IMG/VR virus record: IMGVR_UViG_3300001847_000619 | Coordinates: 1 to 61,376 of that record | Length of the DNA stretch: 61,376 nucleotides | Origin: a virus | Taxonomy: Duplodnaviria > Caudoviricetes | Direction: 5' to 3' (one strand) | Part shown: positions 1 through 61,376 of the stretch, piece by piece | How the letters are laid out: each line of letters starts with the position of its first letter | How positions within the stretch are numbered: the stretch's first letter is position 1 | Made by a program: the position numbers and the translations under genes | Notes under the pieces: generated by a model | Database searches by the model: none | Told to the model about the DNA's origin: nothing | The model's input: only the letters and a program-made list of their open reading frames with translations

Positions 1-79
1 TATCTGGTGGTCATTATTATTTTAAACTACATAATGACATGGACTTAGATTGGTGGGTGGTAAAATCAAAAGATAAATC

Positions 80-325
80 ATGATAATAGAAACCCAAATA
101 GAACTTGTAAATACCAAGATGGAAGAAATCTTAGGTAAATCAGAAGCTTTAAGAGTAAATATGGCATTTGACTTAAATGATGTATCTGCTATAAGAGAAG
201 TTGCTGAAGATGATTGTACAGATATACAACCTGATAAATGTCATATATATTTAAAGAGTGGAGAGTATTTTATGATATTCACTCCATATGAAACTATTTT
301 GTCACACTTTAAACATAAGTCATGA
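80..325 (+). CDS. hypothetical phage protein
   Basis: 81-aa ORF, ATGA overlap with next gene. Confidence 0.7.
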   Translation: MIIETQIELVNTKMEEILGKSEALRVNMAFDLNDVSAIREVAEDDCTDIQPDKCHIYLKSGEYFMIFTPYETILSHFKHKS

Positions 326-1188
326 AAGGAATATTATTAAAAAGAAATAATAGTTGGTTTATAGAATATACTAGTATTAATGGTGCTCCAAATCTAATTG
401 AAATACATCCTGAGTATGAAAAATGTTATTTCTTAGATGAAGATGCTGATGGTGGTGAAGTGGAGTTTGAAATAGTAAACAAATTATGGGGAGTTAATGA
501 TGCTATTATTTCTTATGCTAAATTAGTTAAACCTACTGTACCAAAACTAGGTAATGAAGACGTGCCAAAATTAGGTTATGATGTTAAAGGTGGTGAATTA
601 GCTACCTTTAAAAATGATGATGTTAGGGAAGATGATGTAGAGAAGTTAGAAAATAGAAAAGACAAACTTGAAACATTAGCGAAACTATTAGCCAAGTGTT
701 GGTTTTATTGTGATTGGAGATGGGAAAATCCAAACGAAAGAGTAATGCAAATGCTTATGCAGGATTTAGGTCTATATCCATTTAAAGATGAAGATGAAAT
801 GATACAACAAACAAAAATAGATGAAGGATTGGATAAACAGTTATACAAAGAAGCAAGTATGAGAATCCCTACATATGGAAAACTATCTGAAGATATAGTA
901 GAAAGTAAAATAGAAGATGATGTAGAAGTACATCCACTTGAAATTTTAAGAAATAAGATAAAGAATGAGATAGGTAAGCCAATGATGTCATCATCTTATT
1001 ATGGTGGGTATAAACAAGGGCTAATTGAAGTTGAAAATATGGTTATGGATATGTTAGCACAATTTCCCCAACAAAAAGAAAACACCTATACAGAAGAACA
1101 AGTTATGGAAGCAATAGAAATGGCTAAAAAACAACTATTTATTTATACATCTGAAGAAATCATCATATCACTTAAACAACCTAAATAG
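322..1188 (+). CDS. mosaic hypothetical protein built from short modules (VPKLG x2, EDDVE x2, C-terminal YTEEQV...SLKQPK)
   Basis: 288-aa ORF with internal peptide and DNA repeats. Confidence 0.75.
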   Translation: MKGILLKRNNSWFIEYTSINGAPNLIEIHPEYEKCYFLDEDADGGEVEFEIVNKLWGVNDAIISYAKLVKPTVPKLGNEDVPKLGYDVKGGELATFKNDDVREDDVEKLENRKDKLETLAKLLAKCWFYCDWRWENPNERVMQMLMQDLGLYPFKDEDEMIQQTKIDEGLDKQLYKEASMRIPTYGKLSEDIVESKIEDDVEVHPLEILRNKIKNEIGKPMMSSSYYGGYKQGLIEVENMVMDMLAQFPQQKENTYTEEQVMEAIEMAKKQLFIYTSEEIIISLKQPK

Positions 1189-1285
1189 TTATGAAAATAA
1201 TTAAAGACTTTAAAGGACAACTTTGGTTATTTGATAGATATTGGAAATTTACTATAAAACTTCAATCACTTAAACAACCTAAATA
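1167..1285 (+). repeat. 21-bp direct repeat ATCACTTAAACAACCTAAATA at the 3' ends of two adjacent genes
   Basis: copies at 1167-1187 and 1265-1285. Confidence 0.9.
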
Positions 1286-1286
1286 A
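1191..1286 (+). CDS. 31-aa peptide MKIIKDFKGQLWLFDRYWKFTIKLQSLKQPK
   Basis: read manually; starts 2 nt after previous stop and shares its SLKQPK terminus. Confidence 0.6.
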   Translation: MKIIKDFKGQLWLFDRYWKFTIKLQSLKQPK

Positions 1287-1583
1287 TGCCAAAAGTGCAA
1301 AATAAAATAGGTTTTGGCGAAGTATAAACTAAAATAGTGTAAAATATCTGTCGCAAATATTGTAAACTTTTGAGAAAAATGGGTGCGATGCGTTAAAAGT
1401 GGGTGCAAATATTTGACAATTATTAAAAAAATTGGCTAAAATTAGGTTATTAGGATGTGTAAAAATTAGGTTAAGATAACTAGCCCTTGGTGCACAGGGA
1501 ACGAAATACATGAACAGCTCTCAGAATGGACTTCATGTCCTGCACAGCTTAAGAAATCATCCTAATCGTTGGTGGGCACAGTT

Positions 1584-1619
1584 TTGGTAGTTCTGGGGGT
1601 TATAAAAACTACCATTTTT
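1584..1619 (+). terminator. probable intrinsic terminator
   Basis: TGGTAGTT...AACTACCA stem followed by TTTTT. Confidence 0.6.
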
Positions 1620-1694
1620 AAACTTATCAATGTGTCATAAAAAGGACAAACTAATACTTGGTCAATTCCCATATAAGGGATAAATTTAACAAAA

Positions 1695-1988
1695 ATGGAA
1701 TATAAAAAATTTAAAGAAATCATTACTTCCCTTCAAGAATCAGACAAAAGAATAAACCAAGCAAATAAGTTAAAAATAGACCTAATAGACTTTGTAGATG
1801 AATATCATAGTATAATAACTAAACTATTTGAAGAAGTATATGGTAAAGAGGGATATGATTGGATAAGTTGGTTTTGTTATGAAAATAATTATGGTCAAGG
1901 GGAACTTAAAGGATGGGATAATAAAAAACCAATATGCTATGATATAAAAAGCCTTTGGGAATATGTAGAATCTAAAATTAAAAAATAA
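1695..1988 (+). CDS. hypothetical phage protein
   Basis: 97-aa ORF, A-rich leader, DWISWFCYE motif. Confidence 0.8.
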   Translation: MEYKKFKEIITSLQESDKRINQANKLKIDLIDFVDEYHSIITKLFEEVYGKEGYDWISWFCYENNYGQGELKGWDNKKPICYDIKSLWEYVESKIKK

Positions 1989-2248
1989 TGGCAAAAGCGA
2001 CACTTGAATTTGATTTAGACAATGAAGAAGACTCAATGTTATTTAGTAGAATGCATAAAGCTACAGATATGGCATCTGCATTATGGACTATACTTTATAA
2101 TACTAAAAAAGGTATTGTATGGGAAGTAGAAAAAAACGAAAAAGAATATAAAGAAAACCCATACGAATTAGTAGATAAAATATATGCTAAGCTATGGGAA
2201 ATAACTTCAGAAGAATATAATATTAATTTAGACAATTTAATAAACTAA
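1988..2248 (+). CDS. hypothetical phage protein (MAKATLEFDL start)
   Basis: 86-aa ORF coupled to upstream stop. Confidence 0.8.
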   Translation: MAKATLEFDLDNEEDSMLFSRMHKATDMASALWTILYNTKKGIVWEVEKNEKEYKENPYELVDKIYAKLWEITSEEYNINLDNLIN

Positions 2249-2249
2249 A

Positions 2250-2639
2250 ATGACACTAGCAGAAAACATCATTAGAGAATTTAACTATTCAGAAAAAAAA
2301 TCATTTAGCAAACAAGAGGTAGTTAGAATTATTAAGAATTGCACATCTTCCCATCACAGACCAGATTTAGAAAGCAATGGAGTATTAATAAGCCCAGAAA
2401 AAGATTTAATTTTTGTAAATGGAAAAGAAAAAAGAGTTCCTCAAAGAGTTTTTAATCTACTATATTATTTTATAGAAAACAAAAACAAAGTAGTAGAAAG
2501 GGGAAGTTTATTAAGAGATGTTTGGGGAACTGATATTGTTGTTTCTCATAGAACCATAGATGTTCATGTTTGTAAAATAAGAAACTTAGATATTCCCTTT
2601 ATAAAAACATTAAAACACGCATATATATGGCAGGAATAG
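2250..2639 (+). CDS. OmpR/PhoB-type winged-helix DNA-binding protein without receiver domain
   Basis: FNLLYYFIENKNKVVERGSLLRDVWG...RTIDVHVCKIR matches Trans_reg_C pattern. Confidence 0.85.
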   Translation: MTLAENIIREFNYSEKKSFSKQEVVRIIKNCTSSHHRPDLESNGVLISPEKDLIFVNGKEKRVPQRVFNLLYYFIENKNKVVERGSLLRDVWGTDIVVSHRTIDVHVCKIRNLDIPFIKTLKHAYIWQE

Positions 2640-2692
2640 TTGTCTTTTGTATCTTTACTGCTAGAATAAACCTTACATATAAACTATAAACA

Positions 2693-2800
2693 ATGATAAA
2701 ATTTACATCTATACTTATAGTAGCTGTTTTATTAAGTACTACTGCATATATTGTACTTAAAATAATTAGCTCTGATTACGATAGCGATAAAGAAAATTAA
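2693..2800 (+). CDS. 35-aa single-TM peptide
   Basis: manual translation MIKFTSILIVAVLLSTTAYIVLKIISS... Confidence 0.5.
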   Translation: MIKFTSILIVAVLLSTTAYIVLKIISSDYDSDKEN

Positions 2801-2803
2801 TAA

Positions 2804-2890
2804 ATGATAGCTAAGATTCTTATTTATTTTGCATTTTTATTTTGGTATGGTATTGGATATATATTTGGGAAGTACCGAGATAAAGATTAA
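2804..2890 (+). CDS. 28-aa single-TM peptide
   Basis: manual translation MIAKILIYFAFLFWYGIGYIFGKYRDKD. Confidence 0.5.
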   Translation: MIAKILIYFAFLFWYGIGYIFGKYRDKD

Positions 2891-2914
2891 ATTGTATTAT
2901 TAAATAAGAACGAA

Positions 2915-3109
2915 ATGAAAGGGAGCTTTTGTGAATATAATTTTCATGACTGGTCTTTAATTAAAAACATATATGTAAAGGATGGGGCTTTTGATGTTGG
3001 ATGCTTTAGATTGTGTTCAAGATGTAAAACCCTAGTTCAAATAAATGAAGAGGAGTTTGATTTAAACTCTGATACTTTTATAGAGGATGAGTATTTCTTT
3101 TATAACTAA
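2915..3109 (+). CDS. small Cys/His zinc-binding protein
   Basis: C-x4-H...CxxC pattern (FCEYNFHDW...CSRC). Confidence 0.65.
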   Translation: MKGSFCEYNFHDWSLIKNIYVKDGAFDVGCFRLCSRCKTLVQINEEEFDLNSDTFIEDEYFFYN

Positions 3110-3558
3110 TGGCAAATTATGATTTTAATAAGGATTTGATTATTGGAAACAAGGGGGAAGAAGTTGTATTAAATGACTTAATTTCCCTTGGAGCTATTGT
3201 ATTGATAAATAGAACAGATAATAGCGATTATGACTTTATGGTTTCCCAAAATGGGAATAATATAACTTATGAGTGTAAAACTGACTTCTTCCCAGACACA
3301 GGAAATATTTTCATAGAAACAAAATGCAGAGGTAAAGATTCAGGAATATATGTAACTAAAGCAGATTGGTTTGTTACCTATTTTACATCTACAAATGAAA
3401 TATGGTATATAAAAACTAAAGACCTAAAAGAACTTATAGAAAATGTTCCCCATAAAAAAACAAAAAACGCTGGAGATAAGGGAAGTGGAACTGAAGGATA
3501 TTTAGTAAGAAAGTCAAAGTTTAGAAATAATTTTATAATTAGAAAAGTATTACAATAA
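3109..3558 (+). CDS. PD-(D/E)XK restriction-endonuclease-like protein
   Basis: GE...YDF...YECKTD...GNIFIE catalytic pattern. Confidence 0.65.
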   Translation: MANYDFNKDLIIGNKGEEVVLNDLISLGAIVLINRTDNSDYDFMVSQNGNNITYECKTDFFPDTGNIFIETKCRGKDSGIYVTKADWFVTYFTSTNEIWYIKTKDLKELIENVPHKKTKNAGDKGSGTEGYLVRKSKFRNNFIIRKVLQ

Positions 3559-4128
3559 TTTAGATTCTACTATTTTAAGTTTTGCTCTATAATCTATAAG
3601 AAGTTGTTTTAGTTCTTCCCTGCTATATTTATATATTTCTCTGCTTTCTTCTCTTAATTGTTCGGGAAGTCCTGGGTGTTCTTCATTTAATCTTTTGGTA
3701 TACTCTTCCATATTGCCATGCATATTGCAATTACAATTAGGGCATTGTGGTTTCCCATTTCTAGAATCCCACCTAAGTAATGTATCTGAACGCTTAATAT
3801 AATGACCACATTGTAGGTACTTCCAATGGTCTTTCTTCCCACAAGTATAACATTCTGCAATCCCTTTATTATTAGATTCTCTTATTCTTATGTAACGGGA
3901 AAAAGTAAAATCTAAATCATTAATCAATGATTGCCTTTCAGATAATCCATCATCACAAATAAGCCTCCTTAGTTTTGTTTTTAAGTGTGCCTTTTCTGTA
4001 TATTGCTTTGCTTTTTGTTGATTTCTACATGGGATACAATATAAGTTTTTCCCGTTCTTAACAACATTAACATCTCTATCTCCACATTCACTACAATTTC
4101 CAAATTTACTTTTAGGTATCATATTCAT
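3550..4128 (-). CDS. ninG: NinG/Rap-family recombination nuclease with N-terminal zinc finger
   Basis: FSRYIRIRE, CYTCG, CGHY, LRWD..N...QCPNCN motifs. Confidence 0.85.
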   Translation of the reverse strand: MNMIPKSKFGNCSECGDRDVNVVKNGKNLYCIPCRNQQKAKQYTEKAHLKTKLRRLICDDGLSERQSLINDLDFTFSRYIRIRESNNKGIAECYTCGKKDHWKYLQCGHYIKRSDTLLRWDSRNGKPQCPNCNCNMHGNMEEYTKRLNEEHPGLPEQLREESREIYKYSREELKQLLIDYRAKLKIVESKLL

Positions 4129-4132
4129 AAGT

Positions 4133-4164
4133 CAAAAATAAAAAAACAAGAAGTTATTTCCAAA
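4133..4164 (-). promoter_or_regulatory. Bacteroidota sigma-A type promoter for ninG
   Basis: minus strand TTTG-N20-TATTTTTG. Confidence 0.6.
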
Positions 4165-4228
4165 AATATTTTAAATTTTTTTTGCAGAATGATAAATAGT
4201 TCTTTTATTTGTAAAAAAATATACAAAC

Positions 4229-4450
4229 ATGAATCATTTAGAAAACTTAAAGGAACGAAGAAAAGAATTAGCAAAGCAATTAAAAAAGGTAAAACTTCCC
4301 AACACTAAAGAATCAATTACTTGCTGGGAAGTAGGCTCTGTATTAGGATGTAGTGGTGTTACAATAAAAAATTACTTGTCAGGGAATGTAGCTGATGGAT
4401 ATCTAGGGGAAGCTATAGTAGAAGTTTTTAAAGAAAAAAAATTAATGTAA
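4229..4450 (+). CDS. Cro-like HTH protein
   Basis: TCWEVGSVLGCSGVTIKNYLSG HTH pattern; divergent from ninG. Confidence 0.65.
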   Translation: MNHLENLKERRKELAKQLKKVKLPNTKESITCWEVGSVLGCSGVTIKNYLSGNVADGYLGEAIVEVFKEKKLM

Positions 4451-4541
4451 AATGATAAACTGGAATCCTTCAGATGGAATAGAAGACCCATCAGAAATGG
4501 CAGAATGCGATAGTAGTATTACTGAATCACAATTTTAATTT

Positions 4542-4787
4542 ATGGTAGATGAATTTTATTTAATTGAAGATGTTTTAAATTCTAAAACAAAAGAGCCTTA
4601 TGCAGTCAAGGGGGAAAAAGTAAAATTCATAGCAGACCATGATAATTGTTATATAGTCGAATCTGAAAAAAATATTCGATTTGGTGTCGCTTTATCTTTA
4701 CTTTCAGAAGAAAAAATTGAAAAAGAAATAATTTTAAAAACACAAAACACTAAAAAAAATGACAAAAAAAGAACTACTAAAAGATAA
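4542..4787 (+). CDS. hypothetical protein (SH3-like beta pattern)
   Basis: 81-aa ORF. Confidence 0.6.
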   Translation: MVDEFYLIEDVLNSKTKEPYAVKGEKVKFIADHDNCYIVESEKNIRFGVALSLLSEEKIEKEIILKTQNTKKNDKKRTTKR

Positions 4788-4971
4788 GGTATTAGAACTA
4801 CATTATCAAGGGTTATCAAATAAAGAAATATGCAATAGGTTAGAAATGAGCTCTACAACTGTTTGTGTTTTAATAAAATATTACACAAAAGGCAATGATG
4901 TTAAAGAAGGATGTTTTAATGTAGATGAGCATGAATGTTGGATTTTCCCTGCTACAAAAGAAAAATTTTGA
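4759..4971 (+). CDS. HTH DNA-binding protein
   Basis: VLELHYQGLSNKEICNRLEMSSTTV. Confidence 0.75.
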   Translation: MTKKELLKDKVLELHYQGLSNKEICNRLEMSSTTVCVLIKYYTKGNDVKEGCFNVDEHECWIFPATKEKF

Positions 4972-4996
4972 TAATTGAAAAACTTAATTATCTTTG
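4967..4996 (+). promoter_or_regulatory. Bacteroidota-type promoter of replication operon
   Basis: TTTG(4967)-N18-TATCTTTG(4989). Confidence 0.7.
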
Positions 4997-4999
4997 TAG

Positions 5000-5135
5000 T
5001 GCTAAAGATTGTTAATTATGTATCAACTTAAAATTATTTTAAAAATATTGGGAAGTCCTTGTTGGGTTATCTTATCTGCTTTTCTATAAGCAAATTAATA
5101 ATCTTTAGCAACAACAAAGGCTTCCCTTAAATTTT
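5000..5135 (+). promoter_or_regulatory. structured leader / attenuator upstream of replication initiator
   Basis: 5000-5017 pairs with 5093-5110; 5050-5064 pairs with 5112-5126; U-rich tail. Confidence 0.6.
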
Positions 5136-5214
5136 ATTATGGGAAAAGAAATTAGAATTGAAGAATGCGGAGAATTAAAAAGTTTTATTAATAACGAGTT
5201 AAAAAATATCTAAA

Positions 5215-5997
5215 ATGGCATTTATAAAAATAGATAAAGAAATACTCAATAGTTATTGTTTTTCAAATCCTAATCATTTAAAAATATGGATATGGATGTT
5301 AGTAAAAGCGAACTATAAAAAATGTTTTATTCCAGTAAATTCTGGTAGAGGAACTACAACAATAGAGGTTGATAGGGGTCAATTTATTTTTGGAAGATTT
5401 AAGGCTGAAGAAGAGTTAAATTTGAATGGTTCTCTAATTTATAGAACTTTACAAAAATTTGAAGAATTAGGTCAAATAAATCTGCATTCGAACAACCAAT
5501 ATACCGTCATAACTATTTGTAAATATGACGATTATCAAAATAAAAATGATAGAAACGAACAGCAAACGAACAATGAAAGAACAATGAATGAACAATCATT
5601 GAACAATGAACGAACAATGAATGAACAATCATTGAACACATCTAAAGAAATTCTAGAAGATAAAGAATATAAAGAAAATAAAGAAGAGTATATAGGCAAA
5701 AACGCAAACTTTAATTCTAATTTAAACAGAAAACCAAATATTCCAACTAAAGAAGAAGTTTGGGAAGTTTTTCAAAGAAGTGGAGGAACAAAAGAAATGG
5801 CTAAATCATTTTTTGAAAAATACGAATCTGTAGGATGGGTTACGAATACGGGAGCAGTTACAAACTTTATTCCATTAGCCAATAGATTTATTTCTACTTG
5901 GAATACAATCGAAGAAAAATCAAAACAGAAAAACAATCCACAACAACAACCAGTAAAAATAAAACTCAAGTCCATAACTTCCCCTAATCATGATTAA
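5215..5997 (+). CDS. phage replication initiator (lambda O / DnaD-like organiser)
   Basis: N-terminal wHTH (AFIKI...RGQFIFG...TVITICKYDDYQ), repeat linker, C-terminal FFEKYESVGW domain, upstream of DnaB. Confidence 0.8.
   Translation: MAFIKIDKEILNSYCFSNPNHLKIWIWMLVKANYKKCFIPVNSGRGTTTIEVDRGQFIFGRFKAEEELNLNGSLIYRTLQKFEELGQINLHSNNQYTVITICKYDDYQNKNDRNEQQTNNERTMNEQSLNNERTMNEQSLNTSKEILEDKEYKENKEEYIGKNANFNSNLNRKPNIPTKEEVWEVFQRSGGTKEMAKSFFEKYESVGWVTNTGAVTNFIPLANRFISTWNTIEEKSKQKNNPQQQPVKIKLKSITSPNHD
5557..5641 (+). repeat. iteron array (probable origin): 8 copies of an 11-bp GAACAATnnnn-type unit
   Basis: GAAC at 5557, 5568, 5579, 5590, 5601, 5612, 5623, 5634; A-rich tract follows. Confidence 0.8.
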
Positions 5998-7396
5998 AGA
6001 CAAAATACCACCTCAATCAGCAGAAATTGAAGAAGCAATCATTGGAGCTCTTTTGTTAAATTCTGACTCTTTAAACCTCGCAATGTCAAAATTATTCGAG
6101 GATATGTTTTACAGAATCGATTATAAGGCTATTTTTAAGGCAATAGAGACACTTTATGACACCAACCAAGGGATTGACCTTATAACAGTAATTGAGGAGC
6201 TTAAAAGGCAAAATAAACTTGAAGAGGCAGGGGGAAGTTATGGGGTAGTAAAAACCACAAATTCTGTAGTTAGTTCTGCAAACATCGAAAGTCACATTTT
6301 AATTTTATCAGAATTGTACTTAAAAAGACAGATGATAAAAATTTGCCATGAAGGTTTTTCTAAGTCTTTTGATGACGAAACTGATGTTTTTGATTTGATA
6401 AGCAATACTGATGATAAAATTCAGAAAGCTCAAGAAAGAGTTATTGCTGGATTGTCAAAAAATATTGAGTATTTTGGGATGAAGGTTTTAGAACAGCATG
6501 CAACTGTTAAAGAAACTGGAGTGTTAGGTATTAAGACGGGAATTGATGAGTTAGATAAGGCTACTAATGGTTTAGTATCTCCAGATTTGATGATTATTGC
6601 TGCTAGACCAGGTGCTGGAAAAACCAGTTGTGCGTTATCATTAACTTATAATACTTCTGTTCTTGGAGATATTCCTTGTGCTTGGTTTAGTTTAGAGATG
6701 GATGGTGTTCAGCTTGTAAGAAGATTAGTTTCTATGGATACAGGTATTCCTCATGAAAGAATAAGGAACGGGAAGACCTCAAATGAAGAGGATAAAATGA
6801 TAGGTCAATCTATTGATAAAATTAGTTCTTCAAAGATATTTATCGAGGATAAAACTAGTATGAATATTAGAGATATAAGGACTAGGGCTTCCCTCTTGAA
6901 AAAGAAAAATAACATAGGATATATCATAGTAGATTATATTCAGTTAATGAGTGGTGTTGATGCCAAGGGGAAAAACAGAGAACAAATAGTTTCAGATATA
7001 AGCAGAGGATTAAAATGTATAGCAAAAGAACTTGAAATACCAGTTATAGCATTAAGTCAATTAAGTAGAGCAGTAGAATCAAGACCTGATAAAATGCCAC
7101 AACTAAGCGACCTAAGAGAATCTGGAGCTATAGAACAAGATGCAGATAGTGTTTTATTTTTAATGCGACCAGAATATTACAACATGACAGACCCTATTGA
7201 AATAGGAGATGTACAATTTCCTGTTCAGAAATTAGCAATTTGCTCTATAGCAAAGAATAGACATGGCTCAACAAGAAATATAGCTATGGAATTTACAGGG
7301 AATACAATGCATTTTAAAAACCATCATCTTTTAGAAAAAACATCACTTATAAATCAACCTTCTAGCAATTGGAAACCATTAAATTCTGAAATATAA
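5990..7396 (+). CDS. dnaB: replicative DNA helicase DnaB
   Basis: PPQS.EIE, AARPGAGKT Walker A, VDYIQL, LSQLSR, DLRESGAIEQDAD, AKNRHG. Confidence 0.97.
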   Translation: MIKDKIPPQSAEIEEAIIGALLLNSDSLNLAMSKLFEDMFYRIDYKAIFKAIETLYDTNQGIDLITVIEELKRQNKLEEAGGSYGVVKTTNSVVSSANIESHILILSELYLKRQMIKICHEGFSKSFDDETDVFDLISNTDDKIQKAQERVIAGLSKNIEYFGMKVLEQHATVKETGVLGIKTGIDELDKATNGLVSPDLMIIAARPGAGKTSCALSLTYNTSVLGDIPCAWFSLEMDGVQLVRRLVSMDTGIPHERIRNGKTSNEEDKMIGQSIDKISSSKIFIEDKTSMNIRDIRTRASLLKKKNNIGYIIVDYIQLMSGVDAKGKNREQIVSDISRGLKCIAKELEIPVIALSQLSRAVESRPDKMPQLSDLRESGAIEQDADSVLFLMRPEYYNMTDPIEIGDVQFPVQKLAICSIAKNRHGSTRNIAMEFTGNTMHFKNHHLLEKTSLINQPSSNWKPLNSEI

Positions 7397-7399
7397 ACA

Positions 7400-7768
7400 A
7401 TGAAAAACAAAACACAAAAAACAGAAAAGTTTACAGACAACACATTTAGCTTAGCTAAGGCATTACATCACGTATCAATAGCTCAACAATATTTTGAAGA
7501 TGTAAGACTTGGGTCTTCCCTTGATGTAAAAATGATTTTCAATCAATACATTCAAAAATGCCAATGGATTATATCTAATCTTAAAGATAGACTTAGTAAA
7601 GAAAATAGAGAAATACTTGCAAAAGAATTAGAAGATTCTTTATCTATAGATGCAATATCTGACAAAGTTGTTTTATTAGATAACAAAAAAAGAGCTTTTA
7701 TAGAAGATTTACTTGATTCTATGATACGAGGGGAGGAGGTAATAATGATTAAAGATGAAAAAAAATAA
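7400..7768 (+). CDS. hypothetical protein
   Basis: 122-aa ORF in operon. Confidence 0.75.
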   Translation: MKNKTQKTEKFTDNTFSLAKALHHVSIAQQYFEDVRLGSSLDVKMIFNQYIQKCQWIISNLKDRLSKENREILAKELEDSLSIDAISDKVVLLDNKKRAFIEDLLDSMIRGEEVIMIKDEKK

Positions 7769-7770
7769 TT

Positions 7771-8832
7771 ATGAAATTTAATTATAAATGGAATTTAAAA
7801 GACATTGTATTTACTAAAGATAAAGGTAAAGTGTTTAGTTGTTTTGCTTGTGGCGGAGGTAGTTCTATGGGATATAAGCTTGCAGGATTTGATGTAATAG
7901 GTTGCAATGAAATTGACCCAAAAATGATGGAATGTTATATTACTAATCATAATCCTAAATACTCTTATTTAGAGCCAATACAGTCATTTAAGTTAAGGGA
8001 AGATTTGCCAAAAGAATTATATGAATTAGATATACTTGATGGAAGTCCACCTTGTAGTAGTTTTTCAATGGCAGGAAATAGAGAAAAAGATTGGGGAAAA
8101 GAAAAAAAGTTTAGAGAAGGACAAGCAGAACAAGTTTTAGATACATTGTTTTTTGATTTTATAGATTTAGCAAAAAAACTTCAACCAAAAGTAGTAGTTG
8201 CTGAAAACGTAAAAGGAATATTATTAGGAGATGCTAAAAACTATGTTATTGAGATTTACAAACAATTAGATGAAGCTGGTTATTATGTTCAGCATTTTTT
8301 ACTTGATGCTTCTAAAATGGGAGTGCCACAACGTAGAGAAAGAGTTTTTTTTATTGGGTTAAGAAAAGATTTAGCAAATCCATTTTTATTTCAAAAAGAT
8401 ATGTTTACTCAATCAGTTAAACTTGAATTGAATTTTAATGAAAAAGAAATATTTTTTGGAGAGTTTAAAGATGAAAATGGTCGTGAACTTTCTAATAATA
8501 TGAAAAAGATATGGAATGGTAAAAAAGATGGAGATACATCAATGGAACAATCTTGTTTTAGATTAGAAGGTAGACGTAGTTTTTTTTCTCAAAGCTATTT
8601 ATATAAAAATAAAGTTTGCCCTACAATAACAAGTCATGAAGATAGTCTCGTTTTATTTGATGCTCCAAAATATACAAGCAAAGATGAAGTTTGTAAAATT
8701 GGCTCATTCCCCTTGGATTATAACTTTGTAAAATCAAAACCACATTATTTAATAGGAATGAGTGTGCCACCATTAATGGTTGCTCAAATAGCATCTAATA
8801 TTTATCAACAATGGTTATCTAAAATAAAGTAA
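7771..8832 (+). CDS. DNA (cytosine-5) methyltransferase, orphan
   Basis: FACGGG motif I, GSPPC motif IV, ENV motif VI, PQRRER motif VIII, IGMSV motif X. Confidence 0.93.
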   Translation: MKFNYKWNLKDIVFTKDKGKVFSCFACGGGSSMGYKLAGFDVIGCNEIDPKMMECYITNHNPKYSYLEPIQSFKLREDLPKELYELDILDGSPPCSSFSMAGNREKDWGKEKKFREGQAEQVLDTLFFDFIDLAKKLQPKVVVAENVKGILLGDAKNYVIEIYKQLDEAGYYVQHFLLDASKMGVPQRRERVFFIGLRKDLANPFLFQKDMFTQSVKLELNFNEKEIFFGEFKDENGRELSNNMKKIWNGKKDGDTSMEQSCFRLEGRRSFFSQSYLYKNKVCPTITSHEDSLVLFDAPKYTSKDEVCKIGSFPLDYNFVKSKPHYLIGMSVPPLMVAQIASNIYQQWLSKIK

Positions 8833-8834
8833 AA

Positions 8835-9113
8835 ATGCAAAAAGGAATAAAAGAAACAGAAAAGAAATTAATCTATGACATTGATTTTAATTATATAAAG
8901 CTAATGGCTGAAAGAATGCAGCTAAATAGAGATAAATATCCTGTAGGGAATTGGCAAAAACCTATTGATGTAGAAAGTTTAAAACAAGCATTGTTTAGGC
9001 ATTGTATTGAAATAATGAAGGGAAATTATTCTGATGAACAAGAGTATGGTCATTTAGTAGCTATGGGTTGCAATGCATTTATGATTGTAGAGCAATTAAA
9101 AAAAACAAAATGA
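8835..9113 (+). CDS. dATP/dGTP diphosphohydrolase-like domain protein (DUF5664-type)
   Basis: KYP..NW......ALFRH...HL.A.GCNA pattern. Confidence 0.6.
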   Translation: MQKGIKETEKKLIYDIDFNYIKLMAERMQLNRDKYPVGNWQKPIDVESLKQALFRHCIEIMKGNYSDEQEYGHLVAMGCNAFMIVEQLKKTK

Positions 9114-9241
9114 TTGAAATTAATTGGGTTGATGGTTTAATTATATTACAAGGAATTATTAATTTGTGCAAAGAAACTTCTAATGACCAAGAATTAGGAG
9201 AAAAAATAAGACAATTAATAATTAATTATAATGAAAAATAA
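9110..9241 (+). CDS. 43-aa hypothetical protein (NDQELGEKIR motif)
   Basis: manual translation; ATGA overlap with upstream gene. Confidence 0.6.
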   Translation: MIEINWVDGLIILQGIINLCKETSNDQELGEKIRQLIINYNEK

Positions 9242-9560
9242 ATTTGGAGATAAGTTAGCAGATAAAATAACTGGATTTGTTGGGTCTTGGATTTTTATAA
9301 TAATTCAATCAATAATACTAACAATTTGGGTTATTTTAAACTTTAAGCATATTGTTTGTTTTGACCCGTATCCTTTTATTCTTTTAAATTTATTCCTTTC
9401 ATTTCAGGCAGCTTATGCTACCCCTATGATTTTAATGTCAGGAAATAGGCAAGCTGAAAAAGATAGAAAACAATTAAAAGATGATTTAGTTTTAGATACA
9501 GAAACAAATAAATTACTAAAAGAATTAATAAAACACATGAAAGAAAAAGAAAAAAAATAA
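9231..9560 (+). CDS. DUF1003-family membrane protein
   Basis: ADKITGFVGSW.FI...FDPYPFILLNLFLSFQAAYATPMILMS.NRQ. Confidence 0.92.
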   Translation: MKNKFGDKLADKITGFVGSWIFIIIQSIILTIWVILNFKHIVCFDPYPFILLNLFLSFQAAYATPMILMSGNRQAEKDRKQLKDDLVLDTETNKLLKELIKHMKEKEKK

Positions 9561-9562
9561 TT

Positions 9563-9808
9563 ATGTTAAGAGATTTAAGCCATGAAGAATATTTAATAAA
9601 ATACAACAAATTCCCTAAAACAAAATATTTATTACAGGTAAATGGGAAGCCTTTTTATGAATTTACTACAACAAGTAGAGGAGAAGATGAAAGTGTTTCT
9701 ATATTAAAACAAAAAATAAAAGAAATGAATTACATATCCGTAAAATACTATAAAATAATTTCTGAAAAAAACGGAGAAAAAAAACTTTTATATTCGGGTA
9801 AAATATAA
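9563..9808 (+). CDS. hypothetical protein
   Basis: 81-aa ORF. Confidence 0.65.
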   Translation: MLRDLSHEEYLIKYNKFPKTKYLLQVNGKPFYEFTTTSRGEDESVSILKQKIKEMNYISVKYYKIISEKNGEKKLLYSGKI

Positions 9809-9809
9809 T

Positions 9810-9817
9810 TATATTTG
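9810..9817 (+). promoter_or_regulatory. -7 promoter element TATATTTG upstream of GroES/glycosylation operon
   Basis: TAnnTTTG 22 nt upstream of ATG. Confidence 0.55.
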
Positions 9818-9839
9818 TGAAAATTCAAATCAATAAAAA

Positions 9840-10118
9840 ATGAAACTAAAGCCAGTAGGAAGTAAATTACTTGTTCTTCCCCTTGAAACAAAAAACTACG
9901 TAACTAATACTAACATTGAATTAGTTGAAACAGAATTAGCAAGAGCTAAAGTTGTAGAAGTGTCAGATGAGCTTTCAAATATTTATAAGATTGGAGATAT
10001 TGTAATGTATCCAGATAAAGCAGGGATTCTTCAAATTTACAATGGAGATAAATGCCTTTGGTTAAATGGAATGGGATTTCCAAATGGAGATGTTTGGGCT
10101 ATAACTGATGAAAATTAA
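9840..10118 (+). CDS. GroES-like co-chaperonin
   Basis: MKLKPVGSKLLV...AKVVEVS...KIGDIVMY. Confidence 0.8.
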   Translation: MKLKPVGSKLLVLPLETKNYVTNTNIELVETELARAKVVEVSDELSNIYKIGDIVMYPDKAGILQIYNGDKCLWLNGMGFPNGDVWAITDEN

Positions 10119-10121
10119 TTT

Positions 10122-10844
10122 ATGTCAAAAATACTTGTAAAGTATGCATCAAGGGGAAGACCAAAAAAATTTTTAGCTGGGCTTGAAAACATATATGCTA
10201 CTTGTTCTAATGTAGAGCAAATAAGAGTATTAGTAACAGCAGACATAGACGATAAGTCAATGTGTAATGAAGAAATGAGAGATAAGATACAATCATTTCC
10301 GAATTGCAAAGTAATATATGGCACATCTAAAAATAAAATAGATGCTATAAATAGGGATTTATATATTTTACCAAATGGATTTGAAGATTGGACTATATTA
10401 GCTAATTTTTCAGACGATATGAGATGGACGGTTCCATATTGGGATGAATATATAATATCTGACTTTAAGCAAAATTGTGATGACTATTCTGGATATATGG
10501 CATATTTAGACCCAGATACGCATGGAGTTTTAAGTACATTATTTATTGCAGGAAGAAAGTGGGTTGATACATTTGGATTTATTTACGACCCAAAGTTTGT
10601 TTCTTTATTTTGTGATAATCTTGTTGAAGATTGTGCTAAAAAATTAGGTAAGTATTTTTATAATTCTTTATCAATATATAGACATTTTAATCCAGCATAT
10701 AACTATCCTGATTTTCAAAGAGATGAAATGTTTAATGAACAACAAAGAATAGGGTGGGATGTTGACCAAAAGTTATACCATAAAATACATGAAGAGGGAC
10801 TTGATAAATATTTAGAACAATTTAATATTGAAAAATTAAAATAA
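10122..10844 (+). CDS. GT-A (GT2-like) glycosyltransferase
   Basis: ASRGRP, KIDAIN, FSDDM, FCDN, RH motifs. Confidence 0.8.
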   Translation: MSKILVKYASRGRPKKFLAGLENIYATCSNVEQIRVLVTADIDDKSMCNEEMRDKIQSFPNCKVIYGTSKNKIDAINRDLYILPNGFEDWTILANFSDDMRWTVPYWDEYIISDFKQNCDDYSGYMAYLDPDTHGVLSTLFIAGRKWVDTFGFIYDPKFVSLFCDNLVEDCAKKLGKYFYNSLSIYRHFNPAYNYPDFQRDEMFNEQQRIGWDVDQKLYHKIHEEGLDKYLEQFNIEKLK

Positions 10845-10847
10845 TTC

Positions 10848-11444
10848 ATGACTTCCCCACTATTAACAATAATGCTTCCTACAACAATAGATAGAAGAAA
10901 TATATTTTATCCATTGTTAGAAGAAATACAAAGACAAATAAAAGAAAACAAATACGAAAATACGGTTGAAGTAATAATAGATGAAGATAATAAAGAAAAG
11001 TCAATAGGGAAAAAAAGGCAAGATTTATTAGAAAAAGCAAGGGGAAAATATGTTGTTGGAATAGATTCGGACGATTGGATTGCAGAAGATTATTTGGACT
11101 GTATCGTAACTTCCCTTCAAGAAAATCCTGCAATAGAACATATAGGTTTTTTAGAAGATTGCAATATTAATGGAGAAAAGTCAATTTCAATATTTAGTAT
11201 AAGAAATAAACTTTGGGCTGAAAACCAAGACGGATACGACCACATAAGATGTGCTAATCCCAAATCTGTAATATTAAGAGAAAAAGCATTAAAAATAGGG
11301 TTTGAAGATAGTAGATATGGGGAAGACAGGGTGTTTAGCGAAGCTGTTACAGCTATTTTAACATCAGAAGTTTTTATTAATAAGCCATTATACAAATATA
11401 GATATATCAGTAGTTCACATAATGAAAGATATGGAATAATATAA
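10848..11444 (+). CDS. GT2-family glycosyltransferase
   Basis: LLTIMLPT, GKKRQ.LL..ARGKYV..IDSDD, YGED. Confidence 0.88.
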   Translation: MTSPLLTIMLPTTIDRRNIFYPLLEEIQRQIKENKYENTVEVIIDEDNKEKSIGKKRQDLLEKARGKYVVGIDSDDWIAEDYLDCIVTSLQENPAIEHIGFLEDCNINGEKSISIFSIRNKLWAENQDGYDHIRCANPKSVILREKALKIGFEDSRYGEDRVFSEAVTAILTSEVFINKPLYKYRYISSSHNERYGII

Positions 11445-11447
11445 ATT

Positions 11448-12131
11448 ATGGAAAACATAGGTAAAAAAGCAGTTATTATTAGTGCAGGAATAGGAGGATG
11501 GTATGCTCAAGGAGTATCAAGGCTTGAGAGGTCTTTGTTATTTGAAGGATGGGCGGGAGGTATATTGACATGGAAAGATGAATATCCTATAAATAGTCAT
11601 AAGCATGAGGACTTCCCTTACTACATGAAAATAGCTGCATTTGAAGAGGCTTTAAGAAGAGGATATACGCATATATTATGGCTTGATGCATCATTTTGGG
11701 CAGTAAAAAACCCAATGAAAATGTTTGACTTAATAAATGACCAGGGGTATTATTTTTTTAGTAGTGGATATAATTTAGCTCAATCTGTAAATGATAATGC
11801 ATTAGATTATGTAGGATTAAATAGGGATGATGCAGAAAAAATAATAGAATGGGCTTCTGGATGCGTTGGAATTAATTTTGAAAATGAAGATGGGAAAAAC
11901 TTGTACAATAAATGGAGAGAGTTTATGGATGCTGGTTTAAGTAAGGGAAGTAGACTACACGACAATCAAAGTGCAGACCCAAGATTTTTATTTCATAGGC
12001 AAGACCAAAGCTGCCTATCGCTTGCTTGTTGGAGTCTTGGATTAAGCAATAAAAAAGGACTTGATATGGTTTCTTATAAGGGAACGGGGTATAATGAAAA
12101 TGAATTAATATTTTTTATAGGAGGTATTTAA
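11448..12131 (+). CDS. GT-A nucleotide-sugar transferase
   Basis: MKIAAF, ILWLDASF, HRQDQS motifs. Confidence 0.75.
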   Translation: MENIGKKAVIISAGIGGWYAQGVSRLERSLLFEGWAGGILTWKDEYPINSHKHEDFPYYMKIAAFEEALRRGYTHILWLDASFWAVKNPMKMFDLINDQGYYFFSSGYNLAQSVNDNALDYVGLNRDDAEKIIEWASGCVGINFENEDGKNLYNKWREFMDAGLSKGSRLHDNQSADPRFLFHRQDQSCLSLACWSLGLSNKKGLDMVSYKGTGYNENELIFFIGGI

Positions 12132-12132
12132 T

Positions 12133-12906
12133 ATGAAAGCAGTACTATCGGCAACAGAACATGATTTTTATGCAATGCCATTGCCTTTTGTTGTTTATTC
12201 TTGGAATAAAATAGGAATAGATTGTATTGTTTTTGTACCAAATGGGAATAACCCAAAAATAGAATTATCTAAAAAGTATTGCAATTCTGCTAAATTTTAT
12301 GAATTTGATTGTGAAGAAAAAAGAATACCTACATATAGCCAAGTATCAAGACTATTTGGGTCTTGTGTATTAGAAGATAAAAACGAAACAATTATAACTG
12401 GGGATTCTGACTTAGCTGTTTTTGGTAATATGTTTAGTTCGCTAAATGATGGCAATATTCATGTAGTTGGAGCAGACCTTACAAATAATAATGAATATCC
12501 AATGTGTTTTATAGCTATGCCAGGACATAAATGGGATAGTGTTATGAATATAAATAAATCATATCAAGAACACCTTTCTGAATTAATAGACCCAATAGAA
12601 GGAGATAATATTAGAGGGAATAATTGGTTTCTTGACCAGTTTTTAATAAAAAAATATCTTGATGAAAATGGGGAAAATGTAATATTACATAATAGGTCTA
12701 ATGGTCAAAATCAATTTGCTATGCATAGAGCAGATAGAGATGGTTGGCATTATGACATAAATACAATAATAGATTCTCATTTTCCCAGACCATTAACAAA
12801 TGAAGATAATTTTAACAAGGTTTATAATTTATTTAAAGAAAAATATACTCAAGATGATTTGCAGTGGATGATAGATTATAAAAATGAATATCTAAAACTA
12901 ATATAA
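12133..12906 (+). CDS. putative GT-A glycosyltransferase
   Basis: QVSRL, ITGDSDL (DxD), W.LDQ, IDSH.PRP; cluster context. Confidence 0.6.
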   Translation: MKAVLSATEHDFYAMPLPFVVYSWNKIGIDCIVFVPNGNNPKIELSKKYCNSAKFYEFDCEEKRIPTYSQVSRLFGSCVLEDKNETIITGDSDLAVFGNMFSSLNDGNIHVVGADLTNNNEYPMCFIAMPGHKWDSVMNINKSYQEHLSELIDPIEGDNIRGNNWFLDQFLIKKYLDENGENVILHNRSNGQNQFAMHRADRDGWHYDINTIIDSHFPRPLTNEDNFNKVYNLFKEKYTQDDLQWMIDYKNEYLKLI

Positions 12907-13478
12907 TGAATACAAGCGAATTAGTAGAGTGGCAAATAAGAGATTATGATGGATTAGTGATGCCTTGGTGGACTCATCCTTTTCTTGAAGAATTAAAAAA
13001 ATGGGATACAAAAGATAAAAATTGGTTAGAATTTGGAGGGGGAAGAAGTACAGCTTGGTTAAGAAAAAATGCAAAATGGGTTGATACTATTGAAGCTAGT
13101 ATAGAATGGACTACACAATCAGAATTAGATTGCGAATCTAATGCATTGATTAATGGTAAAATATATTCTAAAGAGCTTCCAGATGGCATTCAAGAAAGAA
13201 AGCAAGAGTTTTTTGATTTAATACCAAATGATAAACAATATGATATTATTTCGGTAGATGGAATTTGGAGGTATGAATGCTTAGAATGGGCTTTAAATCA
13301 TTTTAAGGGAAGAAGTGGAATTATAATAGCAGATAATTGGCATCAAGATTATGTGTGGATTTCCCCTCCATCAGAAGAATTAATGAGCAAATATGACATT
13401 AATGTATATATTCAACCTAATCATACTAATCACGAGGGGAATCCTTGGAAAACAGTTTATTGGAAAATAAATGGATAA
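12906..13478 (+). CDS. class I SAM-dependent methyltransferase (probably sugar O-methyltransferase)
   Basis: WLEFGGGRSTAW, YDIISVDG..R, GIIIADN. Confidence 0.8.
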   Translation: MNTSELVEWQIRDYDGLVMPWWTHPFLEELKKWDTKDKNWLEFGGGRSTAWLRKNAKWVDTIEASIEWTTQSELDCESNALINGKIYSKELPDGIQERKQEFFDLIPNDKQYDIISVDGIWRYECLEWALNHFKGRSGIIIADNWHQDYVWISPPSEELMSKYDINVYIQPNHTNHEGNPWKTVYWKING

Positions 13479-14400
13479 AAATTCAAAAATATACATTGCT
13501 GGTCATAATGGGCTTATGGGCAGTGCTTTAGTTAGGCAATTAACAAAGCAAGGATATAATAATGTACATACAGCAAGTTCTTCTAATTTAGATTTAAGAA
13601 ATCAGAAATTAGTAAATGATTATATTAACTATTTGAAGCCAGAATATGTATTTATCTGTGCAGGGAAAGTGGGTGGAATAGGAGCAAATGTTGCAGAACC
13701 AGCAAGTTTTATTTATGACAATTTAATGATTCAGGCTAACATAATAGAAGCCTCTTATAAAAATAATGTAAAAAAATTATTAGCACTAGGAAGCTCTTGT
13801 ATATATCCAAGATTTTCCCAACAGCCAATAAAAGAAGAATATTTATTACAAGGGGAACTTGAGCCAACAAACGAGTATTATGCAGTAGCAAAAATAGCAG
13901 CACTAAAAATGTGTGATGCATATAGAAAGCAATATAAATGTGATTTCATTTCAGCTATGCCAACAAATTTATATGGTATTAATGATAATTATGATTTACA
14001 AAACTCTCATGTTCTCCCTGCATTATTAAGAAAAGTAATAACTGCTAAAAGTAAAAATGAAGAAATAGAAATATGGGGAACGGGAACAGTTAAAAGAGAG
14101 TTTTTATATTCAGAAGATTGTGCAGATGCGTGTATATTTTTAATGAATAATTATAGCGATTATGGTCATATGAATATTGGGACTGGGGAAGATATAGAAT
14201 TAAATGAGCTTTTAAGTATAATATGTAATGAGGTTGGGTATAAATGGAAGATAAATCATAATCTATCTAAGCCAGATGGAATGAAACAAAAAAAATTAGA
14301 TGTTTCAAAAATAAATAGTCTTGGATGGAGTGCTTCAACTTCCCTTAAAGATGGAATTAAAAAAACAATAGAAAGCCTAGATATTTCTAAATGGATATAA
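13471..14400 (+). CDS. fcl: GDP-L-fucose synthase
   Basis: IYIAGHNGLMGSA, KVGGI.AN, GSSCIYP, YAVAK, MPTNLYG..DNY, SHVLPAL, WGTG...REFL, KPDG. Confidence 0.96.
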   Translation: MDKNSKIYIAGHNGLMGSALVRQLTKQGYNNVHTASSSNLDLRNQKLVNDYINYLKPEYVFICAGKVGGIGANVAEPASFIYDNLMIQANIIEASYKNNVKKLLALGSSCIYPRFSQQPIKEEYLLQGELEPTNEYYAVAKIAALKMCDAYRKQYKCDFISAMPTNLYGINDNYDLQNSHVLPALLRKVITAKSKNEEIEIWGTGTVKREFLYSEDCADACIFLMNNYSDYGHMNIGTGEDIELNELLSIICNEVGYKWKINHNLSKPDGMKQKKLDVSKINSLGWSASTSLKDGIKKTIESLDISKWI

Positions 14401-14954
14401 TACCACAAATACTTTATGATGATAGGAGAAGCGAGCTTTTCCCCTTGATAATACAAGAAATGCAAACTCAAGGAATATCTAAGTATAATTTTGTATCTCC
14501 TATACTAACAAGTGATGTAGTTAACTCAATAAATATATCTCAAAAAGAAATAATAAAAAAAGCTAAGGAGCAAGGGGAAAAAGAGGTATGCATAATGGAA
14601 CATGATATTTGGTTTCCACGTGAAACAGGATGGAAATATTTTATAGAAAATAAACCTTCTGATTATGATATTTACTTGGGAGGAAGTTATCTTATTGATT
14701 GCACAATAAACTATATAGCACCTATAACTAAAATAAATTCATACGTAGGACATCATTGTATAATTGTACATGAGAAATATTACGATAGGTTTTTAGAAAC
14801 GCCAGAAAACCTGCATATAGATACAGCTCAAGCAAATAAAGGAGATTTTTATTTATGCTATCCTATGCCAGCATTACAAAGACCTGGATTTAGTATGAAT
14901 AATAAGTCATTAGTTGATTACAATAAAATACTAGAAGAAAAGCATATTTTATGA
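14391..14954 (+). CDS. GT25-like glycosyltransferase
   Basis: R.E start, VCIMEHDI, YDIYLG, G.HC, HID, ALQRPGFS. Confidence 0.7.
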   Translation: MDIIPQILYDDRRSELFPLIIQEMQTQGISKYNFVSPILTSDVVNSINISQKEIIKKAKEQGEKEVCIMEHDIWFPRETGWKYFIENKPSDYDIYLGGSYLIDCTINYIAPITKINSYVGHHCIIVHEKYYDRFLETPENLHIDTAQANKGDFYLCYPMPALQRPGFSMNNKSLVDYNKILEEKHIL

Positions 14955-15241
14955 GTAAGCCATATATTATATACACTGAAGGGGATGGTTTTTTTATATT
15001 GCAGAAGGACTTCCCTCACTTTATAGGAAAAATAACCCATAAAATAGAATCTAATGTAGCCCAATATCCAATATCTGGATATAATTTATATGTTTCATTT
15101 GCTGGTACATTAAAGGGAAGATATATGCCAGCAGATAAATTTATACTTGAAGAAGCTCAACATATATATGCAGATATGGCTAATTATCTATTAGACACAA
15201 AAATAAAAAATAGCGAAGAATACGAAAAATATAAAATATGA
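14951..15241 (+). CDS. hypothetical protein
   Basis: 96-aa ORF overlapping both neighbours. Confidence 0.75.
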   Translation: MSKPYIIYTEGDGFFILQKDFPHFIGKITHKIESNVAQYPISGYNLYVSFAGTLKGRYMPADKFILEEAQHIYADMANYLLDTKIKNSEEYEKYKI

Positions 15242-15873
15242 TACAATCTCCAGAAAACAATGTAATTGTAAAAGTAAAAACAAAATACATAGGTAATATT
15301 TCTAAAATCCTTCAGTTGTCATCTATTCAAAATGGGGCTTCTGTAGATAGCGTTGACCTTGTTAATATTATAGGCGAAGTGGTAAGTCTTCCTCGAACTA
15401 TAAGTAATAAAATAGGATATAAGGGATTTTCAACAAAAGATATAAATATTGGAGATACAGCCATATTTAGCTACAGTATAATACACGATTTTGTAATACC
15501 ATCAGAAGATGCCGACCCTATCTATAGAAACAGAATGTTTTATAAGGGAGAGGAATATTTTTTAGCAGACATAACAAAGATTTTTGGAGTTATAAGAGAT
15601 GGAGAAATAAAAATGATTAATGGATATGTTATGGCTTCCACATTTTCGGAAAGTGTATTAGTTCTTCCCTCCGCATTAAAAAAACTCAAAAAAGCAGCAG
15701 AAACAGAAGTAATGCACATTGGAAATCCAAAAACAACAGAAGCCTCAATTGATATAAATCAAGGGGATAAAATATACTTCAATTCAATGACAGCTCAAAA
15801 ATACCAAATCAATAATAAACATTTTTCCGTAATTTCACAAAATAAAATATTCGGTAAACTTATTTCAGATTAA
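15238..15873 (+). CDS. tandem GroES-like domain protein
   Basis: GEVVSLP...INIGDTAIFSY and EVMHIG...INQGDKIYF...YQINNK..SVI. Confidence 0.6.
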   Translation: MIQSPENNVIVKVKTKYIGNISKILQLSSIQNGASVDSVDLVNIIGEVVSLPRTISNKIGYKGFSTKDINIGDTAIFSYSIIHDFVIPSEDADPIYRNRMFYKGEEYFLADITKIFGVIRDGEIKMINGYVMASTFSESVLVLPSALKKLKKAAETEVMHIGNPKTTEASIDINQGDKIYFNSMTAQKYQINNKHFSVISQNKIFGKLISD

Positions 15874-15882
15874 AAAAAATAT

Positions 15883-15890
15883 TACTTTTG
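15883..15890 (+). promoter_or_regulatory. -7 element TACTTTTG upstream of tail operon
   Basis: TAnnTTTG in intergenic gap. Confidence 0.55.
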
Positions 15891-15906
15891 ATTAAAGTAT
15901 ATAAAA

Positions 15907-16587
15907 ATGACCCTACAAGAAGCATTTGATTTTTTAAATTTTTGGATAAATAAATATACTGGTTCTTGGTATACCATTCCAGAACTTGAACAAATATGCG
16001 ATAGAGGGCAGCTTAGTTTATATCAAGATTTAAGTGCTCAATATGCTACATCTCAAAGAATAAAAGATGCTTTAGCTCCATTTAGAGCAACTTATGATTT
16101 TGTACCATCAAATACAATATCTGGAGTAGTAGTTGTTCCCACTAGCTCCAATTTAATGAATTTATTAGATTTACAAATAAGATATACGGATTCTATTAGA
16201 ACTAATTATATTTCTGTTAAGATGTATAATGAGGATGAAATATCTATGAGGCTAATGTCACAAATAGACCCAATAAGTTCTACATTTCCAATAGGAGAAG
16301 TTCTTGCTCCAAGATACTATAGACTATATCCAGCTCAAGGGTATACGGGAACTGTTACTTATTTTAGAAGACCTAAAAAACCAGTATTTAATTATACAAT
16401 TATAAGTGGTAGGATTATAGTTTACAATCCAGTTGGTTCTATTGAATTAGAGTTTCCAGAAAATTGGCAAAATGCAGTTTTAGTTAAAGCCTTATCAAGT
16501 ATAGGAATAAATATTGGAGAGCAAGATATAATGCAATATGCTGAACTTAAAACACAGGCAAATTATACGGGTCAAAATATGTTATAA
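15907..16587 (+). CDS. tail tubular / head-tail adaptor protein
   Basis: YRLYP...VTYFRRPKKP...ELEFPE..Q..LV pattern; position before tail genes. Confidence 0.65.
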   Translation: MTLQEAFDFLNFWINKYTGSWYTIPELEQICDRGQLSLYQDLSAQYATSQRIKDALAPFRATYDFVPSNTISGVVVVPTSSNLMNLLDLQIRYTDSIRTNYISVKMYNEDEISMRLMSQIDPISSTFPIGEVLAPRYYRLYPAQGYTGTVTYFRRPKKPVFNYTIISGRIIVYNPVGSIELEFPENWQNAVLVKALSSIGINIGEQDIMQYAELKTQANYTGQNML

Positions 16588-16604
16588 TATATAAAAAATA
16601 AAAA

Positions 16605-16841
16605 ATGACAAACATCACAAAAGTATCTAATATTGTTTCTATTAAACAAGATACAAATCTTGCTAAATCTTATTTTGGTTCAGTTGGTAAATTTGATGCA
16701 AATACTGTATCAAATGTTTTTGTAATAAATATAGCAAGAGATTATTTTGAAATACCATTAGGTAGTTTGCAGGTTAATGGAGTAACTATAACGACAATGA
16801 GTCAGGGCATATCTATGCTATCTGCTGTTTTTAGTTCATAA
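16605..16841 (+). CDS. small structural protein
   Basis: 78-aa beta-rich ORF in tail operon. Confidence 0.6.
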   Translation: MTNITKVSNIVSIKQDTNLAKSYFGSVGKFDANTVSNVFVINIARDYFEIPLGSLQVNGVTITTMSQGISMLSAVFSS

Positions 16842-16856
16842 TATAAAATATAATTA

Positions 16857-17549
16857 ATGGCACAAACCATATATAGATTGGCAGAACAGGCATATTCTCT
16901 TATAGAGGGAGGCGACCCTGGTGTGGCTTCATCTATAAGCATGAATGAATTAAAAATATCTGTAGGTCAAGTTATCAATCAAAAGCTTAGAATTGACTAT
17001 TTTAATACGGGATTAAAATTAGGAGAAGCTATACCAAATAGTACTGTAATAGCAAAATATGATAATATAATTGTTACGCAAAATGGCATAGGAAAAAGTA
17101 AAGCTGTTCTGCCTATTAAACCATTAAGCTTACCACGAAACATGGGAGTTTGGTCTATTTATTTACCAAATAGTCCAGAAAAAGAGTTTATTCCATTACA
17201 AATGGGGCAGTCTAATTTATTGAGGTCACAATTAATGATTAATGACCTATTAGGTCAAATTGGATATGAAGTAAGAGGTCTGGATATTTATTTTACAAAA
17301 GATTTAACTACTTTAGATTATGTAGAAGTTTCAAATGTTAGGGTTACGTATATAAATGTAGAATTAGCAATTTTAGATGTTTCTAAATATGGAGATTACG
17401 ATATACTTCCCGTTCCTCCAGAAATGGAATGGGAAATAGTTCAAGAAGTTTATAAATTATATATTACACAACCTACAGCAGATAAAATTGTTTCTGCTAC
17501 AGCTAAAGAGGATAAGGGTACACCACTTAGACAACAAGAAGAATCATAA
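16857..17549 (+). CDS. tail ring/adaptor-like protein
   Basis: LPVPPEMEWEIVQEV terminus resembles adaptor paralogues; context. Confidence 0.55.
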   Translation: MAQTIYRLAEQAYSLIEGGDPGVASSISMNELKISVGQVINQKLRIDYFNTGLKLGEAIPNSTVIAKYDNIIVTQNGIGKSKAVLPIKPLSLPRNMGVWSIYLPNSPEKEFIPLQMGQSNLLRSQLMINDLLGQIGYEVRGLDIYFTKDLTTLDYVEVSNVRVTYINVELAILDVSKYGDYDILPVPPEMEWEIVQEVYKLYITQPTADKIVSATAKEDKGTPLRQQEES

Positions 17550-18301
17550 TGACATACGCAAATTTAGATATGATTGTAAGGAGAAGCCTTTTAGAAAAGG
17601 GCTATCCTATTCATTATTATGCAGAGTATTTGCTTCATGCATCTTCATGTATTAGGCAATTAACAACAGATACTCTTAAAGTAATAAATACGGTAAATCT
17701 TCCCGTAAACAGTTATTATGCAGTCGATTTGCCATCTGATTTTGTTGACGATATATCTGTATGTGTTTCATCTGGTAATTTTTTAAGACCAGTTCCTAAA
17801 AATGACAGCATAAATCCATTGAGAACAATGGATTCTTCAGGAAATTTCATTCCATACAAAGACAGAACAAAAAACCAACAAGAAACAGTATTTGGAATAA
17901 ATCCAAGCTGGTTATGGTATTGGAATGTTAATGATTATGGAGAACCTACTGGAAGATTTTATGGGGCAAGTGGAGGAGAAAGAGCAAATGGATATAAAGT
18001 AATTAAAGAAAGAAGGCAAATACAATTAACTGAAACATTTGCTGCCGATAGCATTGTTTTGTTGTATATATCTGACGGTCAAAGTATTGATAATGCTACT
18101 CAAATAGATATGCTAGCTTTTAGCTGTATTCAAGCTTATATAGATTGGAAAACATCTAGAAATGCATCCATAAAAAGTAGCCCAGAAGCAGCTACTTATT
18201 TAAGCGAAAAAAGATTATTAAGAGCTAAATTAAACGACCTAACATCTGTTGATATTAAAAATATTGTTAGGAAAAACTATATGGCTTCAGTTAAAAATTA
18301 A
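17549..18301 (+). CDS. tail ring/adaptor-like protein
   Basis: VDLPSDFVD, IVLLYISDG, IQAYI.W; context. Confidence 0.55.
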   Translation: MTYANLDMIVRRSLLEKGYPIHYYAEYLLHASSCIRQLTTDTLKVINTVNLPVNSYYAVDLPSDFVDDISVCVSSGNFLRPVPKNDSINPLRTMDSSGNFIPYKDRTKNQQETVFGINPSWLWYWNVNDYGEPTGRFYGASGGERANGYKVIKERRQIQLTETFAADSIVLLYISDGQSIDNATQIDMLAFSCIQAYIDWKTSRNASIKSSPEAATYLSEKRLLRAKLNDLTSVDIKNIVRKNYMASVKN

Positions 18302-18303
18302 TT

Positions 18304-18591
18304 ATGCCTGTATTAAAGGGAAATACTAGTGGTTCTATATATTTAGCTGGATATAATATTCCATCTACAATAAGGTCATATATAATATCAAACAAAGCAA
18401 ACACATCTGTATCTGTAACAGTTTATATAACAGACACATTAGGAGCTAGTGGAACTGCTGTATCTGCTGTTTCATATAGTTTAGCTGCTGGGCAAGCATA
18501 TATACGAGATATTCCCATAAAAGTAAAACCAAATAATTATATTTACATAATAGCTAGTGGTTCTGTAGATTATTATTTTTCAATAGATTAA
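18304..18591 (+). CDS. small beta-sandwich virion protein
   Basis: 95 aa, S/T/Y/I-rich, tail operon. Confidence 0.55.
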   Translation: MPVLKGNTSGSIYLAGYNIPSTIRSYIISNKANTSVSVTVYITDTLGASGTAVSAVSYSLAAGQAYIRDIPIKVKPNNYIYIIASGSVDYYFSID

Positions 18592-18593
18592 TT

Positions 18594-19871
18594 ATGATTT
18601 CATCATTAGAGTATGGAAATGGCAGATATATAAATGACCAAATGAATTATTTAGGCAATAATATAATTTTTGGGGATTCTGCAAGCATAGATGCTTTTAG
18701 TAGATTAAGGATAAGTAATCCCCTTACTTTATTTTCATCTCAATTTACTTATAATCTAAACCCTTTATTATTAGAACAAATAACAAATGGAACGGGAGCA
18801 AGTATAACACACGATACTACAAATAGATGTGCATTAATGACATTTGCTAATACTCCAACAGGAGGAAAGTCTTACATGCAATCTTATGAATATCTTCCCT
18901 ACCAACCATCAAAATCACAATGTGCATTAATTAGTTTTAATTTTAAAGAAGGGGTATCAAATGTTTTAAAATTTGCAGGATTATCAGACGGTACAAATGG
19001 TATTGAATTTCAACTTAATGGGACTACAAAGCAATTTGTAGTATATTCAGCAAGCTCATCTGGCAATGAAACCGTTACTCAATCTTCTTGGAATGTAGAT
19101 AAATTAGATGGAACGGGAGTAAGTGGTATAACTCTTGATATAACAAAAACGCAAATATTAGTATTAGATTTTCAAGCATTATATGTTGGCAGAATTAGGA
19201 TTGGATTTGATATAAATGGAATGATAGTATATGCACATGAATTTAATCATGCTAATTTAATAGCATATCCATATATACAAACAGCAAACCTGCCAATAAG
19301 ATGCGGAATGACTTGCACTGGAACGGTTAGTACTACAATGAACTTTATATGCTGTGCGGTTGTTTCAGAGGGAGGCGTTGAAGATGTTAATGCTTTTGGT
19401 TATTCTTTTCAACAAGGAACTGCTGCGATTTCGGTTACTACTACTCCAACGCACATTCTTAGTCTTAGACCAAAAACAACATTTAATGGAATAACAAATA
19501 GAATTAGAGTAGCCTATATAGATGCTGAAATATTTAACAATGGCAATCAGCCAGTATATTGGCAACTTGTAGTTGGTCAAGCTATAACAGGAACTACATC
19601 ATTTACAGATGTAAATACAACATATTCAAGTGTTGAATATAATGTATTAGGTACTGCAAATGGCAACCCATCTATAATTATAGATGGAGGTTGGGTTTCA
19701 GCAACAGGCGGTTCTAAAACGGTTACAAATGCAACTATTGCATCAAGGTATCCGATAACTCTTGATGCTGCTGGCAATCAAAGATTATTGGGAACAATAA
19801 GCTTAATTGCATATTCTATAAGTGGGACTCAATCTTGTTATGGAGCAATAAAATTTAGAGAAATAAGATAA
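18594..19871 (+). CDS. virion protein with DAFSRLRIS motif (putative lectin-like tail component)
   Basis: DAFSRLRISNPLTLF, YQPSKS, QSSWNVDKLDGTG.SG, YVGRIRIGF, NLPIR. Confidence 0.7.
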   Translation: MISSLEYGNGRYINDQMNYLGNNIIFGDSASIDAFSRLRISNPLTLFSSQFTYNLNPLLLEQITNGTGASITHDTTNRCALMTFANTPTGGKSYMQSYEYLPYQPSKSQCALISFNFKEGVSNVLKFAGLSDGTNGIEFQLNGTTKQFVVYSASSSGNETVTQSSWNVDKLDGTGVSGITLDITKTQILVLDFQALYVGRIRIGFDINGMIVYAHEFNHANLIAYPYIQTANLPIRCGMTCTGTVSTTMNFICCAVVSEGGVEDVNAFGYSFQQGTAAISVTTTPTHILSLRPKTTFNGITNRIRVAYIDAEIFNNGNQPVYWQLVVGQAITGTTSFTDVNTTYSSVEYNVLGTANGNPSIIIDGGWVSATGGSKTVTNATIASRYPITLDAAGNQRLLGTISLIAYSISGTQSCYGAIKFREIR

Positions 19872-19873
19872 TT

Positions 19874-20122
19874 ATGGCAGCACCATTACTAGTATTAAAT
19901 AAAGGTCAGATTTTGTTAATACAAAATCCTCCAAAACAAGCACTTGTTTTGACTAATACTGACTATATTTCAACTCTTGTTGTAGCTGTAAATAATCTTT
20001 CCGAATTATATACTGTTGGGGATTATGTCACATTTAATCCATCAGGAGCAACATTAATAAATTATGATTCAATTACTTATTATTTAACAACAGAAGATAA
20101 AATAATATTTAAAGAGCAATAA
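19874..20122 (+). CDS. divergent GroES-like protein
   Basis: VVAVN......VGDYVTF...G.......YYLTTEDKII parallels GroES C-terminal half. Confidence 0.5.
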   Translation: MAAPLLVLNKGQILLIQNPPKQALVLTNTDYISTLVVAVNNLSELYTVGDYVTFNPSGATLINYDSITYYLTTEDKIIFKEQ

Positions 20123-23100
20123 TGGAAAACGAAAAAAAATATTTCTTATCTCCTGATAGTACATTAGATGCTGATTCGGCAGATTTTGTAGTTTCCCAAA
20201 ATTCATGGGTTAATATGCAAAATGCGAGAACGGGAAGTACTGACAAAGGAGTTATTGGTACTGTAGAAAGTATTGGGAGTACAAAACTTATATCTTCCCC
20301 ACAACCATCAGTAGTATTCAATGCAATAGGGACAGCAGACGATGTAGAAAATAAAAGATTCGTTACTTTTTATTATAATAAATATGATTCCACAAATCAT
20401 AAAATAGATTGCTGTTATACAAATTCAAATACTATTTATACAGTATTATTATCAAGTCAAGTAACAGGAGGATTAAATTTTACTTCAGAACCAATACATA
20501 GTGCTAAAATTACAAATGGTATATTATCTTGGGTAGATGGGAAAAATAACGAGCCTAGAAAAATAAATATAGAATCAGGAATAGTTGCAAATAATCCATC
20601 ATTCCCAACAACAGCACAACCATATTCATTTCCGTTAAATTTTTCGGAAATAACAATGATTAAGCCACCTCCATCATTTGCTCCAAATATCGCAAAAGCA
20701 TACGATTCTATTTTTTTAAATAATTTAATTCAGTATAACTCTTTCGAATTTGCATTTCAATATCAATATTATGATTCAGAAACTACTGTTGTTGGAGCAT
20801 ATAGCCCTTCATCTAAATTAAATTTTCAATCTCAAAACTATAATTACATAAATGTAACTATGGATGGAGCTGAAATAATACCAAAAACAGTCAAAATAGT
20901 AAAACTTATATGTAGAATAAGTGATGGTACTAATCAAGGGGGAACAGATGCAGTAGTTATAAAAACATGGGATAAATCTATAACATCTGAAGCAGCACAA
21001 ATAACAGCACAAAACAACGGCACTCCATTATCTTATAATTTCTATAATAATATAACAGGGGAAAATATTGCACAAGATGATGTATTAAGACCTTTTGACA
21101 ATGTCCCAATATACTCTCAAACACATGAAGTAGCAAAAAATAGATATTTTTTAGCAAATAATACTGAAGGTTATGCAACTCCAGGAGTTACGTCTTTGCA
21201 GGTATCAATGTCAAATCTTCAAACAATAAGCCAATCTTCTCAACAATATCAAATTTATAGATTTTATTGGGCAACAGGAAATGGTATCCTTTTTAATTCT
21301 TTAAACAGATGGGGATTTAATGGATATTTAATAAATGGAACTATAAATGGGAATACTGGGTGGTTTTTGTTGGGGTCTTATTATAATATATCATTTGATG
21401 GTAATTTGCCATCTACACCAGGAGCTGCCCCATCTTCTTTTGCAGCAAGTGCATTAGTTTATCTTGGGGTCACTATTAGTAATATAGTTTCTAAAATTAG
21501 GGAACTATATGCTCCAGGAAGAAGTACTTTGTGGAATTTTTTTGATACACTTAAAAATCCAGCTACAGATTATTTTACAATACTTACTGGACTTTCAAAT
21601 AATACATATCAAGTCTTCCCTCAAAAATCAACATATAAATTTGGGGTGGTTTTTTATGATTATGCAATGAGAAAGTGTGGCGTTGTTCCAAGAGTAATAA
21701 CAAATAATCAAAAAATATATAGTTTAAGTTCAAATGTTAGCACATTGCTTTCGTTACCAAATAGAATTGTATTTTCTGCTGCAATAACGCAATATATGAA
21801 TGTTTCTGACCAATTAATAATATCTGGTGGAACTGCTATGGATGGCACATATACAATAACAGGTATAATTAATAGCAATTCTGTTTTTGTTGCAGAAAGT
21901 GTGCCATTAACACCAGTTCCAACAGCAGCAATAGTTGATATTTACAAATATTCTACGCAAGACCTAACAACGCCACAAAGAAATTATGTATATACAAATG
22001 CTATTGGGGGAATAAAATGGCAATTAGATAGTACAAATAGGTTATCAGAAATACCAACATGGGCGAGATATTATTCTATAGTTAGAACATTAAACTTGAG
22101 AACCAGATTTTTTATTCAAGGAATAGATAATGCTACAAGGTATGTAACAAAAAATAGCACAGGAGAATATAATTATGATAATTTTACATACAATACATTT
22201 AATACATACGGTATTGGGATAAATACAGCATCTCTTGTAAAATCTGGACTTGGTTATCAATATCAAGATGGAGATTCTTGCATTTTAATAAAAGATGATA
22301 ATACATCTTGGGATATCCCAGTTATTGGTCAAGATGGTAATTATATTATTTTAAAAGCTCAAGATATAGGTGCATTAAATAGCCCAACGCATAATTTTAT
22401 ATTTGAAATATATTCTCCTTATAAAACAAGCGAACAAGAACCATATTATGAAATGGGAGAAATTTATTCAATTCAAAATCCAGGAACAACAAATAGGGAT
22501 TATTCTATAATATCAAATTATTTTAATGGAGATACTTATGTGTTTTCTAGAGATTTTTCAAACATAACATATAATGCAAATGCAATGTGCCCTAATGATT
22601 TGTATTATAAAAGATGGGATACGGATGCAGGAAAAACTAATTTTATAACAAAAATAGGGCAGCAACAAAAAACAACAAGCATATCTTGGAGTGATACATA
22701 TGTTGCAGGAGCTCAAATTAACGGTACAAGTACATTTAGAGCATTTAATGAAACAACAGTACCTCAAGATTGTGGGGCTATAAGCAAGCTTCAGCTTACT
22801 TCTAAAATACAAGCAGAAGGTACGATAATGCTTTCTATTTGCACCAATGAAACCAATTCTATGTATTTGGGAGAAACTCAAATTACAGATAGTACTGGAG
22901 CTGTTCAATTTTTTAGTGCAGATTCTTCTAAAATAATAAGTACTATTAATACATTAAAGGGAAGTTTTGGCACAATAAATCCAGAAGCGGTTACAGAGTT
23001 TAGGGGTAGCGTTTACTTCTGTGATGCGAATAGGGGCGTTTGGGTGCAATATTCTTCTAATGGACTTTTTCCCATTTCTAATTATAAAATGACAAGATTT

Positions 23101-23850
23101 TGGAAACTATTCTTCCAAAGATATTTAAGTCCAGAGGGAAAACAAGAAATGGCTGCAAATGGTATTAGACCATACATATTTACAACAGTTGATGCTAGCC
23201 ACATGGAATTGCTTATATCAATACCAAAGATATATCAAACTCCACCTAGCGGATATCTTCCCGACTATCCATCTATAATAAACCCATTTGATATATATGA
23301 TGGAGTAGGGAAAACGATAGTTTTTTGTTTAGAAAATACAGGCATTCAAGCACATTGGCAAGGGTCATACTCGTTTAACCCTGAAGCATTTATGTGCATT
23401 CAAAACAAATTGTATTCTATTTACAATGGAGGAATGTATATCCATAATCAAACGGATACGTACAATAACTTTTATGGAATACAATATCCATCAAGAATAA
23501 TGATAATTTCAAATCAATTGCCACAAAGACCAAAGGTATATAACAATATATCTGTGGAGGCAAATATGAAGCCATCATTTACATATTTATACAATAACTA
23601 TCCTTATGTTCAAACATCTGATTTAGCAGATATAGATTATAGGGATTTTGAAGGCGTTTTTTATTCTACTCTTTATAGAAACAAAATAGTTCCAACGGCA
23701 ACAGGGTATAATACAAACGGGTTGTTAACAGGGGAAAAGCTTAGAAATGTAGCAATGAAGATAATGCTTGAATTTAGCGTGTCAAATGTTCCCCTTGAGT
23801 TAAAATTTGTAAATATTGGTTATCAAATATCAAGAGGTCATACAACATGA
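20122..23850 (+). CDS. tail stabilisation/nozzle protein (P22 gp10-like role)
   Basis: 1242 aa; MQNAR, W.DG..EPRKIN, FAFQYQY.D.E, N.YFLAN..EGY, YKFGVVFYD...R, YF.D..RG, EGVFY. Confidence 0.7.
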   Translation: MENEKKYFLSPDSTLDADSADFVVSQNSWVNMQNARTGSTDKGVIGTVESIGSTKLISSPQPSVVFNAIGTADDVENKRFVTFYYNKYDSTNHKIDCCYTNSNTIYTVLLSSQVTGGLNFTSEPIHSAKITNGILSWVDGKNNEPRKINIESGIVANNPSFPTTAQPYSFPLNFSEITMIKPPPSFAPNIAKAYDSIFLNNLIQYNSFEFAFQYQYYDSETTVVGAYSPSSKLNFQSQNYNYINVTMDGAEIIPKTVKIVKLICRISDGTNQGGTDAVVIKTWDKSITSEAAQITAQNNGTPLSYNFYNNITGENIAQDDVLRPFDNVPIYSQTHEVAKNRYFLANNTEGYATPGVTSLQVSMSNLQTISQSSQQYQIYRFYWATGNGILFNSLNRWGFNGYLINGTINGNTGWFLLGSYYNISFDGNLPSTPGAAPSSFAASALVYLGVTISNIVSKIRELYAPGRSTLWNFFDTLKNPATDYFTILTGLSNNTYQVFPQKSTYKFGVVFYDYAMRKCGVVPRVITNNQKIYSLSSNVSTLLSLPNRIVFSAAITQYMNVSDQLIISGGTAMDGTYTITGIINSNSVFVAESVPLTPVPTAAIVDIYKYSTQDLTTPQRNYVYTNAIGGIKWQLDSTNRLSEIPTWARYYSIVRTLNLRTRFFIQGIDNATRYVTKNSTGEYNYDNFTYNTFNTYGIGINTASLVKSGLGYQYQDGDSCILIKDDNTSWDIPVIGQDGNYIILKAQDIGALNSPTHNFIFEIYSPYKTSEQEPYYEMGEIYSIQNPGTTNRDYSIISNYFNGDTYVFSRDFSNITYNANAMCPNDLYYKRWDTDAGKTNFITKIGQQQKTTSISWSDTYVAGAQINGTSTFRAFNETTVPQDCGAISKLQLTSKIQAEGTIMLSICTNETNSMYLGETQITDSTGAVQFFSADSSKIISTINTLKGSFGTINPEAVTEFRGSVYFCDANRGVWVQYSSNGLFPISNYKMTRFWKLFFQRYLSPEGKQEMAANGIRPYIFTTVDASHMELLISIPKIYQTPPSGYLPDYPSIINPFDIYDGVGKTIVFCLENTGIQAHWQGSYSFNPEAFMCIQNKLYSIYNGGMYIHNQTDTYNNFYGIQYPSRIMIISNQLPQRPKVYNNISVEANMKPSFTYLYNNYPYVQTSDLADIDYRDFEGVFYSTLYRNKIVPTATGYNTNGLLTGEKLRNVAMKIMLEFSVSNVPLELKFVNIGYQISRGHTT

Positions 23851-24299
23851 TAAAATTTGAAGAAATATCACTAGATGAATTGAAAAATTTAATATATTTA
23901 TCTTGTGAAAATGATAATGAGCTTGTAGAGAAATATCATAGCTTAAATTTAGATAGCGAAGAAAAATATACTTTAGAAGATTGTGTTAATGAAACATTTC
24001 AAAGAATAGTAGATGCAGAAGAAGAAATAGGAGTAGATAAGTATAGAGTTGTTTATCAAGGGGAAGATATAGGATATGTTGTTTTATTTGAAGATATTTT
24101 ATATAGCTACGCAATAGCTATAAAATATAGAACAAAAGAAATATTATCTTTGTGGTGGAAGGGAATATGTGATTTATTTGAAAATGAGTTCGTTACAATG
24201 ATTTATAGTAATAATACAAGATGTTTGAATTTCTTATTAAAAAATAATATGGAAATCGTGGAAACTGAAGATAACATTTTAATGCTTAAAAATATATAA
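23847..24299 (+). CDS. GNAT-like protein between nozzle and ejection genes
   Basis: I..KYR, NTRCLNFL.KN pattern; T7 gp13/P22 gp14-type position. Confidence 0.5.
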   Translation: MIKFEEISLDELKNLIYLSCENDNELVEKYHSLNLDSEEKYTLEDCVNETFQRIVDAEEEIGVDKYRVVYQGEDIGYVVLFEDILYSYAIAIKYRTKEILSLWWKGICDLFENEFVTMIYSNNTRCLNFLLKNNMEIVETEDNILMLKNI

Positions 24300-24301
24300 T
24301 T

Positions 24302-25048
24302 ATGCCAATAATAATCGGTGCTGGCTTAGGTTTAGCTGGCGGTATAGGAAAAGCTATAGGAAGAGCAAGGTCTAATAGAGAATTAAGAGGAATAATGAGC
24401 AGGATGCCTCAATATAAAGAAAACCCTTTGTATGCTCAAAGATTAGGTTTAGCTCAAACTTTACTTAATGCTAGAACTCCTGGAGCAGCAGCAGCAGAAA
24501 GAAATATCTATCAAGCACAAGCAAATCAAATGGCTGGAGCTGAAAGAGCAGCCACAGACCCTAATCAATTATTATTGACTGGAGCAGCAGCAGCAGGTCA
24601 AGCTAATCAGGCATTTAATCAGCTTGGTCAAATGGAAGCTCAAGATTATCAACGCAGATATGCAAATTTAGCATCAGCTCAAGAAGCATCAGCTCAAGAA
24701 GCTCAAAGAAAATATGAAGATGAATTAAGGAGATATCAAATGCAAACTCAAATACAAGGAGCTATTAATGAGAATAGACAAAATATGTTTGGAGATATTT
24801 CAAATGCAGGATTTGGAGTAGCTATGCTAGGAGCTCAAGGGGCATTTAAAGGGACGGGAACTCCTCAACAAAGAGTACAAGCAACAGGTAGTGGATTTTC
24901 CCAAACACCACAAAATATACCAGGAACAGTTATACCAAGCGATGTATTGAGTCAAGGATATGGATATCAAAACCCATACTCTTGGATGCCTAATAATTGG
25001 GCAAGTCAAGGATATGGTACTACTCCAAAGTACCCTTGGATAAGATAA
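24302..25048 (+). CDS. putative DNA ejection protein (small)
   Basis: N-terminal GAGLGLAGGIG, Ala/Gln-rich coiled coil. Confidence 0.65.
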   Translation: MPIIIGAGLGLAGGIGKAIGRARSNRELRGIMSRMPQYKENPLYAQRLGLAQTLLNARTPGAAAAERNIYQAQANQMAGAERAATDPNQLLLTGAAAAGQANQAFNQLGQMEAQDYQRRYANLASAQEASAQEAQRKYEDELRRYQMQTQIQGAINENRQNMFGDISNAGFGVAMLGAQGAFKGTGTPQQRVQATGSGFSQTPQNIPGTVIPSDVLSQGYGYQNPYSWMPNNWASQGYGTTPKYPWIR

Positions 25049-25073
25049 TAAAATAAATTAAACTAAATAAATA

Positions 25074-26597
25074 ATGGCATTAGATTTATCAGGATTTGTA
25101 ACCCCAGAACAAAAGTTTGAAGGTTTGTATAAGCTAGGGGAAGAATTTGCAGCTAAAAGAAAAGCAGAAGCAAAAGCAGCAGAAGAAGCAAAAGCTGAAA
25201 AAGCCACTATGTCAACTATGCTTCAAAAGATGGTTGACCCAAAAGATTATTTATCTGGAGCTCCAACAGACCCTCAAGTTGTAAAAGGATTTAATGATGT
25301 TTATCAAGAGGGAATAAATCTTATAAATCAAAATAAAGGGATGAATAATGCTATGCTATCAGCAGCACTTTTTCCCCAAATAAATAAATTAGCACAATAC
25401 GGAACAGCAGCAAAAGTCATTAAAAAGAATCTAGACGAATCATTAAAAAACTACGATAAAAATTATTACAATATTCCAACATTAAAAGAAAAAGCACTTA
25501 ATAAAATATACTTTAATGATGATGGAACTCAAAAAGACATATCTGAAGTTTCTTTTGACCCAAGTTATCTTGATGATGTTGTAAGGGAAAATGCTCCAAC
25601 TATAGTTAATTCAAGAGTAGTATCTGATATGCTTTCAAAATACCCAAATATACAAAATGTTGCAACTGATGTTACAAGGGGGAAAGACGATAGGCTAATA
25701 TCCACCACAAAAAATGTTACCTATAAACCATACGAGCAGTTAAATCCAGAAACAGGAGAATTTGAACCAATGCATGAATTAGCTACAGATGCAGGAACTC
25801 CAATAAAACATAATGGAGAATTTATTAAAGTTATTCCAGAGAATATTTATAATGATATGAGGATGCGAGGGGGAAAACCTTTCGAAGATTGGATAAATGG
25901 TCAAGCTCAATTACATTTAAAAGAATACCAAAAACAACAAGTACCTACGGCAGGAGCTCCCCTTGAATCAACTGAAATAGACATAAATAGTCCACAAGCG
26001 GAACTTGTAAAAAGAAACATATTACACGACTTGCTTTATCAAAACAGAACAGCAAAACAAATAAACGTAAAAAAAGACATACAAAGACTTTCTCAAAGAA
26101 AAGGAGGAGGCAATAATTATTATTATGGCGGAGCAGGCAGAGGTCAAGGGGAACAAGCACAAGGATTAGTATTAGACGAAATAGGTAAAACAGCCCCATT
26201 AAAACTTCAAAATGGGCAATATACAGTAGAAAATGGGAATGTTTCTGATAGTCAAGGGAATCCATATAATGGAGAAATATATGTATCTAGAGAAAATCTT
26301 CCCACTAGCTTAAAAACAATAATGAAAGCAGGAGGCATAGACATAGGTAAAGGAGTAAACTTTGTAGTAGAAGATGGAGTGATACAAGCGGCAAAAACAA
26401 AACAAGGAATTACTGATAGAAATGCCATTTGGAATTATCAACAAAAATGGAATACAGAAAGCCAAAAAGCACCACAACCTGGATGGGGAGCAAGAATAGC
26501 AAATGCCGCAAAAGGAGCTATGAATACAGTTAAAAAAGCTGTAACTCCAAAACAAGGGGGAGTTAAAGGAACAAGCAAGAATATTTTTAAACAATAA
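25074..26597 (+). CDS. putative DNA ejection protein (medium)
   Basis: 507 aa, helical, position in ejection triad. Confidence 0.55.
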   Translation: MALDLSGFVTPEQKFEGLYKLGEEFAAKRKAEAKAAEEAKAEKATMSTMLQKMVDPKDYLSGAPTDPQVVKGFNDVYQEGINLINQNKGMNNAMLSAALFPQINKLAQYGTAAKVIKKNLDESLKNYDKNYYNIPTLKEKALNKIYFNDDGTQKDISEVSFDPSYLDDVVRENAPTIVNSRVVSDMLSKYPNIQNVATDVTRGKDDRLISTTKNVTYKPYEQLNPETGEFEPMHELATDAGTPIKHNGEFIKVIPENIYNDMRMRGGKPFEDWINGQAQLHLKEYQKQQVPTAGAPLESTEIDINSPQAELVKRNILHDLLYQNRTAKQINVKKDIQRLSQRKGGGNNYYYGGAGRGQGEQAQGLVLDEIGKTAPLKLQNGQYTVENGNVSDSQGNPYNGEIYVSRENLPTSLKTIMKAGGIDIGKGVNFVVEDGVIQAAKTKQGITDRNAIWNYQQKWNTESQKAPQPGWGARIANAAKGAMNTVKKAVTPKQGGVKGTSKNIFKQ

Positions 26598-26631
26598 TAA
26601 ATGCTATCTTTAGCAAAAATAATTCTATATA

Positions 26632-29600
26632 ATGGCAGAAGAATTAGAGCAAATACAAGAAGAAAATATTGAGCCAACTCAAGAACAAGATATTCAAGGG
26701 GAACAAGTAGAGCAAACGCAACAAGAAACACAACAACAACCTCCATCAAAGGCAAGTGTATTATACAATAATTTATTAAAAGACGGATATACCAAGCAAA
26801 ATCTTGGAGATGAACAATCTTTTATAAAAAACGTATCAACAAAAGAAGGGGCAGCTAAAATACATTCTGTATTGTTATCGGATGGGTATACAGAAGCAAA
26901 TCTTGGGAATGTAAATGATTTTACAAATAACCTTGTGGCACAACCTCCCGTTCCAAAACAAGCTCCTTTATATACAGCAAAAGGATTTATAGAACAAGAA
27001 AAGAAAAAAGCAGAAGAACAATTACTTCCCGTTATACCACAAAAAAAGGCAGAAGTTAAACCATCAGCTCCCCAAAGACCATCAATAACTCAATATGATA
27101 GAAAAGAAGATGAAAATGGATTTATGAGTGCATTGGGAACAGCTACAGATTATGCTAAACATCTTTATAATAAAATATTAGATGGCGTTGGATATGTTGC
27201 TTCTGGAGCTTTAGAAACGCAAGCAGCTACAACATCTGCATTAATAAATGCTGCACAACAAATAACTGGGGATAAAGGATTTGATTCGCAAGAATTTCAA
27301 AATCACATAAATAATGAGATAGTTCCAAAAATAAAAGAAAAGATAAAATTAGCAGAAGCTACAGTACCAAAAGAATCACAAAAAAAATTTGATGATAGTT
27401 TTTTATTATCATCAATATCAGGATTGGCAGAATTTGCACCAGCAATGCCATTAGGAGTAGCAGGAATGTTGGCTGCTGGAACTGATATGGGCATTCAAGC
27501 TATAAACAATAGTGAAGTTGGTAAAAAATTACCAGAAAGCATTAAATCTATATTTGGAATAACTACAGGTACAGCTACAGCCCTTCTTACTGAATTAAAA
27601 TTAGATAAGATATTTGGAAAGCAAACCGAAAAAGTAGCATCCAAATTAGCAGTAGAAACTCTAGATGGATTATTGAAAAAATCCACAGAGCCAATAACTG
27701 CCGATGCTTATAATGCTGCTCTTCAAAACGCTGCAAAATCATTAAAGGAAAAAGTTGTATCTTCTGGAGGAAAAATGTTAAAAGGCGGTGCTATAGGTTC
27801 TTTATTTGGTGGGTTAAACGAATCAACAAATTTATTAGCTGAAGATATTACAAATAGATTAACGAATCAACAAGTATTTGAACCAACTAGTTTTGGTAAA
27901 GCATGGTCAAGAATATCAAAAGGAACTGCATCAATGGGTGTAGGTGGTATTATATTAGGAGGAGCTCATATTCCCTTCTCTAAAACAGAAAATTATATAA
28001 AAAACAAAGTATCAGAAGCTAAAACCATAGATGATATAAATAATCTCAAGAGGGAAGTAACGCAACAAGTACAAGGAGGAGATGTTTCAATAAACGATGC
28101 AAATAGAGTACTTGATTTAATTGACCATTATACAAAAATAAATAGCTCAATTCCAGTAGATGTTCCCAACAAATCACAAGTAATAGACAAAATAAAACAA
28201 AGAGATGATTTACATCAACAAGCCAATGATATATTAACAGAAGCTCAAAATTTAGACCCTGCATTTCAAGAACAAAAAATAAAAGAAGCTCAAACATTAA
28301 CAAATGCAGCAGACGATATACATAATCAAATAGCAGGTAAACCTGTTTATAGAATAGGAGAACAAGAAGTAGATAGAGATACATTTAACAATTATTTAGA
28401 TAGCGAAGCAGCAAAAGGCAATAAAGATGAATTATATGTAGAGAATGATGACGAAATGAGTTCTAAGTTAGAGAAACAAGGGGGAAAAACTACTATAGAT
28501 GAAGAATTAGGGACTCCTGTTACTACAAATAAAGTAGAAGAAGTTCCCGTTCCTACGACAAAAGAAAAACCACAAGAACTAATAAATACTACCATATTTG
28601 ATGAAAATATGATTCCAATATCAGATGAAAACGAATCATTAGCTAATAAGGTAATAGACAATGCTATTTCTAAATCAAAATCCTTAGAAAATTTTCATTC
28701 AAAACTAAGCCAATTAGGATATAATTTTAGAAGTCAAACAATTGAAAGTTTAAACAAATTTGTTCAAGATAGGATTGATGGCAAAACAAATCAATCATTT
28801 GAAGATTGGAGAAATCAAAATAAAGAAACAACAAAAACAAAAGAAAATGATACACAAAACATCACAGGGATACCAAGTGTTATCGGAGAAGGGGAAACCA
28901 CTATCAAAGCCAAACCTATCGAAGGCGGAGGCACACAAGAGATTAGCGGTGGTGGAGTACTTCAAGAAAATGTCCCCAGCAGACAAGGCGAAATGGCAGA
29001 AAAGCCACAAGAAGTAAAGCAAGGGGAAGAAACAAAAAATGAATATATAAAAAGAAAACAATCTGAAATATTATCTGAATTAAAAAACAAATATCCAACG
29101 CTAATAACTGGAAATGATATAAACCCAATGGTGGCACAACCAAGGTATATGTCAAATACAGATATAGAATTAGCTAAAAAGTTTTTAGACCCTACAATAT
29201 TAGAAACTCAATACAATCTAGAAAAATCAGAACTTCCCAAAACAAAAGAAAAAATACCTGCAAAAGAAAAAGTATTTTCTAAAGCATCAGTAAATAGAAC
29301 AGAAGCTAAAAAAGTATATAATCATGTTTATTCATTAGATGACCCAACAGATGCAAGGGGAATAGCCAAAAAATGGCTTTCATTAGGGGGTAAGGTATCT
29401 ATAGATTCTTTTGCAGATGAGGTTACTGGATTAATAAAAAGTAGGGGTCAAGCTAAAATAATAATACCTAAAGAGGCAAGAGAAAGCGAGTTTACGGATT
29501 CTAAATCTTCCCTTACAGTAAGCAAAGCAGCTCATGACCTATGGGATAATCTACCAGATGAACTAAAAGATTCAATATCAGATTCAGATATAAAAGATGC

Positions 29601-32600
29601 ATTAATAGAAGAAATGCGTTCTTACAATAAAAGAGTAGATATAGCTAAAGATTTTATATTAGAATATGACCCAGAAGAAGCAGTAAAAAGATTTTACGAA
29701 AAAGATATCGAAGAAAACAAAGCAGCTTATGAAGCAGAAAGAAAAGCAGTAGAAGATTGGTATAATGAGCAAGCTGATGAGAATTTCGATTTAATGCAAG
29801 ACGATGAATTTATCAACCAATTAATTAAAGAATATGAACAAGAATATCCAGAACAAGTTAAGGGAAGTACTGAAGAAATTACCACAGGAGAAAAGGGAAG
29901 AGGCGTTAAAGAGGCTATCGGTGGAGAGGCTATTCAAGAAGAAGGAGCAAAGCCAACAAAAGAAGTAGAAGTTCCCCTTGCTGAAAATCCATTCGAAAAA
30001 ACCCCTAAAACACAAGTAGCAAGAGATAAATACTTCAAGCAAACATTTGGAGAAAACGCAGATAAAGCAGAAGAAATTTATAATAAATATAAAGATACTA
30101 ATGACTTTGAAGCAATGCAAAAGGAAATGCAAGGGGAAGTGCCAAAAGCCGAAAAACCTGTGGCAGAACCTCCCGTTCCTCCAAAAGAAGAAAAACCAAT
30201 AGAAACACCTTCTGAAGAAGAAAAGTGGACTGCAATAAGAAAAGCTAAATTAGAAGAAATAAAAGGAGTTAAAGAGATGTTTGAAAAAGAAACATCCAAA
30301 CCTTGGACTAAAATACAACAAGAAGCATTAGAAGATGTAGCTAAAGAGTTTCCAAAGAAAACATTAAACGATGCTATAAGAACTAAAGTAGAAAGGCTTG
30401 CTGCTAAATACGATGCAAAAGAAGATTATAACCCTACTGCAAAAGATTTAGCTGTAATACAAGAGTTTAAAAGGCAAACAGAAAGCAAAATAAATGCTGC
30501 AAAAGAAGAACTACAATCAGATAATGATATAGAAAGATTTGCTGCTATAGCTGAAATGACAAGCTATGAAAATGATTTATTAAATGCAAGCAAAGCTTTA
30601 TTTACACAAGAAGCAGGTAGGGCATTTGGATTTAGGCAATCGGAAAGCATCAAGGATGAAAATGCAGGGCTTCAAATAAGGAGAATGCAATTAATGAGAG
30701 CTAATGGAATGGAGAAGCTTTCAGATGCTGATAATAAATTTTTAGAATCTCAATGGGAAAAAGAAAAAGAGTTGATGAAAAAAGAACAAGAGATTCGTGA
30801 GCAATCACTAAAAGAAGCATTTGATAATGAAGTCGCTAAACTACAAGAGGAGTATGAAAATAAACTAAAAGAAAAAAAGATATCAGCTACAGATAAAAAA
30901 GCATCAGATAAGCTAAGGAAATTTGCTGAAAAAATAAGGAATAGCAAAACCCTGGATATGCTTGGACTTGGAACTCCTATTGAAGGAGAAGCAAAAGGTA
31001 TATCTTTTAATACAAAAGAAGCTTTAGCAAAAGTTATAGAAAAAATGGCTGATGGAATGGATAAAGTTGAAGCCATAGCAAAAGTGCTAAAAGAATATGG
31101 AGTAGACAAATCAAAAGAGTTTTCTGATTTAGTAGATAAAGCTTTAATAAAAATAGCAAAACCTGATACAGATGAAGTTTTATCTAAAATAAAAGATTTA
31201 GCAAGCAAAACAGACGAAAAAAATGTAACTAATGAAATGGTTGCTAAAGGTCTTATTAGAGATTATGTAAATTCTTTTATTGGGGAAGTTGATAAAAGTA
31301 AAGTATTAAACGAAGCAGCTACAAAACTTAAGGAAGTTCTTCCCGATTTGGATAGAAAAACATTAAGAAATGCATTTTTAAAAGAAGGCGAATTTAAACA
31401 ACCTACAAAAAAATCATTAAACGAAGCTCTTAATCAAGCAAAAAGAGATTTATTAAAAATAGAAAAAGAACAAAGCAAAAAAGAAGCAACAGAAGATGAG
31501 CTTCAAAAGAAAAAATTAGAGCAAGAAAAAGAAAAAGCACAAAAAAGCATAAGGGATTATCAAAGAAGATTAGATAATGAAAAATATGAAAAAGAAGAAC
31601 CAATAGTGCTTAAAAAACAAGATGCAGAGCTAATAAAAATAAATAAAGAGAAAAATCAAATTAAATCCGAATTTGATAAAAAAAGAAAAGAATTAGAAGA
31701 AAAGAATAAGCATTGGTTACAAAGAGCAGCAGATTTTGTTAGGTCATCATATATAGCATCATTAATAGGAAATCCTGTTACATTAGCAAAAGTTGCTTAT
31801 ATGTCTATTATAAGACCAACTTCCGAAATAACAAGAAAAGTTATATTAGGTAATTTGTTTAAAACCATTGCTCCTAATTATTATGAAGCTGCATTAAAAG
31901 GAGGAGAAAGTAAAAGTTTAAAAAGTATTGAAGCTGGACTTAATGCATATTTCAGACAGATGGGAGAAAAAAAGATGCAAGAAAAGTTTCAAAAAGCAAG
32001 CAATGAATTTGACCAAGCAGCTAAAAAATATTACGATGCAGTAAATGCTAAAGCTGATGAAAAAACATTATCCAAGTTGAAAAAAGATATGGATAATAAG
32101 AGGTTGGCTGCTATGGGGAATATTGTTTATCAATTTATTGGGGGGAGCTCTATAAAAGATGCGTTACAATCATTAGTAAATAGAGCAAATGAAATAGAAA
32201 GGCAATTTGGTAAAACTGAAACAGAAAGCATAAAAGATGGCAACGCATTAGATAAATTAAATTATATTTTAGGGTTTATAGGTCGTTCTCATAGTGCTGC
32301 TAAAACATTTTCAGGAAGATTTAGCTATGCAGCAAGCTTTATGGCTAGATTAGAAGGTGCTGCAAGAGATGGAAGCATATCAGACCCAAACAGAATATTA
32401 GAAATAGCACATGAAAGTTACATAGATTGGGAAAGAGGTAAATATCAACAAGATAATTGGGTAACTAAGAAATGGAACGATGTAATAAAATCAATAAAAG
32501 AAAAAACAGCAGGAAAAGGAGAATGGAGTAAATACGATAAGGCACTAGAAGCATTGCTTAAGACAGATGTAGCTATAACAAGAGTTCCCGTAAATATAAT

Positions 32601-33702
32601 TCATGAAGCTGTAACAGAATATACATTAGGAGCATTTAGAGCACCAATATTAGCCTATAGGGAATATGCAAAAGCTAAAGGCAAGGCAATAGAAGAAGGA
32701 TATAGCAAAACATTAGATAGTAAAGAATTTAAAGCAAGAGTTGGCGAATTGATATCTAAAATGGATGCAGAACAAGCGGCAAAAATATATAGATTATTTA
32801 CAAAAGGAGGATTAGGTGCTGGTCTTTATGGTCTTGCATTAACTACTGGATTAGTTCAATTTGGAGTCTTCCCTCACAAAGGACAAAAGAAAAAGAAAGA
32901 AGAAATATATCTAAAAGAAGGAGAATTAAATCCAGGTCAAATAATGTTTGGTAATGATAGGCTTGGCGAAACAGCATCTAAATTAATAGAACATACACCT
33001 GCCTTGTGGACTACATTTATGGGATTAGGGATAGCCAAAATATATGCAGATGATGTTAAAGAAGGGAAGATGTCATCTCAAGCAGCATGGGATGCAGCAT
33101 ATACGCATATGCAAATAATAGAATCATCTATACCTCAAACAAAAGTAGTTAGCCCATTAGAAGTGTTAAAAGGTGCAGGAAAATCTTTTGCAGGTAAGCT
33201 AAGTGATTATGGTATTCTTGATAATTATATTGACAGTAAAGGAGCATTTATAAATCAAGAAAAGAAAAAACTTGAAATGACGACATCTGAAGTATCTCGC
33301 TTAAAAGATTATAAAGTAGAACCACCAAGATTAGGAGTAAGAAGTCAAAATAAAATAGAAGTAGATGCAAAACATCCAAAAGTTGGATTATCAAAAGATG
33401 GCAAGCCTTATGCTTATATGAATGATTTTGAATGGGATAAATTCAATGAATATAGAAAAAAATATATAAACGATGCTTTGAAAGAAATATATGATGCTGC
33501 TGATGCAGGAGATATTAAATTAAATCAAGAAAATTTAACAGATGCGTTAACTAGAATAACTAAACAAGCAACATCTATAGCTAAAAGTAAATTAATTGAT
33601 GAGGGATTTTTATCTGAAAAGAATAAGGAAGATGAGGAAGATGAAAATATAGAATCTATAAACACAATTATAAAAGATATATACAAAGAAGCTAAAGAGT
33701 AA
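26632..33702 (+). CDS. giant internal virion / ejection protein
   Basis: 2356 aa; Gly/Ala membrane-like segments near aa 250-450, long coiled coils; no catalytic motif recognised. Confidence 0.65.
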   Translation: MAEELEQIQEENIEPTQEQDIQGEQVEQTQQETQQQPPSKASVLYNNLLKDGYTKQNLGDEQSFIKNVSTKEGAAKIHSVLLSDGYTEANLGNVNDFTNNLVAQPPVPKQAPLYTAKGFIEQEKKKAEEQLLPVIPQKKAEVKPSAPQRPSITQYDRKEDENGFMSALGTATDYAKHLYNKILDGVGYVASGALETQAATTSALINAAQQITGDKGFDSQEFQNHINNEIVPKIKEKIKLAEATVPKESQKKFDDSFLLSSISGLAEFAPAMPLGVAGMLAAGTDMGIQAINNSEVGKKLPESIKSIFGITTGTATALLTELKLDKIFGKQTEKVASKLAVETLDGLLKKSTEPITADAYNAALQNAAKSLKEKVVSSGGKMLKGGAIGSLFGGLNESTNLLAEDITNRLTNQQVFEPTSFGKAWSRISKGTASMGVGGIILGGAHIPFSKTENYIKNKVSEAKTIDDINNLKREVTQQVQGGDVSINDANRVLDLIDHYTKINSSIPVDVPNKSQVIDKIKQRDDLHQQANDILTEAQNLDPAFQEQKIKEAQTLTNAADDIHNQIAGKPVYRIGEQEVDRDTFNNYLDSEAAKGNKDELYVENDDEMSSKLEKQGGKTTIDEELGTPVTTNKVEEVPVPTTKEKPQELINTTIFDENMIPISDENESLANKVIDNAISKSKSLENFHSKLSQLGYNFRSQTIESLNKFVQDRIDGKTNQSFEDWRNQNKETTKTKENDTQNITGIPSVIGEGETTIKAKPIEGGGTQEISGGGVLQENVPSRQGEMAEKPQEVKQGEETKNEYIKRKQSEILSELKNKYPTLITGNDINPMVAQPRYMSNTDIELAKKFLDPTILETQYNLEKSELPKTKEKIPAKEKVFSKASVNRTEAKKVYNHVYSLDDPTDARGIAKKWLSLGGKVSIDSFADEVTGLIKSRGQAKIIIPKEARESEFTDSKSSLTVSKAAHDLWDNLPDELKDSISDSDIKDALIEEMRSYNKRVDIAKDFILEYDPEEAVKRFYEKDIEENKAAYEAERKAVEDWYNEQADENFDLMQDDEFINQLIKEYEQEYPEQVKGSTEEITTGEKGRGVKEAIGGEAIQEEGAKPTKEVEVPLAENPFEKTPKTQVARDKYFKQTFGENADKAEEIYNKYKDTNDFEAMQKEMQGEVPKAEKPVAEPPVPPKEEKPIETPSEEEKWTAIRKAKLEEIKGVKEMFEKETSKPWTKIQQEALEDVAKEFPKKTLNDAIRTKVERLAAKYDAKEDYNPTAKDLAVIQEFKRQTESKINAAKEELQSDNDIERFAAIAEMTSYENDLLNASKALFTQEAGRAFGFRQSESIKDENAGLQIRRMQLMRANGMEKLSDADNKFLESQWEKEKELMKKEQEIREQSLKEAFDNEVAKLQEEYENKLKEKKISATDKKASDKLRKFAEKIRNSKTLDMLGLGTPIEGEAKGISFNTKEALAKVIEKMADGMDKVEAIAKVLKEYGVDKSKEFSDLVDKALIKIAKPDTDEVLSKIKDLASKTDEKNVTNEMVAKGLIRDYVNSFIGEVDKSKVLNEAATKLKEVLPDLDRKTLRNAFLKEGEFKQPTKKSLNEALNQAKRDLLKIEKEQSKKEATEDELQKKKLEQEKEKAQKSIRDYQRRLDNEKYEKEEPIVLKKQDAELIKINKEKNQIKSEFDKKRKELEEKNKHWLQRAADFVRSSYIASLIGNPVTLAKVAYMSIIRPTSEITRKVILGNLFKTIAPNYYEAALKGGESKSLKSIEAGLNAYFRQMGEKKMQEKFQKASNEFDQAAKKYYDAVNAKADEKTLSKLKKDMDNKRLAAMGNIVYQFIGGSSIKDALQSLVNRANEIERQFGKTETESIKDGNALDKLNYILGFIGRSHSAAKTFSGRFSYAASFMARLEGAARDGSISDPNRILEIAHESYIDWERGKYQQDNWVTKKWNDVIKSIKEKTAGKGEWSKYDKALEALLKTDVAITRVPVNIIHEAVTEYTLGAFRAPILAYREYAKAKGKAIEEGYSKTLDSKEFKARVGELISKMDAEQAAKIYRLFTKGGLGAGLYGLALTTGLVQFGVFPHKGQKKKKEEIYLKEGELNPGQIMFGNDRLGETASKLIEHTPALWTTFMGLGIAKIYADDVKEGKMSSQAAWDAAYTHMQIIESSIPQTKVVSPLEVLKGAGKSFAGKLSDYGILDNYIDSKGAFINQEKKKLEMTTSEVSRLKDYKVEPPRLGVRSQNKIEVDAKHPKVGLSKDGKPYAYMNDFEWDKFNEYRKKYINDALKEIYDAADAGDIKLNQENLTDALTRITKQATSIAKSKLIDEGFLSEKNKEDEEDENIESINTIIKDIYKEAKE
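28847..29017 (+). CDS. nested +1-frame 56-aa basic protein MIHKTSQGYQVLSEKGKPLSKPNLSKAEAHKRLAVVEYFKK...
   Basis: A-rich leader, protein-like sequence, shares motif with 29834-29968. Confidence 0.65.
   Translation: MIHKTSQGYQVLSEKGKPLSKPNLSKAEAHKRLAVVEYFKKMSPADKAKWQKSHKK
29834..29968 (+). CDS. nested +1-frame 44-aa basic protein MNKNIQNKLREVLKKLPQEKREEALKRLSVERLFKKKEQSQQKK
   Basis: manual translation; EAxKRLxVxxxFKK motif shared with 28847-29017. Confidence 0.55.
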   Translation: MNKNIQNKLREVLKKLPQEKREEALKRLSVERLFKKKEQSQQKK

Positions 33703-33746
33703 TATATCTTCCCCTTGCAAATAATAACCAAATCAAACATATAAAT

Positions 33747-34067
33747 ATGACCGAATCAAGAAAAATAGAACAACTAGAAGCACAACTAAGAAAGTACGAA
33801 GAAAACGGAGTAGCTAAACTGTATTATAGTCTAAACAGAAAAGCAAACGAAATGGCTGAAGTTTTAAATGCTAACGACCTAAAAACATTAGATATAGATG
33901 ACCCTAAATCAAAGGCATTTGAAAGACTAAAGGTTATTTGGACTGGAGCATCAGAAATAGCAGCAGCAGTAAAAGCATTAGGAGAGAATGCAGGTATAAC
34001 AGGAGATGAGAAAAAAGATGTAGAAAAGAAGCCTTTTGTAGAAACAATAGCTGAATCAAGAAGATAA
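33747..34067 (+). CDS. putative terminase small subunit
   Basis: 106-aa helical protein just upstream of TerL; positional inference. Confidence 0.4.
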   Translation: MTESRKIEQLEAQLRKYEENGVAKLYYSLNRKANEMAEVLNANDLKTLDIDDPKSKAFERLKVIWTGASEIAAAVKALGENAGITGDEKKDVEKKPFVETIAESRR

Positions 34068-34097
34068 TTTCTTAACTTTATAAAAAAATAATATAAA

Positions 34098-34595
34098 ATG
34101 AAACAAGCATTATTAAATGCAGGCTGTATTAAAAAGTTTGAATCTGCATTAAAATTTGAATTAGGGCATTTCTATCTATATAGCATGCTAGCAAATAAAA
34201 TGCAAATGCTAGGGTATTTTGGTGCTTATGATTATTTTATTGTTGAACGGGAAGAAGAGATAGGGCATTATCAAAAGCATATTAGCTTCTTGAATGATGA
34301 AGGTATACTTCCTAAATTGCCTACGCTTGTGCCTGAAACGGATTCAGCGACTTCCCTTAAAGAAGCAATACAAATGGCTTACGACAACGAACTAGACCTA
34401 TTAAAATACTATCGTGAAATGTATAACGAAGAAGAAGAAGAATATGCAGAAGTAGGTCAGCATCTTTTATTTTTCCTTGAAACCCAAAGAACAGCAGTAG
34501 GCTTCTACGGCGACTTATTGGCAACAATGGAGTCAGAAAAAAATAATCCCAATATCAATATGATTATTGATAAAAAACTTAAAGAATTGGCTTAA
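34098..34595 (+). CDS. ferritin-like protein
   Basis: E(L)....Y..LA......GY.GA..YF.....EE..H..K...FL.D.G; E-ExxH-E di-iron ligands. Confidence 0.85.
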   Translation: MKQALLNAGCIKKFESALKFELGHFYLYSMLANKMQMLGYFGAYDYFIVEREEEIGHYQKHISFLNDEGILPKLPTLVPETDSATSLKEAIQMAYDNELDLLKYYREMYNEEEEEYAEVGQHLLFFLETQRTAVGFYGDLLATMESEKNNPNINMIIDKKLKELA

Positions 34596-34603
34596 TATCC
34601 ATA

Positions 34604-36682
34604 ATGGGGGATAAAATAGAAATATATCATACAATAATAGAACTTCCCGAACAGCCATCAATAGAAAATATTGAAAACTGGGGAACAGAAAATCCATTAG
34701 AGCAATATTGGAGAAGAAGGGAATTGCCATCTTATTTAGAGCAAGTTGAATATGATAAAGATGGAAATGCTTTATTAGATAGCAAACAAAGAGAATATGC
34801 TTTAGAAGAAGTTAGAAGATGCAAAGATGGATTTTGGTTTATGAATAGAGGCATTCCTACTTATATAACAGGGAAAAATTACTTTTATTTACAATGGTGG
34901 AAACTTGAAGATGATATATATCCCGATTATAGAGATTTAGATAGAAGATATTTTCTTTATTTGAATTACTGGGAAAATACTCCTTGGTGTTTAGGAATAA
35001 TGATAGGTAAAAAAAGAAGGCAAGGGCAAACATCTATAGGCACATCTAATTTAGTATATGAATGCGTTTTCTTTAAAAATAGTTTTTGTGGATTAACAAG
35101 CAAAACACAAATAGATGCCAAAAATACATTTACAAATCTTGTTGCTTTTGGATATAGACAATTGCCAGTATTTTTAAAACCAAAGCAACTTAACAATAAA
35201 GATTCTGTAAGCGAATTGGTATTTGCCCATAAATCAGTAGAAGTAAAAGGGTCAAAAGGGAGTGCTATAGATTCAGATACAGGACACAGGTCTAAAGTCG
35301 ATTATCGTGCTCCTGGTAAAAACGCCTATGATTCGGGTAGACTTAGTCGGGGACTCTTTGATGAGGGTGGAAAATTCCCCCCAGAAGTTCCCTTCTCTGA
35401 ATTTATATCTATTGTAAGCAAAACGATGGTAAAAGGGGTTAAAAGAGTTGGTTTTATGGAACTGCCATCAACTATGAACGATATGACTAAGGGAGGTGGA
35501 GAGCAATATAAATTATTGTGGGATAAAGCAGACCATAGTAATGGTAGAACTCCTAGTAGACTTGTAAGATATTTTAGCCCAGCTTATGATGGATTTATGG
35601 GTTTTATAGATAAGTACGGGATTAGTGTTATAAATGAACCTACAGAAGAACAATACAAATATTTAGTAGAAAATTTTCTTGGTCTTGGGGATTTGACAGA
35701 GGAAGACGTGAAGTTAGGAGCAAAGCAATATTTGATTAATAAAAGAGTTGGATTAGAAGGAACATTGCTTGAGGAAGAGATTCGTATGAATCCTTTTGAT
35801 GAGAAAGAAATGTTTCAATCTGCTATTGCATCTTCCCTTTACAACTCATTTAAACTAAATCAACAATTAGATTTTTTAAGTTATAATGAACTAACAGAAA
35901 GAGGTAATTTAGTATGGGAAGATGGACATGAAATTTATAAAGAAGAACTTAATAGTCAAGGGGAACTCATAGGAATAAAACCAAGTAAAGTAATATGGAT
36001 TCCAAATGAAAATGGAAAGTACGAAAAAGTAAAAGGATGGAAACCAAAAGAATCTAATAATGTATATGAAAGCAATGGCTCATTTTCCCCTGGCGGCAAA
36101 TATGCAATAAGAATAGGATGCGACCCTTTTAAATACGATAAGACAAAAGACAATAGAAAGTCAAATTGTGCAGCTTATGCATATCAATTAGAAGATTTAT
36201 CTGATGAAAATTCAGAATTTAATGATATGTTTGTGATGAAATATGTAGATAGACCATTAACTACTGATTTACAATATGAATCAGTATTAAAAATGGCTTG
36301 GTATTGTGGCACACAAGTTCTTTTTGAAAGAAACGTAGAAGGATGGAAAAAGTACTTTAATTATAATAAATGTGGAGGATTCTTAATGTGGTTGCCAAAA
36401 GAAGTAGAACCTGGCATATATACTGATGGGGCAGGTAAGACCACACAAATGATATGCGACTTTACGGAAGCGTACATTGAAAAGAACATACACAAAGTAT
36501 ATTTTAAATCCCTTATAGAAGAAACAGCAGGATGGCTTGGATTCGAGGTGGGAAATACTCAAAAGTATGATGAGGCGATGGCAAGTGGATTTGCTTTAAT
36601 AGCAGCAAAACAAAAAAGATACATAAAAGAAGAACAAAGAAAGAAAAACGTTGAATTTATAATACCTTATACAATAGCTTAA
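34604..36682 (+). CDS. terminase large subunit
   Basis: YITG..YFYLQW, K.RRQGQT Walker A, FDEGGK Walker B, GCDPF nuclease, Y.DRP, ERN, YDEAMASG. Confidence 0.92.
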   Translation: MGDKIEIYHTIIELPEQPSIENIENWGTENPLEQYWRRRELPSYLEQVEYDKDGNALLDSKQREYALEEVRRCKDGFWFMNRGIPTYITGKNYFYLQWWKLEDDIYPDYRDLDRRYFLYLNYWENTPWCLGIMIGKKRRQGQTSIGTSNLVYECVFFKNSFCGLTSKTQIDAKNTFTNLVAFGYRQLPVFLKPKQLNNKDSVSELVFAHKSVEVKGSKGSAIDSDTGHRSKVDYRAPGKNAYDSGRLSRGLFDEGGKFPPEVPFSEFISIVSKTMVKGVKRVGFMELPSTMNDMTKGGGEQYKLLWDKADHSNGRTPSRLVRYFSPAYDGFMGFIDKYGISVINEPTEEQYKYLVENFLGLGDLTEEDVKLGAKQYLINKRVGLEGTLLEEEIRMNPFDEKEMFQSAIASSLYNSFKLNQQLDFLSYNELTERGNLVWEDGHEIYKEELNSQGELIGIKPSKVIWIPNENGKYEKVKGWKPKESNNVYESNGSFSPGGKYAIRIGCDPFKYDKTKDNRKSNCAAYAYQLEDLSDENSEFNDMFVMKYVDRPLTTDLQYESVLKMAWYCGTQVLFERNVEGWKKYFNYNKCGGFLMWLPKEVEPGIYTDGAGKTTQMICDFTEAYIEKNIHKVYFKSLIEETAGWLGFEVGNTQKYDEAMASGFALIAAKQKRYIKEEQRKKNVEFIIPYTIA

Positions 36683-36684
36683 AT

Positions 36685-39030
36685 ATGAGATATACTCAAA
36701 TGGGAATTGGAAGTTCCTACCCTTATCCAGACCACAATATAGCACCTGAAAAGAAAGATGCTGAATGGTGTATGCAATATGCAAAAGCGGTATATTACGA
36801 TTTTACATATGCGTATCCAAAGGGAATATTTGCTAACAATAATGGCGACTATGAAAAGTTCAGAATGTATGCTTTGGGCAAACAGCCAATATCCCCATAT
36901 AAAAAATTATTAGGCGTTGATGCACAAACAAATCATACTTGGTTATCTGTAGATTGGACTGCTAGAGCAGTTGTTAGTTCTTATAGAGATAAGGCTATAA
37001 GTAGATTAATGAAAGATGACTTTGGATTGATTTGTACTCCAATAGATATGTTGGCTAAAGATGAAAGAGAAGATTATTATAATCAATTAAGAATTAAATT
37101 GATTATGAGGGAACAATTACAAAAGCAAAATCCAGAGCTTGCAAATCATCCTGCATTAGCATTAAATCCAAATGAACCTTCTGATTTAGAAGAGTTAGAA
37201 ATGAGATTGGATATGGATGAGCAATTCATAAGAAGTAAAGATGCAGAACAAGCAATAGAATTAGCATTTTATCAAAATAACTACAAAGCACAAAGAAGGC
37301 AAATATTTGAAGATTTGTTTGATTATGGAGTAGCAGGATATAAGGATTGGTTAGGAGATGACAATAAGGTTTATTATAGAAGAGTTAATCCAGAATGTGT
37401 AGTTACAAGCTATTGTAAAAATGGAACATTTAGTGATATTGTTCATGCTGGGGAAGTCATAGATGTTTCTCTTGTTGAATTGGGAACAATAAAAGATAAA
37501 GATGGTAATGCAATGTTTACCGATGAAGAATTGCAAGAATTTGCAGGTTCTATTGCAGGTAAATTTGGAAATCCTGCTCAATTAGGAAAAGGAACTGGAT
37601 GGTTTAAAAGCTACGATAGATTTAAGTGTAAGGTTTTAGATTTAGAGTTTTATACTTATAATGAAAACGTATATAGAGAAGCAGTAGATGAAAATGGGAA
37701 TGTTGATTTTAGAAAAGCTGATTTTAATAGAGGGAAGAAGTCAGAAAAGTATAAAAGAAAAAGAATCCAATATGTATATAAATGCAAGTGGATTATAGGA
37801 ACAGATAAGTGTTACGACTGGGGGATGGCTTATGACCAAAAAAGAAGTAATGACCCAAAGAAAAAAACAAAAGCGAGATTATCATATAATTTCTGTGCTT
37901 ATAACTTCTATGAAATGAAGGGGCAATCATATATGGAACGACTTATTCCCTACATTGATGATTATCAATTAACCATTCTTAAAATACAAAACTTTAAAAA
38001 TAGAGCTGTACCTTCTGGATGGTGGATAGACCTTGACTCATTAGAGAAAGTAGCACTTAATAAAGGGGGTGCTAATATGCAACCAAAAGAGTTATTACAA
38101 ATGTTCTTTGAAACAGGTATACTAGTGGGAAGAAGTGTAACAGAAGCAGGAGAGCCGCAATCTCCCAACTGGAAACCCGTAATACCCATTGAAAATACAG
38201 CAGCAAGCGAATTAGCTATGTTTTATCAGGACTTAGTTAACAGCATTTCTATGATAGAAAGAATAACAGGATACAATGATGTTACTTCTGGAAATCCAAA
38301 TCCAAAAACTCTTGTTCCTGGATATCAAATGGCAGAACAAAGTACAAGTGATGCTCTTTATCCAATGGCATTTGCAGAGGAAGATATAACACTTAGACTT
38401 GCAGAAGATTGCCTTTGCAGAATGCAACAAGGAATCAAAAAAGGAGGAATGGTATCAGGCTATGCTCCTGCATTAAATTCTAACACTCTTAAATTTATGG
38501 AGATAGCTCCAGATATTGCACTTAGAGATTATGGCATTGAATTGGAAAGAAGAACAAGTAATGATGAAAAAGCATGGCTATTACAACAAATGCAAGTTGA
38601 TATTCAAAATGGGTTATTAGACACATCTGATGCCGTATTGCTTGTGAACACAAAGAATGTTAAACAAGCTCAAATGATATGGGCACACAGAGTGAAAAAA
38701 GCTAAAGAAAAAATACAACAACAAGAATTAGAAAAGATTCAAGCCAATAATGAAGGGCAGCAACAAACTGCAATGGCAGCACAGCAAATGCAACAGCAAC
38801 AAATGCAAATGCAGTATCAGTTTGAATTGCAAAAAGAACAAATGCGTATTCAAGCAGAATTAGAAAAAGAAAGGATGAAAATAGAATCTATGGAAAGAAT
38901 AGCAATGCAAAATAGTCAAACTAAAATTGCTGTGGCTCAAGAAACAGGAGATTCTAAATTAAATTCTCACATGATAATGGGTAATTCATCTATAGAAAAA
39001 CAAAAAATCGCAAATCAAAAAACAAAATAA
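36685..39030 (+). CDS. portal protein
   Basis: 781 aa after TerL; DL..YGVA..K, RVNP, ITGYND...G, Gln-rich C-terminal barrel. Confidence 0.88.
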   Translation: MRYTQMGIGSSYPYPDHNIAPEKKDAEWCMQYAKAVYYDFTYAYPKGIFANNNGDYEKFRMYALGKQPISPYKKLLGVDAQTNHTWLSVDWTARAVVSSYRDKAISRLMKDDFGLICTPIDMLAKDEREDYYNQLRIKLIMREQLQKQNPELANHPALALNPNEPSDLEELEMRLDMDEQFIRSKDAEQAIELAFYQNNYKAQRRQIFEDLFDYGVAGYKDWLGDDNKVYYRRVNPECVVTSYCKNGTFSDIVHAGEVIDVSLVELGTIKDKDGNAMFTDEELQEFAGSIAGKFGNPAQLGKGTGWFKSYDRFKCKVLDLEFYTYNENVYREAVDENGNVDFRKADFNRGKKSEKYKRKRIQYVYKCKWIIGTDKCYDWGMAYDQKRSNDPKKKTKARLSYNFCAYNFYEMKGQSYMERLIPYIDDYQLTILKIQNFKNRAVPSGWWIDLDSLEKVALNKGGANMQPKELLQMFFETGILVGRSVTEAGEPQSPNWKPVIPIENTAASELAMFYQDLVNSISMIERITGYNDVTSGNPNPKTLVPGYQMAEQSTSDALYPMAFAEEDITLRLAEDCLCRMQQGIKKGGMVSGYAPALNSNTLKFMEIAPDIALRDYGIELERRTSNDEKAWLLQQMQVDIQNGLLDTSDAVLLVNTKNVKQAQMIWAHRVKKAKEKIQQQELEKIQANNEGQQQTAMAAQQMQQQQMQMQYQFELQKEQMRIQAELEKERMKIESMERIAMQNSQTKIAVAQETGDSKLNSHMIMGNSSIEKQKIANQKTK

Positions 39031-39031
39031 A

Positions 39032-39454
39032 ATGGCAAAAGCAAAAAAAACAAAAGTAACTGAAGAACCAATATTAGAATCTCCCCTTGTTTCTGAATTA
39101 GAAAATAGCACATCTGAAGAAACTATATTAGAAAATGAAGCAATTGTAGAAGAGAAAAAAGAAGATATTGTTTTAGAATCTAAAGAACAAACATTAGAAG
39201 AAAAAATATTATCTTTAGCTAGTAACGATTATAAAAAAATCAACGATTTACTTATTTCTATTTATACTTTAAAAATGTCAGATGATATATCTGTTAATAA
39301 GAATATAAAGGAAATATTGAGCAATATGGTAAACAAGGGGGAAATCGAGGTTTCTGCTAATAGACACATGGATTTAGCAATGACCTATTATGATGATGAT
39401 GCAAAAGCTAAAAAGCATAATATTTTAAACACAGATATTTTTATAAAAAAATAA
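39032..39454 (+). CDS. hypothetical acidic protein
   Basis: 140-aa ORF in head module. Confidence 0.7.
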   Translation: MAKAKKTKVTEEPILESPLVSELENSTSEETILENEAIVEEKKEDIVLESKEQTLEEKILSLASNDYKKINDLLISIYTLKMSDDISVNKNIKEILSNMVNKGEIEVSANRHMDLAMTYYDDDAKAKKHNILNTDIFIKK

Positions 39455-39512
39455 TTGTTTGTGATAATAAAAAAATATAATTTTACTTAACCAATCTTAA
39501 AACCAAATCAAA

Positions 39513-40667
39513 ATGAATATTAAAAAGTTCTATGAAGCAGAGCCAGAAGGAGCTAATCAAGGAGGCGGAGAACCTGAAAGTATAGCATCATTAATGGCAA
39601 AGCAAGGGAAAATGAGCCACGAAAATAGCCCAGTAGTACCTAGTGTGACAAAAAAGTCAGAACCAAAAAGCGAAACTAAAGTTCAAGAGCCGACTCCTGT
39701 TGAGCCAACAAAAGAAAGCATTGAATCAAAAGTTGAGCCAGAAGTTCCCAAAATAGCTAAAGAGGAAGTGCAAACTACTCAATGGCAAGAAGTTCTTAGA
39801 CAACAACAACCTGAAGCAATCTTAAAGGAACTTGGTTTCAATGAAGATGCTGTAAGTTTACTAAGTGACCTTAAAGAAATTGACCCTAAAATGGCTAAAT
39901 TTCTTAACACTTGGAAAACTAATGGGGATGGGATTAAAGAATATCTAAAAGAAATGACAACGGATTATAGCAAGATGCCAGCCGAAGATGTGATGCGACA
40001 TCAACTTCGTGAAGAGTATCCAAAAGCTACCGAAAAACAATTAGATGTTCTGTTTAGAAAAGAAGTTATCGAAAAGTACAACCTTGATTCTATGGATGAA
40101 GATTTACAAGAAGAAGGAAAGTTATTGCTTGATGCAAAAGCTGAAATGTACAGAGATAAACTTGTTCAAAAACAACAAGAATATCTTCTTCCCCAATATA
40201 CTCAAAAAACTGATGATTCAGAAGAAAGAGCACAGCAAGAATTTGAAAACTACAAGAACAATGTCTTGGGTAGCCAATTAACGCAAGATATGATGCAAAA
40301 CAAAAGATTATCTATAGGCGAAGGGGATGAAAAATTCAATTACTCATTGACAGACCCCAATAGCGTTGTAAATAATCTATTTGATAGTAATGCTTGGTCA
40401 AATAAACTCTTTGAAGTACAAAAAGATGCCAACGGGAATGAGCAATTTGTTCCCAACATAGAAAAGCAATTACTAATATCTGCAATACTTGAAGACCATA
40501 AAGGCTTCCTAAGAGAAATGGCAAAACATTACAAATCTCTTGGAGGTAAAGCGACAATTGATTCTTTAGATAACCCAAGTCCAATAGGAGGTTCAGCTCC
40601 ATCTAAGCCAGCTACAGAGCCTAAAAGCCCTGCTGAATGGATGGCTAAAAACGGAAGGTTGGTATAG
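39513..40667 (+). CDS. putative scaffold / capsid assembly protein
   Basis: acidic disordered N-terminus, helical, immediately upstream of MCP. Confidence 0.65.
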   Translation: MNIKKFYEAEPEGANQGGGEPESIASLMAKQGKMSHENSPVVPSVTKKSEPKSETKVQEPTPVEPTKESIESKVEPEVPKIAKEEVQTTQWQEVLRQQQPEAILKELGFNEDAVSLLSDLKEIDPKMAKFLNTWKTNGDGIKEYLKEMTTDYSKMPAEDVMRHQLREEYPKATEKQLDVLFRKEVIEKYNLDSMDEDLQEEGKLLLDAKAEMYRDKLVQKQQEYLLPQYTQKTDDSEERAQQEFENYKNNVLGSQLTQDMMQNKRLSIGEGDEKFNYSLTDPNSVVNNLFDSNAWSNKLFEVQKDANGNEQFVPNIEKQLLISAILEDHKGFLREMAKHYKSLGGKATIDSLDNPSPIGGSAPSKPATEPKSPAEWMAKNGRLV

Positions 40668-40711
40668 TTTAAAAAATAACAATTTTATTAACTCAATTTA
40701 ATTTTAAAACA

Positions 40712-42079
40712 ATGCCAGTTACACAAGGAACAATGATTAAGTCGTATGTATCTGCAATCGACTTTCTTGACCAAAGGGATATTGACCCTAACATTTACGA
40801 CCAAAGTCGTGATAAAGCGTTTACCGACATCATGAAAATGGTAAATCGCTACAAACCTGCAACAATGTTTAACTACCATAACTTCGTTAATAACGATGTT
40901 TATGAAGTTGGAACAATTAGCTCTGTAAGCTCTACAGGTTTGGCTCAAATTCAATTCACAATCAACACAGCATCTACATTCCCTCGTGTTGGAGATTTGA
41001 TTATGACATCAAATGCTAACAACAATACAGCTACAGGTGCTAAACAAGCTCGTATCCAAACCGTATCTTTTGGTTCTGGTACTGCTACTTTAACTGTTCG
41101 TTCAGTAGGTGGTAACTCTGCTGCTTTCTATGCTACAGTTGGAGATAAAGTTGCTTTCTCTTCTAATGCATTTGCTGAAAAATCAGATGCTCCTACAAAT
41201 CGTAGATATGGTTTAACTAAGTACTATAACTTAATTCAAATCTTCAGAGAAGTAGATGAGATTTCTGATATTCAGAAAGTGGCTAAAATTGAAGTTAACG
41301 TAGGTGGCGACTATCACATTCTCCCTTACCAAACAGTACAAAAGTACATCAAGCTTCAAGGAGATATCTCTGTTCAAATGTTGGCTGGTGCTCAATCAAG
41401 CACTTTGTTCAATGATTCTAACCCATTCTTAGCTGACCCAAGTTCAGGATTGCCTATCCAAACTACAGGTGGTCTTGACTGGTATGTAACTACTTATGGT
41501 ATTACTGACCAAGCTGCTGTATTGGGTACTTTTGGATTCACTGAATTAGATGCTATTATCGATAACTTTATCGCTAATAAAGCACCTACAGACCAAATGG
41601 TATTCATGGGTTCTAAAGCTTATCGTATCATCAGCAAGTTCTTGAAGAATCTTGGTTCATCTGGTGTAACATCAGTTCGTTTGAATATCGATGGTAAGAC
41701 TTTGGATTTTGAAGTTGAGCACCTTTCTTATGGTGGATACGAATTTGATTTCGTTCATGTTCCTATCTTCGACCATCCACAATTATTCTCTACAACTTTA
41801 AGAGCAGATGTTAATGGTTCATTATACTTTGTTCCTAAAGACCAAGTAGATACAGTTGATAATGGTCGTCAGCCTCGTATGCAAATCCGTCACACTCCTA
41901 CTCCATTTATGGGTAACGCAGCTAATAAATCAGCTAACGGTATCGTAACAGAGTGGAGAACAGGAGCTTTGGCTGAAATTCCTACAAATAGCACTATGCA
42001 ATTGCATACTGACTGGGAAACAGGTCAAGGTCTTGAGTGTCTTGCTGTGAAGCACTTCCAAAAATACCGTATCGTTTAA
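40712..42079 (+). CDS. major capsid protein
   Basis: 455 aa; strong high-expression codon bias (CGT, ATC, TTC, AAC); N..QIFR, T.GGL; followed by strong terminator. Confidence 0.88.
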   Translation: MPVTQGTMIKSYVSAIDFLDQRDIDPNIYDQSRDKAFTDIMKMVNRYKPATMFNYHNFVNNDVYEVGTISSVSSTGLAQIQFTINTASTFPRVGDLIMTSNANNNTATGAKQARIQTVSFGSGTATLTVRSVGGNSAAFYATVGDKVAFSSNAFAEKSDAPTNRRYGLTKYYNLIQIFREVDEISDIQKVAKIEVNVGGDYHILPYQTVQKYIKLQGDISVQMLAGAQSSTLFNDSNPFLADPSSGLPIQTTGGLDWYVTTYGITDQAAVLGTFGFTELDAIIDNFIANKAPTDQMVFMGSKAYRIISKFLKNLGSSGVTSVRLNIDGKTLDFEVEHLSYGGYEFDFVHVPIFDHPQLFSTTLRADVNGSLYFVPKDQVDTVDNGRQPRMQIRHTPTPFMGNAANKSANGIVTEWRTGALAEIPTNSTMQLHTDWETGQGLECLAVKHFQKYRIV

Positions 42080-42094
42080 TTACGATAAATCAAG

Positions 42095-42126
42095 GGGAAG
42101 TAGTGAAATCACTACTTCCCTATTTT
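42095..42126 (+). terminator. intrinsic terminator after MCP
   Basis: GGGAAGTAGTG-AAAT-CACTACTTCCC-TATTTT. Confidence 0.9.
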
Positions 42127-42151
42127 AATAACCAATCAAAAATCAATCAAA

Positions 42152-43036
42152 ATGTCATTAGAACAAATTGCTCATTACAATAACCTATCTCCTAAATTAA
42201 GAGATGAGTTATACGAAAAATTACAAAGCTTTGGCAAAAGAGTTAGGTATAAATTTGATGTAAGTAAACCTAATCCTGACCCAGAAAAATATAATGGAAC
42301 TATAATATATCCAAATTCATACACTTTAGACCCTTGTGTTTTTGATATATTAGACCAATATGAAGAAAAAGGAAAAACAAAATCTAAAAAGATTGCGTTA
42401 GTTGAAGATGTAGATGAAAAAGGAATACCAAATAGATTTGGGAAAATAAGAATAACAGCATCAGAAAGAGGAATATTGGATTTAGATTTAACAGAAGGAG
42501 GAGAAGGATGGTATAAAGCAATGTATCTTGAATTGCATCCTAAGTTATTAAATGGTATGTTCGCTGACCCAAGTAAGCATCCAATTGTTTCAAGGATAGA
42601 TGAAGTTAAAGCTGCTCAAGATTCTAAATCTGAAAGAAGTGCAAGGCTTAAAGCATTAAATGCCACAATGGATATGAAGGATAAGGATATAGTGAATTTT
42701 GCAGATGCGATGCTTTGGGATAGTACAGAAAATATATTAGTTCTTAGAAATAAAGTAGAAGAATTAGCAGATACAAACCCAGAGTTCTTTAATGATTTAG
42801 TTGCTGGCAAAACAATAGAATATAGAGCTACTGTTAAACAAGCTATGACTAAAAGAGTTATTGAATTTGACCAAGCGGAATATAAATTTGTTTGGGCTGG
42901 AAATAAACAGACAATTACGGTACTTTCTCCCTCTGGCGACAAAAATGAAGTTGAAAAACTTGCAGAATACTTGCAGACAGGAGGAGAAAAAGCTGACACA
43001 GTATATAAAAAGATAAAAGAATTAAATAAACAATAA
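42152..43036 (+). CDS. conserved head-associated protein following MCP
   Basis: 294 aa, YLELHP motif; context. Confidence 0.6.
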   Translation: MSLEQIAHYNNLSPKLRDELYEKLQSFGKRVRYKFDVSKPNPDPEKYNGTIIYPNSYTLDPCVFDILDQYEEKGKTKSKKIALVEDVDEKGIPNRFGKIRITASERGILDLDLTEGGEGWYKAMYLELHPKLLNGMFADPSKHPIVSRIDEVKAAQDSKSERSARLKALNATMDMKDKDIVNFADAMLWDSTENILVLRNKVEELADTNPEFFNDLVAGKTIEYRATVKQAMTKRVIEFDQAEYKFVWAGNKQTITVLSPSGDKNEVEKLAEYLQTGGEKADTVYKKIKELNKQ

Positions 43037-43039
43037 CTT

Positions 43040-43096
43040 TTTTGATTTGGATTGGTTATACGGCAGATTGGATACCTTCGTATTATCGCCCTTTTT
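43040..43096 (+). ncRNA. candidate antisense RNA / 3'UTR element complementary to late-gene leaders
   Basis: TTTTGATTTGGATTGGTTA complements TAACCAATC...ATCAAAA leaders; ends in hairpin + CTTTTT. Confidence 0.4.
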
Positions 43097-43127
43097 AAAA
43101 TCCAAATAAAAATTAAAATAATATAGC

Positions 43128-43661
43128 ATGCCATTTACTCAAAACTTTGCAACATCTCAAACAGTAGGACTTCCCAGTTATATAAATATAACAGATACCT
43201 CAACAGGAACTCCTTCTCAAACAATAGCTAGTCGTAGAGTATATTTCATCACATCACAAAATACTTATTTAGTACAAGAGGGAACTACTACTAGTTACGA
43301 AGTTTGGGAAGCAGGAGCAATGTCAGTATCTTTTGATGTCCTAGATAAAGATTATGCTTTATATGTAAGAGTTGAATGGTTAAATTCATCAAATGTAGTG
43401 CTATATGTAAAAACATCTCTTATAGGATATACATTATATAATGAGTCATTCGATTATCAAATGACTCAAATGCTTACAGGAAATCCATTACTTATAAATG
43501 ATAATGGATTTTTTGAGCATAAAAATGAATTAAGAATTTTGATAGATTCTGGAAATCAAGCAATAGCATTAGCTAGCGACAGTTATAATGCACAAAAATG
43601 TTATGATAAAGCAACAGAACTTAGATTAAATTCGCAATATTATTTTAATACAAATAGCTAA
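43128..43661 (+). CDS. putative virion (neck/fibre adaptor) protein
   Basis: ITDTSTG Ig-like start, helical C-terminus; context. Confidence 0.55.
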   Translation: MPFTQNFATSQTVGLPSYINITDTSTGTPSQTIASRRVYFITSQNTYLVQEGTTTSYEVWEAGAMSVSFDVLDKDYALYVRVEWLNSSNVVLYVKTSLIGYTLYNESFDYQMTQMLTGNPLLINDNGFFEHKNELRILIDSGNQAIALASDSYNAQKCYDKATELRLNSQYYFNTNS

Positions 43662-44548
43662 TGAATACACCAGAAGATATAATTAAAGTAGCTAAAATAA
43701 GTCAATACTTAATCCAAGATGATATCCAAAAAAAAGGTCTTTATGGAGGTGGTATTGATTTACTTCTTCCCCAAAAAATATATAATATAAGAAAAAGCGT
43801 AGAATGGGCTAATAATAATGAAACCCTTCCAGCAAACGCTACTTCTACTATAACAATTACATCTGGGAATGGTAATGTATTTATTAACTATATAAATGTC
43901 TATGTAGATGACCCAATATTAGGGGTTATTCTTTTAGGAAATGCTAATTCTATTGGGCAGAATGCTAGCGTTAATGATATAGCTTATGCCTTATGGACAG
44001 GTATAAATAATAGCGATAATAATTATGGATATAATCCAGGGGTTGAGCCAATAAATACTAATACTTTTACTATAACTGCTCCATCAGGAAGAGGTCAATC
44101 AATGAATGGGATATCTATATATCTTGGAATATCTAATGCAAGTTTTGGCTATACAATAACCCCATTTGCAGGGGGAAAAAATGAAGTTAATTTGAATGCA
44201 ACTTCTACCTCAAATTATTTGAATGCTTTATGTGGAAAATATGGATTAGAGGCTGCTAATTTAATAAATCAATATGGAGGATTGATTTCTTCTATAACGT
44301 ATCCTATGTCTGTTCCTACTCCTATTGAATTTATAGTATCTTCTACATCATTAATTCCCACTAATAGTAGTTCTGCTGTAGTAAATTCTTTCATAGGGTT
44401 TAACTTGTTATTTATAAGAAATGGAATATCTCAATCAATTTTAAATAATGGAGGTTCTTATTTTTCTTGGAATAAAGATACAGGAGTTTTCATTTGTTAT
44501 CCAATAGCTAGTGAAGGAGAATTATTTCAATTATATCCATTTATATAA
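43661..44548 (+). CDS. putative virion protein
   Basis: N/S/T/G-rich, TITAPSG...FAGG insert. Confidence 0.55.
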   Translation: MNTPEDIIKVAKISQYLIQDDIQKKGLYGGGIDLLLPQKIYNIRKSVEWANNNETLPANATSTITITSGNGNVFINYINVYVDDPILGVILLGNANSIGQNASVNDIAYALWTGINNSDNNYGYNPGVEPINTNTFTITAPSGRGQSMNGISIYLGISNASFGYTITPFAGGKNEVNLNATSTSNYLNALCGKYGLEAANLINQYGGLISSITYPMSVPTPIEFIVSSTSLIPTNSSSAVVNSFIGFNLLFIRNGISQSILNNGGSYFSWNKDTGVFICYPIASEGELFQLYPFI

Positions 44549-44553
44549 AAAAT

Positions 44554-47500
44554 ATGAAAAAAATAATATTATTAATTTTATTAGCTTTTAGTTTTGCTAT
44601 CACATTTTCCCAAACATACCCAGTAACTCAAATACTTGGTTCTCCTCAAACATTAGTATTATCTAAGGGAGGTCTTAAAGCAGATAGCTCTTTAATAATA
44701 CCATCTTTTACAGATACAAATGCTGCTAATAAATCTACCTATATAAAAAACTATCCTGGTAATATTATAAGAGCTGGAGACCAAGTTTATGTTAGAAATG
44801 CAAATGCTACAAAATGGTTAATATTTGCACAATCTGGAGGAATATCAGGTACTGTAACAAGCATAAGTCAAGGATATGGAATTTCAAATTCTCCAAATCC
44901 AATAACAACCACAGGAACAATAAAAGTTGATACATCAGTTTCTGGATTGAGTGGTAAATATGTTAGGATATTAGATACATCAGTCATGCTATCAAAATAT
45001 CTAAGAAAAATAGATACTGCTACTCTTTCTAATAGGATTAACTTAAAGGTTAATATTTCTGATACCTCATCTATGTTATCTTCATATTTAAGAAAGGTGG
45101 ATACTGTTTCTTTGTCTAACAGGATTAATTTGAAAGTGAATGTTTCAGATACATCATCAATGTTGTCTCCTTATTTAAGAAAAGTTGATACTACAAATAA
45201 ATTTGTAAATAGCATCACAAGAATACCAGGAAAGGATTCTATAATATTTTATGTAAATAGCAATAGATATGCAATTAAAGATAGTTCAGGTGGAGCAGGA
45301 ACAGTTACAAGGGCTGTTGATACGATTTACAGAACGCCTGGTAAAGATTCAATAATATTTACTATTAATGGGATTAGAAGAGCAATAAAAGATAGTTTAG
45401 GAGTAGGTGGAAGCGGCACTCCAGGAGGACCAACTAATTCATTGCAATATAATAATAATGGAAATTTTGGAGGAGATGCAAATTTAATATATAATGGAAA
45501 TTCATTAGGTATTGGAAATCCACCATCTTTGTATTCAAAATTAGTTATAAATGATACATTTCATAGCGTTTTTAATAATAATGATAATATTCCAAATGCA
45601 AATATTTGGTTAAATAATGTTAATTATGGACAAAATACTATTTTTTCATCAATAAATAATCTTAATTCAGCGAAATGGCGTTCAGATTATTTTGGTAATA
45701 GTTATTTGGTAGCTTATGCTGGTAATCATTATTTTTTGACTCAGTCAGATTATGGAGAATCAGAGATTGCACCTAAATTAGGATTAGAGATAATTAATAA
45801 TGGAGATGTTGCAATAGGAGATAGCCTTTTTTGGAAATCAAGTAATAATAGATTAAGTATTAATGCAGGAACAAATCCAAATTCTGCATTAACAGTTAAT
45901 GGTGCTGATGGAATTAATTTTAAAGGATTGCCTAAAACTAATTATAATTATGTATTAGCTTATGATAGTGCAAGTGGACAATTAGGATATAAAACTAGTA
46001 CTGGGGGAAGTGGAACGGTTACAAAAGCGGTTGATACGATTTACAGAATACCTGGTAAGGATTCAATAATATATACAATTAATGGAACAAGAAGAGCAAT
46101 GAAAGATAGTGTTGGTAAACCAGCAGGTCAAAATTATTCATTACAATATAATAATAGTGGAACTTTTGGAGGTGATGCCAAATTTTTATATAATGGCTCA
46201 AATCTTTTTCTTGGAGACGTAAGTAGTTCTTATTCTAAATTATGTGTTGGTGATACATTTACTACTATTCAAAATAGTTATGGAAGTTCAAATGCACAAA
46301 TACAATTGCAAAATAATGATTTTAATGGTGCAACTGCTATTTATTCAGAAATAGGTGGTGGTCCAGTAGGGAAGTGGCGTTCAGATTATAATGGTAGTAA
46401 TTATTGGGTAGCTTATGGGGGGAATCATTATTTTTATACGAATGGAGATATTCCAGATGGAGGAACTAGTAAATTAACAATATTTAATAATGGAAATGTT
46501 GCAGTAGGAGATAGCCTTTTTTGGAAATCAAGTAATAATAGATTAAGTATTAATGCAGGAACAAATCCAAATTCTGCATTAACAGTTAATGGTGCTGATG
46601 GAATTAATTTTAAAGGATTGCCTAAAACTAATTATAATTATGTATTAGCTTATGATAGTGCAAGTGGACAATTAGGATATAAAACTAGTACTGGGGGAAG
46701 TGGAACAGTTACAAGGGCTGTTGATACGATTTACAGAACGCCTGGTAAAGATTCAATAATATTTACTATTAATGGGATTAGAAGAGCAATAAAAGATAGT
46801 ATAGGAAGTGGTGGAGGTGGAGGCATTTCAAGTTATGGTTATTTTTTTGATAAATCAGAGCAATGTACTGATAGTAGTACCACAGGACAATCTATTCTAT
46901 TAGAAATAAAAGACACAGCTATTGCTAATGGATTTCATATAAGAAGTGGCTCAAAAGGAGAAATAATTGCAGATAGTACTGGATTATTTAATTTTCAAAT
47001 TTCAGTTCAATTTTGGGGAAGTGAAGATAGAGGACCTTATGATGCAAGTGTTTGGATGAAAAAAAATGGACATGTTATTCGAGATGCAATAAAAGCAATA
47101 AAATGGATAGATGGTTTTGCAGTACTTACTTATAATAATATTTTAAGCATAAATATTGGAGATACTATTGAATATAATTGGACACATGCAGAATTAAGAG
47201 ATAATTTAGCATTAATATGTATTAAACCAGGAGAAAACAAGGTATTATTAGAAGAAGAAAAAGGAGCTTCTGTTACATTATCTATAACTCCAGTATTAGG
47301 AGGTGGGGGAAGTCAAGATTTACAAAGTGTATTGAATATTGGACATTCTTTAATTAATGAAAGAAATTATCAAGGAACAGATGCAGGAAGTGGTAATACT
47401 GGAAATTATGTAAATGCATTTGGATTAGAAGCAGCAAAAAATAATTCTGGAAATGATGTAAATGCAATAGGAACAGGCTCAGCTTATGGTAATAATGGAA

Positions 47501-48561
47501 ACCATGTAAATGCAATGGGAGGAGCAAATAATAATATTGGAAATGATGTAAATGCATTTGGAGGAGGAGCTGCACAAAGTAATTCTGGAAGTGCTGTAAA
47601 TGCATTTGGAGGTTCTACTGCACAAGGAAATTCTGGAAGTAGTGTAAATGCATTTGGACCTTATGCTGCACAAGGAAATTCTGGAAGTAGTGTAAATGCA
47701 TTTGGACCTTATGCTGGACAAGGAAATATATTTTCAAATGTAAATTTATTTGGTCAAGAAGCATCGGCATCTGATAATAATCAAGTTGTTTTTTCAAAAT
47801 CAGCAGAAAATATTGTTAATGCAAGAATAGATTATAATTGTATAGATGCAAATCATAAATATAGTTTACCAAATAAAGATGGTTATTTTATGAATGCTAA
47901 TCTTCCAATAATAATAAATTCAGAAGATTCAAATGAAGTATACTTAACTAATCCAGATAATTATGAAGTAATAAATTTAAGAGATGATACATATTCAATG
48001 TTGCTTCACTTCCCTGACGCATCAAATGGATGTTTAAGTAATGGACAAAGAATGGTTATTACAAATAAAGTTATAGATAATAACAAAACAGGAGCAATAC
48101 AATTAGCAGGTAATAACATATTTTATAGAGGAACAAATATACCAGTTACAAATATAGGACCAGGAGAAACAGTTGAATTTTTAGCAGAAGTAGATGAAAA
48201 TAATAATGGTAATTGGAGAACCATTACTTCCCTTCCAGAACCAGCAGTTACTTTAGATATGGCTACATTGGGAAGTTATTATATTCATTCAAATGGAACA
48301 TATTTAATAACATCGCAAAGTGAGGGTACAATATATTTTCCTGCTCCATGTAACATGCAAGGTTCTAAAATAACATTGATAAACATTGCTGAAACTGATG
48401 TATATAACCAAGCAATAGAATCATTAGCTCCAAGTAATTGTGATAAATCTAAAATTGTAAATGCAAATTTAACTGAAATAACAGTTCAACAATTAGGAAC
48501 AAGCTCAACATATGTAGCAGTAGGAGATGCATGGTATAAAATTAGTTTTCAATCACCTTAA
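44554..48561 (+). CDS. modular fibre/adhesin-like protein with N-terminal signal peptide
   Basis: MKKIILLILLAFSFAITFS-Q; DT..LSNRINLK repeats; LQYNN.G.FGGD; 16-aa NSG..VNAFG repeats. Confidence 0.8.
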   Translation: MKKIILLILLAFSFAITFSQTYPVTQILGSPQTLVLSKGGLKADSSLIIPSFTDTNAANKSTYIKNYPGNIIRAGDQVYVRNANATKWLIFAQSGGISGTVTSISQGYGISNSPNPITTTGTIKVDTSVSGLSGKYVRILDTSVMLSKYLRKIDTATLSNRINLKVNISDTSSMLSSYLRKVDTVSLSNRINLKVNVSDTSSMLSPYLRKVDTTNKFVNSITRIPGKDSIIFYVNSNRYAIKDSSGGAGTVTRAVDTIYRTPGKDSIIFTINGIRRAIKDSLGVGGSGTPGGPTNSLQYNNNGNFGGDANLIYNGNSLGIGNPPSLYSKLVINDTFHSVFNNNDNIPNANIWLNNVNYGQNTIFSSINNLNSAKWRSDYFGNSYLVAYAGNHYFLTQSDYGESEIAPKLGLEIINNGDVAIGDSLFWKSSNNRLSINAGTNPNSALTVNGADGINFKGLPKTNYNYVLAYDSASGQLGYKTSTGGSGTVTKAVDTIYRIPGKDSIIYTINGTRRAMKDSVGKPAGQNYSLQYNNSGTFGGDAKFLYNGSNLFLGDVSSSYSKLCVGDTFTTIQNSYGSSNAQIQLQNNDFNGATAIYSEIGGGPVGKWRSDYNGSNYWVAYGGNHYFYTNGDIPDGGTSKLTIFNNGNVAVGDSLFWKSSNNRLSINAGTNPNSALTVNGADGINFKGLPKTNYNYVLAYDSASGQLGYKTSTGGSGTVTRAVDTIYRTPGKDSIIFTINGIRRAIKDSIGSGGGGGISSYGYFFDKSEQCTDSSTTGQSILLEIKDTAIANGFHIRSGSKGEIIADSTGLFNFQISVQFWGSEDRGPYDASVWMKKNGHVIRDAIKAIKWIDGFAVLTYNNILSINIGDTIEYNWTHAELRDNLALICIKPGENKVLLEEEKGASVTLSITPVLGGGGSQDLQSVLNIGHSLINERNYQGTDAGSGNTGNYVNAFGLEAAKNNSGNDVNAIGTGSAYGNNGNHVNAMGGANNNIGNDVNAFGGGAAQSNSGSAVNAFGGSTAQGNSGSSVNAFGPYAAQGNSGSSVNAFGPYAGQGNIFSNVNLFGQEASASDNNQVVFSKSAENIVNARIDYNCIDANHKYSLPNKDGYFMNANLPIIINSEDSNEVYLTNPDNYEVINLRDDTYSMLLHFPDASNGCLSNGQRMVITNKVIDNNKTGAIQLAGNNIFYRGTNIPVTNIGPGETVEFLAEVDENNNGNWRTITSLPEPAVTLDMATLGSYYIHSNGTYLITSQSEGTIYFPAPCNMQGSKITLINIAETDVYNQAIESLAPSNCDKSKIVNANLTEITVQQLGTSSTYVAVGDAWYKISFQSP
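45298..46800 (+). repeat. ~99-bp identical direct repeat (45298-45396 and 46702-46800), diverged third copy near 46012-46110
   Basis: encodes TVTRAVDTIYRTPGKDSIIFTINGIRRAIKDS. Confidence 0.85.
45815..46706 (+). repeat. ~202-bp identical direct repeat inside fibre gene (45815-46016 and 46505-46706)
   Basis: by-eye alignment, offset 690. Confidence 0.85.
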
Positions 48562-48591
48562 AAAATCTTTTTCTCATTTTAATTTAATATA

Positions 48592-48599
48592 TATATTTG
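48592..48599 (+). promoter_or_regulatory. -7 element TATATTTG upstream of lysis cassette
   Basis: TAnnTTTG in intergenic region. Confidence 0.55.
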
Positions 48600-48686
48600 C
48601 TAAGGATAAACAATTATTAAAAACAACAAAAAATACTTAAAATAATTAAAACAAAATAAGTATATTTATATATAAATAGAAATAAA

Positions 48687-48875
48687 ATGAACCACACACC
48701 TGATTTTGGAAATTTTTACTTATCAGTAATAAGTGCCTTTTTTGCGGCAATTTCATTTACTACTGTTCAACCTGTATTACAATTGTTAGCCACTTTAGTA
48801 GCTATATTTTCGGGAATATATTCCATACATATTAATTATAAAAAATCAAAACGTAAAAAAAATGAAAAGTTATAA
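48687..48875 (+). CDS. holin-like small membrane protein
   Basis: hydrophobic segments, basic C-terminus, lysis context. Confidence 0.6.
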   Translation: MNHTPDFGNFYLSVISAFFAAISFTTVQPVLQLLATLVAIFSGIYSIHINYKKSKRKKNEKL

Positions 48876-49044
48876 AACAACTTTAGTAGGAGCTGGTCTT
48901 GCTGTATTAATGGCATTGCAGCCAATTATGGAAGGTACTGGATACCATTTAAACAAAGAAACAATTGGTAAATTGCTATTCGCTGGAATGTTAGCTGCAT
49001 TCGGGTATTTAGTTAAAGACCATGATGTTTCTGGTAAACCATAA
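48862..49044 (+). CDS. holin-like 2-TM protein
   Basis: MKSYKTTLVG...GYLVKD, two TMs. Confidence 0.65.
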   Translation: MKSYKTTLVGAGLAVLMALQPIMEGTGYHLNKETIGKLLFAGMLAAFGYLVKDHDVSGKP

Positions 49045-49108
49045 TAATAAAAAGGAGCTTGTAGAAACAAGCTCCGCCTATTAACCTATGTTTATGAAAA
49101 AAAAGTTA
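49042..49108 (-). ncRNA. candidate small RNA 1 (promoter-seed-terminator cassette)
   Basis: minus-strand TTTG-N19-TATATTTG at 49142-49112; hairpin 49054-49075 with TTTCTA core and U tail. Confidence 0.6.
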
Positions 49109-49134
49109 ATACAAATATACAAAACATTTAGGTT

Positions 49135-49638
49135 ATGCCAAAATTATTTTCAATTTTATTTCTATTTTTTTTAGTAGGTTGCTATTCCCCCAAAAAAGCT
49201 GAAAAACAAATAAATAAAGCACAGCTCAATTTCCCTGAAGTTTTAGCCAAAAAATCAAAAGAATTATATCCTTGTAAACCTCAAAAAGGCGGTTCTGATT
49301 CTAGCAGATACAAGACAATTATTAAGAAAATAAAGCAGATAGATACTGCATATTTTTATACTACAGATACAGTATGTAGATTGGATACAGTTCTTATAGA
49401 AAAGAATTGTACAAAAGTATTATATAAGTATAGGGAAATTCTAAAAGAACTCCCTGCTGTTCATGATACTATTAATATTACTGATGAATCTGCTGTGACT
49501 TCCCTTACATATCAATTACAAAATAGCGTTGCAATAGCTGATAAGTACAAGCAAAAATATACCAAATCTTTATGGTTTTCTATATGGTTGTTAATAGCTA
49601 TTGCAGGATTAATATTGGTTATTAAATTTAAAAAGTAA
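49135..49638 (+). CDS. putative unimolecular spanin (lipoprotein + C-terminal TM)
   Basis: signal peptide with LVG-C lipobox; C-terminal LWFSIWLLIAIAGLILVI-KFKK; lysis cassette. Confidence 0.65.
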   Translation: MPKLFSILFLFFLVGCYSPKKAEKQINKAQLNFPEVLAKKSKELYPCKPQKGGSDSSRYKTIIKKIKQIDTAYFYTTDTVCRLDTVLIEKNCTKVLYKYREILKELPAVHDTINITDESAVTSLTYQLQNSVAIADKYKQKYTKSLWFSIWLLIAIAGLILVIKFKK

Positions 49639-49949
49639 TGTTTAGCTATCCTAATGTATGGGTAATGATATTAGCAGTCCTAATAGGAATGTGTTTTATT
49701 TCATATTGTGTTTATTATGTAAATAAACTATTTATTAATCAAACTAAAGATGTATTAGTTAGGTTTATACTTTTAGTTTTTGCATCACTTGTTGGGGTTT
49801 TTATTGTAGATAAGGTAATAGCATTTAGAATAAACTTATTAAGTGATGAGCAGAATAATCAATTGTTTGATTTAATTAAAACATTAACGCTAATGATTTT
49901 CTCATATTATTTTGGCTCACAAAAATCTAATAAAAATGAAGACAGGTGA
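49638..49949 (+). CDS. holin-like 3-TM protein
   Basis: three hydrophobic helices, SYYFGS terminus, upstream of endolysin. Confidence 0.7.
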   Translation: MFSYPNVWVMILAVLIGMCFISYCVYYVNKLFINQTKDVLVRFILLVFASLVGVFIVDKVIAFRINLLSDEQNNQLFDLIKTLTLMIFSYYFGSQKSNKNEDR

Positions 49950-50373
49950 TAAAGGAATAGCATTAATAAAAAAATGGGAAGGATGCAAACTTGATGCCTA
50001 TGTGTGCGAAGCAGGAAAAAACACAATTGGGTTTGGTAACACTTTTTATGAAGATGGTACAAAAGTAAAGCCAGGAGATAAAATAACTAAAATAAGGGCT
50101 GAAAAACTGCTTATGAATCTTCTTCCAAAGTTTGAGAATGTAGTAAATTCTAAAGTAAAAGTTCCCCTAACACAAAATCAATTTGATGCACTTGTATCTC
50201 ATACATGGAATAGTGGGGGAAGTAGTACCTTGTTTGAATTGATAAATAACAAAGCACCAAAAGAAAAGATAGTAGAGTGGTTTACTACAAAGTATATTAC
50301 AGCTAATGGGGAGTTCAAGCAAGGGCTTTTGAATAGGAGAAAAGAAGAAGCTGATTTGTTTTTTACACCTTAA
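49936..50373 (+). CDS. GH24 lysozyme endolysin
   Basis: GIALIKKWEG...AY.C.AG..TIGFG.T, LTQNQFDALVS...N.G, GL..RR..E..LF; start moved to MKTG. Confidence 0.93.
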   Translation: MKTGDKGIALIKKWEGCKLDAYVCEAGKNTIGFGNTFYEDGTKVKPGDKITKIRAEKLLMNLLPKFENVVNSKVKVPLTQNQFDALVSHTWNSGGSSTLFELINNKAPKEKIVEWFTTKYITANGEFKQGLLNRRKEEADLFFTP

Positions 50374-50382
50374 TAATACCCA

Positions 50383-51381
50383 ATGACAAAGTCAGACGTA
50401 GCTAAAAAGTATAGGGCTAAATATCCCGACTTCCCTACATTAAAATTAGCTAGAATCATGTACAAAGAAAACAATCTTTTATTTACTACAATAGAAGATG
50501 CTAGAAGTACATTAAGATATATAGAAGGTAAGATTGGAGAAAAAAATAGAGTAAGTAAAGTAAAAGAAAGCGAGTTTTTTAAAGAAGAAGAAAGACCTAA
50601 GAATCCATATAATTTACCACAAAGTTATAAGCAAGATAGAACTCCATTCGTATTGCCAATTGGATGCAATAATATTCTTTTAATATCAGACCTACATATT
50701 CCCTACCATGATATAGATGCAATAACAATAGCCTTAGATTATGGCAAAGAACATAATGTAAATACTATATTTATTAATGGAGATTTGATAGATAATGCTC
50801 AAGTTAGTAGATTTGAAAAAGACCTTAAAAAACGTAGTGTAAGGGAAGAATTTGATGCGACAAAGAAATTCTTAGTAGAGTTAAGGAAAGCATTTCCTAA
50901 TGCAGAAATATATTGGTTAAAAGGGAATCATTGTGCCCGCTGGGAGAAATTCTTAGCACAAAAAGTTACAGAAATTTGGGATGACCCTTATTTCCATTTA
51001 GAAGAAAGATTGAGATTGCATGAAGAAAGAATAAAAATACTTGATGATTCAACTCTTGTTAAGGCAGGGAAGTTATCTATTACGCATGGGCATCACATAT
51101 TTAAGGGTATATTTTCCCCTGTATCTCCAGCAAGGGGAGCTTACATGAAAGCAAAGCAAAGTGTTATAGTTGGGCATTTGCATAGAACTTCTCAAAATTC
51201 AGAAATGGATTTAGATGGTAATGTAGTTAGTTGTTGGTCTCAAGGTTGTTTGTGTGAGCTTAGAACAAACTATTCTCCTATAGCAAGTAATTCGCAACAT
51301 GGATTTGCTCATATTCTTGTTCAACCTAATGGAGATTACAATGTACATAATTATCAGATAATCAAGGGGAAGATACATTAA
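50383..51381 (+). CDS. calcineurin-like metallophosphoesterase
   Basis: SDLH, NGDLID, GNH, HGH, GHLH. Confidence 0.9.
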   Translation: MTKSDVAKKYRAKYPDFPTLKLARIMYKENNLLFTTIEDARSTLRYIEGKIGEKNRVSKVKESEFFKEEERPKNPYNLPQSYKQDRTPFVLPIGCNNILLISDLHIPYHDIDAITIALDYGKEHNVNTIFINGDLIDNAQVSRFEKDLKKRSVREEFDATKKFLVELRKAFPNAEIYWLKGNHCARWEKFLAQKVTEIWDDPYFHLEERLRLHEERIKILDDSTLVKAGKLSITHGHHIFKGIFSPVSPARGAYMKAKQSVIVGHLHRTSQNSEMDLDGNVVSCWSQGCLCELRTNYSPIASNSQHGFAHILVQPNGDYNVHNYQIIKGKIH

Positions 51382-51438
51382 TAATAAAGCCCTATAGAAA
51401 TAGGGCTCGCTTATTATCAAAATTAACTAACTATGTCA
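51378..51438 (-). ncRNA. candidate small RNA 2 (promoter-seed-terminator cassette)
   Basis: minus-strand TTTG-N19-TATATTTG at 51472-51442; hairpin 51388-51407 with TTTCTA core, U-rich tail. Confidence 0.6.
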
Positions 51439-51460
51439 ATGCAAATATAACCAATCAATT

Positions 51461-51637
51461 ATGAAAAACAAAATAGAATTATTATTACAAGGACTTCCCA
51501 TTTCAGAAAAAATAAGTATATTAGAATCGCTTTGTAAAAAGTATAGAAGAGAAAATAGCGTTAGAATAAATGCTAAACAAATGGGAAGAAGAGTAGATGA
51601 AGAACGACCAGATTTACAAACCTTAAAATCACGATGA
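51461..51637 (+). CDS. 58-aa hypothetical protein
   Basis: manual translation MKNKIELLLQGLPISEKI...; ATGA overlap with next gene. Confidence 0.6.
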   Translation: MKNKIELLLQGLPISEKISILESLCKKYRRENSVRINAKQMGRRVDEERPDLQTLKSR

Positions 51638-51996
51638 AAAAAAGTAAAAAGATTAAGCTATCTACTTATAACTGTAATTTAATTGTAATAATAACAGATA
51701 GATTAACAGAAGAAGTAAATAGTATTTATAAGAGGCTTAATCATAACGAATCTTTTCAAGGGGAAGCAGAAGGGGTATTGCTTACAATAGATATAGATAA
51801 TTACTATCTTATATATGACATAAATTACCTTAGCCATAATACCATAGCTCACGAAATATATCATGCAGTAGTAAAGGTAACAGAGGATAGAGATATTGTA
51901 GAGGAAGAGCCACAAGCTTGGTTATGTGGTTATTTAGCTGAAGAAGTATACAAGTATATTCAGAAGAATAATTTTAAAATAATCAAGGGAAAGTAA
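51634..51996 (+). CDS. HExxH zincin-like protein
   Basis: TIAHEIYHAV...EEPQAW. Confidence 0.75.
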   Translation: MKKSKKIKLSTYNCNLIVIITDRLTEEVNSIYKRLNHNESFQGEAEGVLLTIDIDNYYLIYDINYLSHNTIAHEIYHAVVKVTEDRDIVEEEPQAWLCGYLAEEVYKYIQKNNFKIIKGK

Positions 51997-51997
51997 A

Positions 51998-52023
51998 AAG
52001 GCTCTCATTTATTAGAGAGCCTT
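51998..52023. terminator. hairpin between convergent gene blocks
   Basis: AAGGCTCTC-N8-GAGAGCCTT. Confidence 0.75.
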
Positions 52024-52090
52024 GTATTTATTCTCAATAAAATTTAATTGCAATATCATTTCCATTGCATTTTCTATCCCATTGACTTCC

Positions 52091-52369
52091 CTAAATTTCA
52101 GTATCTTTTTTATCAATTTTAACATCTGTTTTTTGAATTATTAGTGTTATGTCTTTCCCATTTTCCATTATTACTATTTCATCGGGCAAATGAGTAAATA
52201 CTGCATTTTTTAAACTACTTGGATACTCACTCATCTTCCCCTTGCAATAACTTGTTATATCCCCCAATGAATAGGATGCTTTACCTTCATTATGTATTGC
52301 GATTAAACCAAATAAATCGTTATTTAATAAACCTCTTCTTTTAATGATAGGTTGTAATTCTGTTGTCAT
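52091..52369 (-). CDS. hypothetical protein
   Basis: 92-aa ORF, A-rich leader. Confidence 0.65.
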   Translation of the reverse strand: MTTELQPIIKRRGLLNNDLFGLIAIHNEGKASYSLGDITSYCKGKMSEYPSSLKNAVFTHLPDEIVIMENGKDITLIIQKTDVKIDKKDTEI

Positions 52370-52454
52370 GTTTTTGTTTTTTTAGATTATGAAATAAATT
52401 ATTGTTACGATAAATATAAAAGCCATAATTAATTCTGCTTTTTGTTCTTTTTTA

Positions 52455-52778
52455 TTAAGTTTTTTCATGTTTGATAGTTTTTAGTATTTCTTTTTTATAT
52501 TCTCGATGCTCTCTTATTGCTTTAGTATGCTGTTCTTTTTTGTAATATATTTTACTCCCTCCTCGTTCTTTTCTTCTTTCTAAATTGCTTTTATGTGAAT
52601 CTGGATTTATAATAAATTGAATAAGTCGTTTACTTACATTAAACATCTTTGCTATTTTGTTTTTACCTAAGCCACGACTTCCCCAATATATAACCATTTC
52701 TTTTTGACAAGGAAGTAATTTGCTACTACGTTTTAAGAATGGGCAATCTATTGCTATATTATCAGTTATTCTCGGCAT
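52455..52778 (-). CDS. HTH DNA-binding protein
   Basis: GLGKNKIAKMFNVSKRLIQFI. Confidence 0.8.
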   Translation of the reverse strand: MPRITDNIAIDCPFLKRSSKLLPCQKEMVIYWGSRGLGKNKIAKMFNVSKRLIQFIINPDSHKSNLERRKERGGSKIYYKKEQHTKAIREHREYKKEILKTIKHEKT

Positions 52779-52971
52779 CTTGTTGCTCTTTTAATTTATC
52801 TACTTCGGGAAGTATTACCACTCCTTCAAATATTCCCATTCTTTTTGCGGATTCTATTATAGATTTTCCCATATTAAAATAACTATCATCAGATTGACAA
52901 GCATGGATAAGTTCTCCAATGAATACAATTTTCTCAAAGTGTCCTAATTTTTCGTAGTTTTTGCAGAGCAT
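52762..52971 (-). CDS. hypothetical protein
   Basis: 69 aa; ACACTAAAAA leader. Confidence 0.7.
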   Translation of the reverse strand: MLCKNYEKLGHFEKIVFIGELIHACQSDDSYFNMGKSIIESAKRMGIFEGVVILPEVDKLKEQQDAENN

Positions 52972-52990
52972 AGTTTTTAATTTTTAGTGT

Positions 52991-53188
52991 TTATAAATTA
53001 TTTAATTCTTTTAATACTTCATTATAATAGTCATTTAGATGTTCCCTATCCTCAATAACTATATAGTTACTTATTTCTTCCAACATTTCTTCTACACATA
53101 CTATTGCACACAATCTTGCTTGTGGTCTTGTTTGAGTGTATTGAAAAAATGTGTTTACCAATTCTTTTGCTTTTTCTTTTCCAGTCAT
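52991..53188 (-). CDS. hypothetical protein (KEKAKELV...CA...V.E...Y..EV..E.. family)
   Basis: 65 aa; paralogous pattern to 53201-53443. Confidence 0.75.
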   Translation of the reverse strand: MTGKEKAKELVNTFFQYTQTRPQARLCAIVCVEEMLEEISNYIVIEDREHLNDYYNEVLKELNNL

Positions 53189-53200
53189 AATGTTTAGTTT

Positions 53201-53425
53201 TTATATGTTTTTTACTTCGTTTTTTACATCTTCCCAATATTGAATAGTAATAAATTTATTACCTTCCAATGAATCCCCAAATGTGTTTATTTCTTCTATG
53301 TTATTATCGCATACCATTAAGCAACACTCTTTGGATTTTCCCCTTGCTTCTATATAATCACATAATCTTGAATATCCTTTTAAGAATCTTTCATATAATT
53401 CGTAGGCTTTTTCTTGTGCATTCAT
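53201..53425 (-). CDS. hypothetical protein paralogous to 52991-53188
   Basis: MNAQEKAYELY...YWEDVKNEV; start moved to MNAQ. Confidence 0.7.
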   Translation of the reverse strand: MNAQEKAYELYERFLKGYSRLCDYIEARGKSKECCLMVCDNNIEEINTFGDSLEGNKFITIQYWEDVKNEVKNI

Positions 53426-53429
53426 AGTA

Positions 53430-53660
53430 TTATATAATTTCAATGTTAGTGTATATTGTTTTTAATTCATTTAGCAAGGGGAAATAATACTCTGGCTCTA
53501 CTTCCCTTGACTCCTTAATATAATCCTCTGAACATAATGAATGTTGACCTATTGTAGAATAACAGCTCATAAATTTGCCAAAAATGTTTTTAACTATTTC
53601 AGTAGGGAAAACAGCAAATAGGTCAGCGTTTTCTTCGTTGTATAAAAATTTAACTTTCAT
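53430..53660 (-). CDS. hypothetical phage protein (AVFP...CY...GQHS)
   Basis: 76-aa ORF. Confidence 0.8.
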   Translation of the reverse strand: MKVKFLYNEENADLFAVFPTEIVKNIFGKFMSCYSTIGQHSLCSEDYIKESREVEPEYYFPLLNELKTIYTNIEII

Positions 53661-53677
53661 GATATAGTTTTTAGTTT

Positions 53678-53926
53678 TTAATAAATTGATAATGAATTTA
53701 AAATAACATTGTATTGCCTTTCATTCAGCATGGGTAATATATCTACTCCACTTCCTGCAATTATTATTTCTACGTTATTAATATCTACTATTGAATTGCC
53801 TTTAAAATCTTCCCCAACATGATAAGTTACTGTTAATTCAATGCCGTCTTGGTCAATAATTGTTTCGTATTTACGTTCCATATCTTTAAATTTTAAGGTT
53901 GTTATTGTGCTAAAAATTGTTGCCAT
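53678..53926 (-). CDS. hypothetical protein (true start possibly 53881)
   Basis: ORF track. Confidence 0.6.
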   Translation of the reverse strand: MATIFSTITTLKFKDMERKYETIIDQDGIELTVTYHVGEDFKGNSIVDINNVEIIIAGSGVDILPMLNERQYNVILNSLSIY

Positions 53927-54254
53927 GATTCTTTTTTGTGGCTTGTCTCAATTTGTTTTTTTAGCTTTTTAATTTTGTTTTTTAGTGCAAATTTATTTGA
54001 GGCGTTCCCCTTGTTTAATTTAATTGTAAGGGCTTTAATTTGTTGGATGTCTTTTAGTGTATTCATATTGTTATTGTTTTATTTTTATAAAATGTACGTT
54101 ATCTATTTTAATTAGTTCCCAATTAGTGTTTTTGCCTTGTTGCAATAACTTATAAATATAACCTACATTTACTCCTATTCCATTTCTTTTGCTTGGGTAT
54201 TGGTCGGCAAAGTTTTTTACTGTCATTAATTTTTCTTTTGTTTTGGTCATGAGT

Positions 54255-54503
54255 TTAATTGTTTATATGGTTTATAATTTTTTTTATGGTTCGGGAAATT
54301 CTTACGTAGTTTTTACTTTCAATATCATCAATTAAACTGCTGTAAGCAAAATAATTGTCGCTTATAACTTCCCCTTGATTATTAAGCATAATTACACTCG
54401 CATTTTCATCACATTCTTTGTAATTAACGTAATAATGAAAGTCATTTGTTTGTAAGGCATGATAATAAGTGCCGAAGTAATGGCGAAATAAAGATTTTTT
54501 CAT
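54255..54503 (-). CDS. hypothetical early protein
   Basis: start moved to MKKSLFRH, which follows a promoter and ACACTAAAAA leader. Confidence 0.7.
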   Translation of the reverse strand: MKKSLFRHYFGTYYHALQTNDFHYYVNYKECDENASVIMLNNQGEVISDNYFAYSSLIDDIESKNYVRISRTIKKIINHINN

Positions 54504-54526
54504 GTTATTATTTTTTAGTGTGTGAA

Positions 54527-54557
54527 CAAAGGTAAATACTTTGACTTTAAATTCAAA
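54527..54557 (-). promoter_or_regulatory. Bacteroidota-type early promoter
   Basis: TTTG-N19-TACCTTTG on minus strand. Confidence 0.75.
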
Positions 54558-54594
54558 AAAATTTTGCAACTTTATTTATATTATTTTCCCTTTA

Positions 54595-54801
54595 TTAATA
54601 ATCATTTTCGGCGTATATCTTTACAGCTTTAATGTCTTCGTAATATTCAAGTGTTTTGTCATATCCTTTTATATTTTCGTAGGCTTTATTTACTTGCCCT
54701 CTTAGATAGCTATCAAAACTGCAAAGATTATAATATGATTTATTGTATTGGTCGCAAAGTTTTTTATATATGTTATGCTGTTTTTTTGTTAATGTGTGCA
54801 T
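54595..54801 (-). CDS. hypothetical early protein
   Basis: 68 aa, AACACCATGCACAC start context. Confidence 0.7.
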   Translation of the reverse strand: MHTLTKKQHNIYKKLCDQYNKSYYNLCSFDSYLRGQVNKAYENIKGYDKTLEYYEDIKAVKIYAENDY

Positions 54802-54846
54802 GGTGTTTTATTTTTTGGTTTGTAATGTGTTTTATTTTGAATTTAA

Positions 54847-54881
54847 GCAAGGGGAAAATGTTTTCAAGGTCTTCCCCTTGC
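54847..54881 (-). terminator. hairpin formed by two inverted TTCCCCTTG motifs
   Basis: GCAAGGGGAA-N15-TTCCCCTTGC. Confidence 0.5.
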
Positions 54882-54919
54882 CGATAAATTAAAGGGCTTT
54901 AAATAGCTTTATATTAGCT

Positions 54920-55087
54920 TTAATTAAGTAGCTCTAATTCATCAATAAAAATATAAGTATTATTAATTTTAATTACTGACTTTTCCTCTAATATCCTCAC
55001 AACTTCATTAAATTGATTAACTTTTAGGCAAGTATTAATAATATACTCCGTTGCCTGTTCAATGTTTTTAAAGGTTTTAATGTTCAT
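54920..55087 (-). CDS. 55-aa hypothetical early protein
   Basis: manual translation MNIKTFKNIEQATEYII...; CACTAAAAA leader. Confidence 0.6.
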   Translation of the reverse strand: MNIKTFKNIEQATEYIINTCLKVNQFNEVVRILEEKSVIKINNTYIFIDELELLN

Positions 55088-55110
55088 GATAGTTTGTTTT
55101 TAGTGGTTAA

Positions 55111-55338
55111 TTAATTATTACATTTTATTAAAAATTTATATTTTTTATCTTGCATTATTATAAAATTTTCAATTTTCCCCTTGCTATTAAATAAGTCAAA
55201 TATTTTGCATTTATTACCTGTAAATATGTTTGTATTTTCTTTTATTTCTATATTGCTATAAAAATAATCGTTAACAACTTTATTAATTCCATGTATTGTT
55301 GGCGAAGTTGCAAGTAAATTAAAGTTTGTATTTTTCAT
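55111..55338 (-). CDS. hypothetical early protein
   Basis: 75 aa; ACACTAAAAAA leader. Confidence 0.7.
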   Translation of the reverse strand: MKNTNFNLLATSPTIHGINKVVNDYFYSNIEIKENTNIFTGNKCKIFDLFNSKGKIENFIIMQDKKYKFLIKCNN

Positions 55339-55364
55339 GATATTATTTTTTAGTGTTTAATTAA

Positions 55365-55556
55365 TTATCTTAATAATATATTTATGTATTCCAATTCAAT
55401 AGTGTATTTAAACATTATTTCGTTGGGTAGTTTTATTTCGCTGTTAAATTCCTGTATTAATTTGTTTTTACAGGTTTTTAGTTGCTCTGCGGTTAAATTT
55501 CCGTAAAATTTAACAAGGTTTTTACCTATGTAGTGTGTTATTTTATCAATAGTCAT
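55365..55556 (-). CDS. hypothetical early protein
   Basis: 63 aa, tandem array. Confidence 0.65.
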   Translation of the reverse strand: MTIDKITHYIGKNLVKFYGNLTAEQLKTCKNKLIQEFNSEIKLPNEIMFKYTIELEYINILLR

Positions 55557-55580
55557 AATATTATTTTTTTTAGTTGTTAA

Positions 55581-55769
55581 TTAACTATTTCTTTTGTCTA
55601 ATATTCTACAAATAGTATTTATTTGTTTTTGCACTGTTTCAACTAATTCGGCTTTTTCGCTTATTACGTGCCTATAATCATATAATTTAGCTCTAATATT
55701 AGCCAAACAGTCTAAAATTTCCTCCAGCTCATAGGTGCTTTTTTTCTTTAATTCAATTATGCTGTTCAT
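55581..55769 (-). CDS. hypothetical early protein
   Basis: 62 aa, coiled-coil-like. Confidence 0.65.
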   Translation of the reverse strand: MNSIIELKKKSTYELEEILDCLANIRAKLYDYRHVISEKAELVETVQKQINTICRILDKRNS

Positions 55770-55788
55770 GGTATTAAAATTAAAAAGG

Positions 55789-55983
55789 TTAAATAATTAT
55801 TGTTATTTCTTCTTTTTCTTTCATGTAATTGAGGCAATTAGTAATACTATTACTGCCGAAAATTATTTGCTTATCTCCCGTAAGTAATACAATTACGTAC
55901 CTTTCCGAACCTTGATAAGTTGAATTATTCGCAATTATTGCCGTTTCCGTTTCTCCTAAATATTTAAATTTGTATGCTTTCAT
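55789..55983 (-). CDS. hypothetical early protein
   Basis: 64 aa. Confidence 0.65.
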   Translation of the reverse strand: MKAYKFKYLGETETAIIANNSTYQGSERYVIVLLTGDKQIIFGSNSITNCLNYMKEKEEITIII

Positions 55984-56187
55984 TTTATATTATTTTTTTA
56001 TAAATTAAAATATTTTATTAATTCATTTTCTTGCTTGTCAGTAAGTGTTAATTCGCCTTGGGTGTATAAATTTAAAATTTCGTTATCGCTTGGAGTGTAT
56101 CCGTATTTTTTAAAATAATTTGCTTTTATTTTTTGCATGGTAATATTTTTAAAGTGTTTAAAATGTTTTATTTGTTCCCCTTGATTA

Positions 56188-56412
56188 TTAAAAATACGAC
56201 TTCATATATTCAATACTGTTTGTCTCTTCGTTTATTATTTCAACTTTCCAACCTTCGTATTTTATAGCGTGGTTTATACTGTTACTTTGTACCCTTAGCA
56301 TATAGCCAAAAATACAAAGGTCGTTTGGCTGGTGTTCAAATGTTTTCTTTAATTTGTTATCATGATAAATATTATAAGTAAATAAATATTGATTTTGTTT
56401 TTTTGTGTTCAT
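56188..56412 (-). CDS. hypothetical early protein
   Basis: 74 aa, A.KYEGWKV motif. Confidence 0.7.
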   Translation of the reverse strand: MNTKKQNQYLFTYNIYHDNKLKKTFEHQPNDLCIFGYMLRVQSNSINHAIKYEGWKVEIINEETNSIEYMKSYF

Positions 56413-56599
56413 GGTGTTAATTTTTAATATTTTATAATGTTTTCAATATTGTTCTTATGTTTTTTAAAATAGCCCTATATTTTTTTTCTTTTTTTTCGCT
56501 GGAAGTTGCATTATGTTTTTTCACTAAATAATTATATCTATTAATTAATTCTTTTTTTGTCAGCGTGTTTGTGTGCATGGTGTTAAATATTAAAGGTTA

Positions 56600-56642
56600 A
56601 AAAAAAATAATAAGCAAGGGGAACGGGTAAAATTTCCCCTTG
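56600..56642 (-). terminator. terminator formed by inverted TTCCCCTTG motifs
   Basis: CAAGGGGAA-N10-TTCCCCTTG, followed on the minus strand by CTTATTATTTTTTT. Confidence 0.6.
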
Positions 56643-56651
56643 ATAAAAAGA

Positions 56652-57119
56652 TTAATTAAAATAAAGTCTCGACACTCTACGGCTAAGTAAATTACGTAAT
56701 GCCTTGCGTATGTCATGCCCTGTTTCATAATAAGGTGTACCGTCGGAATTTTTAGCGTTCATTAATTCCCTCCATAAAATTGACTTAATAACACGATTAG
56801 CGGCGGGGCGGTATTCAGTAGGGTAATATTGACCGGTAATATATTGTAATTTCCCGTTATTATATGTTAACCTATCATTTGAAGCGGTTAAATATTGCCC
56901 TATCTTATCATTTAATTTATCAACACGCCAACGGGCTACGTTTAATAGTTCATAAAAATCGGCTCTATCTTTTGTAATTTCTCGGCTTTCGGCTTTATAT
57001 ATTTTTATATCGCCGTAATCGTTAAAATCTAAACAAGGGCGGGAATTTACAAACTTGCAAAGTAGTTCAATGAAATCTACATTGTTTGCGGTTTTTGTGG
57101 TTGTGTGTGTTGTGTTCAT
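56652..57119 (-). CDS. conserved hypothetical early phage protein (GQYYPTEYR motif)
   Basis: 155 aa, FVNSRP.LDF.DYG...YITGQYYPTEYRPAA. Confidence 0.8.
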   Translation of the reverse strand: MNTTHTTTKTANNVDFIELLCKFVNSRPCLDFNDYGDIKIYKAESREITKDRADFYELLNVARWRVDKLNDKIGQYLTASNDRLTYNNGKLQYITGQYYPTEYRPAANRVIKSILWRELMNAKNSDGTPYYETGHDIRKALRNLLSRRVSRLYFN

Positions 57120-57150
57120 GGTTTAAAATTTAAAGTGTTTAAAATATTAA

Positions 57151-57255
57151 TTAATTACAAAAAACAAAGTGAATAAAAAACATAATTTTAATAAGTAAGT
57201 AAATAAACAAGGATAAAACAGGAATGAGGCAAAAAAGGAATTTCAATTTTTTCAT
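57151..57255 (-). CDS. 34-aa hydrophobic membrane peptide, first gene of leftward operon
   Basis: manual translation MKKLKFLFCLIPVLSLFIYLLIKIMFFIHFVFCN; leader ACACTAAAAAAACTATCATG. Confidence 0.55.
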   Translation of the reverse strand: MKKLKFLFCLIPVLSLFIYLLIKIMFFIHFVFCN

Positions 57256-57284
57256 GATAGTTTTTTTAGTGTGTTGATAAAAAA

Positions 57285-57316
57285 CAAAGATAAGAGTAAA
57301 TACTTTTACTTTCAAT
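57285..57316 (-). promoter_or_regulatory. early leftward promoter
   Basis: TATCTTTG at 57292-57285 with ATTG 20 nt upstream. Confidence 0.65.
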
Positions 57317-57349
57317 CAATGTAAACAACTTTTAACAAAATTTTAACAA

Positions 57350-57800
57350 TTAGCTAAATAGTTTAGTAAAGCTAAAAAATTTAGCATTTCTCTTTTTCCC
57401 CTTGTTCCATACAATAACCCCCCACCCAATAAAACAAAATAAAACAAACCAAACAAACCAACGCCAAAAACCCCCATTTTCCCCTTGCTAAATACCTTAG
57501 TAATGCTTACTAATATCCTTAGCATACAACACAATACCCCCGTAACGAATTTATAGCCAATTTAACGCCCTTTATTCGCCTTTCCTTTGTCTTCCCCTTG
57601 CCCAACAAATTAAACCCCATAAAATCGCCTTAAATTAAGCCGTTAAAAATTCAATCCCATATTTAAAAACCAAAAACCGAAACCGAAACCCAAAAACAAA
57701 CTCCCGCCCCTTTGCCGTTTACAAATTCCCAAACCGAGAGCCGCCCCCCTATTCCTAGCGTACAATGTCCCCCCCTCTAAGAGTTGTATAGGTTTTTTAT
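57350..57800. other. non-coding, strongly C/A-skewed divergence region; candidate genome terminus / pac region
   Basis: G-poor plus strand, C-runs, AAAC and AAACCG repeats, no credible ORF. Confidence 0.45.
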
Positions 57801-57849
57801 TTAAAAATACGTTTTGAAAAATGAACGGGAAAAACTCGTAGCTTTACAA

Positions 57850-57907
57850 TCTCATGGATAGTTTTTTTTAGTGTACCCCTGGTGTTTCTACATTGGGGGT
57901 TTTCTTG
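57850..57907 (+). ncRNA. candidate small RNA 3, antisense to early-gene leaders
   Basis: seed CATGGATAGTTTTTTTTAGTGT then ACCCCTGGTG-TTTCTA-CATTGGGGGT-TTTCTT terminator; TAGCTTTA -7-like element at 57839. Confidence 0.65.
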
Positions 57908-57919
57908 TTAAAAAAAATA

Positions 57920-57951
57920 TTTGGATAATACAATCTACTTTTGTAGATTTG
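57920..57951 (+). promoter_or_regulatory. promoter of recombination operon
   Basis: TTTG-N20-TAGATTTG. Confidence 0.65.
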
Positions 57952-57972
57952 TGGGAACTAAAAAAATCCATT

Positions 57973-58656
57973 ATGACACTAAAAGAACAAATGCAAGATG
58001 CAGAAGCTATCTTTCAAAAGATAGACGCCTTTGTAAAAGAAGGTAAAATCAGCCAAGCTTACGAAGTTATTCAATCAGAAAATCCTCCTAATTCATGGCT
58101 TATTGAATTAGACTCTCGCTTAAAAAAAGGAGAAAAATACAAGTCTATTAAATTAGAATTATTAGAGGCGGCAGTAAGAAGAATATTTGGTGTTTGCGAA
58201 CTACAAACAATAGAAAATCCAGTTATTCATAGTGACAAATCTGGTACTATTTCTGTCACAATTATTGCAAAAATCGAAACAAAATATCTTGATGGAAAAC
58301 CCTATCCACTTGTGCTTTCAGGCATAGCAACAGAGATTGTAGATAGTGCAAAACTTCTTCCCCTTGCAACACCAAAGGCATCAAGTATGGCAGTTAAAAA
58401 CGCTATTAAACAATTAGGTAGATTATTTGGAAAGTATCTTAACAACGAATCAGAAGAACTGGAACTTCCCATACAATCAGATGACAATATGCTAACTCCA
58501 GAAGAAGAACTAAAAGCAATAACAGATGGCATAATAACTGCAAAAGCTATTAAAGATTTAAAATCATGGAGGCATCTTGTGTATCAAAAAAAGAATACAG
58601 AACTACAAGATTTATACGAATCAAAACTAAGACAACTACAAGTTGTAGTCAACTAA
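57973..58656 (+). CDS. Sak/Rad52-like single-strand annealing protein
   Basis: PKASSMAVKNAIKQLGRLFG..LN; start moved to MTLKEQ; next to exonuclease. Confidence 0.7.
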   Translation: MTLKEQMQDAEAIFQKIDAFVKEGKISQAYEVIQSENPPNSWLIELDSRLKKGEKYKSIKLELLEAAVRRIFGVCELQTIENPVIHSDKSGTISVTIIAKIETKYLDGKPYPLVLSGIATEIVDSAKLLPLATPKASSMAVKNAIKQLGRLFGKYLNNESEELELPIQSDDNMLTPEEELKAITDGIITAKAIKDLKSWRHLVYQKKNTELQDLYESKLRQLQVVVN

Positions 58657-58657
58657 T

Positions 58658-58852
58658 ATGGAAACAAATAAAGCTATACTAAAATTCAATAATGGCAACC
58701 TGGCTATCCTTTGTTCGGATTGCAGCAAAATATTAAAGACTGGGAAAGAATTTAATAAGGAAGAATTGTTATATGCTATAGGGGAGTTGCATTATTTATC
58801 GCCGCAATTTTGCGATGAATGTATGAAAAGTCGGTTATTATCAACAAAATAA
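58658..58852 (+). CDS. small zinc-finger protein
   Basis: KFNNG..AILCSDC...FCDEC. Confidence 0.75.
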   Translation: METNKAILKFNNGNLAILCSDCSKILKTGKEFNKEELLYAIGELHYLSPQFCDECMKSRLLSTK

Positions 58853-59024
58853 GGGTTAGTGAATGAAATAAACCACATTTTGCACGATAAATCTGTCAAG
58901 TTTATCATGCAATTAACTTGACAAAACTTGCAAAAAATACAAGTTTTGATATTATAATGGAAAAAATTCTCCAAAATGCATGAAATAATGGAAAAAATTC
59001 ATGCAGATATCGGAAAAAATACGA
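58803..59024. repeat. tandem array of unrelated abutting palindromes
   Basis: TGTCAAGTT/AACTTGACA, CAAAACTTG/CAAGTTTTG, TGCATGAA/TTCATGCA and others. Confidence 0.75.
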
Positions 59025-59047
59025 TTAACCACTAAAAAATTAACAAC

Positions 59048-59899
59048 ATGAGTAACGTAGACTGGTCAAAAGCATTATTTAGATGTTCTTGCATAGGCAA
59101 GATTATGACAGAAGGCAAAGGTTCTGTAGTAACAGAAAAACAATTACAAGAATTAGAACGACTGCAAGGACTTCCCAAACGCACAGAAAAACAAGAAGCA
59201 ACAATAGCAGAGATAATAGCAAAGATGAATGCTCCTGCTAAACTAAGCGATACTTGCATAAGCTATTTAAAAGAAGTTTATGTTTATTACAAGTATGGAA
59301 AAGAACCATTAGGAGGTGCAGAAAGAAGCATATACACAAAGAAAGGAAAGCTTGTAGAAGAAGAATCTATAATGATGCTTAGCCGAATAGACGGAATGGC
59401 TTATTCGAAAAATGAACAAAGATTTACAAATGATTATCTAACTGGAGAACCTGACATTATAGTAACGCAAGACGATATTATGTCAAAGATTATAGACATT
59501 AAGTCTAGCTACGATTTTGCCACCTTATTGTCAAATTATGGGTCTTCCCTTAATCCATTATATTATGCCCAAGTAAACGGTTATATGGCTCTTACAGGAG
59601 CTAAAGAAGCAGAAGTAGCATATTGCCTAGTATCTATGCCTCAAGAGATAGTAAACGGAGAAAGAAGAAGGATATTTTACGCCATGAATCCATTAACTGA
59701 AGAAGACCCTCTATACAAAAAGGCAATAGAAAGAATGGAGAACAATTACACCTTTGATGAAATTCCAATTACAGAAAGAGTGCTAAGATTTCCCGTTCCT
59801 AGAAACGAAGAATTTATCCAAAAGGTATACAAGAGAATAGAAGAATGCAGAGAATGGCTAAAGCAATTCGATGAAGTACATACCAATTTATACAAATAA
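59048..59899 (+). CDS. YqaJ/lambda-exonuclease-like PD-(D/E)XK nuclease
   Basis: FRCS.IG.IM, KG..VE, LTGEPDI, IIDIKSS, YY.QV.GYM.LTG. Confidence 0.88.
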   Translation: MSNVDWSKALFRCSCIGKIMTEGKGSVVTEKQLQELERLQGLPKRTEKQEATIAEIIAKMNAPAKLSDTCISYLKEVYVYYKYGKEPLGGAERSIYTKKGKLVEEESIMMLSRIDGMAYSKNEQRFTNDYLTGEPDIIVTQDDIMSKIIDIKSSYDFATLLSNYGSSLNPLYYAQVNGYMALTGAKEAEVAYCLVSMPQEIVNGERRRIFYAMNPLTEEDPLYKKAIERMENNYTFDEIPITERVLRFPVPRNEEFIQKVYKRIEECREWLKQFDEVHTNLYK

Positions 59900-59917
59900 T
59901 CTATTAAAATCTACATT

Positions 59918-60103
59918 ATGCTACAAAACGACACAAATGTGACAAACACAGTAAGACTGAACAAGGAAATTATTGAAAGAGTTAAAATTGTATCCAGGCA
60001 AAAAGGTCAAACCATATCAGGATACATAACAACAACAATCATGAAACAGTTAGATAGGGATTGGCAAAAATTCAACTCCAATGATAAAAAAAGTAGTATT
60101 TGA
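59918..60103 (+). CDS. ribbon-helix-helix protein
   Basis: TVRLNKEIIERVK......GQTISGYI. Confidence 0.7.
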   Translation: MLQNDTNVTNTVRLNKEIIERVKIVSRQKGQTISGYITTTIMKQLDRDWQKFNSNDKKSSI

Positions 60104-60536
60104 TATAACCCCCCAAACAAATGTTAGGGCAACTCAAGGAGATAGAGTTTTCTTTAGAATACCTAGAGAAAAACTTAGACCCGATGGATTAAAAAGATTG
60201 TTAAGGTTAGAAAAATATAATGACTATAAAGTTTCTATACTTGCATTAGCTAAACAAAAAAGATTCATCTTGCCAGAGCAAGGAGTACATATAATATTTT
60301 ATTTTCCCGTTCCTAAATCATGGGCTAAATACAAAAAAGAAGAAATGCACATGAAGTTACATCAATCAAAGCCTGATATTGACAACTGCATCAAGGCTGT
60401 ATTTGACAGCTTAATGTCAGAAGATAAATACATAGCAGACTTTAGGGCAACAAAAAGATGGGTTAATCAAGACAATGGATGGATAGAATTTATAATAGAT
60501 ATTCCAACAATTCCAAGTAAAGATGTTCTTGTATAA
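60081..60536 (+). CDS. rusA: RusA-family Holliday junction resolvase
   Basis: FYFPVPKSW, KPDIDNCIKAVFDSL..EDKYI...ATKRW. Confidence 0.9.
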   Translation: MIKKVVFDITPQTNVRATQGDRVFFRIPREKLRPDGLKRLLRLEKYNDYKVSILALAKQKRFILPEQGVHIIFYFPVPKSWAKYKKEEMHMKLHQSKPDIDNCIKAVFDSLMSEDKYIADFRATKRWVNQDNGWIEFIIDIPTIPSKDVLV

Positions 60537-60573
60537 AAAATATTTAGTAACTTTATAAAAAGATATTTTTTTT

Positions 60574-61251
60574 ATGTTATTGCCAATTAATATTCTTTCA
60601 TTAAAAAACCTATCTTATGCACCTGCAAAATATGGTGCTCTTAGTCCTTTTTTTATAAATAAACCAGAAAAAATTAGCAATTTAAATTTATTTTCAAATC
60701 CATTAATTAATGATAGTTTATCTATAGGTAGTGAATTTAATATACCTACATCATTAGGCAATATATCTGGTTCTTATGAAAGAGATATAAAAAATCCAAA
60801 TTTTTATCAAGCAGGAAGTTTAAAATATTTATCTCCAGCAGGTGCTATATTAAGTGGAAGATATAGCCCCCAAACTGGTGTTAATGCCAACTATACATCT
60901 CCATCTGGTATGGGAATTAACTTAGGGTATGGAAAAGATAATAATTACAATTTAGGATATACTTCTCCATCTGGAAGTAATTTAAACTTAAACTATAGTA
61001 ACGATAGTTATGGAATTGGATACAATTCACAATCTGGTAGAGGTATAAACATTCAATCAAATCCAGAAGAAACATCTTTAGAATATTACACACCAAAGAG
61101 TAAATCTATAAATTTAGGGTTATCAAAAGATAAAAAATCTTTTGATGTTGAATATGGAACAGAAAAAGGGAATAGATATGGACTTAGATATGACCCAGAA
61201 AGCGGCGTTAGATTAAGAGCAAATATCAAATTAAATAAAAACAAAAAATAG
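60574..61251 (+). CDS. beta-hairpin repeat protein (YxSPSG turns)
   Basis: about 6 repeats of 21-23 aa with alternating Gly/aromatic strands. Confidence 0.65.
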   Translation: MLLPINILSLKNLSYAPAKYGALSPFFINKPEKISNLNLFSNPLINDSLSIGSEFNIPTSLGNISGSYERDIKNPNFYQAGSLKYLSPAGAILSGRYSPQTGVNANYTSPSGMGINLGYGKDNNYNLGYTSPSGSNLNLNYSNDSYGIGYNSQSGRGINIQSNPEETSLEYYTPKSKSINLGLSKDKKSFDVEYGTEKGNRYGLRYDPESGVRLRANIKLNKNKK

Positions 61252-61273
61252 TATTTTTATTTATAAAAAGGTC

Positions 61274-61376
61274 ATGATAAAAGAAATACTTAAATATTCG
61301 AAAAAGAAAGAAATGATTAAGAGAGCCGATGGCTCTTATTCAAAAAGAGGTTTATGGGATAATATTCGTGAGAATA
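61274..61376 (+). CDS. partial small basic protein (KRADGSYSKRGLWDNIR), truncated by window end
   Basis: manual translation, open to end. Confidence 0.6.
   Translation, partial: MIKEILKYSKKKEMIKRADGSYSKRGLWDNIREN

Follow-up and report, generated by a model that had tools for sequence, protein, structure and literature searches.

A GGGAA-core word with lineage-specific flanks is enriched on both strands across the genomes of a phage family

The DNA uptake sequences of naturally transformable bacteria (DUS in Neisseriaceae, USS in Pasteurellaceae) have a conserved core, reach densities of about 1 per kb, and are recognised by a pilin receptor when DNA is taken up. Known Chi sequences are short, G-rich and lineage-variable, are enriched in the host and act with polarity. 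Stoperators of the Cluster A mycobacteriophages are 13 bp long, number a few dozen, and are carried by temperate phages whose repressor is known, while HIP1 and VSP words are palindromic, lineage-specific and hyper-abundant, are tied to a cognate methyltransferase, and were possibly made by methyltransferase-linked repair bias. According to published accounts, DUS and USS are non-palindromic, occur in both orientations, occupy permissive positions within genes, form stem-loop inverted pairs and have lineage dialects (PMC3630211); stoperators are asymmetric, genome-wide and predominantly one-oriented relative to transcription (PMC6550527), with a motif that varies in step with the repressor (PMC9283540, PMC6550527); and phages without RecBCD inhibitors over-represent Chi, which is present at ∼0.2 per kb in Rec- phages (PMC3784561).

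Here we describe, in a freshwater phage, a word that statistically behaves like a DNA uptake sequence. The stretch analysed, referred to as the window, corresponds to a linear IMG/VR record of 61,376 nucleotides (IMGVR_UViG_3300001847_000619), estimated to be ∼80% complete. Like DUS and USS, its word is dense, lies in both orientations and within genes, forms intergenic inverted pairs and has dialects; unlike them, it is carried by a lytic-looking phage genome, in which the step analogous to uptake would presumably be packaging or entry. It shares with Chi that it is short, G-rich and enriched beyond composition, with stoperators its asymmetry, genome-wide distribution and lineage-tracking variants, and with HIP1 and VSP words its lineage specificity, hyper-abundance and short length.

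The original prediction reported at least 37 exact copies of a 9-mer, TTCCCCTTG/CAAGGGGAA, where fewer than one was expected by chance. Matching on both strands of the window recovers 37, including every position it had given, and 100 dinucleotide-preserving shuffles average 0.57 copies and never exceed 3. The variants that it called very common are so: GGGAAG/CTTCCC is present 109 times against a mononucleotide expectation of 8.1 (102 of the 109 with A or T as the next base), GGGGAA 87 times, TCCCGTTCC/GGAACGGGA 10 times, and the 5-G form CAAGGGGGA 7 times. The unit, which had been taken to be the 9-mer, is rather the core GGGAA with lineage-specific flanks. GGGAA/TTCCC is found in 266 copies over the whole record, with a mean gap of 228 bp, corresponding to ∼1 core copy per 230 bp and ∼1 9-mer per 1.7 kb. 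Spacing along the window is close to random and no helical phasing of the copies was seen; cooperative wrapping is therefore not indicated.

Both the core and GGGAAG are enriched in the window phage and in eight related IMG/VR contigs (the rich genomes), and enrichment is absent from five related phages (the poor genomes). The ratio of observed to expected GGGAA is 4.16 in the nine rich contigs and 1.60 in three poor relatives. The flanks form dialects: NAAN-GGGAA in G000 and G001; GTNN-GGGAA in a second clade, G008 to G013, with G at 55–62% at position -4 and T at 57–62% at position -3; and GGGAAGT, with GT downstream of GGGAA, in G002, the third clade. The 9-mer itself is thus present 37 times in G000 and once in its close relative G002. 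Copies are also conserved in position, as judged by comparison with composition-matched control 5-mers at orthologous positions: 76% versus 52% of the controls are kept from G011 to G012, 79% versus 49% from G008 to G010, 47% versus 25% from G000 to G002, and 24% versus 15% across clades, with no such excess toward the poor genome G003 (9% versus 13%).

As predicted, the 9-mer occurs in coding and intergenic DNA alike, with 29 of the 37 copies in called genes (22 sense and 7 antisense, in all three frames) and 8 in the 5.8% of the window that is intergenic. The original prediction had staked its inference on codon- and dipeptide-preserving shuffles, and the enrichment survives them. Synonymous codons were shuffled gene by gene 300 times, leaving intergenic DNA untouched and preserving each protein and therefore each dipeptide; the 9-mer then reaches a mean of 11.4 and a maximum of 16 (including the 8 fixed intergenic copies) against 37 observed; the coding copies number 29 versus ∼3.4, GGGAAG 109 versus 35.6, and GGGAA 266 versus 138. 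G003 provides a clean negative control, with 35 GGGAAG versus 29 in its shuffles. The excess appears as context-dependent synonymous codon choice: CCC makes up 291 of 584 proline codons (50%) following a codon that ends in TT but 301 of 4395 (7%) elsewhere in the nine rich genomes, compared with 28 of 180 (16%) and 326 of 2335 (14%), respectively, in three poor genomes.

The absolute excess is similar in both orientations. GGGAA in G000 genes occurs 158 times in sense (98.6 expected) and 90 times in antisense (18.9 expected); in the second clade GTNNGGGAA occurs 146 times in sense and 162 in antisense, with expectations of 23.6 and 10.7; and the antisense 9-mers are likewise enriched (7 versus 0.2). 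All reading frames are used, and 75 of 493 copies are intergenic, in ∼7% of the sequence. Along the record there is no switch of strand polarity beyond gene direction, and a polar architecture motif of the KOPS/SRS type, which needs strong strand skew, was rejected as none was seen in the window. A coding or compositional artefact might be suggested by the purine-rich coding strand and by the greater number of sense than antisense copies, but its probability is close to nil: the shuffles, strand symmetry and codon context exclude it, the word lies on both strands, in every frame and between genes, and the enrichment is missing from the related genomes that serve as negative controls.

The individual 9-mer copies and associated elements are listed in Table 1. 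A T>C difference at 54005, within one listed copy, was noted in the run X5 contigs. Seventeen of the 37 copies fall in 51.3–58.4 kb (11.6% of the window), as the original prediction stated; the cluster was described there as near the putative genome end, although it sits in an early-type block of small genes together with the divergent non-coding region, and an end is not demonstrated. The ORF call at 57343-57525, which overlaps copies in the C-rich part of that region, is doubtful.

Table 1. Positions of 9-mer copies and associated features in the window.
Feature	Coordinates	Strand	Context
CAAGGGGAA copy	1896..1904	+	coding, sense, frame 0
9-mer copy, DnaB gene	6964..6972	+	sense, frame 2
9-mer copy, C5 methyltransferase gene	8707..8715	-	antisense
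9-mer copy	9877..9885	-	coding, antisense
9-mer copy	10150..10158	+	coding, sense, frame 1
9-mer copy	11038..11046	+	coding, sense, frame 1
9-mer copy, epimerase gene	13849..13857	+	sense, frame 0
9-mer copy	14439..14447	-	coding, antisense
9-mer copy	14571..14579	+	coding, sense, frame 0
9-mer copy	23789..23797	-	coding, antisense
9-mer copy	24057..24065	+	coding, sense
9-mer copy	26145..26153	+	coding, sense
Giant modular virion-module protein gene	26632..33702	+	context
9-mer copy, giant gene	26695..26703	+	sense
9-mer copy, giant gene	29020..29028	+	sense
9-mer copy, giant gene	29354..29362	+	sense
9-mer copy, giant gene	29972..29980	-	antisense
9-mer copy, giant gene	30130..30138	+	sense
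9-mer copy, giant gene/p106 gap	33709..33717	-	intergenic
Ftn-type ferritin gene p165	34098..34595	+	adjoins TerL
9-mer copy, TerL	35957..35965	+	sense
Copy then hairpin GGGGAAGTAGTGA/TCACTACTTCCC	42091..42121	+	intergenic, directly after capsid gene
9-mer copy	51363..51371	+	coding, sense
9-mer copy	51757..51765	+	coding, sense
9-mer copy, early minus-strand ORF	52236..52244	-	sense
9-mer copy, early ORF	53338..53346	-	sense
Copy opposite imperfect partner (CTTCCCTTG), 18 nt apart	53475..53508	+	within ORF 53430-53660
9-mer copy, early ORF	54005..54013	-	sense
9-mer copy, early ORF	54369..54377	-	sense
Inverted pair GCAAGGGGAA-N15-TTCCCCTTGC	54847..54881	.	intergenic; copies at 54848, 54872
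9-mer copy, early ORF	55175..55183	-	sense
9-mer copy	56175..56183	-	intergenic, 37 nt upstream of ORF 55998-56138 start
Inverted pair GCAAGGGGAA-N10-TTCCCCTTGA	56614..56643	.	intergenic; copies at 56615, 56634
Three direct copies (57396, 57479, 57592)	57396..57600	-	C-rich divergent non-coding region
9-mer copy	58358..58366	-	coding, antisense

This clustering in the early-type block and its divergent region, together with the presence of CAAGGGGAA on the transcribed strand in 28 of 37 copies, the two perfect intergenic inverted pairs and the post-capsid hairpin, raises the question of transcription control, in which CAAGGGGAA would be an operator, a stoperator-like site or a hairpin element for the early block and the other copies would be weaker. 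The likeness to stoperators noted above fits such a role. We nonetheless find it rather improbable. Stoperators are mostly in one orientation, whereas the core word is orientation-neutral, the antisense 9-mer is enriched too, and the 109–266 copies for ∼89 genes are far above any operon count. A search of 50 window proteins against Pfam and/or PHROGs gave no repressor family match, many small ORFs being unannotated; the best hint is a sub-cut-off HTH_58 match (E 0.08) in a 58-aa protein at 51461-51637. Between genes, the copies face each other in pairs or make perfect hairpins; inside genes, facing copies have flanks without complementarity. An intrinsic terminator or hairpin repeat was rejected as the explanation, with 42094-42121 being the sole motif hairpin that scores as terminator-like and 29 of the 37 copies being single and intragenic.

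The original prediction also offered a Chi-like site for host RecBCD/AddAB, and more broadly such a word could be recognised by another helicase-nuclease, protecting phage DNA ends or rolling-circle tails. A short, G-rich and lineage-variable word is what Chi would look like, and both orientations would be useful if the genome is circularly permuted. The remaining evidence makes this reading quite unlikely: the excess shows no strand polarity over the length of the record, two positions in the word of the second clade are free, the flanks differ even among close relatives, and the density of 0.6–4 per kb is about ten times (∼3- to 20-fold) that of Chi as given in PMC3784561. None of 301 Bacteroidia species genomes, a sample that may not include the host, combines phage-like density of GGGAAG with a marked excess over the reversed control; the ratio of word to control there is roughly 0.3 to 2.5, as read from a table, versus 5.4 in the window. 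The window moreover has recombination-type genes of its own, clear for an exonuclease and RusA, along with NinG/Rap and a Rad52-like protein below the Pfam cut-off. The general part of the prediction, a DNA-level signal, maintained by selection or by drive, is upheld by the shuffles, strand symmetry, codon choice and positional conservation, and its Chi version is disfavoured.

We also scanned for the word as hairpins. A scan for GTAGGGGAA-N3-25-TTCCCCTAC found 108 stretches, and among the 79 loci analysed those rich in GTNNGGGAA were only in contigs of the window phage's family; in a scan with CAAGGGGAA hairpins, none of 120 loci had more than 5 copies. Unrelated viral contigs bearing these hairpins did not show the enrichment. 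Among the sequences examined, the enrichment is phage-intrinsic and restricted to this phage family.

A further alternative is neutral molecular drive, a context-specific bias of repair, mutation or gene conversion, encoded by phage or host and without benefit to the phage; such drive has been proposed for very-short-patch repair and highly iterated palindromes. Consistent with this, the word occurs wherever constraint allows and is denser in intergenic DNA, the capsid gene, the most conserved, is not enriched (1.5–3.5 copies per kb whether the genome is rich or poor), single-substitution neighbours are for the most part mildly depleted (rich/poor ratios ∼0.5–0.85), and a C5 cytosine methyltransferase gene is present in the window. 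However, there is no specific depletion of the deamination-type neighbours (AGGAA 0.86, GAGAA 1.32, GGAAA 0.84), and the trend of excess with gene conservation is weak and non-significant (rho -0.20 to -0.44, p 0.18–0.34). The methyltransferase is present in G000, G011 has only a 27%-identical relative, and G001 is enriched though it lacks the gene at that locus. A word of the VSP/HIP1 type is rejected on these neighbour ratios and because the methyltransferase is not common to the carriers; unlike those words it is also asymmetric. Drive would also need to hold the core constant while shifting the flanks coordinately from one lineage to the next, and this, too, implies a specific reader; we judge drive unlikely, albeit the least so of the alternatives considered here.

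The word could instead be a target or decoy for modification, nicking or defence, such as methylation, 7-deazaguanine, phosphorothioate, T5-like nicks, or BREX or type III-like systems. Many modification and restriction specificities are non-palindromic, 5–9 bp long and contain unspecified positions, as the word does in one clade, and the family experiences strong restriction pressure, with 0 GATC sites versus 148 expected. This is very unlikely to be the explanation, in that known targets are, as a rule, either avoided or neutral rather than 4–9 fold enriched, and no modification gene tracks enrichment across the rich and poor genomes. A by-product of restriction-site avoidance is ruled out by G002, which keeps GATC (60), GGCC (21) and CCGG (37) and has the strongest GGGAAG enrichment.

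In a gene-trait comparison of the nine rich and five poor genomes, the ferritin gene p165 is the sole gene present in all nine rich and none of the poor. Among loci with near-full-length TerL matches, the 8 with ferritin are all rich, and the other 16 have neither the gene nor the enrichment. The product matches PF00210 at 28.3 bits (cut-off 24.5) and, in a profile search of solved structures, the Helicobacter-type ferritin 3bve (E 8e-20); the structure matches listed are ferritin sequences in 60 of 60 cases, three of them engineered ferritin fusions. Residues E21, Y28, E54, H57, E98 and Q130, which we take to be the ferroxidase site, are invariant in nine sequences, and the AlphaFold2 model (pLDDT 93) has five helices. 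We therefore assign p165, from homology and the predicted fold of a four-helix bundle plus E helix, as an Ftn ferritin. No DNA-binding homology was found for it.

This association might point to a redox or iron link, in which words with a G-run plus purine would be preferred sites of oxidation or Fe(II) binding, the co-inherited ferritin would limit the iron-driven damage, and the word would be selected, or tolerated on account of this chemistry. GGG runs are the sites most prone to oxidation, and are also Fe(II) sites. Set against this, G-runs of at least 3 are only modestly commoner than in poor relatives (1.55–1.73 versus 1.39–1.46 relative to expectation), lineage-specific flanks favour protein recognition over chemistry, and, the rich genomes being only two clades, the correlation comes down to one or two evolutionary events. 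We regard chemistry of this kind as a far-fetched explanation of the word.

The same gene-trait comparison identified no reader protein, a result that also fits drive; since all rich contigs are incomplete (44–80%), a reader gene could lie off-contig and its absence cannot be demonstrated. The giant virion-module protein is a candidate injected polyvalent protein and is considered here as context; the giant proteins have domains in common with poor genomes. The putative small terminase, p106, is conserved in the poor genomes G003 and G016.

We tentatively favour a family-specific word that is read on duplex DNA by some factor and accumulates in the manner of DUS, a reading that is possible rather than probable. 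TTCCCCTTG/CAAGGGGAA would be this phage's version of the family word, with a constant core GGGAA, often GGGAAG, and with 3–4 flanking bases that have drifted between lineages. It would be recognised in either orientation, irrespective of transcription and translation, by a sequence-specific factor acting on the whole phage chromosome, presumably a protein and perhaps a phage-encoded one. The factor may serve to package the phage DNA, to condense it or to protect it once injected. Copies, each under weak selection or drive, would accumulate in large numbers wherever coding permits, as for DNA uptake sequences, and facing pairs in intergenic DNA would fold as hairpins. A host-encoded reader or neutral repair drive would be expected to give the same statistics. 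Among the proposals made originally, the most plausible class is a putative site to which a coating or ejection protein binds.

A more speculative extension, which we think improbable, is that a family of freshwater Bacteroidota phages labels its chromosome with a dense 'self' word, neutral as to strand, that is recognised either by the packaging machinery or by an injected protein with a protective role. If true, the word would be a viral counterpart of the bacterial DNA uptake sequences, with a GGGAA core and fast-evolving dialects, and the late-module ferritin would be co-inherited with it as protection of the G-run-rich DNA against iron-driven oxidation.

The 9-mer occurs in 37 exact copies, found at the coordinates that the original prediction had given, against an expectation of 0.57 (maximum of 3 in 100 dinucleotide shuffles), and on recounting 17 of these lie within 51.3–58.4 kb. 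Its claim that the copies occupy both coding and intergenic DNA also holds: 29 fall within called genes, of which 22 are sense and 7 antisense, with all three frames represented, and 8 are intergenic, although intergenic DNA makes up just 5.8% of the window. The excess outlasts synonymous shuffles within genes that keep both protein sequence and dipeptides (n = 300; 37 copies vs. a mean of 11.4, which includes the 8 intergenic copies left unshuffled), and whole-codon shuffling gives a mean of 8.7; the enrichment is thus left standing by the shuffles originally proposed to refute it.

This 9-mer is just one part of a broader feature. Among hexamers, the strongest over-representation is that of CTTCCC/GGGAAG (109 copies; mononucleotide expectation 8.1), GGGGAA (87) and CAAGGG (68), and runs of exactly four Gs number 129, with 37 of them in a CAA-GGGG-AA context. 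GGGAAG is present on both strands across the whole record and has A or T on its 3′ side in 102 of 109 instances. Synonymous shuffles of the window yield 35.6 copies of GGGAAG vs. the 109 observed, and 138 vs. 266 of the core GGGAA (TTCCC on the other strand), hereafter the word. The predicted enrichment is real, albeit not confined to the 9-mer; as a feature of the whole family, with dialects, it is stronger than was first seen.

IMG/VR searches returned six loci with the large terminase (TerL) and 39 with the capsid protein, from which 13 whole records were retrieved. The core is abundant in nine genomes ('rich'), namely the window (G000), G001, G002 and a second clade, G008–G013 (capsid identity 72–75%). 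The enrichment is missing from five related genomes ('poor'), among them G003, a genome with a TerL of the same type (69% identity) and with the putative small terminase p106; the observed/expected ratio of GGGAA is 4.16 in the nine rich genomes vs. 1.60 in the poor G003, G016 and G017. Flank preferences vary among the lineages. In G000 and G001 the preferred base at −3 and −2 is A (CAAG-, GAAC-, GGAC-GGGAA), the second clade has G at −4 in 55–62% and T at −3 in 57–62% of all GGGAA copies, and G002 favors GGGGAAGT with no preference in the upstream flank. The dialect words of the second clade are GTTTGGGAA, GTTGGGGAA, GTAGGGGAA and GTCAGGGAA. The exact 9-mer occurs 37, 17, 1 and 2 times in G000, G001, G002 and G003, respectively, and 0–2 times in the other ten records. 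G014 has more G-runs, without clear flanks.

Word copies are maintained at orthologous positions. At aligned orthologous codons, with composition-matched 5-mers as controls, GGGAA is retained at 76% vs. 52% from G011 to G012, 79% vs. 49% from G008 to G010, 47% vs. 25% from G000 to G002, 35% vs. 24% from G000 to G001, and 24% vs. 15% between clades (G000 to G013), figures that glycine and tryptophan codons may somewhat inflate. Retention from G000 toward the poor G003 shows no excess (9% vs. 13%), which argues against these codons as the cause. Eleven G000 9-mers can be aligned with G001, where four are identical and seven retain the core.

Both strands contribute to the excess. In genes of the window GGGAA numbers 158 sense copies vs. 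98.6 in synonymous shuffles (an excess of 59) and 90 antisense vs. 18.9 (an excess of 71), and in four second-clade genomes GTNNGGGAA numbers 146 vs. 23.6 sense and 162 vs. 10.7 antisense. Of the 493 copies of GTNNGGGAA across all six second-clade genomes, 202 are sense, 216 are antisense and 75 are intergenic, and every frame is used. Proline is encoded by CCC in 291 of 584 cases (50%) following a TT-ending codon in the rich genomes vs. 301 of 4395 (7%) elsewhere; the poor genomes give 16% vs. 14%. Codon choice is context-dependent in the way required to build the word, and the word is a property of duplex DNA.

Copies are spaced near randomly (coefficient of variation 0.89–1.05), and a search for helical (10–11 bp) phasing or regular spacing found neither. 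Inverted pairs and a hairpin occur in the window (see table), and the second clade has perfect hairpins, e.g. GTAGGGGAA-GAAA-TTCCCCTAC; among its pairs no more than 30 nt apart, 79 are facing, an excess, vs. 20 back-to-back. Free flank positions of facing copies inside genes lack complementarity, so hairpin formation is not what is conserved there, and only one motif hairpin has a terminator-like score. A stoperator-like or regulatory role is improbable for the word at large: it could hold for the long form within the early block, but it cannot account for hundreds of orientation-neutral core copies (PMC6550527). Two other elements lie nearby. A 22-nt repeat at the boundaries of successive small early ORFs is probably a common start or regulatory region, and the early and right-hand gene blocks, which diverge from each other, are separated by a non-coding tract that could be an origin or a leader.

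Features of the window and of related contigs (positions are in the window unless prefixed)
Feature	Position	Details
DnaD-like loader, DnaB helicase
Virion proteins, TerL, portal, capsid protein, lysozyme
Exonuclease, RusA, NinG/Rap		see also below
GGGAAG/CTTCCC hairpin		3′ of capsid gene
NinG/Rap-like endonuclease	3550-4128 (-)	close to left end
C5 cytosine methyltransferase	7771-8832	PF00145, E 1e-47; within insert missing from same locus of G001
Sugar-gene cluster	10122-14954	two glycosyltransferases, epimerase, uncharacterized genes
Giant protein gene	26632-33702	2,356 aa; no Pfam family
Giant protein gene, locus L011	L011:8401-16869 (-)
p165 (ferritin)	34098-34595	adjoins TerL
Tail-fiber-like gene	44554-48561	1,335 aa; internal repeats of ~690 bp (near-identical segments near 46005, 46695)
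Segment omitted by other runs' contigs	45212 to 46744	1,531 bp of tail-fiber-like gene
Small protein	51461-51637	in 6 of 9 rich genomes; no significant family
Small protein	53678-53926	no significant family
Inverted pair GCAAGGGGAA-N15-TTCCCCTTGC	54847-54881	between early ORFs
22-nt repeat TTTTTAGTGGTTAATTAATTAT	55097-55118, 55347-55368, 55567-55588	91–100% identical; spacing 220–250 bp
Inverted pair GCAAGGGGAA-N10-TTCCCCTTGA	56614-56643	between early ORFs
Non-coding tract, ~400 bp	57390-57790	+ strand C-rich, G-poor, A/C-only runs (CCCCCC, AAACC repeats); three direct 9-mer copies
Recombination-type module	57871-61251	Rad52/22-like protein (weak, below cut-off), Cas4/RecE-like exonuclease, RusA
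Tandem hexamer repeat, G015	G015:66925-67260	long, in-frame (GGAAAC/GGATAC); unrelated to word
Terminal tandem repeats, G017	G017:61700-61914	24 bp; unrelated to word

Restriction-site avoidance and the word are independent of each other. Sites avoided in the window are GATC (0 observed vs. 148 expected), GGCC (0 vs. 35), GCGC (0 vs. 20), CGCG (0 vs. 6.4) and CCGG (1 vs. 16), and GGACC occurs 6 times vs. 175 expected across the nine rich genomes. Most relatives show similar avoidance in lineage-specific patterns, with CTAG avoided by G003, G014 and G017 and TCGA by G011–G013, which suggests differing host restriction repertoires. Little avoidance is seen in G002, G015 and G016, and G002 retains the 4-bp palindromes yet has the strongest GGGAAG enrichment. 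That the word is itself a modification or nicking site we consider very doubtful.

The phage is represented by a linear, full IMG/VR record of 61,376 bp with a G+C content of 30.6% and a CheckV completeness of ~80%. Genes are on the + strand up to 51.4 kb, followed by ~20 small ORFs on the − strand (52.0–57.1 kb) and a 750-bp divergent non-coding region, after which + strand genes resume. The terminase–portal region has no blastn match in the phage collection, and TerL by tblastn has only distant matches, to podophages of Flavobacterium, Cellulophaga and Tenacibaculum (<60% band; 29.5% in each of the 25 matches listed). The record was found again in metagenomes of aquatic and freshwater origin (three studies), in contigs of six sequencing runs with 332 differences in total, and no RNA run is among those listed; the segment of the tail-fiber-like gene that other runs' contigs omit suggests a length polymorphism. 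None of the 13 relatives has homologues of the genes of the right-end module. The sugar-gene cluster, which may act in sugar modification of the DNA or of the cell surface, is mostly common to G001 and all five poor genomes and is absent from second-clade contigs that retain its flanking genes; its epimerase has no homologue among the 13 relatives.

The host is likely a member of the Bacteroidota. Scanning bacterial genomes with the capsid alignment matched two MAG contigs (Bacteroidota, Bacteroidia), relatives of the poor type, and no enrichment of the word was found in these two MAGs. The epimerase shows 55–60% identity among the best matches listed and has matches (E≤1e-40) in 326 of 401 sampled Bacteroidia genomes, and therefore offers no host resolution. 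Among 301 Bacteroidia species genomes none has phage-like enrichment; their GGGAAG-to-reversed-control ratio is about 0.3–2.5, vs. 5.4 in the window at 1.8 copies per kb, a conclusion independent of the two unpublished genomes in the set (G196 and G110). This null result in the sampled genomes counts against the word being a Chi site, as do its missing polarity, its free positions and its density (PMC3784561); we regard a Chi function as improbable.

Two hairpin forms scanned in 2.9 million viral contigs were found in 108 and at least 120 stretches, and the 79 and 120 loci analyzed (the latter from a listing of at least 120) include no word-rich contigs outside this phage family. A literature search of limited scope yielded no publication on this word, nor on a motif of its kind in Flavobacterium phages. 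A perfect 22-nt palindrome, GTAGGGGAAATATTTCCCCTAC, is present without word enrichment in many large viral contigs of about 9–172 kb (L095, L099, L105, L108, L114, L119, L126, L139–L141, L144, L146, L155, L159, L162 and L167), 14 of these 16 coming from a single IMG/VR collection number; it may be a terminator or a site common to another phage group.

Phylogenetic profiling of the 14 genomes (blastp clusters plus tblastn) identified p165 as the only gene present in all nine rich and none of the five poor genomes. Among 24 capsid-anchored loci with a near-full-length TerL match, p165 is in eight, all rich, and the other 16 have neither p165 nor enrichment. It matches PF00210, retrieves solved ferritins in a profile search (E 8e-20), has invariant ferroxidase-type residues and gives a confident predicted structure, a helical bundle; on this sequence and model basis we assign it as a bacterial-type non-heme ferritin (Ftn type) with an apparently intact ferroxidase center. 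An atlas places this ferritin in viral clusters. The gene lies in the packaging module, between p106 and TerL in the window and upstream of p106 in the second clade, and it evolves fast (28–32% identity between clades vs. 70–74% for TerL). These results give no sign that it binds DNA, and a redox link between the word and the ferritin is speculative and highly improbable.

Other candidates for a factor reading the word were rejected. The giant virion-module proteins (2,356–3,422 aa) are highly modular, with no domain exclusive to rich genomes and domains common to poor ones; p106 is conserved in poor genomes; and the modules for replication and for sugar modification are mosaic, with a distribution that does not follow the trait. 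The giant protein of G002 carries a ddrB-ParB domain (E 8e-27), which is characteristic of injected polyvalent anti-defense proteins, that of G009 has a sub-threshold MatP_C match, and that of the window has no recognizable domain and no meaningful match to solved structures. Because none of the rich contigs is complete, a reader gene may lie beyond them. A neutral drive, by repair or conversion, would be in keeping both with the failure to find a reader and with the low density of the word in the capsid gene, but the neighbor depletion expected of it is missing, and we think it rather unlikely.

The statistics of the word match those of DNA uptake sequences point for point, the shared features being density, strand neutrality, in-gene placement, intergenic inverted pairs and dialects (PMC3630211). 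For this reason we favor, albeit tentatively, a chromosome-wide recognition word that would be read by a specific, putative factor. The word appears to belong with the genome-wide recognition words.

Chi, uptake sequences and stoperators each exposed a machine that distinguishes one DNA from another, and the same statistical signature of conserved core, lineage dialects and position-level conservation is now seen in an uncultured phage family, in whose examined contigs no known reader of such words is evident. As a practical matter, the word is a sequence-only marker of this phage group in freshwater metagenomes. Should drive be responsible, this would be an unusually clear case of a viral genome shaped by repair or conversion bias. 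A reader, if there is one, would represent a novel means by which a phage recognizes or protects its chromosome; in that case the dialects would form a natural series for studying the evolution of specificity.

Follow-up and report, generated by a model that had tools for sequence, protein, structure and literature searches.

Two small open reading frames within a giant phage gene

The window analyzed here, a stretch of 61,376 nucleotides from a tailed-phage record (IMGVR_UViG_3300001847_000619), carries a giant gene that is neighbored by genes for virion structural proteins, the large terminase subunit (TerL), and the portal. A preliminary description of this DNA had reported two small open reading frames, here termed ORF1 and ORF2, that lie inside the giant gene and are read in its +1 frame, and their coordinates, ATG start codons, and frame were all confirmed; both are wholly contained in the host gene (Table 1). 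Upstream of its ATG, the ORF1 frame is open as far as a TTG at position 28760, and ORF2 starts directly after the host motif LIKEYE. Over both ORFs, the host frame encodes Gly/Glu-rich linkers between modules, and a host-frame motif, PIEGxGTQE..GGGVLQE, recurs among the giant homologues.

Table 1. Features of the giant gene, its two nested ORFs, and the terminase gene (positions in the window)
Feature	Position	Strand	Details
Host giant gene	26632..33702	+	2356 aa; from the ORF list and translation; within the virion-gene block
+1-frame TAA bounding the ORF1 frame upstream	28751..28753	+	+1 open span begins at 28754
A-rich leader without Shine-Dalgarno sequence	28817..28846	+	Directly 5' of the ORF1 ATG
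Nested gene ORF1	28847..29017	+	+1 frame; ATG; 56 aa; net charge about +9
ORF1 motif copy	28928..28969	+	Reads EAHKRLAVVEYFKK; within the predicted main helix
+1-frame TAA upstream of ORF2	29822..29824	+	Three codons before the ORF2 ATG; +1 open span begins at 29825
Nested gene ORF2	29834..29968	+	+1 frame; ATG; 44 aa; net charge about +9
ORF2 motif copy	29900..29941	+	Reads EALKRLSVERLFKK
Terminase large subunit gene	34604..36682	+	phrog_6681, E = 6.4e-91; two genes downstream of the giant gene

Judged from its homologues, the host protein is related to the multi-module phage proteins of the "polyvalent" type and may work like one, but a Pfam scan of the window's own giant protein (P0003) found no domain above the cut-off. 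At least one precomputed Pfam domain is present in 6 of its 19 giant homologues (PF18760 in three; PF18763, PF00583, and PF13489 in one each). When the whole gene was scanned, variation peaked at the third position of the host codons; the two nested ORFs and certain poorly aligned stretches were the exceptions.

Substitution patterns over the nested ORFs

For ORF1, the window was compared with 17 loci retrieved through a host-frame pattern. In all 18 rows, the +1 frame is open, with the ATG at the same aligned codon and the stop 44–58 codons after it. The host-frame sequence just upstream of ORF1 could not be aligned between loci, and the small ORF is therefore the conserved unit. Among the 40 ungapped codons of 16 distinct DNA sequences, the numbers of variable columns at the three nested codon positions are 21, 15, and 35, and the third positions that vary thus number 35/40 in the nested frame versus 15/40 in the host frame. 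In this set, pN/pS is 0.31 for the nested frame versus 1.90 for the host frame, and the mean amino-acid identities are 77% and 53%, respectively. ORF2 is kept with the same ATG in seven other loci (L015, L020–L024, and L026), and its evidence base is these eight loci only. Wherever the host LIKxYE anchor is present, the ATG stands at the same place after it (8/8). Here, pN/pS is 0.39 in the nested frame versus 1.25 in the host frame; the control domain immediately upstream of ORF2 has a host-frame value of 0.48. A related DNA contig also carries A>G variants at positions 29869 and 29884, both of which are synonymous in ORF2 and change Thr to Ala in the host frame.

Overlap-aware estimates, obtained with an OLGenie-style custom script that is uncorrected for multiple hits and shared ancestry, gave a nested dNN/dNS of 0.31 (bootstrap 0.20–0.45) and a host dNN/dSN of 1.47 (interval 1.21–2.11) for ORF1 (58 distinct sequences), and corresponding values of 0.38 (0.29–0.50) and 1.01 for ORF2; these values are rough because the NS class is near saturation (0.75–0.87). 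The earlier proposal that the hidden frame is under selection is thus upheld by comparison across genomes. The host frame is open across all 26 overlaps (ORF1, 18/18; ORF2, 8/8). Codon choices that create host stops, i.e., T-ending nested codons before AA, AG, or GA, are avoided over the overlaps (ORF1, 0/211 versus 12/271 elsewhere; ORF2, 0/86 versus 17/96 elsewhere), and the amino-acid identity of the host frame is unconstrained there.

A 14-residue motif shared by ORF1 and ORF2

The two motif copies are identical at 9 of 14 residues, with four of the differing codons synonymous in the nested frame, and the host-frame readings of the same sites, GGTQEISGGGVLQEN and RGVKEAIGGEAIQEE, are less similar (6/15 identical), which confirms the earlier description. 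However, the 14 nucleotide differences between the copies are spread evenly over the nested codon positions (5/4/5); the comparison of these paralogues therefore carries no frame-specific signal, and the synonymous differences between the two ORFs fail as an argument for selection. An identity of 9/14 was reached in 5 of 5000 composition-preserving shuffles of both peptides. The kinship of ORF1 and ORF2 suggested by their sequences is weak, with E = 0.33 for the ORF1 family profile against ORF2 (among 4437 six-frame segments) and an hhalign probability of 11% (P = 0.0027) between the two families.

Nested and stand-alone relatives

At E ≤ 1e-3, the ORF1 profile matched 1376 clusters, of which 212 also passed E ≤ 1e-10 (best, 1.7e-23); the proteins in the matched clusters are mostly 45–100 aa long. 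The family consensus of about 45 aa reads MIxK..GYxVxS..GKxL..P..(S/T)K..A.KRL.QVE.FK, and relatives retain the peptide down to roughly 50% identity; the best BFVD match is a 46-aa protein with 49% identity (TM 0.68/0.81). We then considered the 80 best viral loci, which were retrieved by the nested-frame pattern, whose conservation in this set is by construction; the parser demanded a starting Met, and 72 of the 80 were parsed and 8 were not. ORF1 is nested in 51 of the 80, inside ORFs of at least 1031 codons and always in the same relative frame, and it stands alone in 21 of the 72 parsed loci, where it begins at the same Met as the nested copies. Aeromonas phage 1233 carries a stand-alone copy (L027, 2980–3132), which is unannotated. 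With these clusters and stand-alone copies, the resemblance of ORF1 to free-standing small phage proteins, proposed in the preliminary description, proved correct. A TerL-like ORF lies within 1 kb of 13 of the 21 stand-alone loci, and 8 of 10 large neighbors tested are TerL, from three PHROG families. No TerL was found near any of the 51 nested copies in the flanks retrieved, which span roughly 3 kb to either side, so that only family membership connects the nested copies to packaging. The peptide tree is poorly resolved.

Eight called small proteins match the ORF2 profile, and a viral scan with these proteins for a stand-alone DNA context of ORF2 returned only the same nested loci. A third nested small-protein family was seen in three of the loci (L012, L013, and L015).

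Predicted fold and candidate function

ORF1 is predicted to fold into short beta strands followed by two helices (AF2 pLDDT 88.9). Its best PDB fold matches, which are not significant, include 3bid_B and 6q2z, which we take to be DUF1508/UPF0339-type proteins. DUF1508/YegP and DUF2188, small beta-hairpin-plus-helix proteins, are similar to ORF1 in size and in the order of secondary-structure elements, and one ORF1-family member weakly matches DUF2188 (E = 0.037). Assignment of ORF1 to either family was rejected, with Foldseek E-values of 1.6–3.3, a TM of about 0.4, and Pfam scores below the gathering cut-off. Matches in Pfam, PHROG, NCBIfam, or PDB gave no function for the nested proteins. We tentatively suggest that they may act in nucleic-acid binding, DNA packaging, or head assembly, although the odds are against any such specific role. 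The chaperone, inhibitor, or DNA-condensing roles put forward in the preliminary description are likewise hypothetical.

Discussion

Start and stop are conserved, purifying selection acts in the nested frame, and the host frame is kept coding, as is expected of same-strand nested genes; on these comparative grounds, ORF1 and ORF2 are very probably real protein-coding genes under selection. Of the findings that the preliminary description named as refuting its proposal, the two open to sequence comparison went the other way: free-standing homologues occur, and relatives keep the +1 frame unbroken. Each nested gene would yield a small, strongly basic protein. The A-rich leaders noted earlier were confirmed: A makes up 80% (ORF1) and 55% (ORF2) of the 20 nt upstream of the ATG. 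In the window, Shine-Dalgarno-like motifs occur at only 2 of 44 gene starts (mean upstream A fraction, 0.50), and the leaders therefore fit the normal starts of this phage. We infer with moderate confidence that ribosomes most likely initiate internally at the ATG of each nested ORF on the giant-gene mRNA, independently of a Shine-Dalgarno sequence. The RNA-library signal, a single 164-nt contig over 29770–29933, may be DNA carry-over and reflects the giant-gene transcript only.

It had also been suggested that the +1 ORFs are alternative C-termini, whereby programmed ribosomal frameshifting would give truncated giant proteins with basic tails. The location of the nested ORFs at module ends agrees with this idea, as does a database protein, P0033 (395 aa), that is read first in the host frame and then in that of ORF1; however, P0033 is the predicted protein of one record and therefore reflects a DNA indel or a misassembly rather than ribosomal slippage. 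Programmed frameshifting also implies that the tail has no independent start and can be reached from the frame upstream, whereas the ORF1 ATG is kept in 18/18 rows, a +1 stop lies 0–34 codons upstream of it (immediately before the ATG in L035 and L087), a +1 stop precedes the ORF2 ATG by three codons in all eight loci, and the stand-alone relatives of ORF1 start at the same Met. Frameshifted C-termini are thus disfavored and, in our view, very unlikely. A similarly low probability attaches to the view that the ORFs are unexpressed relics, engulfed when neighboring genes fused, with recent common ancestry mimicking selection. The nested products are known from sequence alone and the peptide tree is poorly resolved, which would suit relics, but nested-synonymous sites are near saturation (0.75–0.87 differences per site) while the peptide retains a mean identity of 77%, and none of the 58 distinct ORF1 sequences or the 8 ORF2 loci has a broken frame.

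Conservation could instead act on the nucleic acid itself, whether it carries a packaging signal, forms an RNA structure, or serves as a recombination hot spot that shuffles modules. The conserved unit does lie where modules join, preceded by unrelated host sequence, and its stand-alone relatives adjoin TerL, beside which pac or cos sites are often located. Against this, the variation shows the codon periodicity of the nested frame, whose amino acids are retained through synonymous change, a protein fold is confidently predicted by AF2, and the peptide persists in relatives down to roughly 50% identity; a nucleic-acid signal is therefore highly improbable as the cause. The least probable account, to which we give almost no weight, is that the frames are open by chance, since a purine-rich, hydrophobic-poor linker rarely makes +1 stops, and that the motif belongs to a linker or protease site of the host. 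The recurrence of the host-frame motif in giant homologues and the even spread of differences between the two motif copies in the window would agree with chance frames; the substitutions across genomes, by contrast, track the nested frame (third positions, 35/40 versus 15/40), the host dN/dS is at least 1 over the nested ORFs, and stand-alone ORF1 relatives occur without a surrounding host gene.

Taken as nested genes, ORF1 and ORF2 make the overlaps unequally dual-coding, with selection on amino-acid sequence in the nested frame and on openness alone in the host frame. Because free-standing relatives exist and the host frame lacks amino-acid constraint, the small ORF1 gene is probably the older one, with the giant gene reading through it; from sequence comparison, the linker over ORF1 looks like the newcomer. 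The term "overprinted" in the preliminary description therefore probably has the direction wrong for ORF1. In a broader reading, to which we give somewhat below even odds, a sizeable group of uncultivated freshwater phages would have enlarged their giant multi-module genes for virion proteins by reading across older small genes located between the modules, and every inter-module linker would also encode a small basic protein that still functions. At least three families (ORF1, ORF2, and the third family) would belong here, as cofactors linked to terminase or head assembly and expressed from the giant protein's mRNA.

Among the closest known arrangements is that of phage lambda, in which Rz1, a small gene with its own start, lies wholly inside Rz in the +1 frame of the same strand, and both products are made; the Rz1 product, a secreted lipoprotein, forms a pair with Rz during lysis. 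ORF1 and ORF2 are likewise small +1-frame genes with their own start codons inside a larger phage gene. In contrast to Rz1, however, their products are predicted to be soluble and basic without a signal sequence, the host is a giant protein of the virion block, two nested genes occur in the window plus a third family in relatives, and ORF1 has free-standing relatives beside TerL. Small viruses also overprint their genes, as phiX174 does with B in A and E in D. The window shares with them two-frame DNA in which one frame is ordered and conserved and the other is of low complexity; in classical overprinting, the nested protein is the new and disordered one, whereas in this case the host linker supplies the disordered, unconstrained frame and ORF1 belongs to a conserved family that has stand-alone members. 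Overprinted genes of small viruses are the subject of general reviews (PMC8227390 and PMC3494269, in the parts available). Phages and conjugative elements encode polyvalent proteins (Iyer et al., 2017; PMC5512222), which resemble the relatives of the host gene; those relatives are 1500–3600 aa long, built of swappable modules, including ART-PolyVal (PF18760) and DdrB-like ParB (PF18763), and encoded among virion genes. The available part of that article does not mention "overlapping," "frameshift," or "linker," and we found no earlier description of these nested genes in the literature.

Nested genes of this type are invisible in annotation because gene callers forbid long overlaps on the same strand. 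Among the 80 best viral contigs examined, at least 51 hold a nested ORF1, and the ORF1 family comprises over a thousand clusters without a name or an assigned function. The usual direction of overprinting would be reversed here: the small gene is the conserved one, and the linker of the giant gene around it would be newer and is unconstrained. The case suggests how giant polyvalent genes are assembled, and it marks a widespread small protein that adjoins the terminase as a candidate factor in DNA packaging or head assembly.

Results

Setting of the nested reading frames

Two small open reading frames (ORFs), ORF1 and ORF2, lie in the +1 frame of a giant gene in a block of virion-protein genes; the features discussed here are listed in the table. 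The record is approximately 80% complete, with a base composition of 39% A and 30% T, and virion structural genes occupy the flank of the giant gene opposite to the portal gene. The giant protein had no significant match in Pfam or PHROG, and neither the gene nor its protein matched the INPHARED phage collection. Using residues 650-1250 of the giant protein as the query, we recovered 19 giant relatives (1513-3610 aa). Six of them carry differing inserted Pfam domains (PF18760 ART-PolyVal in three; PF18763, PF00583, and PF13489 in one each), a mixture in the style of the "polyvalent proteins" (Iyer et al., 2017, PMC5512222). In the giant homologues P0006-P0013, short motifs (e.g., AELPKQ and EVPVP) are repeated where modules meet. 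A search for marks of a mobile cassette found a sole repeat pair flanking the ORF1 region, a 22-nt direct repeat (82% identical; 28638-28659 and 29169-29190), which may be due to chance.

Features of the giant gene region and of related loci (L numbers are loci fetched from other contigs)
Feature	Coordinates	Strand	Remarks
Giant gene	26632-33702	+	2356-aa product; ORF listing and translation
ORF1	28847-29017	+	56 aa; +1 frame open upstream to TTG at 28760
ORF2	29834-29968	+	44 aa; +1 frame
Third +1 ORF of the window	30047-30202	+	51 aa; TTG start; host position 3 dominant, [4,4,19] and [3,4,20]
Large terminase (TerL) gene	34604-36682		Same flank as portal; PHROG-based neighbour survey
Portal gene	36685-39030		Flank of giant gene shared with TerL
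Third +1 nested ORF family	L012 5434-5589; L013 923-1078; L015 5620-5793		In relatives; absent from the window

ORF1 is conserved in the hidden frame

The preliminary description stated that ORF1 and ORF2 share a 14-residue motif, that four codon pairs within it differ synonymously in the +1 frame, and that the host frame matches less well; re-reading the DNA reproduced all three statements exactly. The nucleotide differences between the two copies are spread evenly over codon positions (5/4/5), and giant relatives retain a host-frame motif, PIEGxGTQE..GGGVLQE, at the ORF1 position. Given this recurrence and the even spread, our initial expectation was that the motif served as a linker in the host frame and that purine-rich codons had produced the +1 ORFs incidentally. 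The DNA of relatives overturned the reading of the ORF1 motif as a host-frame linker or protease site, because their +1 frame is open and their substitutions follow the nested frame.

These relatives were fetched by using host-frame patterns and comprised nine viral and eight metagenome loci. In 18 of 18 rows, counting the window, the +1 frame is open, with an ATG at the identical aligned codon and a stop 44-58 codons on, and the +1 peptide is visibly better preserved than the host peptide. Over 40 ungapped codons of 16 distinct DNA sequences, the variable columns number 21/15/35 by nested codon position, so that variation is lowest at the nested second position, which is the host third position; Nei-Gojobori pN/pS is 0.31 for the nested frame versus 1.90 for the host frame, and mean amino-acid identity is 77% versus 53%. 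Plain dN/dS misleads in overlapping genes, according to two method papers (OLGenie, PMC7531306; Wei & Zhang, PMC4316641), and we therefore scored each change by its effect on both frames. This scoring, applied to 58 distinct nested sequences, gave a dNN/dNS of 0.31 for the nested frame (bootstrap 0.20-0.45) and a dNN/dSN of 1.47 for the host frame (1.21-2.11), both being raw values uncorrected for multiple hits and shared ancestry; the near-saturated NS class would, if anything, understate the nested-frame constraint. These ratios, together with the unbroken +1 frame, bear out the selection on the hidden frame that had been proposed for ORF1. The host-frame sequence directly 5' of ORF1 is unrelated among the loci, indicating that the conserved unit is the small ORF at a module junction.

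ORF2 shows the same pattern in fewer loci

The sole ortholog of ORF2 was initially that of L015, and scans of its region with a two-sequence alignment returned nothing in viral or genome contigs; a wider alignment matched seven viral loci. One locus without the host anchor LIKxYE (L025) was excluded. In all eight anchored loci, the anchor is followed by an ATG at the identical place, with a +1 stop three codons 5', and the ORF spans 36-78 codons and encodes a recognisably conserved peptide. The pN/pS is 0.39 for the nested frame versus 1.25 for the host frame, and the host domain just 5' of ORF2 shows an ordinary pattern (host pN/pS 0.48). The overlap-aware scoring used for ORF1 gave 0.38 (0.29-0.50) for the nested frame and 1.01 (0.61-1.61) for the host frame, so the proposed hidden-frame selection held for ORF2 as well. 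The ORF2 profile matched eight called small proteins (38-82 aa), and a scan with these proteins returned only contigs already known as nested. At three of the loci (L023, L024, and L026), the giant ORF terminates approximately 100-130 nt past ORF2 (ends 3295, 3277, and 3244), so that this junction ends the gene in some phages and forms an internal linker in others.

Nearly all of the window stretch is also present in DNA runs from two other studies (label: freshwater metagenome), as long contig pieces with 0-1 differences. A related contig from run X8 has substitutions at 29869 and 29884; each leaves the ORF2 amino acid unchanged and replaces Thr with Ala in the host frame. Runs sharing few words with the window (X7-X9) were not used for habitat inference.

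The host frame stays open, and the reversed pattern is local

The host frame is open across 26 of 26 overlaps, the ORFs concerned being 521 to >2300 codons long. Nested T-ending codons before AA, AG, or GA, which would create host stops, are absent from ORF1 (0/211 vs. 12/271 elsewhere, Fisher p = 0.0016) and from ORF2 (0/86 vs. 17/96 elsewhere, p = 1e-5), the rows in both comparisons being non-independent. A scan that slid along the entire giant gene and compared it with every relative fetched found host position 3 to be the most variable nearly everywhere, with clear reversals at 28747-28971 (e.g., [51,19,15]) and 29827-29916; weaker flags coincided with stretches of poor alignment and low coverage. 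The window's third +1 ORF was rejected as a nested gene, since its substitutions track the host frame; with host position 3 dominant, it looks like a chance ORF.

The relatives L012, L013, and L015 contain a further nested +1 family, whose peptide (approximately 49-51 aa, ..QLEKKLVELYxLxQKFPKDKKLKKxYNQVL..PLPF) is more conserved than the host frame above it. The corresponding host motif, GEKVSGxVQPxSEVPEGQKIxEGxQPS.., also occurs in the database proteins P0005-P0007, P0011, P0012, P0014, and P0016.

ORF1 belongs to a family of small phage proteins

When 1.84 billion representatives were searched with a profile built from 14 nested ORF1 peptides, 1376 clusters matched at E <= 1e-3, 212 of them at E <= 1e-10. 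Most of these proteins are 45-100 aa long, a few are tandem or fused (P0101 with MORN repeats, P0143 with a DnaJ-like stretch), and every named member is a "hypothetical protein"; the Atlas likewise returned only clusters of that name. Scanning viral contigs yielded at least 279 relatives among the 599 pattern matches listed. When the best 80 loci were parsed, 51 proved to be nested, always +1 to a host ORF of at least 1031 codons, 21 were stand-alone, and the remaining eight fell outside the parser. The likeness of ORF1 to stand-alone small phage proteins, proposed in the preliminary description, was thereby substantiated.

No gene adjacent to the stand-alone copies is related to the giant proteins, and the copy in L047 is overlapped solely by a 164-codon antisense ORF. 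Eight of ten large neighbours tested are TerL proteins of three different PHROG families. A TerL-like ORF lies within 1 kb of 13 of the 21 stand-alone loci, usually abutting and on the same strand, a count that is a lower bound because it is BLAST-based. INPHARED contained one record for ORF1-like peptides: the cultured Aeromonas phage 1233 (OR359403.1; L027 2980-3132) carries an unannotated stand-alone copy in an intergenic gap, where PHROG searches of the neighbours were uninformative.

Neither nested peptide had a significant match in Pfam or PHROGs or any match in NCBIfam, and a PDB sequence search gave nothing at E <= 0.1. The AlphaFold2 model of ORF1, built on the family alignment, is confident (pLDDT 88.9) and has short strands at residues 2-4 and 9-12, followed by helices at 26-41 and 44-54. 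The fold had no PDB match below E = 1; in BFVD it matched uncharacterised small phage proteins (best 49% identity, TM 0.68/0.81). It also appeared there, as leads only (E 0.1-1.4), as a terminal part of longer proteins from uncultured phages, annotated as cytidyltransferase-like or XkdF/prohead-protease-like. In P0033 (395 aa), the N-terminal frame of the giant gene continues into the ORF1 frame (..KVYEYD then RKKKQGYQVLS..), probably because the record contains a one-base indel or assembly error.

Of 5000 shuffles, 5 reached the nine of 14 motif identities seen between ORF1 and ORF2. With the ORF1 profile, ORF2 scored E = 0.33, and hhalign of the two families gave 11% probability; kinship is thus weakly suggested, and we treat them as two families with a common basic helix motif.

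Discussion

Same-strand nested genes are known in phages, for example Rz/Rz1 and those of phiX174. In the main text of openly available articles, we found no account of linkers in giant or polyvalent phage proteins that contain nested small genes and no description of the ORF1 family, full-text matches being general overlapping-gene work or nothing. In the polyvalent-protein paper (Iyer et al., 2017, PMC5512222), the words "overlapping," "frameshift," and "linker" occur 0 times.

How the nested frames are read bears on an earlier suggestion that they supply alternative C-termini by frameshifting. Conservation of the ATG, the presence of a +1 stop 0-34 codons 5' of it, and the start of the stand-alone relatives at the identical Met all argue for independent initiation over frameshifting, which is thus unlikely. 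In the window, the central base of both nested ATGs falls on a third codon position of the host frame. A Shine-Dalgarno (SD)-like motif precedes only 2 of 44 gene starts in the window, the leaders being A-rich and A/T-rich, and the starts of the nested ORFs resemble the others in being A-rich and without SD. Independent initiation of each nested ORF at its own ATG, SD-less like the other starts of this phage, is most likely. The leaders suggest a host with SD-independent initiation; SD-less, A-rich starts are typical of Bacteroidota-type hosts, and we take Bacteroidota as an example of such a possible host. RNA-library run X7 yielded one identical 164-nt contig over 29770-29933, along with short A-rich pieces with 4-5 mismatches, neither of which is a sign of a separate small mRNA or of translation.

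In a tree of 68 peptides, built on few columns, nesting needs 9 changes versus 16.9 for shuffled labels, and it may have had a single origin. Free-standing relatives of ORF1 exist, and its overlying host frame is of low complexity and shows no constraint; on these grounds we infer that the small gene is probably the older of the two and that the giant gene came to be read through it. Each of the two window peptides has a net charge of approximately +9, as counted from sequence, and this charge and the terminase neighbourhood of the stand-alone relatives point to a putative role in binding nucleic acid, in packaging, or in head assembly.

What the first reader, a model, noticed from the sequence alone, without database searches (positions are those of the whole stretch)
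49042..51472. Two more promoter-seed-terminator sRNA cassettes with the same TTTCTA hairpin, antisense within the lysis region
Seen: two intergenic units on the minus strand, each with an exact TTTG-N19-TATATTTG promoter (49142-49112 and 51472-51442), a ~30-nt single-stranded part, and a GC hairpin with TTTCTA core plus U-rich tail (49054-49075 and 51388-51407). The core matches that of sRNA 3. Both single-stranded parts are antisense to start-codon-like sequence (CTATTAACCTATGTTTATGAAAAAAAAG; AAAATTAACTAACTATGTCAATG). No perfect target was found in the window; the closest is AAAATTAATTTATGTCAA at the GT gene 10122. Inference: a family of phage sRNAs with a common scaffold and swappable seeds, possibly silencing host (for example defence) genes. 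The shared loop could recruit a protein.
Basis: partly seen in the sequence, partly recalled or inferred. Interest (0 to 1): 0.78.

Follow-up and report, generated by a model that had tools for sequence, protein, structure and literature searches.

The report
Antisense promoter-terminator mini-units in phage lysis genes
Two gene-free stretches between the cell-bursting genes of an uncultured freshwater phage each carry a perfect host-type promoter and a terminator pointing against the genes, so they probably make tiny antisense RNAs that tune those genes, although no RNA data exist to prove it.

Summary
The window is a whole 61-kb virus record. Its only two exact TTTG-N19-TATATTTG matches lie on the minus strand at 49142-49112 and 51472-51442. 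Each sits 33-36 nt upstream of a minus-strand hairpin plus T-rich tail, in spacers between plus-strand genes. No ORF lies between promoter and terminator. Of 100 shuffles, none gave two such units.

At the first junction (holin-like gene to lipoprotein gene), 4 of 15 related loci carry a homologous hairpin. It pairs fully only on the minus strand, through G.U wobbles and three compensatory pairs, and has a minus-strand -7 box. The second unit is absent from both relatives with the same gene order.

The "common scaffold" idea fails. The TTTCTA loop is the commonest terminator loop in this phage group (9 of 25). The single-stranded parts are not significantly alike. No target was found inside the phage, and no conserved seed elsewhere.

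Best reading (about 0.45): self-contained units for ~55-60-nt cis-antisense RNAs from Bacteroidota-type promoters. They would modulate the lysis operon by pairing or by head-on transcription. Expression is untested; no RNA run holds this phage. Rivals: host-directed RNAs, backstop terminators, plus-strand hairpins.

The parts
49112..49142 (-). Unit 1 promoter. -33 TTTG at 49142-49139, a 19-nt spacer, and -7 TATATTTG at 49119-49112. It overlaps the first codons and the leader of the plus-strand gene that starts at 49135.
   Evidence: Exact pattern match; sequence. The consensus and the position of G at -5 come from passages of PMC6847099.
49046..49107 (-). Unit 1 predicted transcript, about 55-62 nt. 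The start near 49107 is inferred as 5 nt after the -7 box G. The 3' end would fall in the U-tract. There is no ATG in it.
   Evidence: Inference. The fold shows a 5' unpaired part and a terminal hairpin, -16.8 kcal/mol, z -5.06.
49054..49075 (-). Unit 1 terminator hairpin: 9 bp with a UUCU loop, followed on the minus strand by TTTTTATTAT (49053-49044).
   Evidence: Energy is -15.2 kcal/mol on the minus strand and -14.8 on the plus strand.
51442..51472 (-). Unit 2 promoter. -33 TTTG at 51472-51469, a 19-nt spacer, and -7 TATATTTG at 51449-51442. It overlaps the start of the plus-strand gene at 51461.
   Evidence: Exact pattern match; sequence.
51378..51437 (-). Unit 2 predicted transcript, about 52-60 nt, with an inferred start near 51437. 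There is no ATG in it.
   Evidence: Inference. Fold: -17.6 kcal/mol, z -4.76.
51387..51408 (-). Unit 2 terminator hairpin: 8 Watson-Crick pairs plus one G.U pair on the minus strand, with a UUCU loop. The tail TATTATTAAT is a weaker U-tract than in unit 1. The scan also scores it as terminator-like on the plus strand.
   Evidence: Energy is -13.3 kcal/mol on the minus strand and -11.7 on the plus strand.
48687..49044 (+). Two small overlapping genes (62 aa at 48687-48875; 60 aa at 48862-49044). They are holin-like by size and position only and match no family. The 60-aa gene ends right at the unit 1 terminator.
   Evidence: ORFs; no Pfam or PHROG match; homologues upstream of the same junction in L020, L066 and L138.
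49135..49638 (+). 167-aa protein with an N-terminal lipoprotein signal (Cys16) and a C-terminal hydrophobic tail. Calling it spanin-like is my reading of those features. It is the gene downstream of unit 1.
   Evidence: Sequence; alignment A1 with invariant C16; no Pfam or PHROG match.
49912..50373 (+). Phage lysozyme (endolysin). The ATG at 49937 is the likelier start.
   Evidence: PF00959, E 1.5e-31.
50383..51381 (+). Calcineurin-like metallophosphoesterase. It ends at the unit 2 terminator.
   Evidence: PF00149, E 1.7e-09; 64 related viral loci.
51461..51996 (+). 58-aa and 120-aa genes downstream of unit 2. They are the last plus-strand genes before the convergent block.
   Evidence: ORFs; phrog_1365 for the 120-aa protein; p58 homologues in L018 and L020.
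48569..48599 (+). Candidate sense promoter of the lysis cluster: TTTT-N19-TATATTTG, with one mismatch in -33.
51998..52023 (.). Hairpin at the point where plus-strand and minus-strand gene blocks converge. It is terminator-like on both strands.

Best explanation
Each unit is a self-contained, ORF-less transcription unit on the minus strand. A consensus Bacteroidota primary-sigma promoter would fire about 55-60 nt into an intrinsic terminator. The resulting small RNA is exactly complementary to the spacer of the plus-strand lysis-cluster mRNA.

The units act in cis. One route is pairing with the polycistronic mRNA at the junction, giving a roughly 55-bp duplex that could be cut or could hinder the downstream start. 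The other route is head-on promoter occupancy and collision over the downstream gene's start region. Either would damp expression across the junction while host-type promoters are active. Strong late sense transcription would then override it.

Shown: the promoter and terminator sequences, their orientation, their non-random pairing, and selection on the hairpin as minus-strand RNA in relatives.

Inferred: that the promoters fire, where the RNA begins and ends, that a sense transcript spans the junction, and the regulatory effect.
For: - The only 2 exact TTTG-N19-TATATTTG sites in 61 kb are these two. Both are antisense and both lie 33-36 nt upstream of a minus-strand terminator.
- 0 of 100 shuffles give 2 such units.
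- The same motif sits upstream of same-strand genes in relatives: 14 matches against 3 for the reversed control in 13 records, and most of those fetched are followed by an ATG within about 17-50 nt. So it behaves as a real promoter in this phage group.
- The phage looks Bacteroidota-hosted. Only 3 of 62 genes have an SD-like 4-mer, and A is enriched at -3, -7 and -11 to -13. Relatives of its phosphoesterase gene sit in Bacteroidota and Sediminibacterium MAG contigs.
- The terminators point the 'wrong' way for the genes. The true plus-strand terminator after the capsid gene has its T-tail on the plus strand.
- At the same junction, L020, L018/L029 and L138 carry a homologous hairpin. 27 of 27 cells pair on the minus strand, 3 of 9 pairs changed on both sides, and there are three G.U pairs (two invariant, one a C-G in one of the three sequences) that would be A.C on the plus strand.
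- Those hairpins are about twice as stable on the minus strand: -12.3 vs -6.7, and -12.1 vs -5.9 kcal/mol.
- In those relatives the -7 box, hairpin and T-tail are kept (21 of 29 positions invariant), while the spacer is not (4 of 24). That fits a cis or transcription-level role, not a conserved seed.
- Two more ORF-less antisense units lie between co-directional genes in other phages. L002 has one after the terminase gene, at -17.8 vs -10.5 kcal/mol; L082 has another.
- In all six units the antisense promoter overlaps or abuts the downstream gene's start region.
Against: - There is no expression evidence of any kind.
- The host is inferred, not known.
- In the window the predicted duplex ends 28 and 24 nt upstream of the start codons. 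Direct masking of initiation is therefore not obvious there. In L020, L018 and L138 it would end about 17 nt upstream.
- The units are patchy. 11 of 15 related loci examined at the unit 1 junction have no such hairpin. Unit 2 is missing from 2 of 2 relatives with the same gene adjacency.
- The -33 TTTG is not kept in relatives: TTGG in L020, and none clear in L018 or L138.
- The complement of the -7 box is A-rich and falls in the A-rich leader of the downstream gene. 6 of 57 plus-strand genes have an antisense -7 box near their start. Conservation of that box in relatives could therefore reflect translation signals.
- The window's own stems are perfect on both strands, so they do not themselves tell the strand.
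- Unit 2's U-tract is poor.
Confidence: 0.45

Rival explanations
1. Trans-acting phage small RNAs. The units are RNA-only 'morons' whose unpaired 5' parts pair with host mRNAs, for example defence genes. The antisense placement is incidental, or lets late mRNA soak the RNA up.
For: - The promoter, a roughly 30-nt unpaired part and a terminator hairpin form the usual anatomy of base-pairing small RNAs.
- The patchy, insertion-like distribution resembles accessory cargo: unit 2 is absent from L018 and L020, and L066 has a 40-aa ORF instead at the unit 1 junction.
- Similar ORF-less units sit at unrelated junctions in L002 and L082.
Against: - No conserved seed. The U1/U2 spacer similarity is matched by 283 of 2000 shuffles.
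- The spacer is the least conserved part among the three homologous units (4 of 24 invariant).
- A pattern for the U1/U2 shared words found 0 places in IMG/VR.
- No phage start region pairs better than shuffled seeds do: 6 of 40 and 8 of 40 shuffles did as well.
- The 'shared loop' is a generic terminator loop.
- Unit 1 keeps the same junction in diverged phages, which points to a local role.
- Host targets could not be tested.
Confidence: 0.15
2. Backstop terminators. The hairpins stop stray leftward transcription, coming from the convergent minus-strand block at 52-57 kb or from spurious sites in AT-rich DNA, before it runs antisense through upstream genes. The promoter-like sites would be by-products of the A-rich leaders of the downstream genes.
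For: - The minus-strand block converges on this region at about 52000. The hairpin there has only a weak minus-strand tail.
- Unit 2 lies only about 600 nt inside.
- The antisense -7 box overlaps the A-rich leader, and 6 of 57 plus-strand genes have such a box by their start.
- The -33 is not conserved in relatives.
Against: - Both window sites are exact full-consensus promoters. They are the only two in the genome, and only 2 of 57 gene starts have a full antisense promoter: exactly those next to the terminators.
- A second backstop 2.4 kb further in would be needless without a local source of antisense transcription.
- L002 and L082 show the same full promoter plus terminator pairing elsewhere.
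Confidence: 0.2
3. Plus-strand function only. The hairpins are intercistronic stabilisers or weak terminators of the sense mRNA, and the rest of each spacer is leader sequence. The minus-strand signals would be fortuitous.
For: - In the window both stems are perfect and nearly as stable on the plus strand: -14.8 and -11.7 kcal/mol.
- The unit 2 hairpin also scores as terminator-like on the plus strand.
- The unit 2 leader shares the AACCAATCAA word with leaders of three other late genes.
Against: - The homologous hairpins in L020, L018 and L138 need G.U pairs that exist only on the minus strand, and they lose about half their stability on the plus strand.
- The T-runs follow the hairpin on the minus strand. 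On the plus strand unit 1 is followed by GCCTATTAACC.
- Genuine plus-strand terminators in this phage and its relatives carry plus-strand T-tails.
Confidence: 0.1

Closest known systems
Phage lambda OOP RNA (77 nt, cis-antisense to cII) and the lambda aQ antisense RNA
   Same: Each is a short RNA from its own promoter inside a phage operon, transcribed against the genes and ended by its own terminator. It acts on the complementary mRNA; OOP promotes RNase III-dependent decay. I read passages and the table of the review PMC12197685.
   Different: OOP overlaps the 3' end of a coding region. The units here cover only the spacer. The host promoter type is Bacteroidota rather than sigma-70. There is no sequence or Rfam relation. 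The target genes are lysis-cluster genes, not lysogeny regulators.
Phage P22 sar RNA (68/69 nt)
   Same: It is a small RNA made from the spacer between two co-directional phage genes, on the opposite strand, and it pairs with the downstream gene's mRNA (review PMC12197685, passages). That sar lies between arc and ant is my recollection, not something from a call.
   Different: sar covers the ribosome-binding region of ant. In the window the predicted RNAs stop 24-28 nt before the start codon. There is no homology.
PAK_P4as15, an antisense RNA at the endolysin gene of Pseudomonas phage PAK_P4
   Same: It is an antisense RNA in a lysis region, proposed to delay lysis, and it is present in one phage but absent from a close relative (review PMC12197685, passages and table). 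The units here are patchy in the same way.
   Different: PAK_P4as15 is about 550 nt long, overlaps the endolysin gene, and was seen in RNA-seq. The units here are about 55-60 nt, spacer-only, and unobserved as RNA.
Cis-encoded antisense small RNAs of Bacteroides polysaccharide-utilisation loci (recalled, not checked in a call)
   Same: They are cis-antisense RNAs driven by Bacteroidota-type promoters that repress the adjacent operon.
   Different: They are chromosomal rather than phage-borne, longer, and overlap the 5' part of the target gene. This row rests on my memory only.
Phage 'morons' (promoter, gene and terminator inserted between late genes; recalled concept)
   Same: The units are insertion-like, self-contained transcription units sitting between two genes that are adjacent in relatives.
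   Different: They contain no ORF and are oriented against the operon.

Membership tests
Bacteroidota primary-sigma promoter (-33 TTTG / -7 TAnnTTTG) | -7 element TAnnTTTG, refined to TAHHTTTG | tested here: met
   TATATTTG is present in both units. The definition comes from passages of PMC6847099.
Bacteroidota primary-sigma promoter (-33 TTTG / -7 TAnnTTTG) | -33 element TTTG at the consensus spacing | tested here: met
   TTTG lies exactly 19 nt upstream in both units. In relatives it is TTGG (L020) or absent (L018, L138).
Bacteroidota primary-sigma promoter (-33 TTTG / -7 TAnnTTTG) | The host uses this promoter type (a Bacteroidota host) | tested here: inconclusive
   All evidence is indirect. 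Leaders lack SD sequences and have A at -3. The motif sits upstream of same-strand genes in relatives. Related contigs are binned with Bacteroidota and Sediminibacterium MAGs. The best cultured hit is a Chryseobacterium phage at 38% identity.
Bacteroidota primary-sigma promoter (-33 TTTG / -7 TAnnTTTG) | Transcription starts about 5 nt after the -7 box | not testable with these tools
   No RNA run holds this phage.
Intrinsic (factor-independent) terminator | G+C-rich stem-loop followed directly by a U-run on the transcribed strand | tested here: met
   Both are called on the minus strand. Unit 1's tail has 8 T in 10. Unit 2's tail is weaker, with 6 T in 10.
Intrinsic (factor-independent) terminator | The structure is selected on that strand's RNA | tested here: met
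   This was tested in homologues only. 27 of 27 cells pair, 3 pairs are compensatory, and G.U pairs are minus-strand-only. Energies agree. The window's own stems are uninformative.
Cis-encoded antisense small RNA (OOP, sar, PAK_P4as15 type) | Own promoter and terminator on the strand opposite to a gene cluster | tested here: met
Cis-encoded antisense small RNA (OOP, sar, PAK_P4as15 type) | The RNA is made and overlaps a sense transcript | not testable with these tools
   There are no RNA data. A sense transcript across the junction is inferred from the lack of a plus-strand terminator at unit 1.
Cis-encoded antisense small RNA (OOP, sar, PAK_P4as15 type) | Overlap with the target's start region or coding sequence | tested here: not met
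   The predicted RNAs cover only the spacer and end 28 and 24 nt before the start codons. In relatives they end about 17 nt before.
Trans-acting base-pairing small RNA family | Conserved seed among homologues | tested here: not met
Trans-acting base-pairing small RNA family | Targets with better-than-chance complementarity | tested here: inconclusive
   None was found among 62 phage start regions. The host genome is unknown.
Any Rfam family | Match to a curated covariance model | tested here: not met
   0 matches at gathering score in the window, and 0 at E up to 1 in 48500-52100.

The most novel reading that the evidence does not exclude
Bacteroidota phages carry a class of portable, ORF-less antisense 'RNA morons'. 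Each is a consensus host promoter firing about 55 nt into a terminator, dropped between co-directional late genes with the promoter laid over the next gene's start. They would work as programmable operon valves or timers. Early host-sigma transcription keeps the junction shut, by RNA pairing and by head-on polymerase traffic, and late sense transcription opens it. Their RNAs may additionally act on host mRNAs until late phage mRNA soaks them up.
Probability: 0.15. Interest if true: 0.7.

Novelty: new variant of a known kind. Interest (0 to 1): 0.5.

Why it matters
Gene regulation in phages of Bacteroidota is almost unmapped. My searches found no paper that describes a phage antisense or small RNA for this phylum, and a 2025 review of phage small RNAs contains no word beginning 'Bacteroid'.

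If these units fire, they would be the first such RNAs in this phage group. They would also give a compact, easily tested example of lysis-cluster control by antisense transcription.

The units are tiny and modular, about 100 bp each, with clear promoter and terminator signals. A reporter test in a Flavobacterium or Bacteroides laboratory strain would be quick.

A by-product is that terminators in this phage group strongly prefer a U-UUCU-A loop. That should help terminator prediction, and it warns against reading that loop as a specific RNA motif.

Tried and rejected
- **RNA evidence.** No RNA holder was listed for 48500-52100.
- **Laying contigs.** I laid contigs of three DNA runs. Contigs identical to the window cover unit 1 (X5, X6, X2) and unit 2 (X6). 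Divergent-strain contigs stop short of the units. So there was no variation to read and no conclusion to draw.
- **Covariance model.** The six units do not align: 42% column identity, with no shared block beyond the loop and T-run. So I built no model, since it would only describe 'promoter plus generic terminator'.
- **Seed conservation.** The seed-conservation pattern gave 0 hits in IMG/VR.
- **Targets in the phage.** The search among 62 phage start regions did no better than shuffles (one search timed out and was rerun).
- **More relatives of the 167-aa protein.** The alignment search added only L066 in viral contigs and L138 in metagenome contigs.
- **Cultured phages.** No nucleotide relative was found and there was no capsid match.
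- **Rfam.** Nothing.
- **Small ORFs in the RNAs.** There is no ATG. The 66- and 69-aa TTG frames that begin in or near the hairpins would need terminator read-through. They lie antisense to real genes, so I rejected them.
- **Long gene-free stretch at 1189-1694.** The 1440-1650 part folds no better than shuffles, z -0.85.
- **Paper supplements.** They were not opened, and none bears on a claim made here.


Full report
**What the window is.** The window is a complete IMG/VR virus record of 61,376 bp. Its G+C content is 30.6% and it is estimated to be 80% complete. It is a tailed phage with helicase, methyltransferase, terminase, portal, capsid, NinG, RusA and exonuclease genes. No cultured phage is close: the nucleotide search matched only about 90 bp of the endolysin gene in two Acinetobacter phages, and the capsid protein had no match. 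Near-identical DNA occurs in aquatic and freshwater metagenome runs from three studies. Genes run on the plus strand up to about 52,000. A minus-strand block then converges on them.

**The observation.** Gene order in the region is as follows:
- 62-aa and 60-aa small proteins;
- unit 1;
- a 167-aa lipoprotein-like protein with a C-terminal hydrophobic tail;
- a 103-aa protein;
- phage lysozyme (PF00959);
- a metallophosphoesterase (PF00149);
- unit 2;
- 58-aa and 120-aa proteins;
- a hairpin at 51998-52023.

On the minus strand each has TTTG, 19 nt, TATATTTG, then 33-36 nt, then a 9-bp hairpin with a UUCU loop and a T-rich tail.

These are the only two exact matches to that promoter pattern in the window. 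With TTTG-N18-20-TAHHTTTG the window has 5 promoters, and 2 of them are followed by a terminator. In 100 dinucleotide-preserving shuffles the mean was 0.01 such units and none had two. A pattern for the complete unit found 46 places in the whole viral collection, and only one of them (L082) had a real stem around TTTCTA.

**Is the promoter motif meaningful here?** The -33/-7 consensus TTTG/TANNTTTG is the promoter of the Bacteroidetes primary sigma factor, with the G of the -7 box at -5. I read this in passages of PMC6847099.

The phage fits such a host, for these reasons:
- Only 3 of 62 genes have an SD-like 4-mer upstream, and A dominates positions -3, -7 and -11 to -13.
- Relatives of the phosphoesterase gene lie on contigs binned with a Bacteroidota MAG and a Sediminibacterium MAG. 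This is weak evidence, because the contigs are short.
- The best cultured-phage hit for that protein is a Chryseobacterium phage at 38% identity.

In 13 related phage records the exact motif occurs 14 times, against 3 for the reversed control. Most of the sites I fetched sit upstream of a same-strand gene, with an ATG within about 17-50 nt. The motif therefore behaves as a working promoter in this phage group. Placing the start 5 nt after the -7 box gives RNA starts near 49107 and 51437 and lengths of about 55-60 nt. This is inference.

**Which strand do the hairpins serve?** In the window both stems are perfect, so they fold on either strand: -15.2 vs -14.8 and -13.3 vs -11.7 kcal/mol. The T-runs follow the hairpins on the minus strand. 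On the plus strand unit 1 is followed by GCCTATTAACC. A genuine plus-strand terminator, after the capsid gene at 42095-42120, has its T-tail on the plus strand.

Relatives settle the question. At the same junction (60-aa-like gene to 167-aa-like gene), L020, L018 (with near-identical L029) and L138 carry a homologous hairpin. It pairs in 27 of 27 cells on the minus strand. 3 of 9 pairs changed on both sides. Three pairs are G.U wobbles that would be A.C on the plus strand; two of these are G.U in all three sequences and the third is a C-G pair in one sequence. With only three sequences the shuffle control is modest: 17 of 500 shuffles reach the observed values. These hairpins lose about half their stability on the plus strand: -12.3 vs -6.7 and -12.1 vs -5.9 kcal/mol. 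Each has a minus-strand TAnnTTTG box 24-30 nt upstream.

**What is and is not conserved.** Among those three homologous units, 21 of 29 positions in the hairpin and tail are invariant, but only 4 of 24 in the spacer. The neighbouring 167-aa proteins are only 35-40% identical.

The units are also patchy:
- Of 15 related loci examined at this junction (13, L066, L138), 4 have the unit. These represent 3 distinct sequences.
- Nine of the others have a 10-25-nt spacer. L066 has a 40-aa basic ORF there. L032 has a plus-strand hairpin.
- Unit 2 is absent from both relatives with the phosphoesterase-to-58-aa adjacency. L018 and L020 have 8-9-nt spacers there.

Two further ORF-less, antisense promoter-terminator units lie between co-directional genes elsewhere. 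One is in L002, after the terminase large subunit, with a hairpin of -17.8 vs -10.5 kcal/mol. The other is in L082. In all six units the antisense promoter overlaps or abuts the start region of the downstream gene.

- The TTTCTA core is not a family mark. Of 25 distinct strong terminator hairpins with 4-nt loops in the window and relatives, 10 have TTCT and 9 have TTTCTA. These include ordinary plus-strand gene-end terminators and the hairpin at 57875-57900.
- The six units do not align: 42% column identity.
- The words shared by the two window spacers (ACATAG, GTTAAT) are not significant; 283 of 2000 shuffles score as well.
- A pattern built on those words found nothing in IMG/VR.
- Pairing of the two 5' parts with 62 phage start regions is no better than for shuffled seeds: 6 of 40 and 8 of 40 shuffles did as well.
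- No Rfam family matches.
- The plus-strand ATGs in the spacers are about what the base composition predicts. This is my estimate.

**Mechanism.** I favour self-contained cis-antisense units (about 0.45). A host-type promoter is laid over the next gene's start. It fires toward a terminator that stops exactly at the previous gene's stop codon, which confines antisense transcription to the spacer.

The product could pair with the polycistronic lysis-cluster mRNA. The promoter traffic itself could also hinder sense polymerases. A near-consensus sense promoter lies at 48569-48599. Either way the junction is damped while host-type promoters are active, and strong late sense transcription can override it. 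Conservation of the promoter and terminator but not of the spacer, and the fixed junction in diverged phages, fit this reading.

Weak points:
- There are no RNA data.
- The predicted duplex stops 24-28 nt before the start codons in the window.
- The -33 is not kept in relatives.
- The -7 box complement coincides with the A-rich leader. 6 of 57 plus-strand genes have an antisense -7 box near their start, though only these 2 have the full promoter.

Rivals are trans-acting host-directed RNAs (0.15), backstop terminators against leftward read-through with incidental promoter-like leaders (0.2), and plus-strand-only hairpins (0.1).

**Comparison with known systems.** The closest known systems are lambda OOP and aQ, P22 sar, and the endolysin-associated PAK_P4as15. 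I read passages and a table of the review PMC12197685 for these.

The units here resemble them in working principle: own promoter and terminator, opposite strand, inside an operon, and patchy among relatives. They differ in several ways:
- They are spacer-only.
- They use a Bacteroidota promoter.
- They lack any sequence relation to the known RNAs.
- They are unobserved as RNA.

The membership feature 'overlaps the target's start or coding region' is not met in the window.

Four full-text searches listed no paper whose title or abstract describes antisense or small RNAs of Bacteroidota phages. The review has no occurrence of 'Bacteroid'. That covers only the held library.

**Verdict.** This is a new variant of a known kind (phage cis-antisense RNA units). 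Interest is moderate: the finding is cleanly testable but unproven.

Noticed in passing
window 57380-57760 and 57875-57900: A strongly C-rich, G-poor stretch with CCCC runs and AACCGAAACC-like repeats lies in the divergent region between the minus-strand and plus-strand early blocks. It is followed by a plus-strand terminator hairpin with the TTTCTA core, then a promoter-like site at 57920-57951. It could be an origin or a non-coding transcript.
   Followed up: partly
window 33703-33746, 39455-39512, 42080-42151, 51382-51460: The word AACCAATCAA, or a near variant, recurs in the plus-strand leaders of four late genes, those starting at 33747, 39513, 42152 and 51461. It may be a leader or late-promoter element. 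No statistics were done.
   Followed up: no
L053 3806-5749; also L055: In two relatives the metallophosphoesterase gene carries an in-frame insertion of about 315 aa right after the conserved GNHC motif. The result is one 647-aa ORF in L053. By position and by the residues at the junctions it looks intein-like. It was not tested against families.
   Followed up: partly
window and loci L002-L074: Terminators of this phage group strongly prefer a UUCU tetraloop closed by U-A. 10 of 25 distinct strong hairpins have TTCT and 9 have TTTCTA. This may be a trait of the host's terminators.
   Followed up: yes
window 4133-4164 (minus strand): A promoter-like site, TTTG-N20-TATTTTTG, ends only 5 nt before the ATG of the minus-strand NinG-like gene (3550-4128). 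This suggests a leaderless or nearly leaderless mRNA.
   Followed up: no
L066 2334-2456: The closest relative at the unit 1 junction has, instead of the unit, a 40-aa very basic ORF between the 60-aa gene and the 167-aa gene.
   Followed up: no
L009 4440-4580; L134 near 2100-2200: At the end of the plus-strand block some relatives have a plus-strand TATATTTG box followed by two tandem terminator hairpins with no ORF. This is a possible sense-oriented small transcription unit.
   Followed up: no
window 49135-49638: The 167-aa protein combines a lipoprotein signal (invariant Cys16) with a C-terminal membrane anchor, like a one-piece spanin. It matches no Pfam or PHROG family.
   Followed up: partly
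window 1189-1694: This is a 506-nt gene-free stretch with a locally G+C-rich part. The 1440-1650 part folds no better than shuffles, z -0.85.
   Followed up: yes
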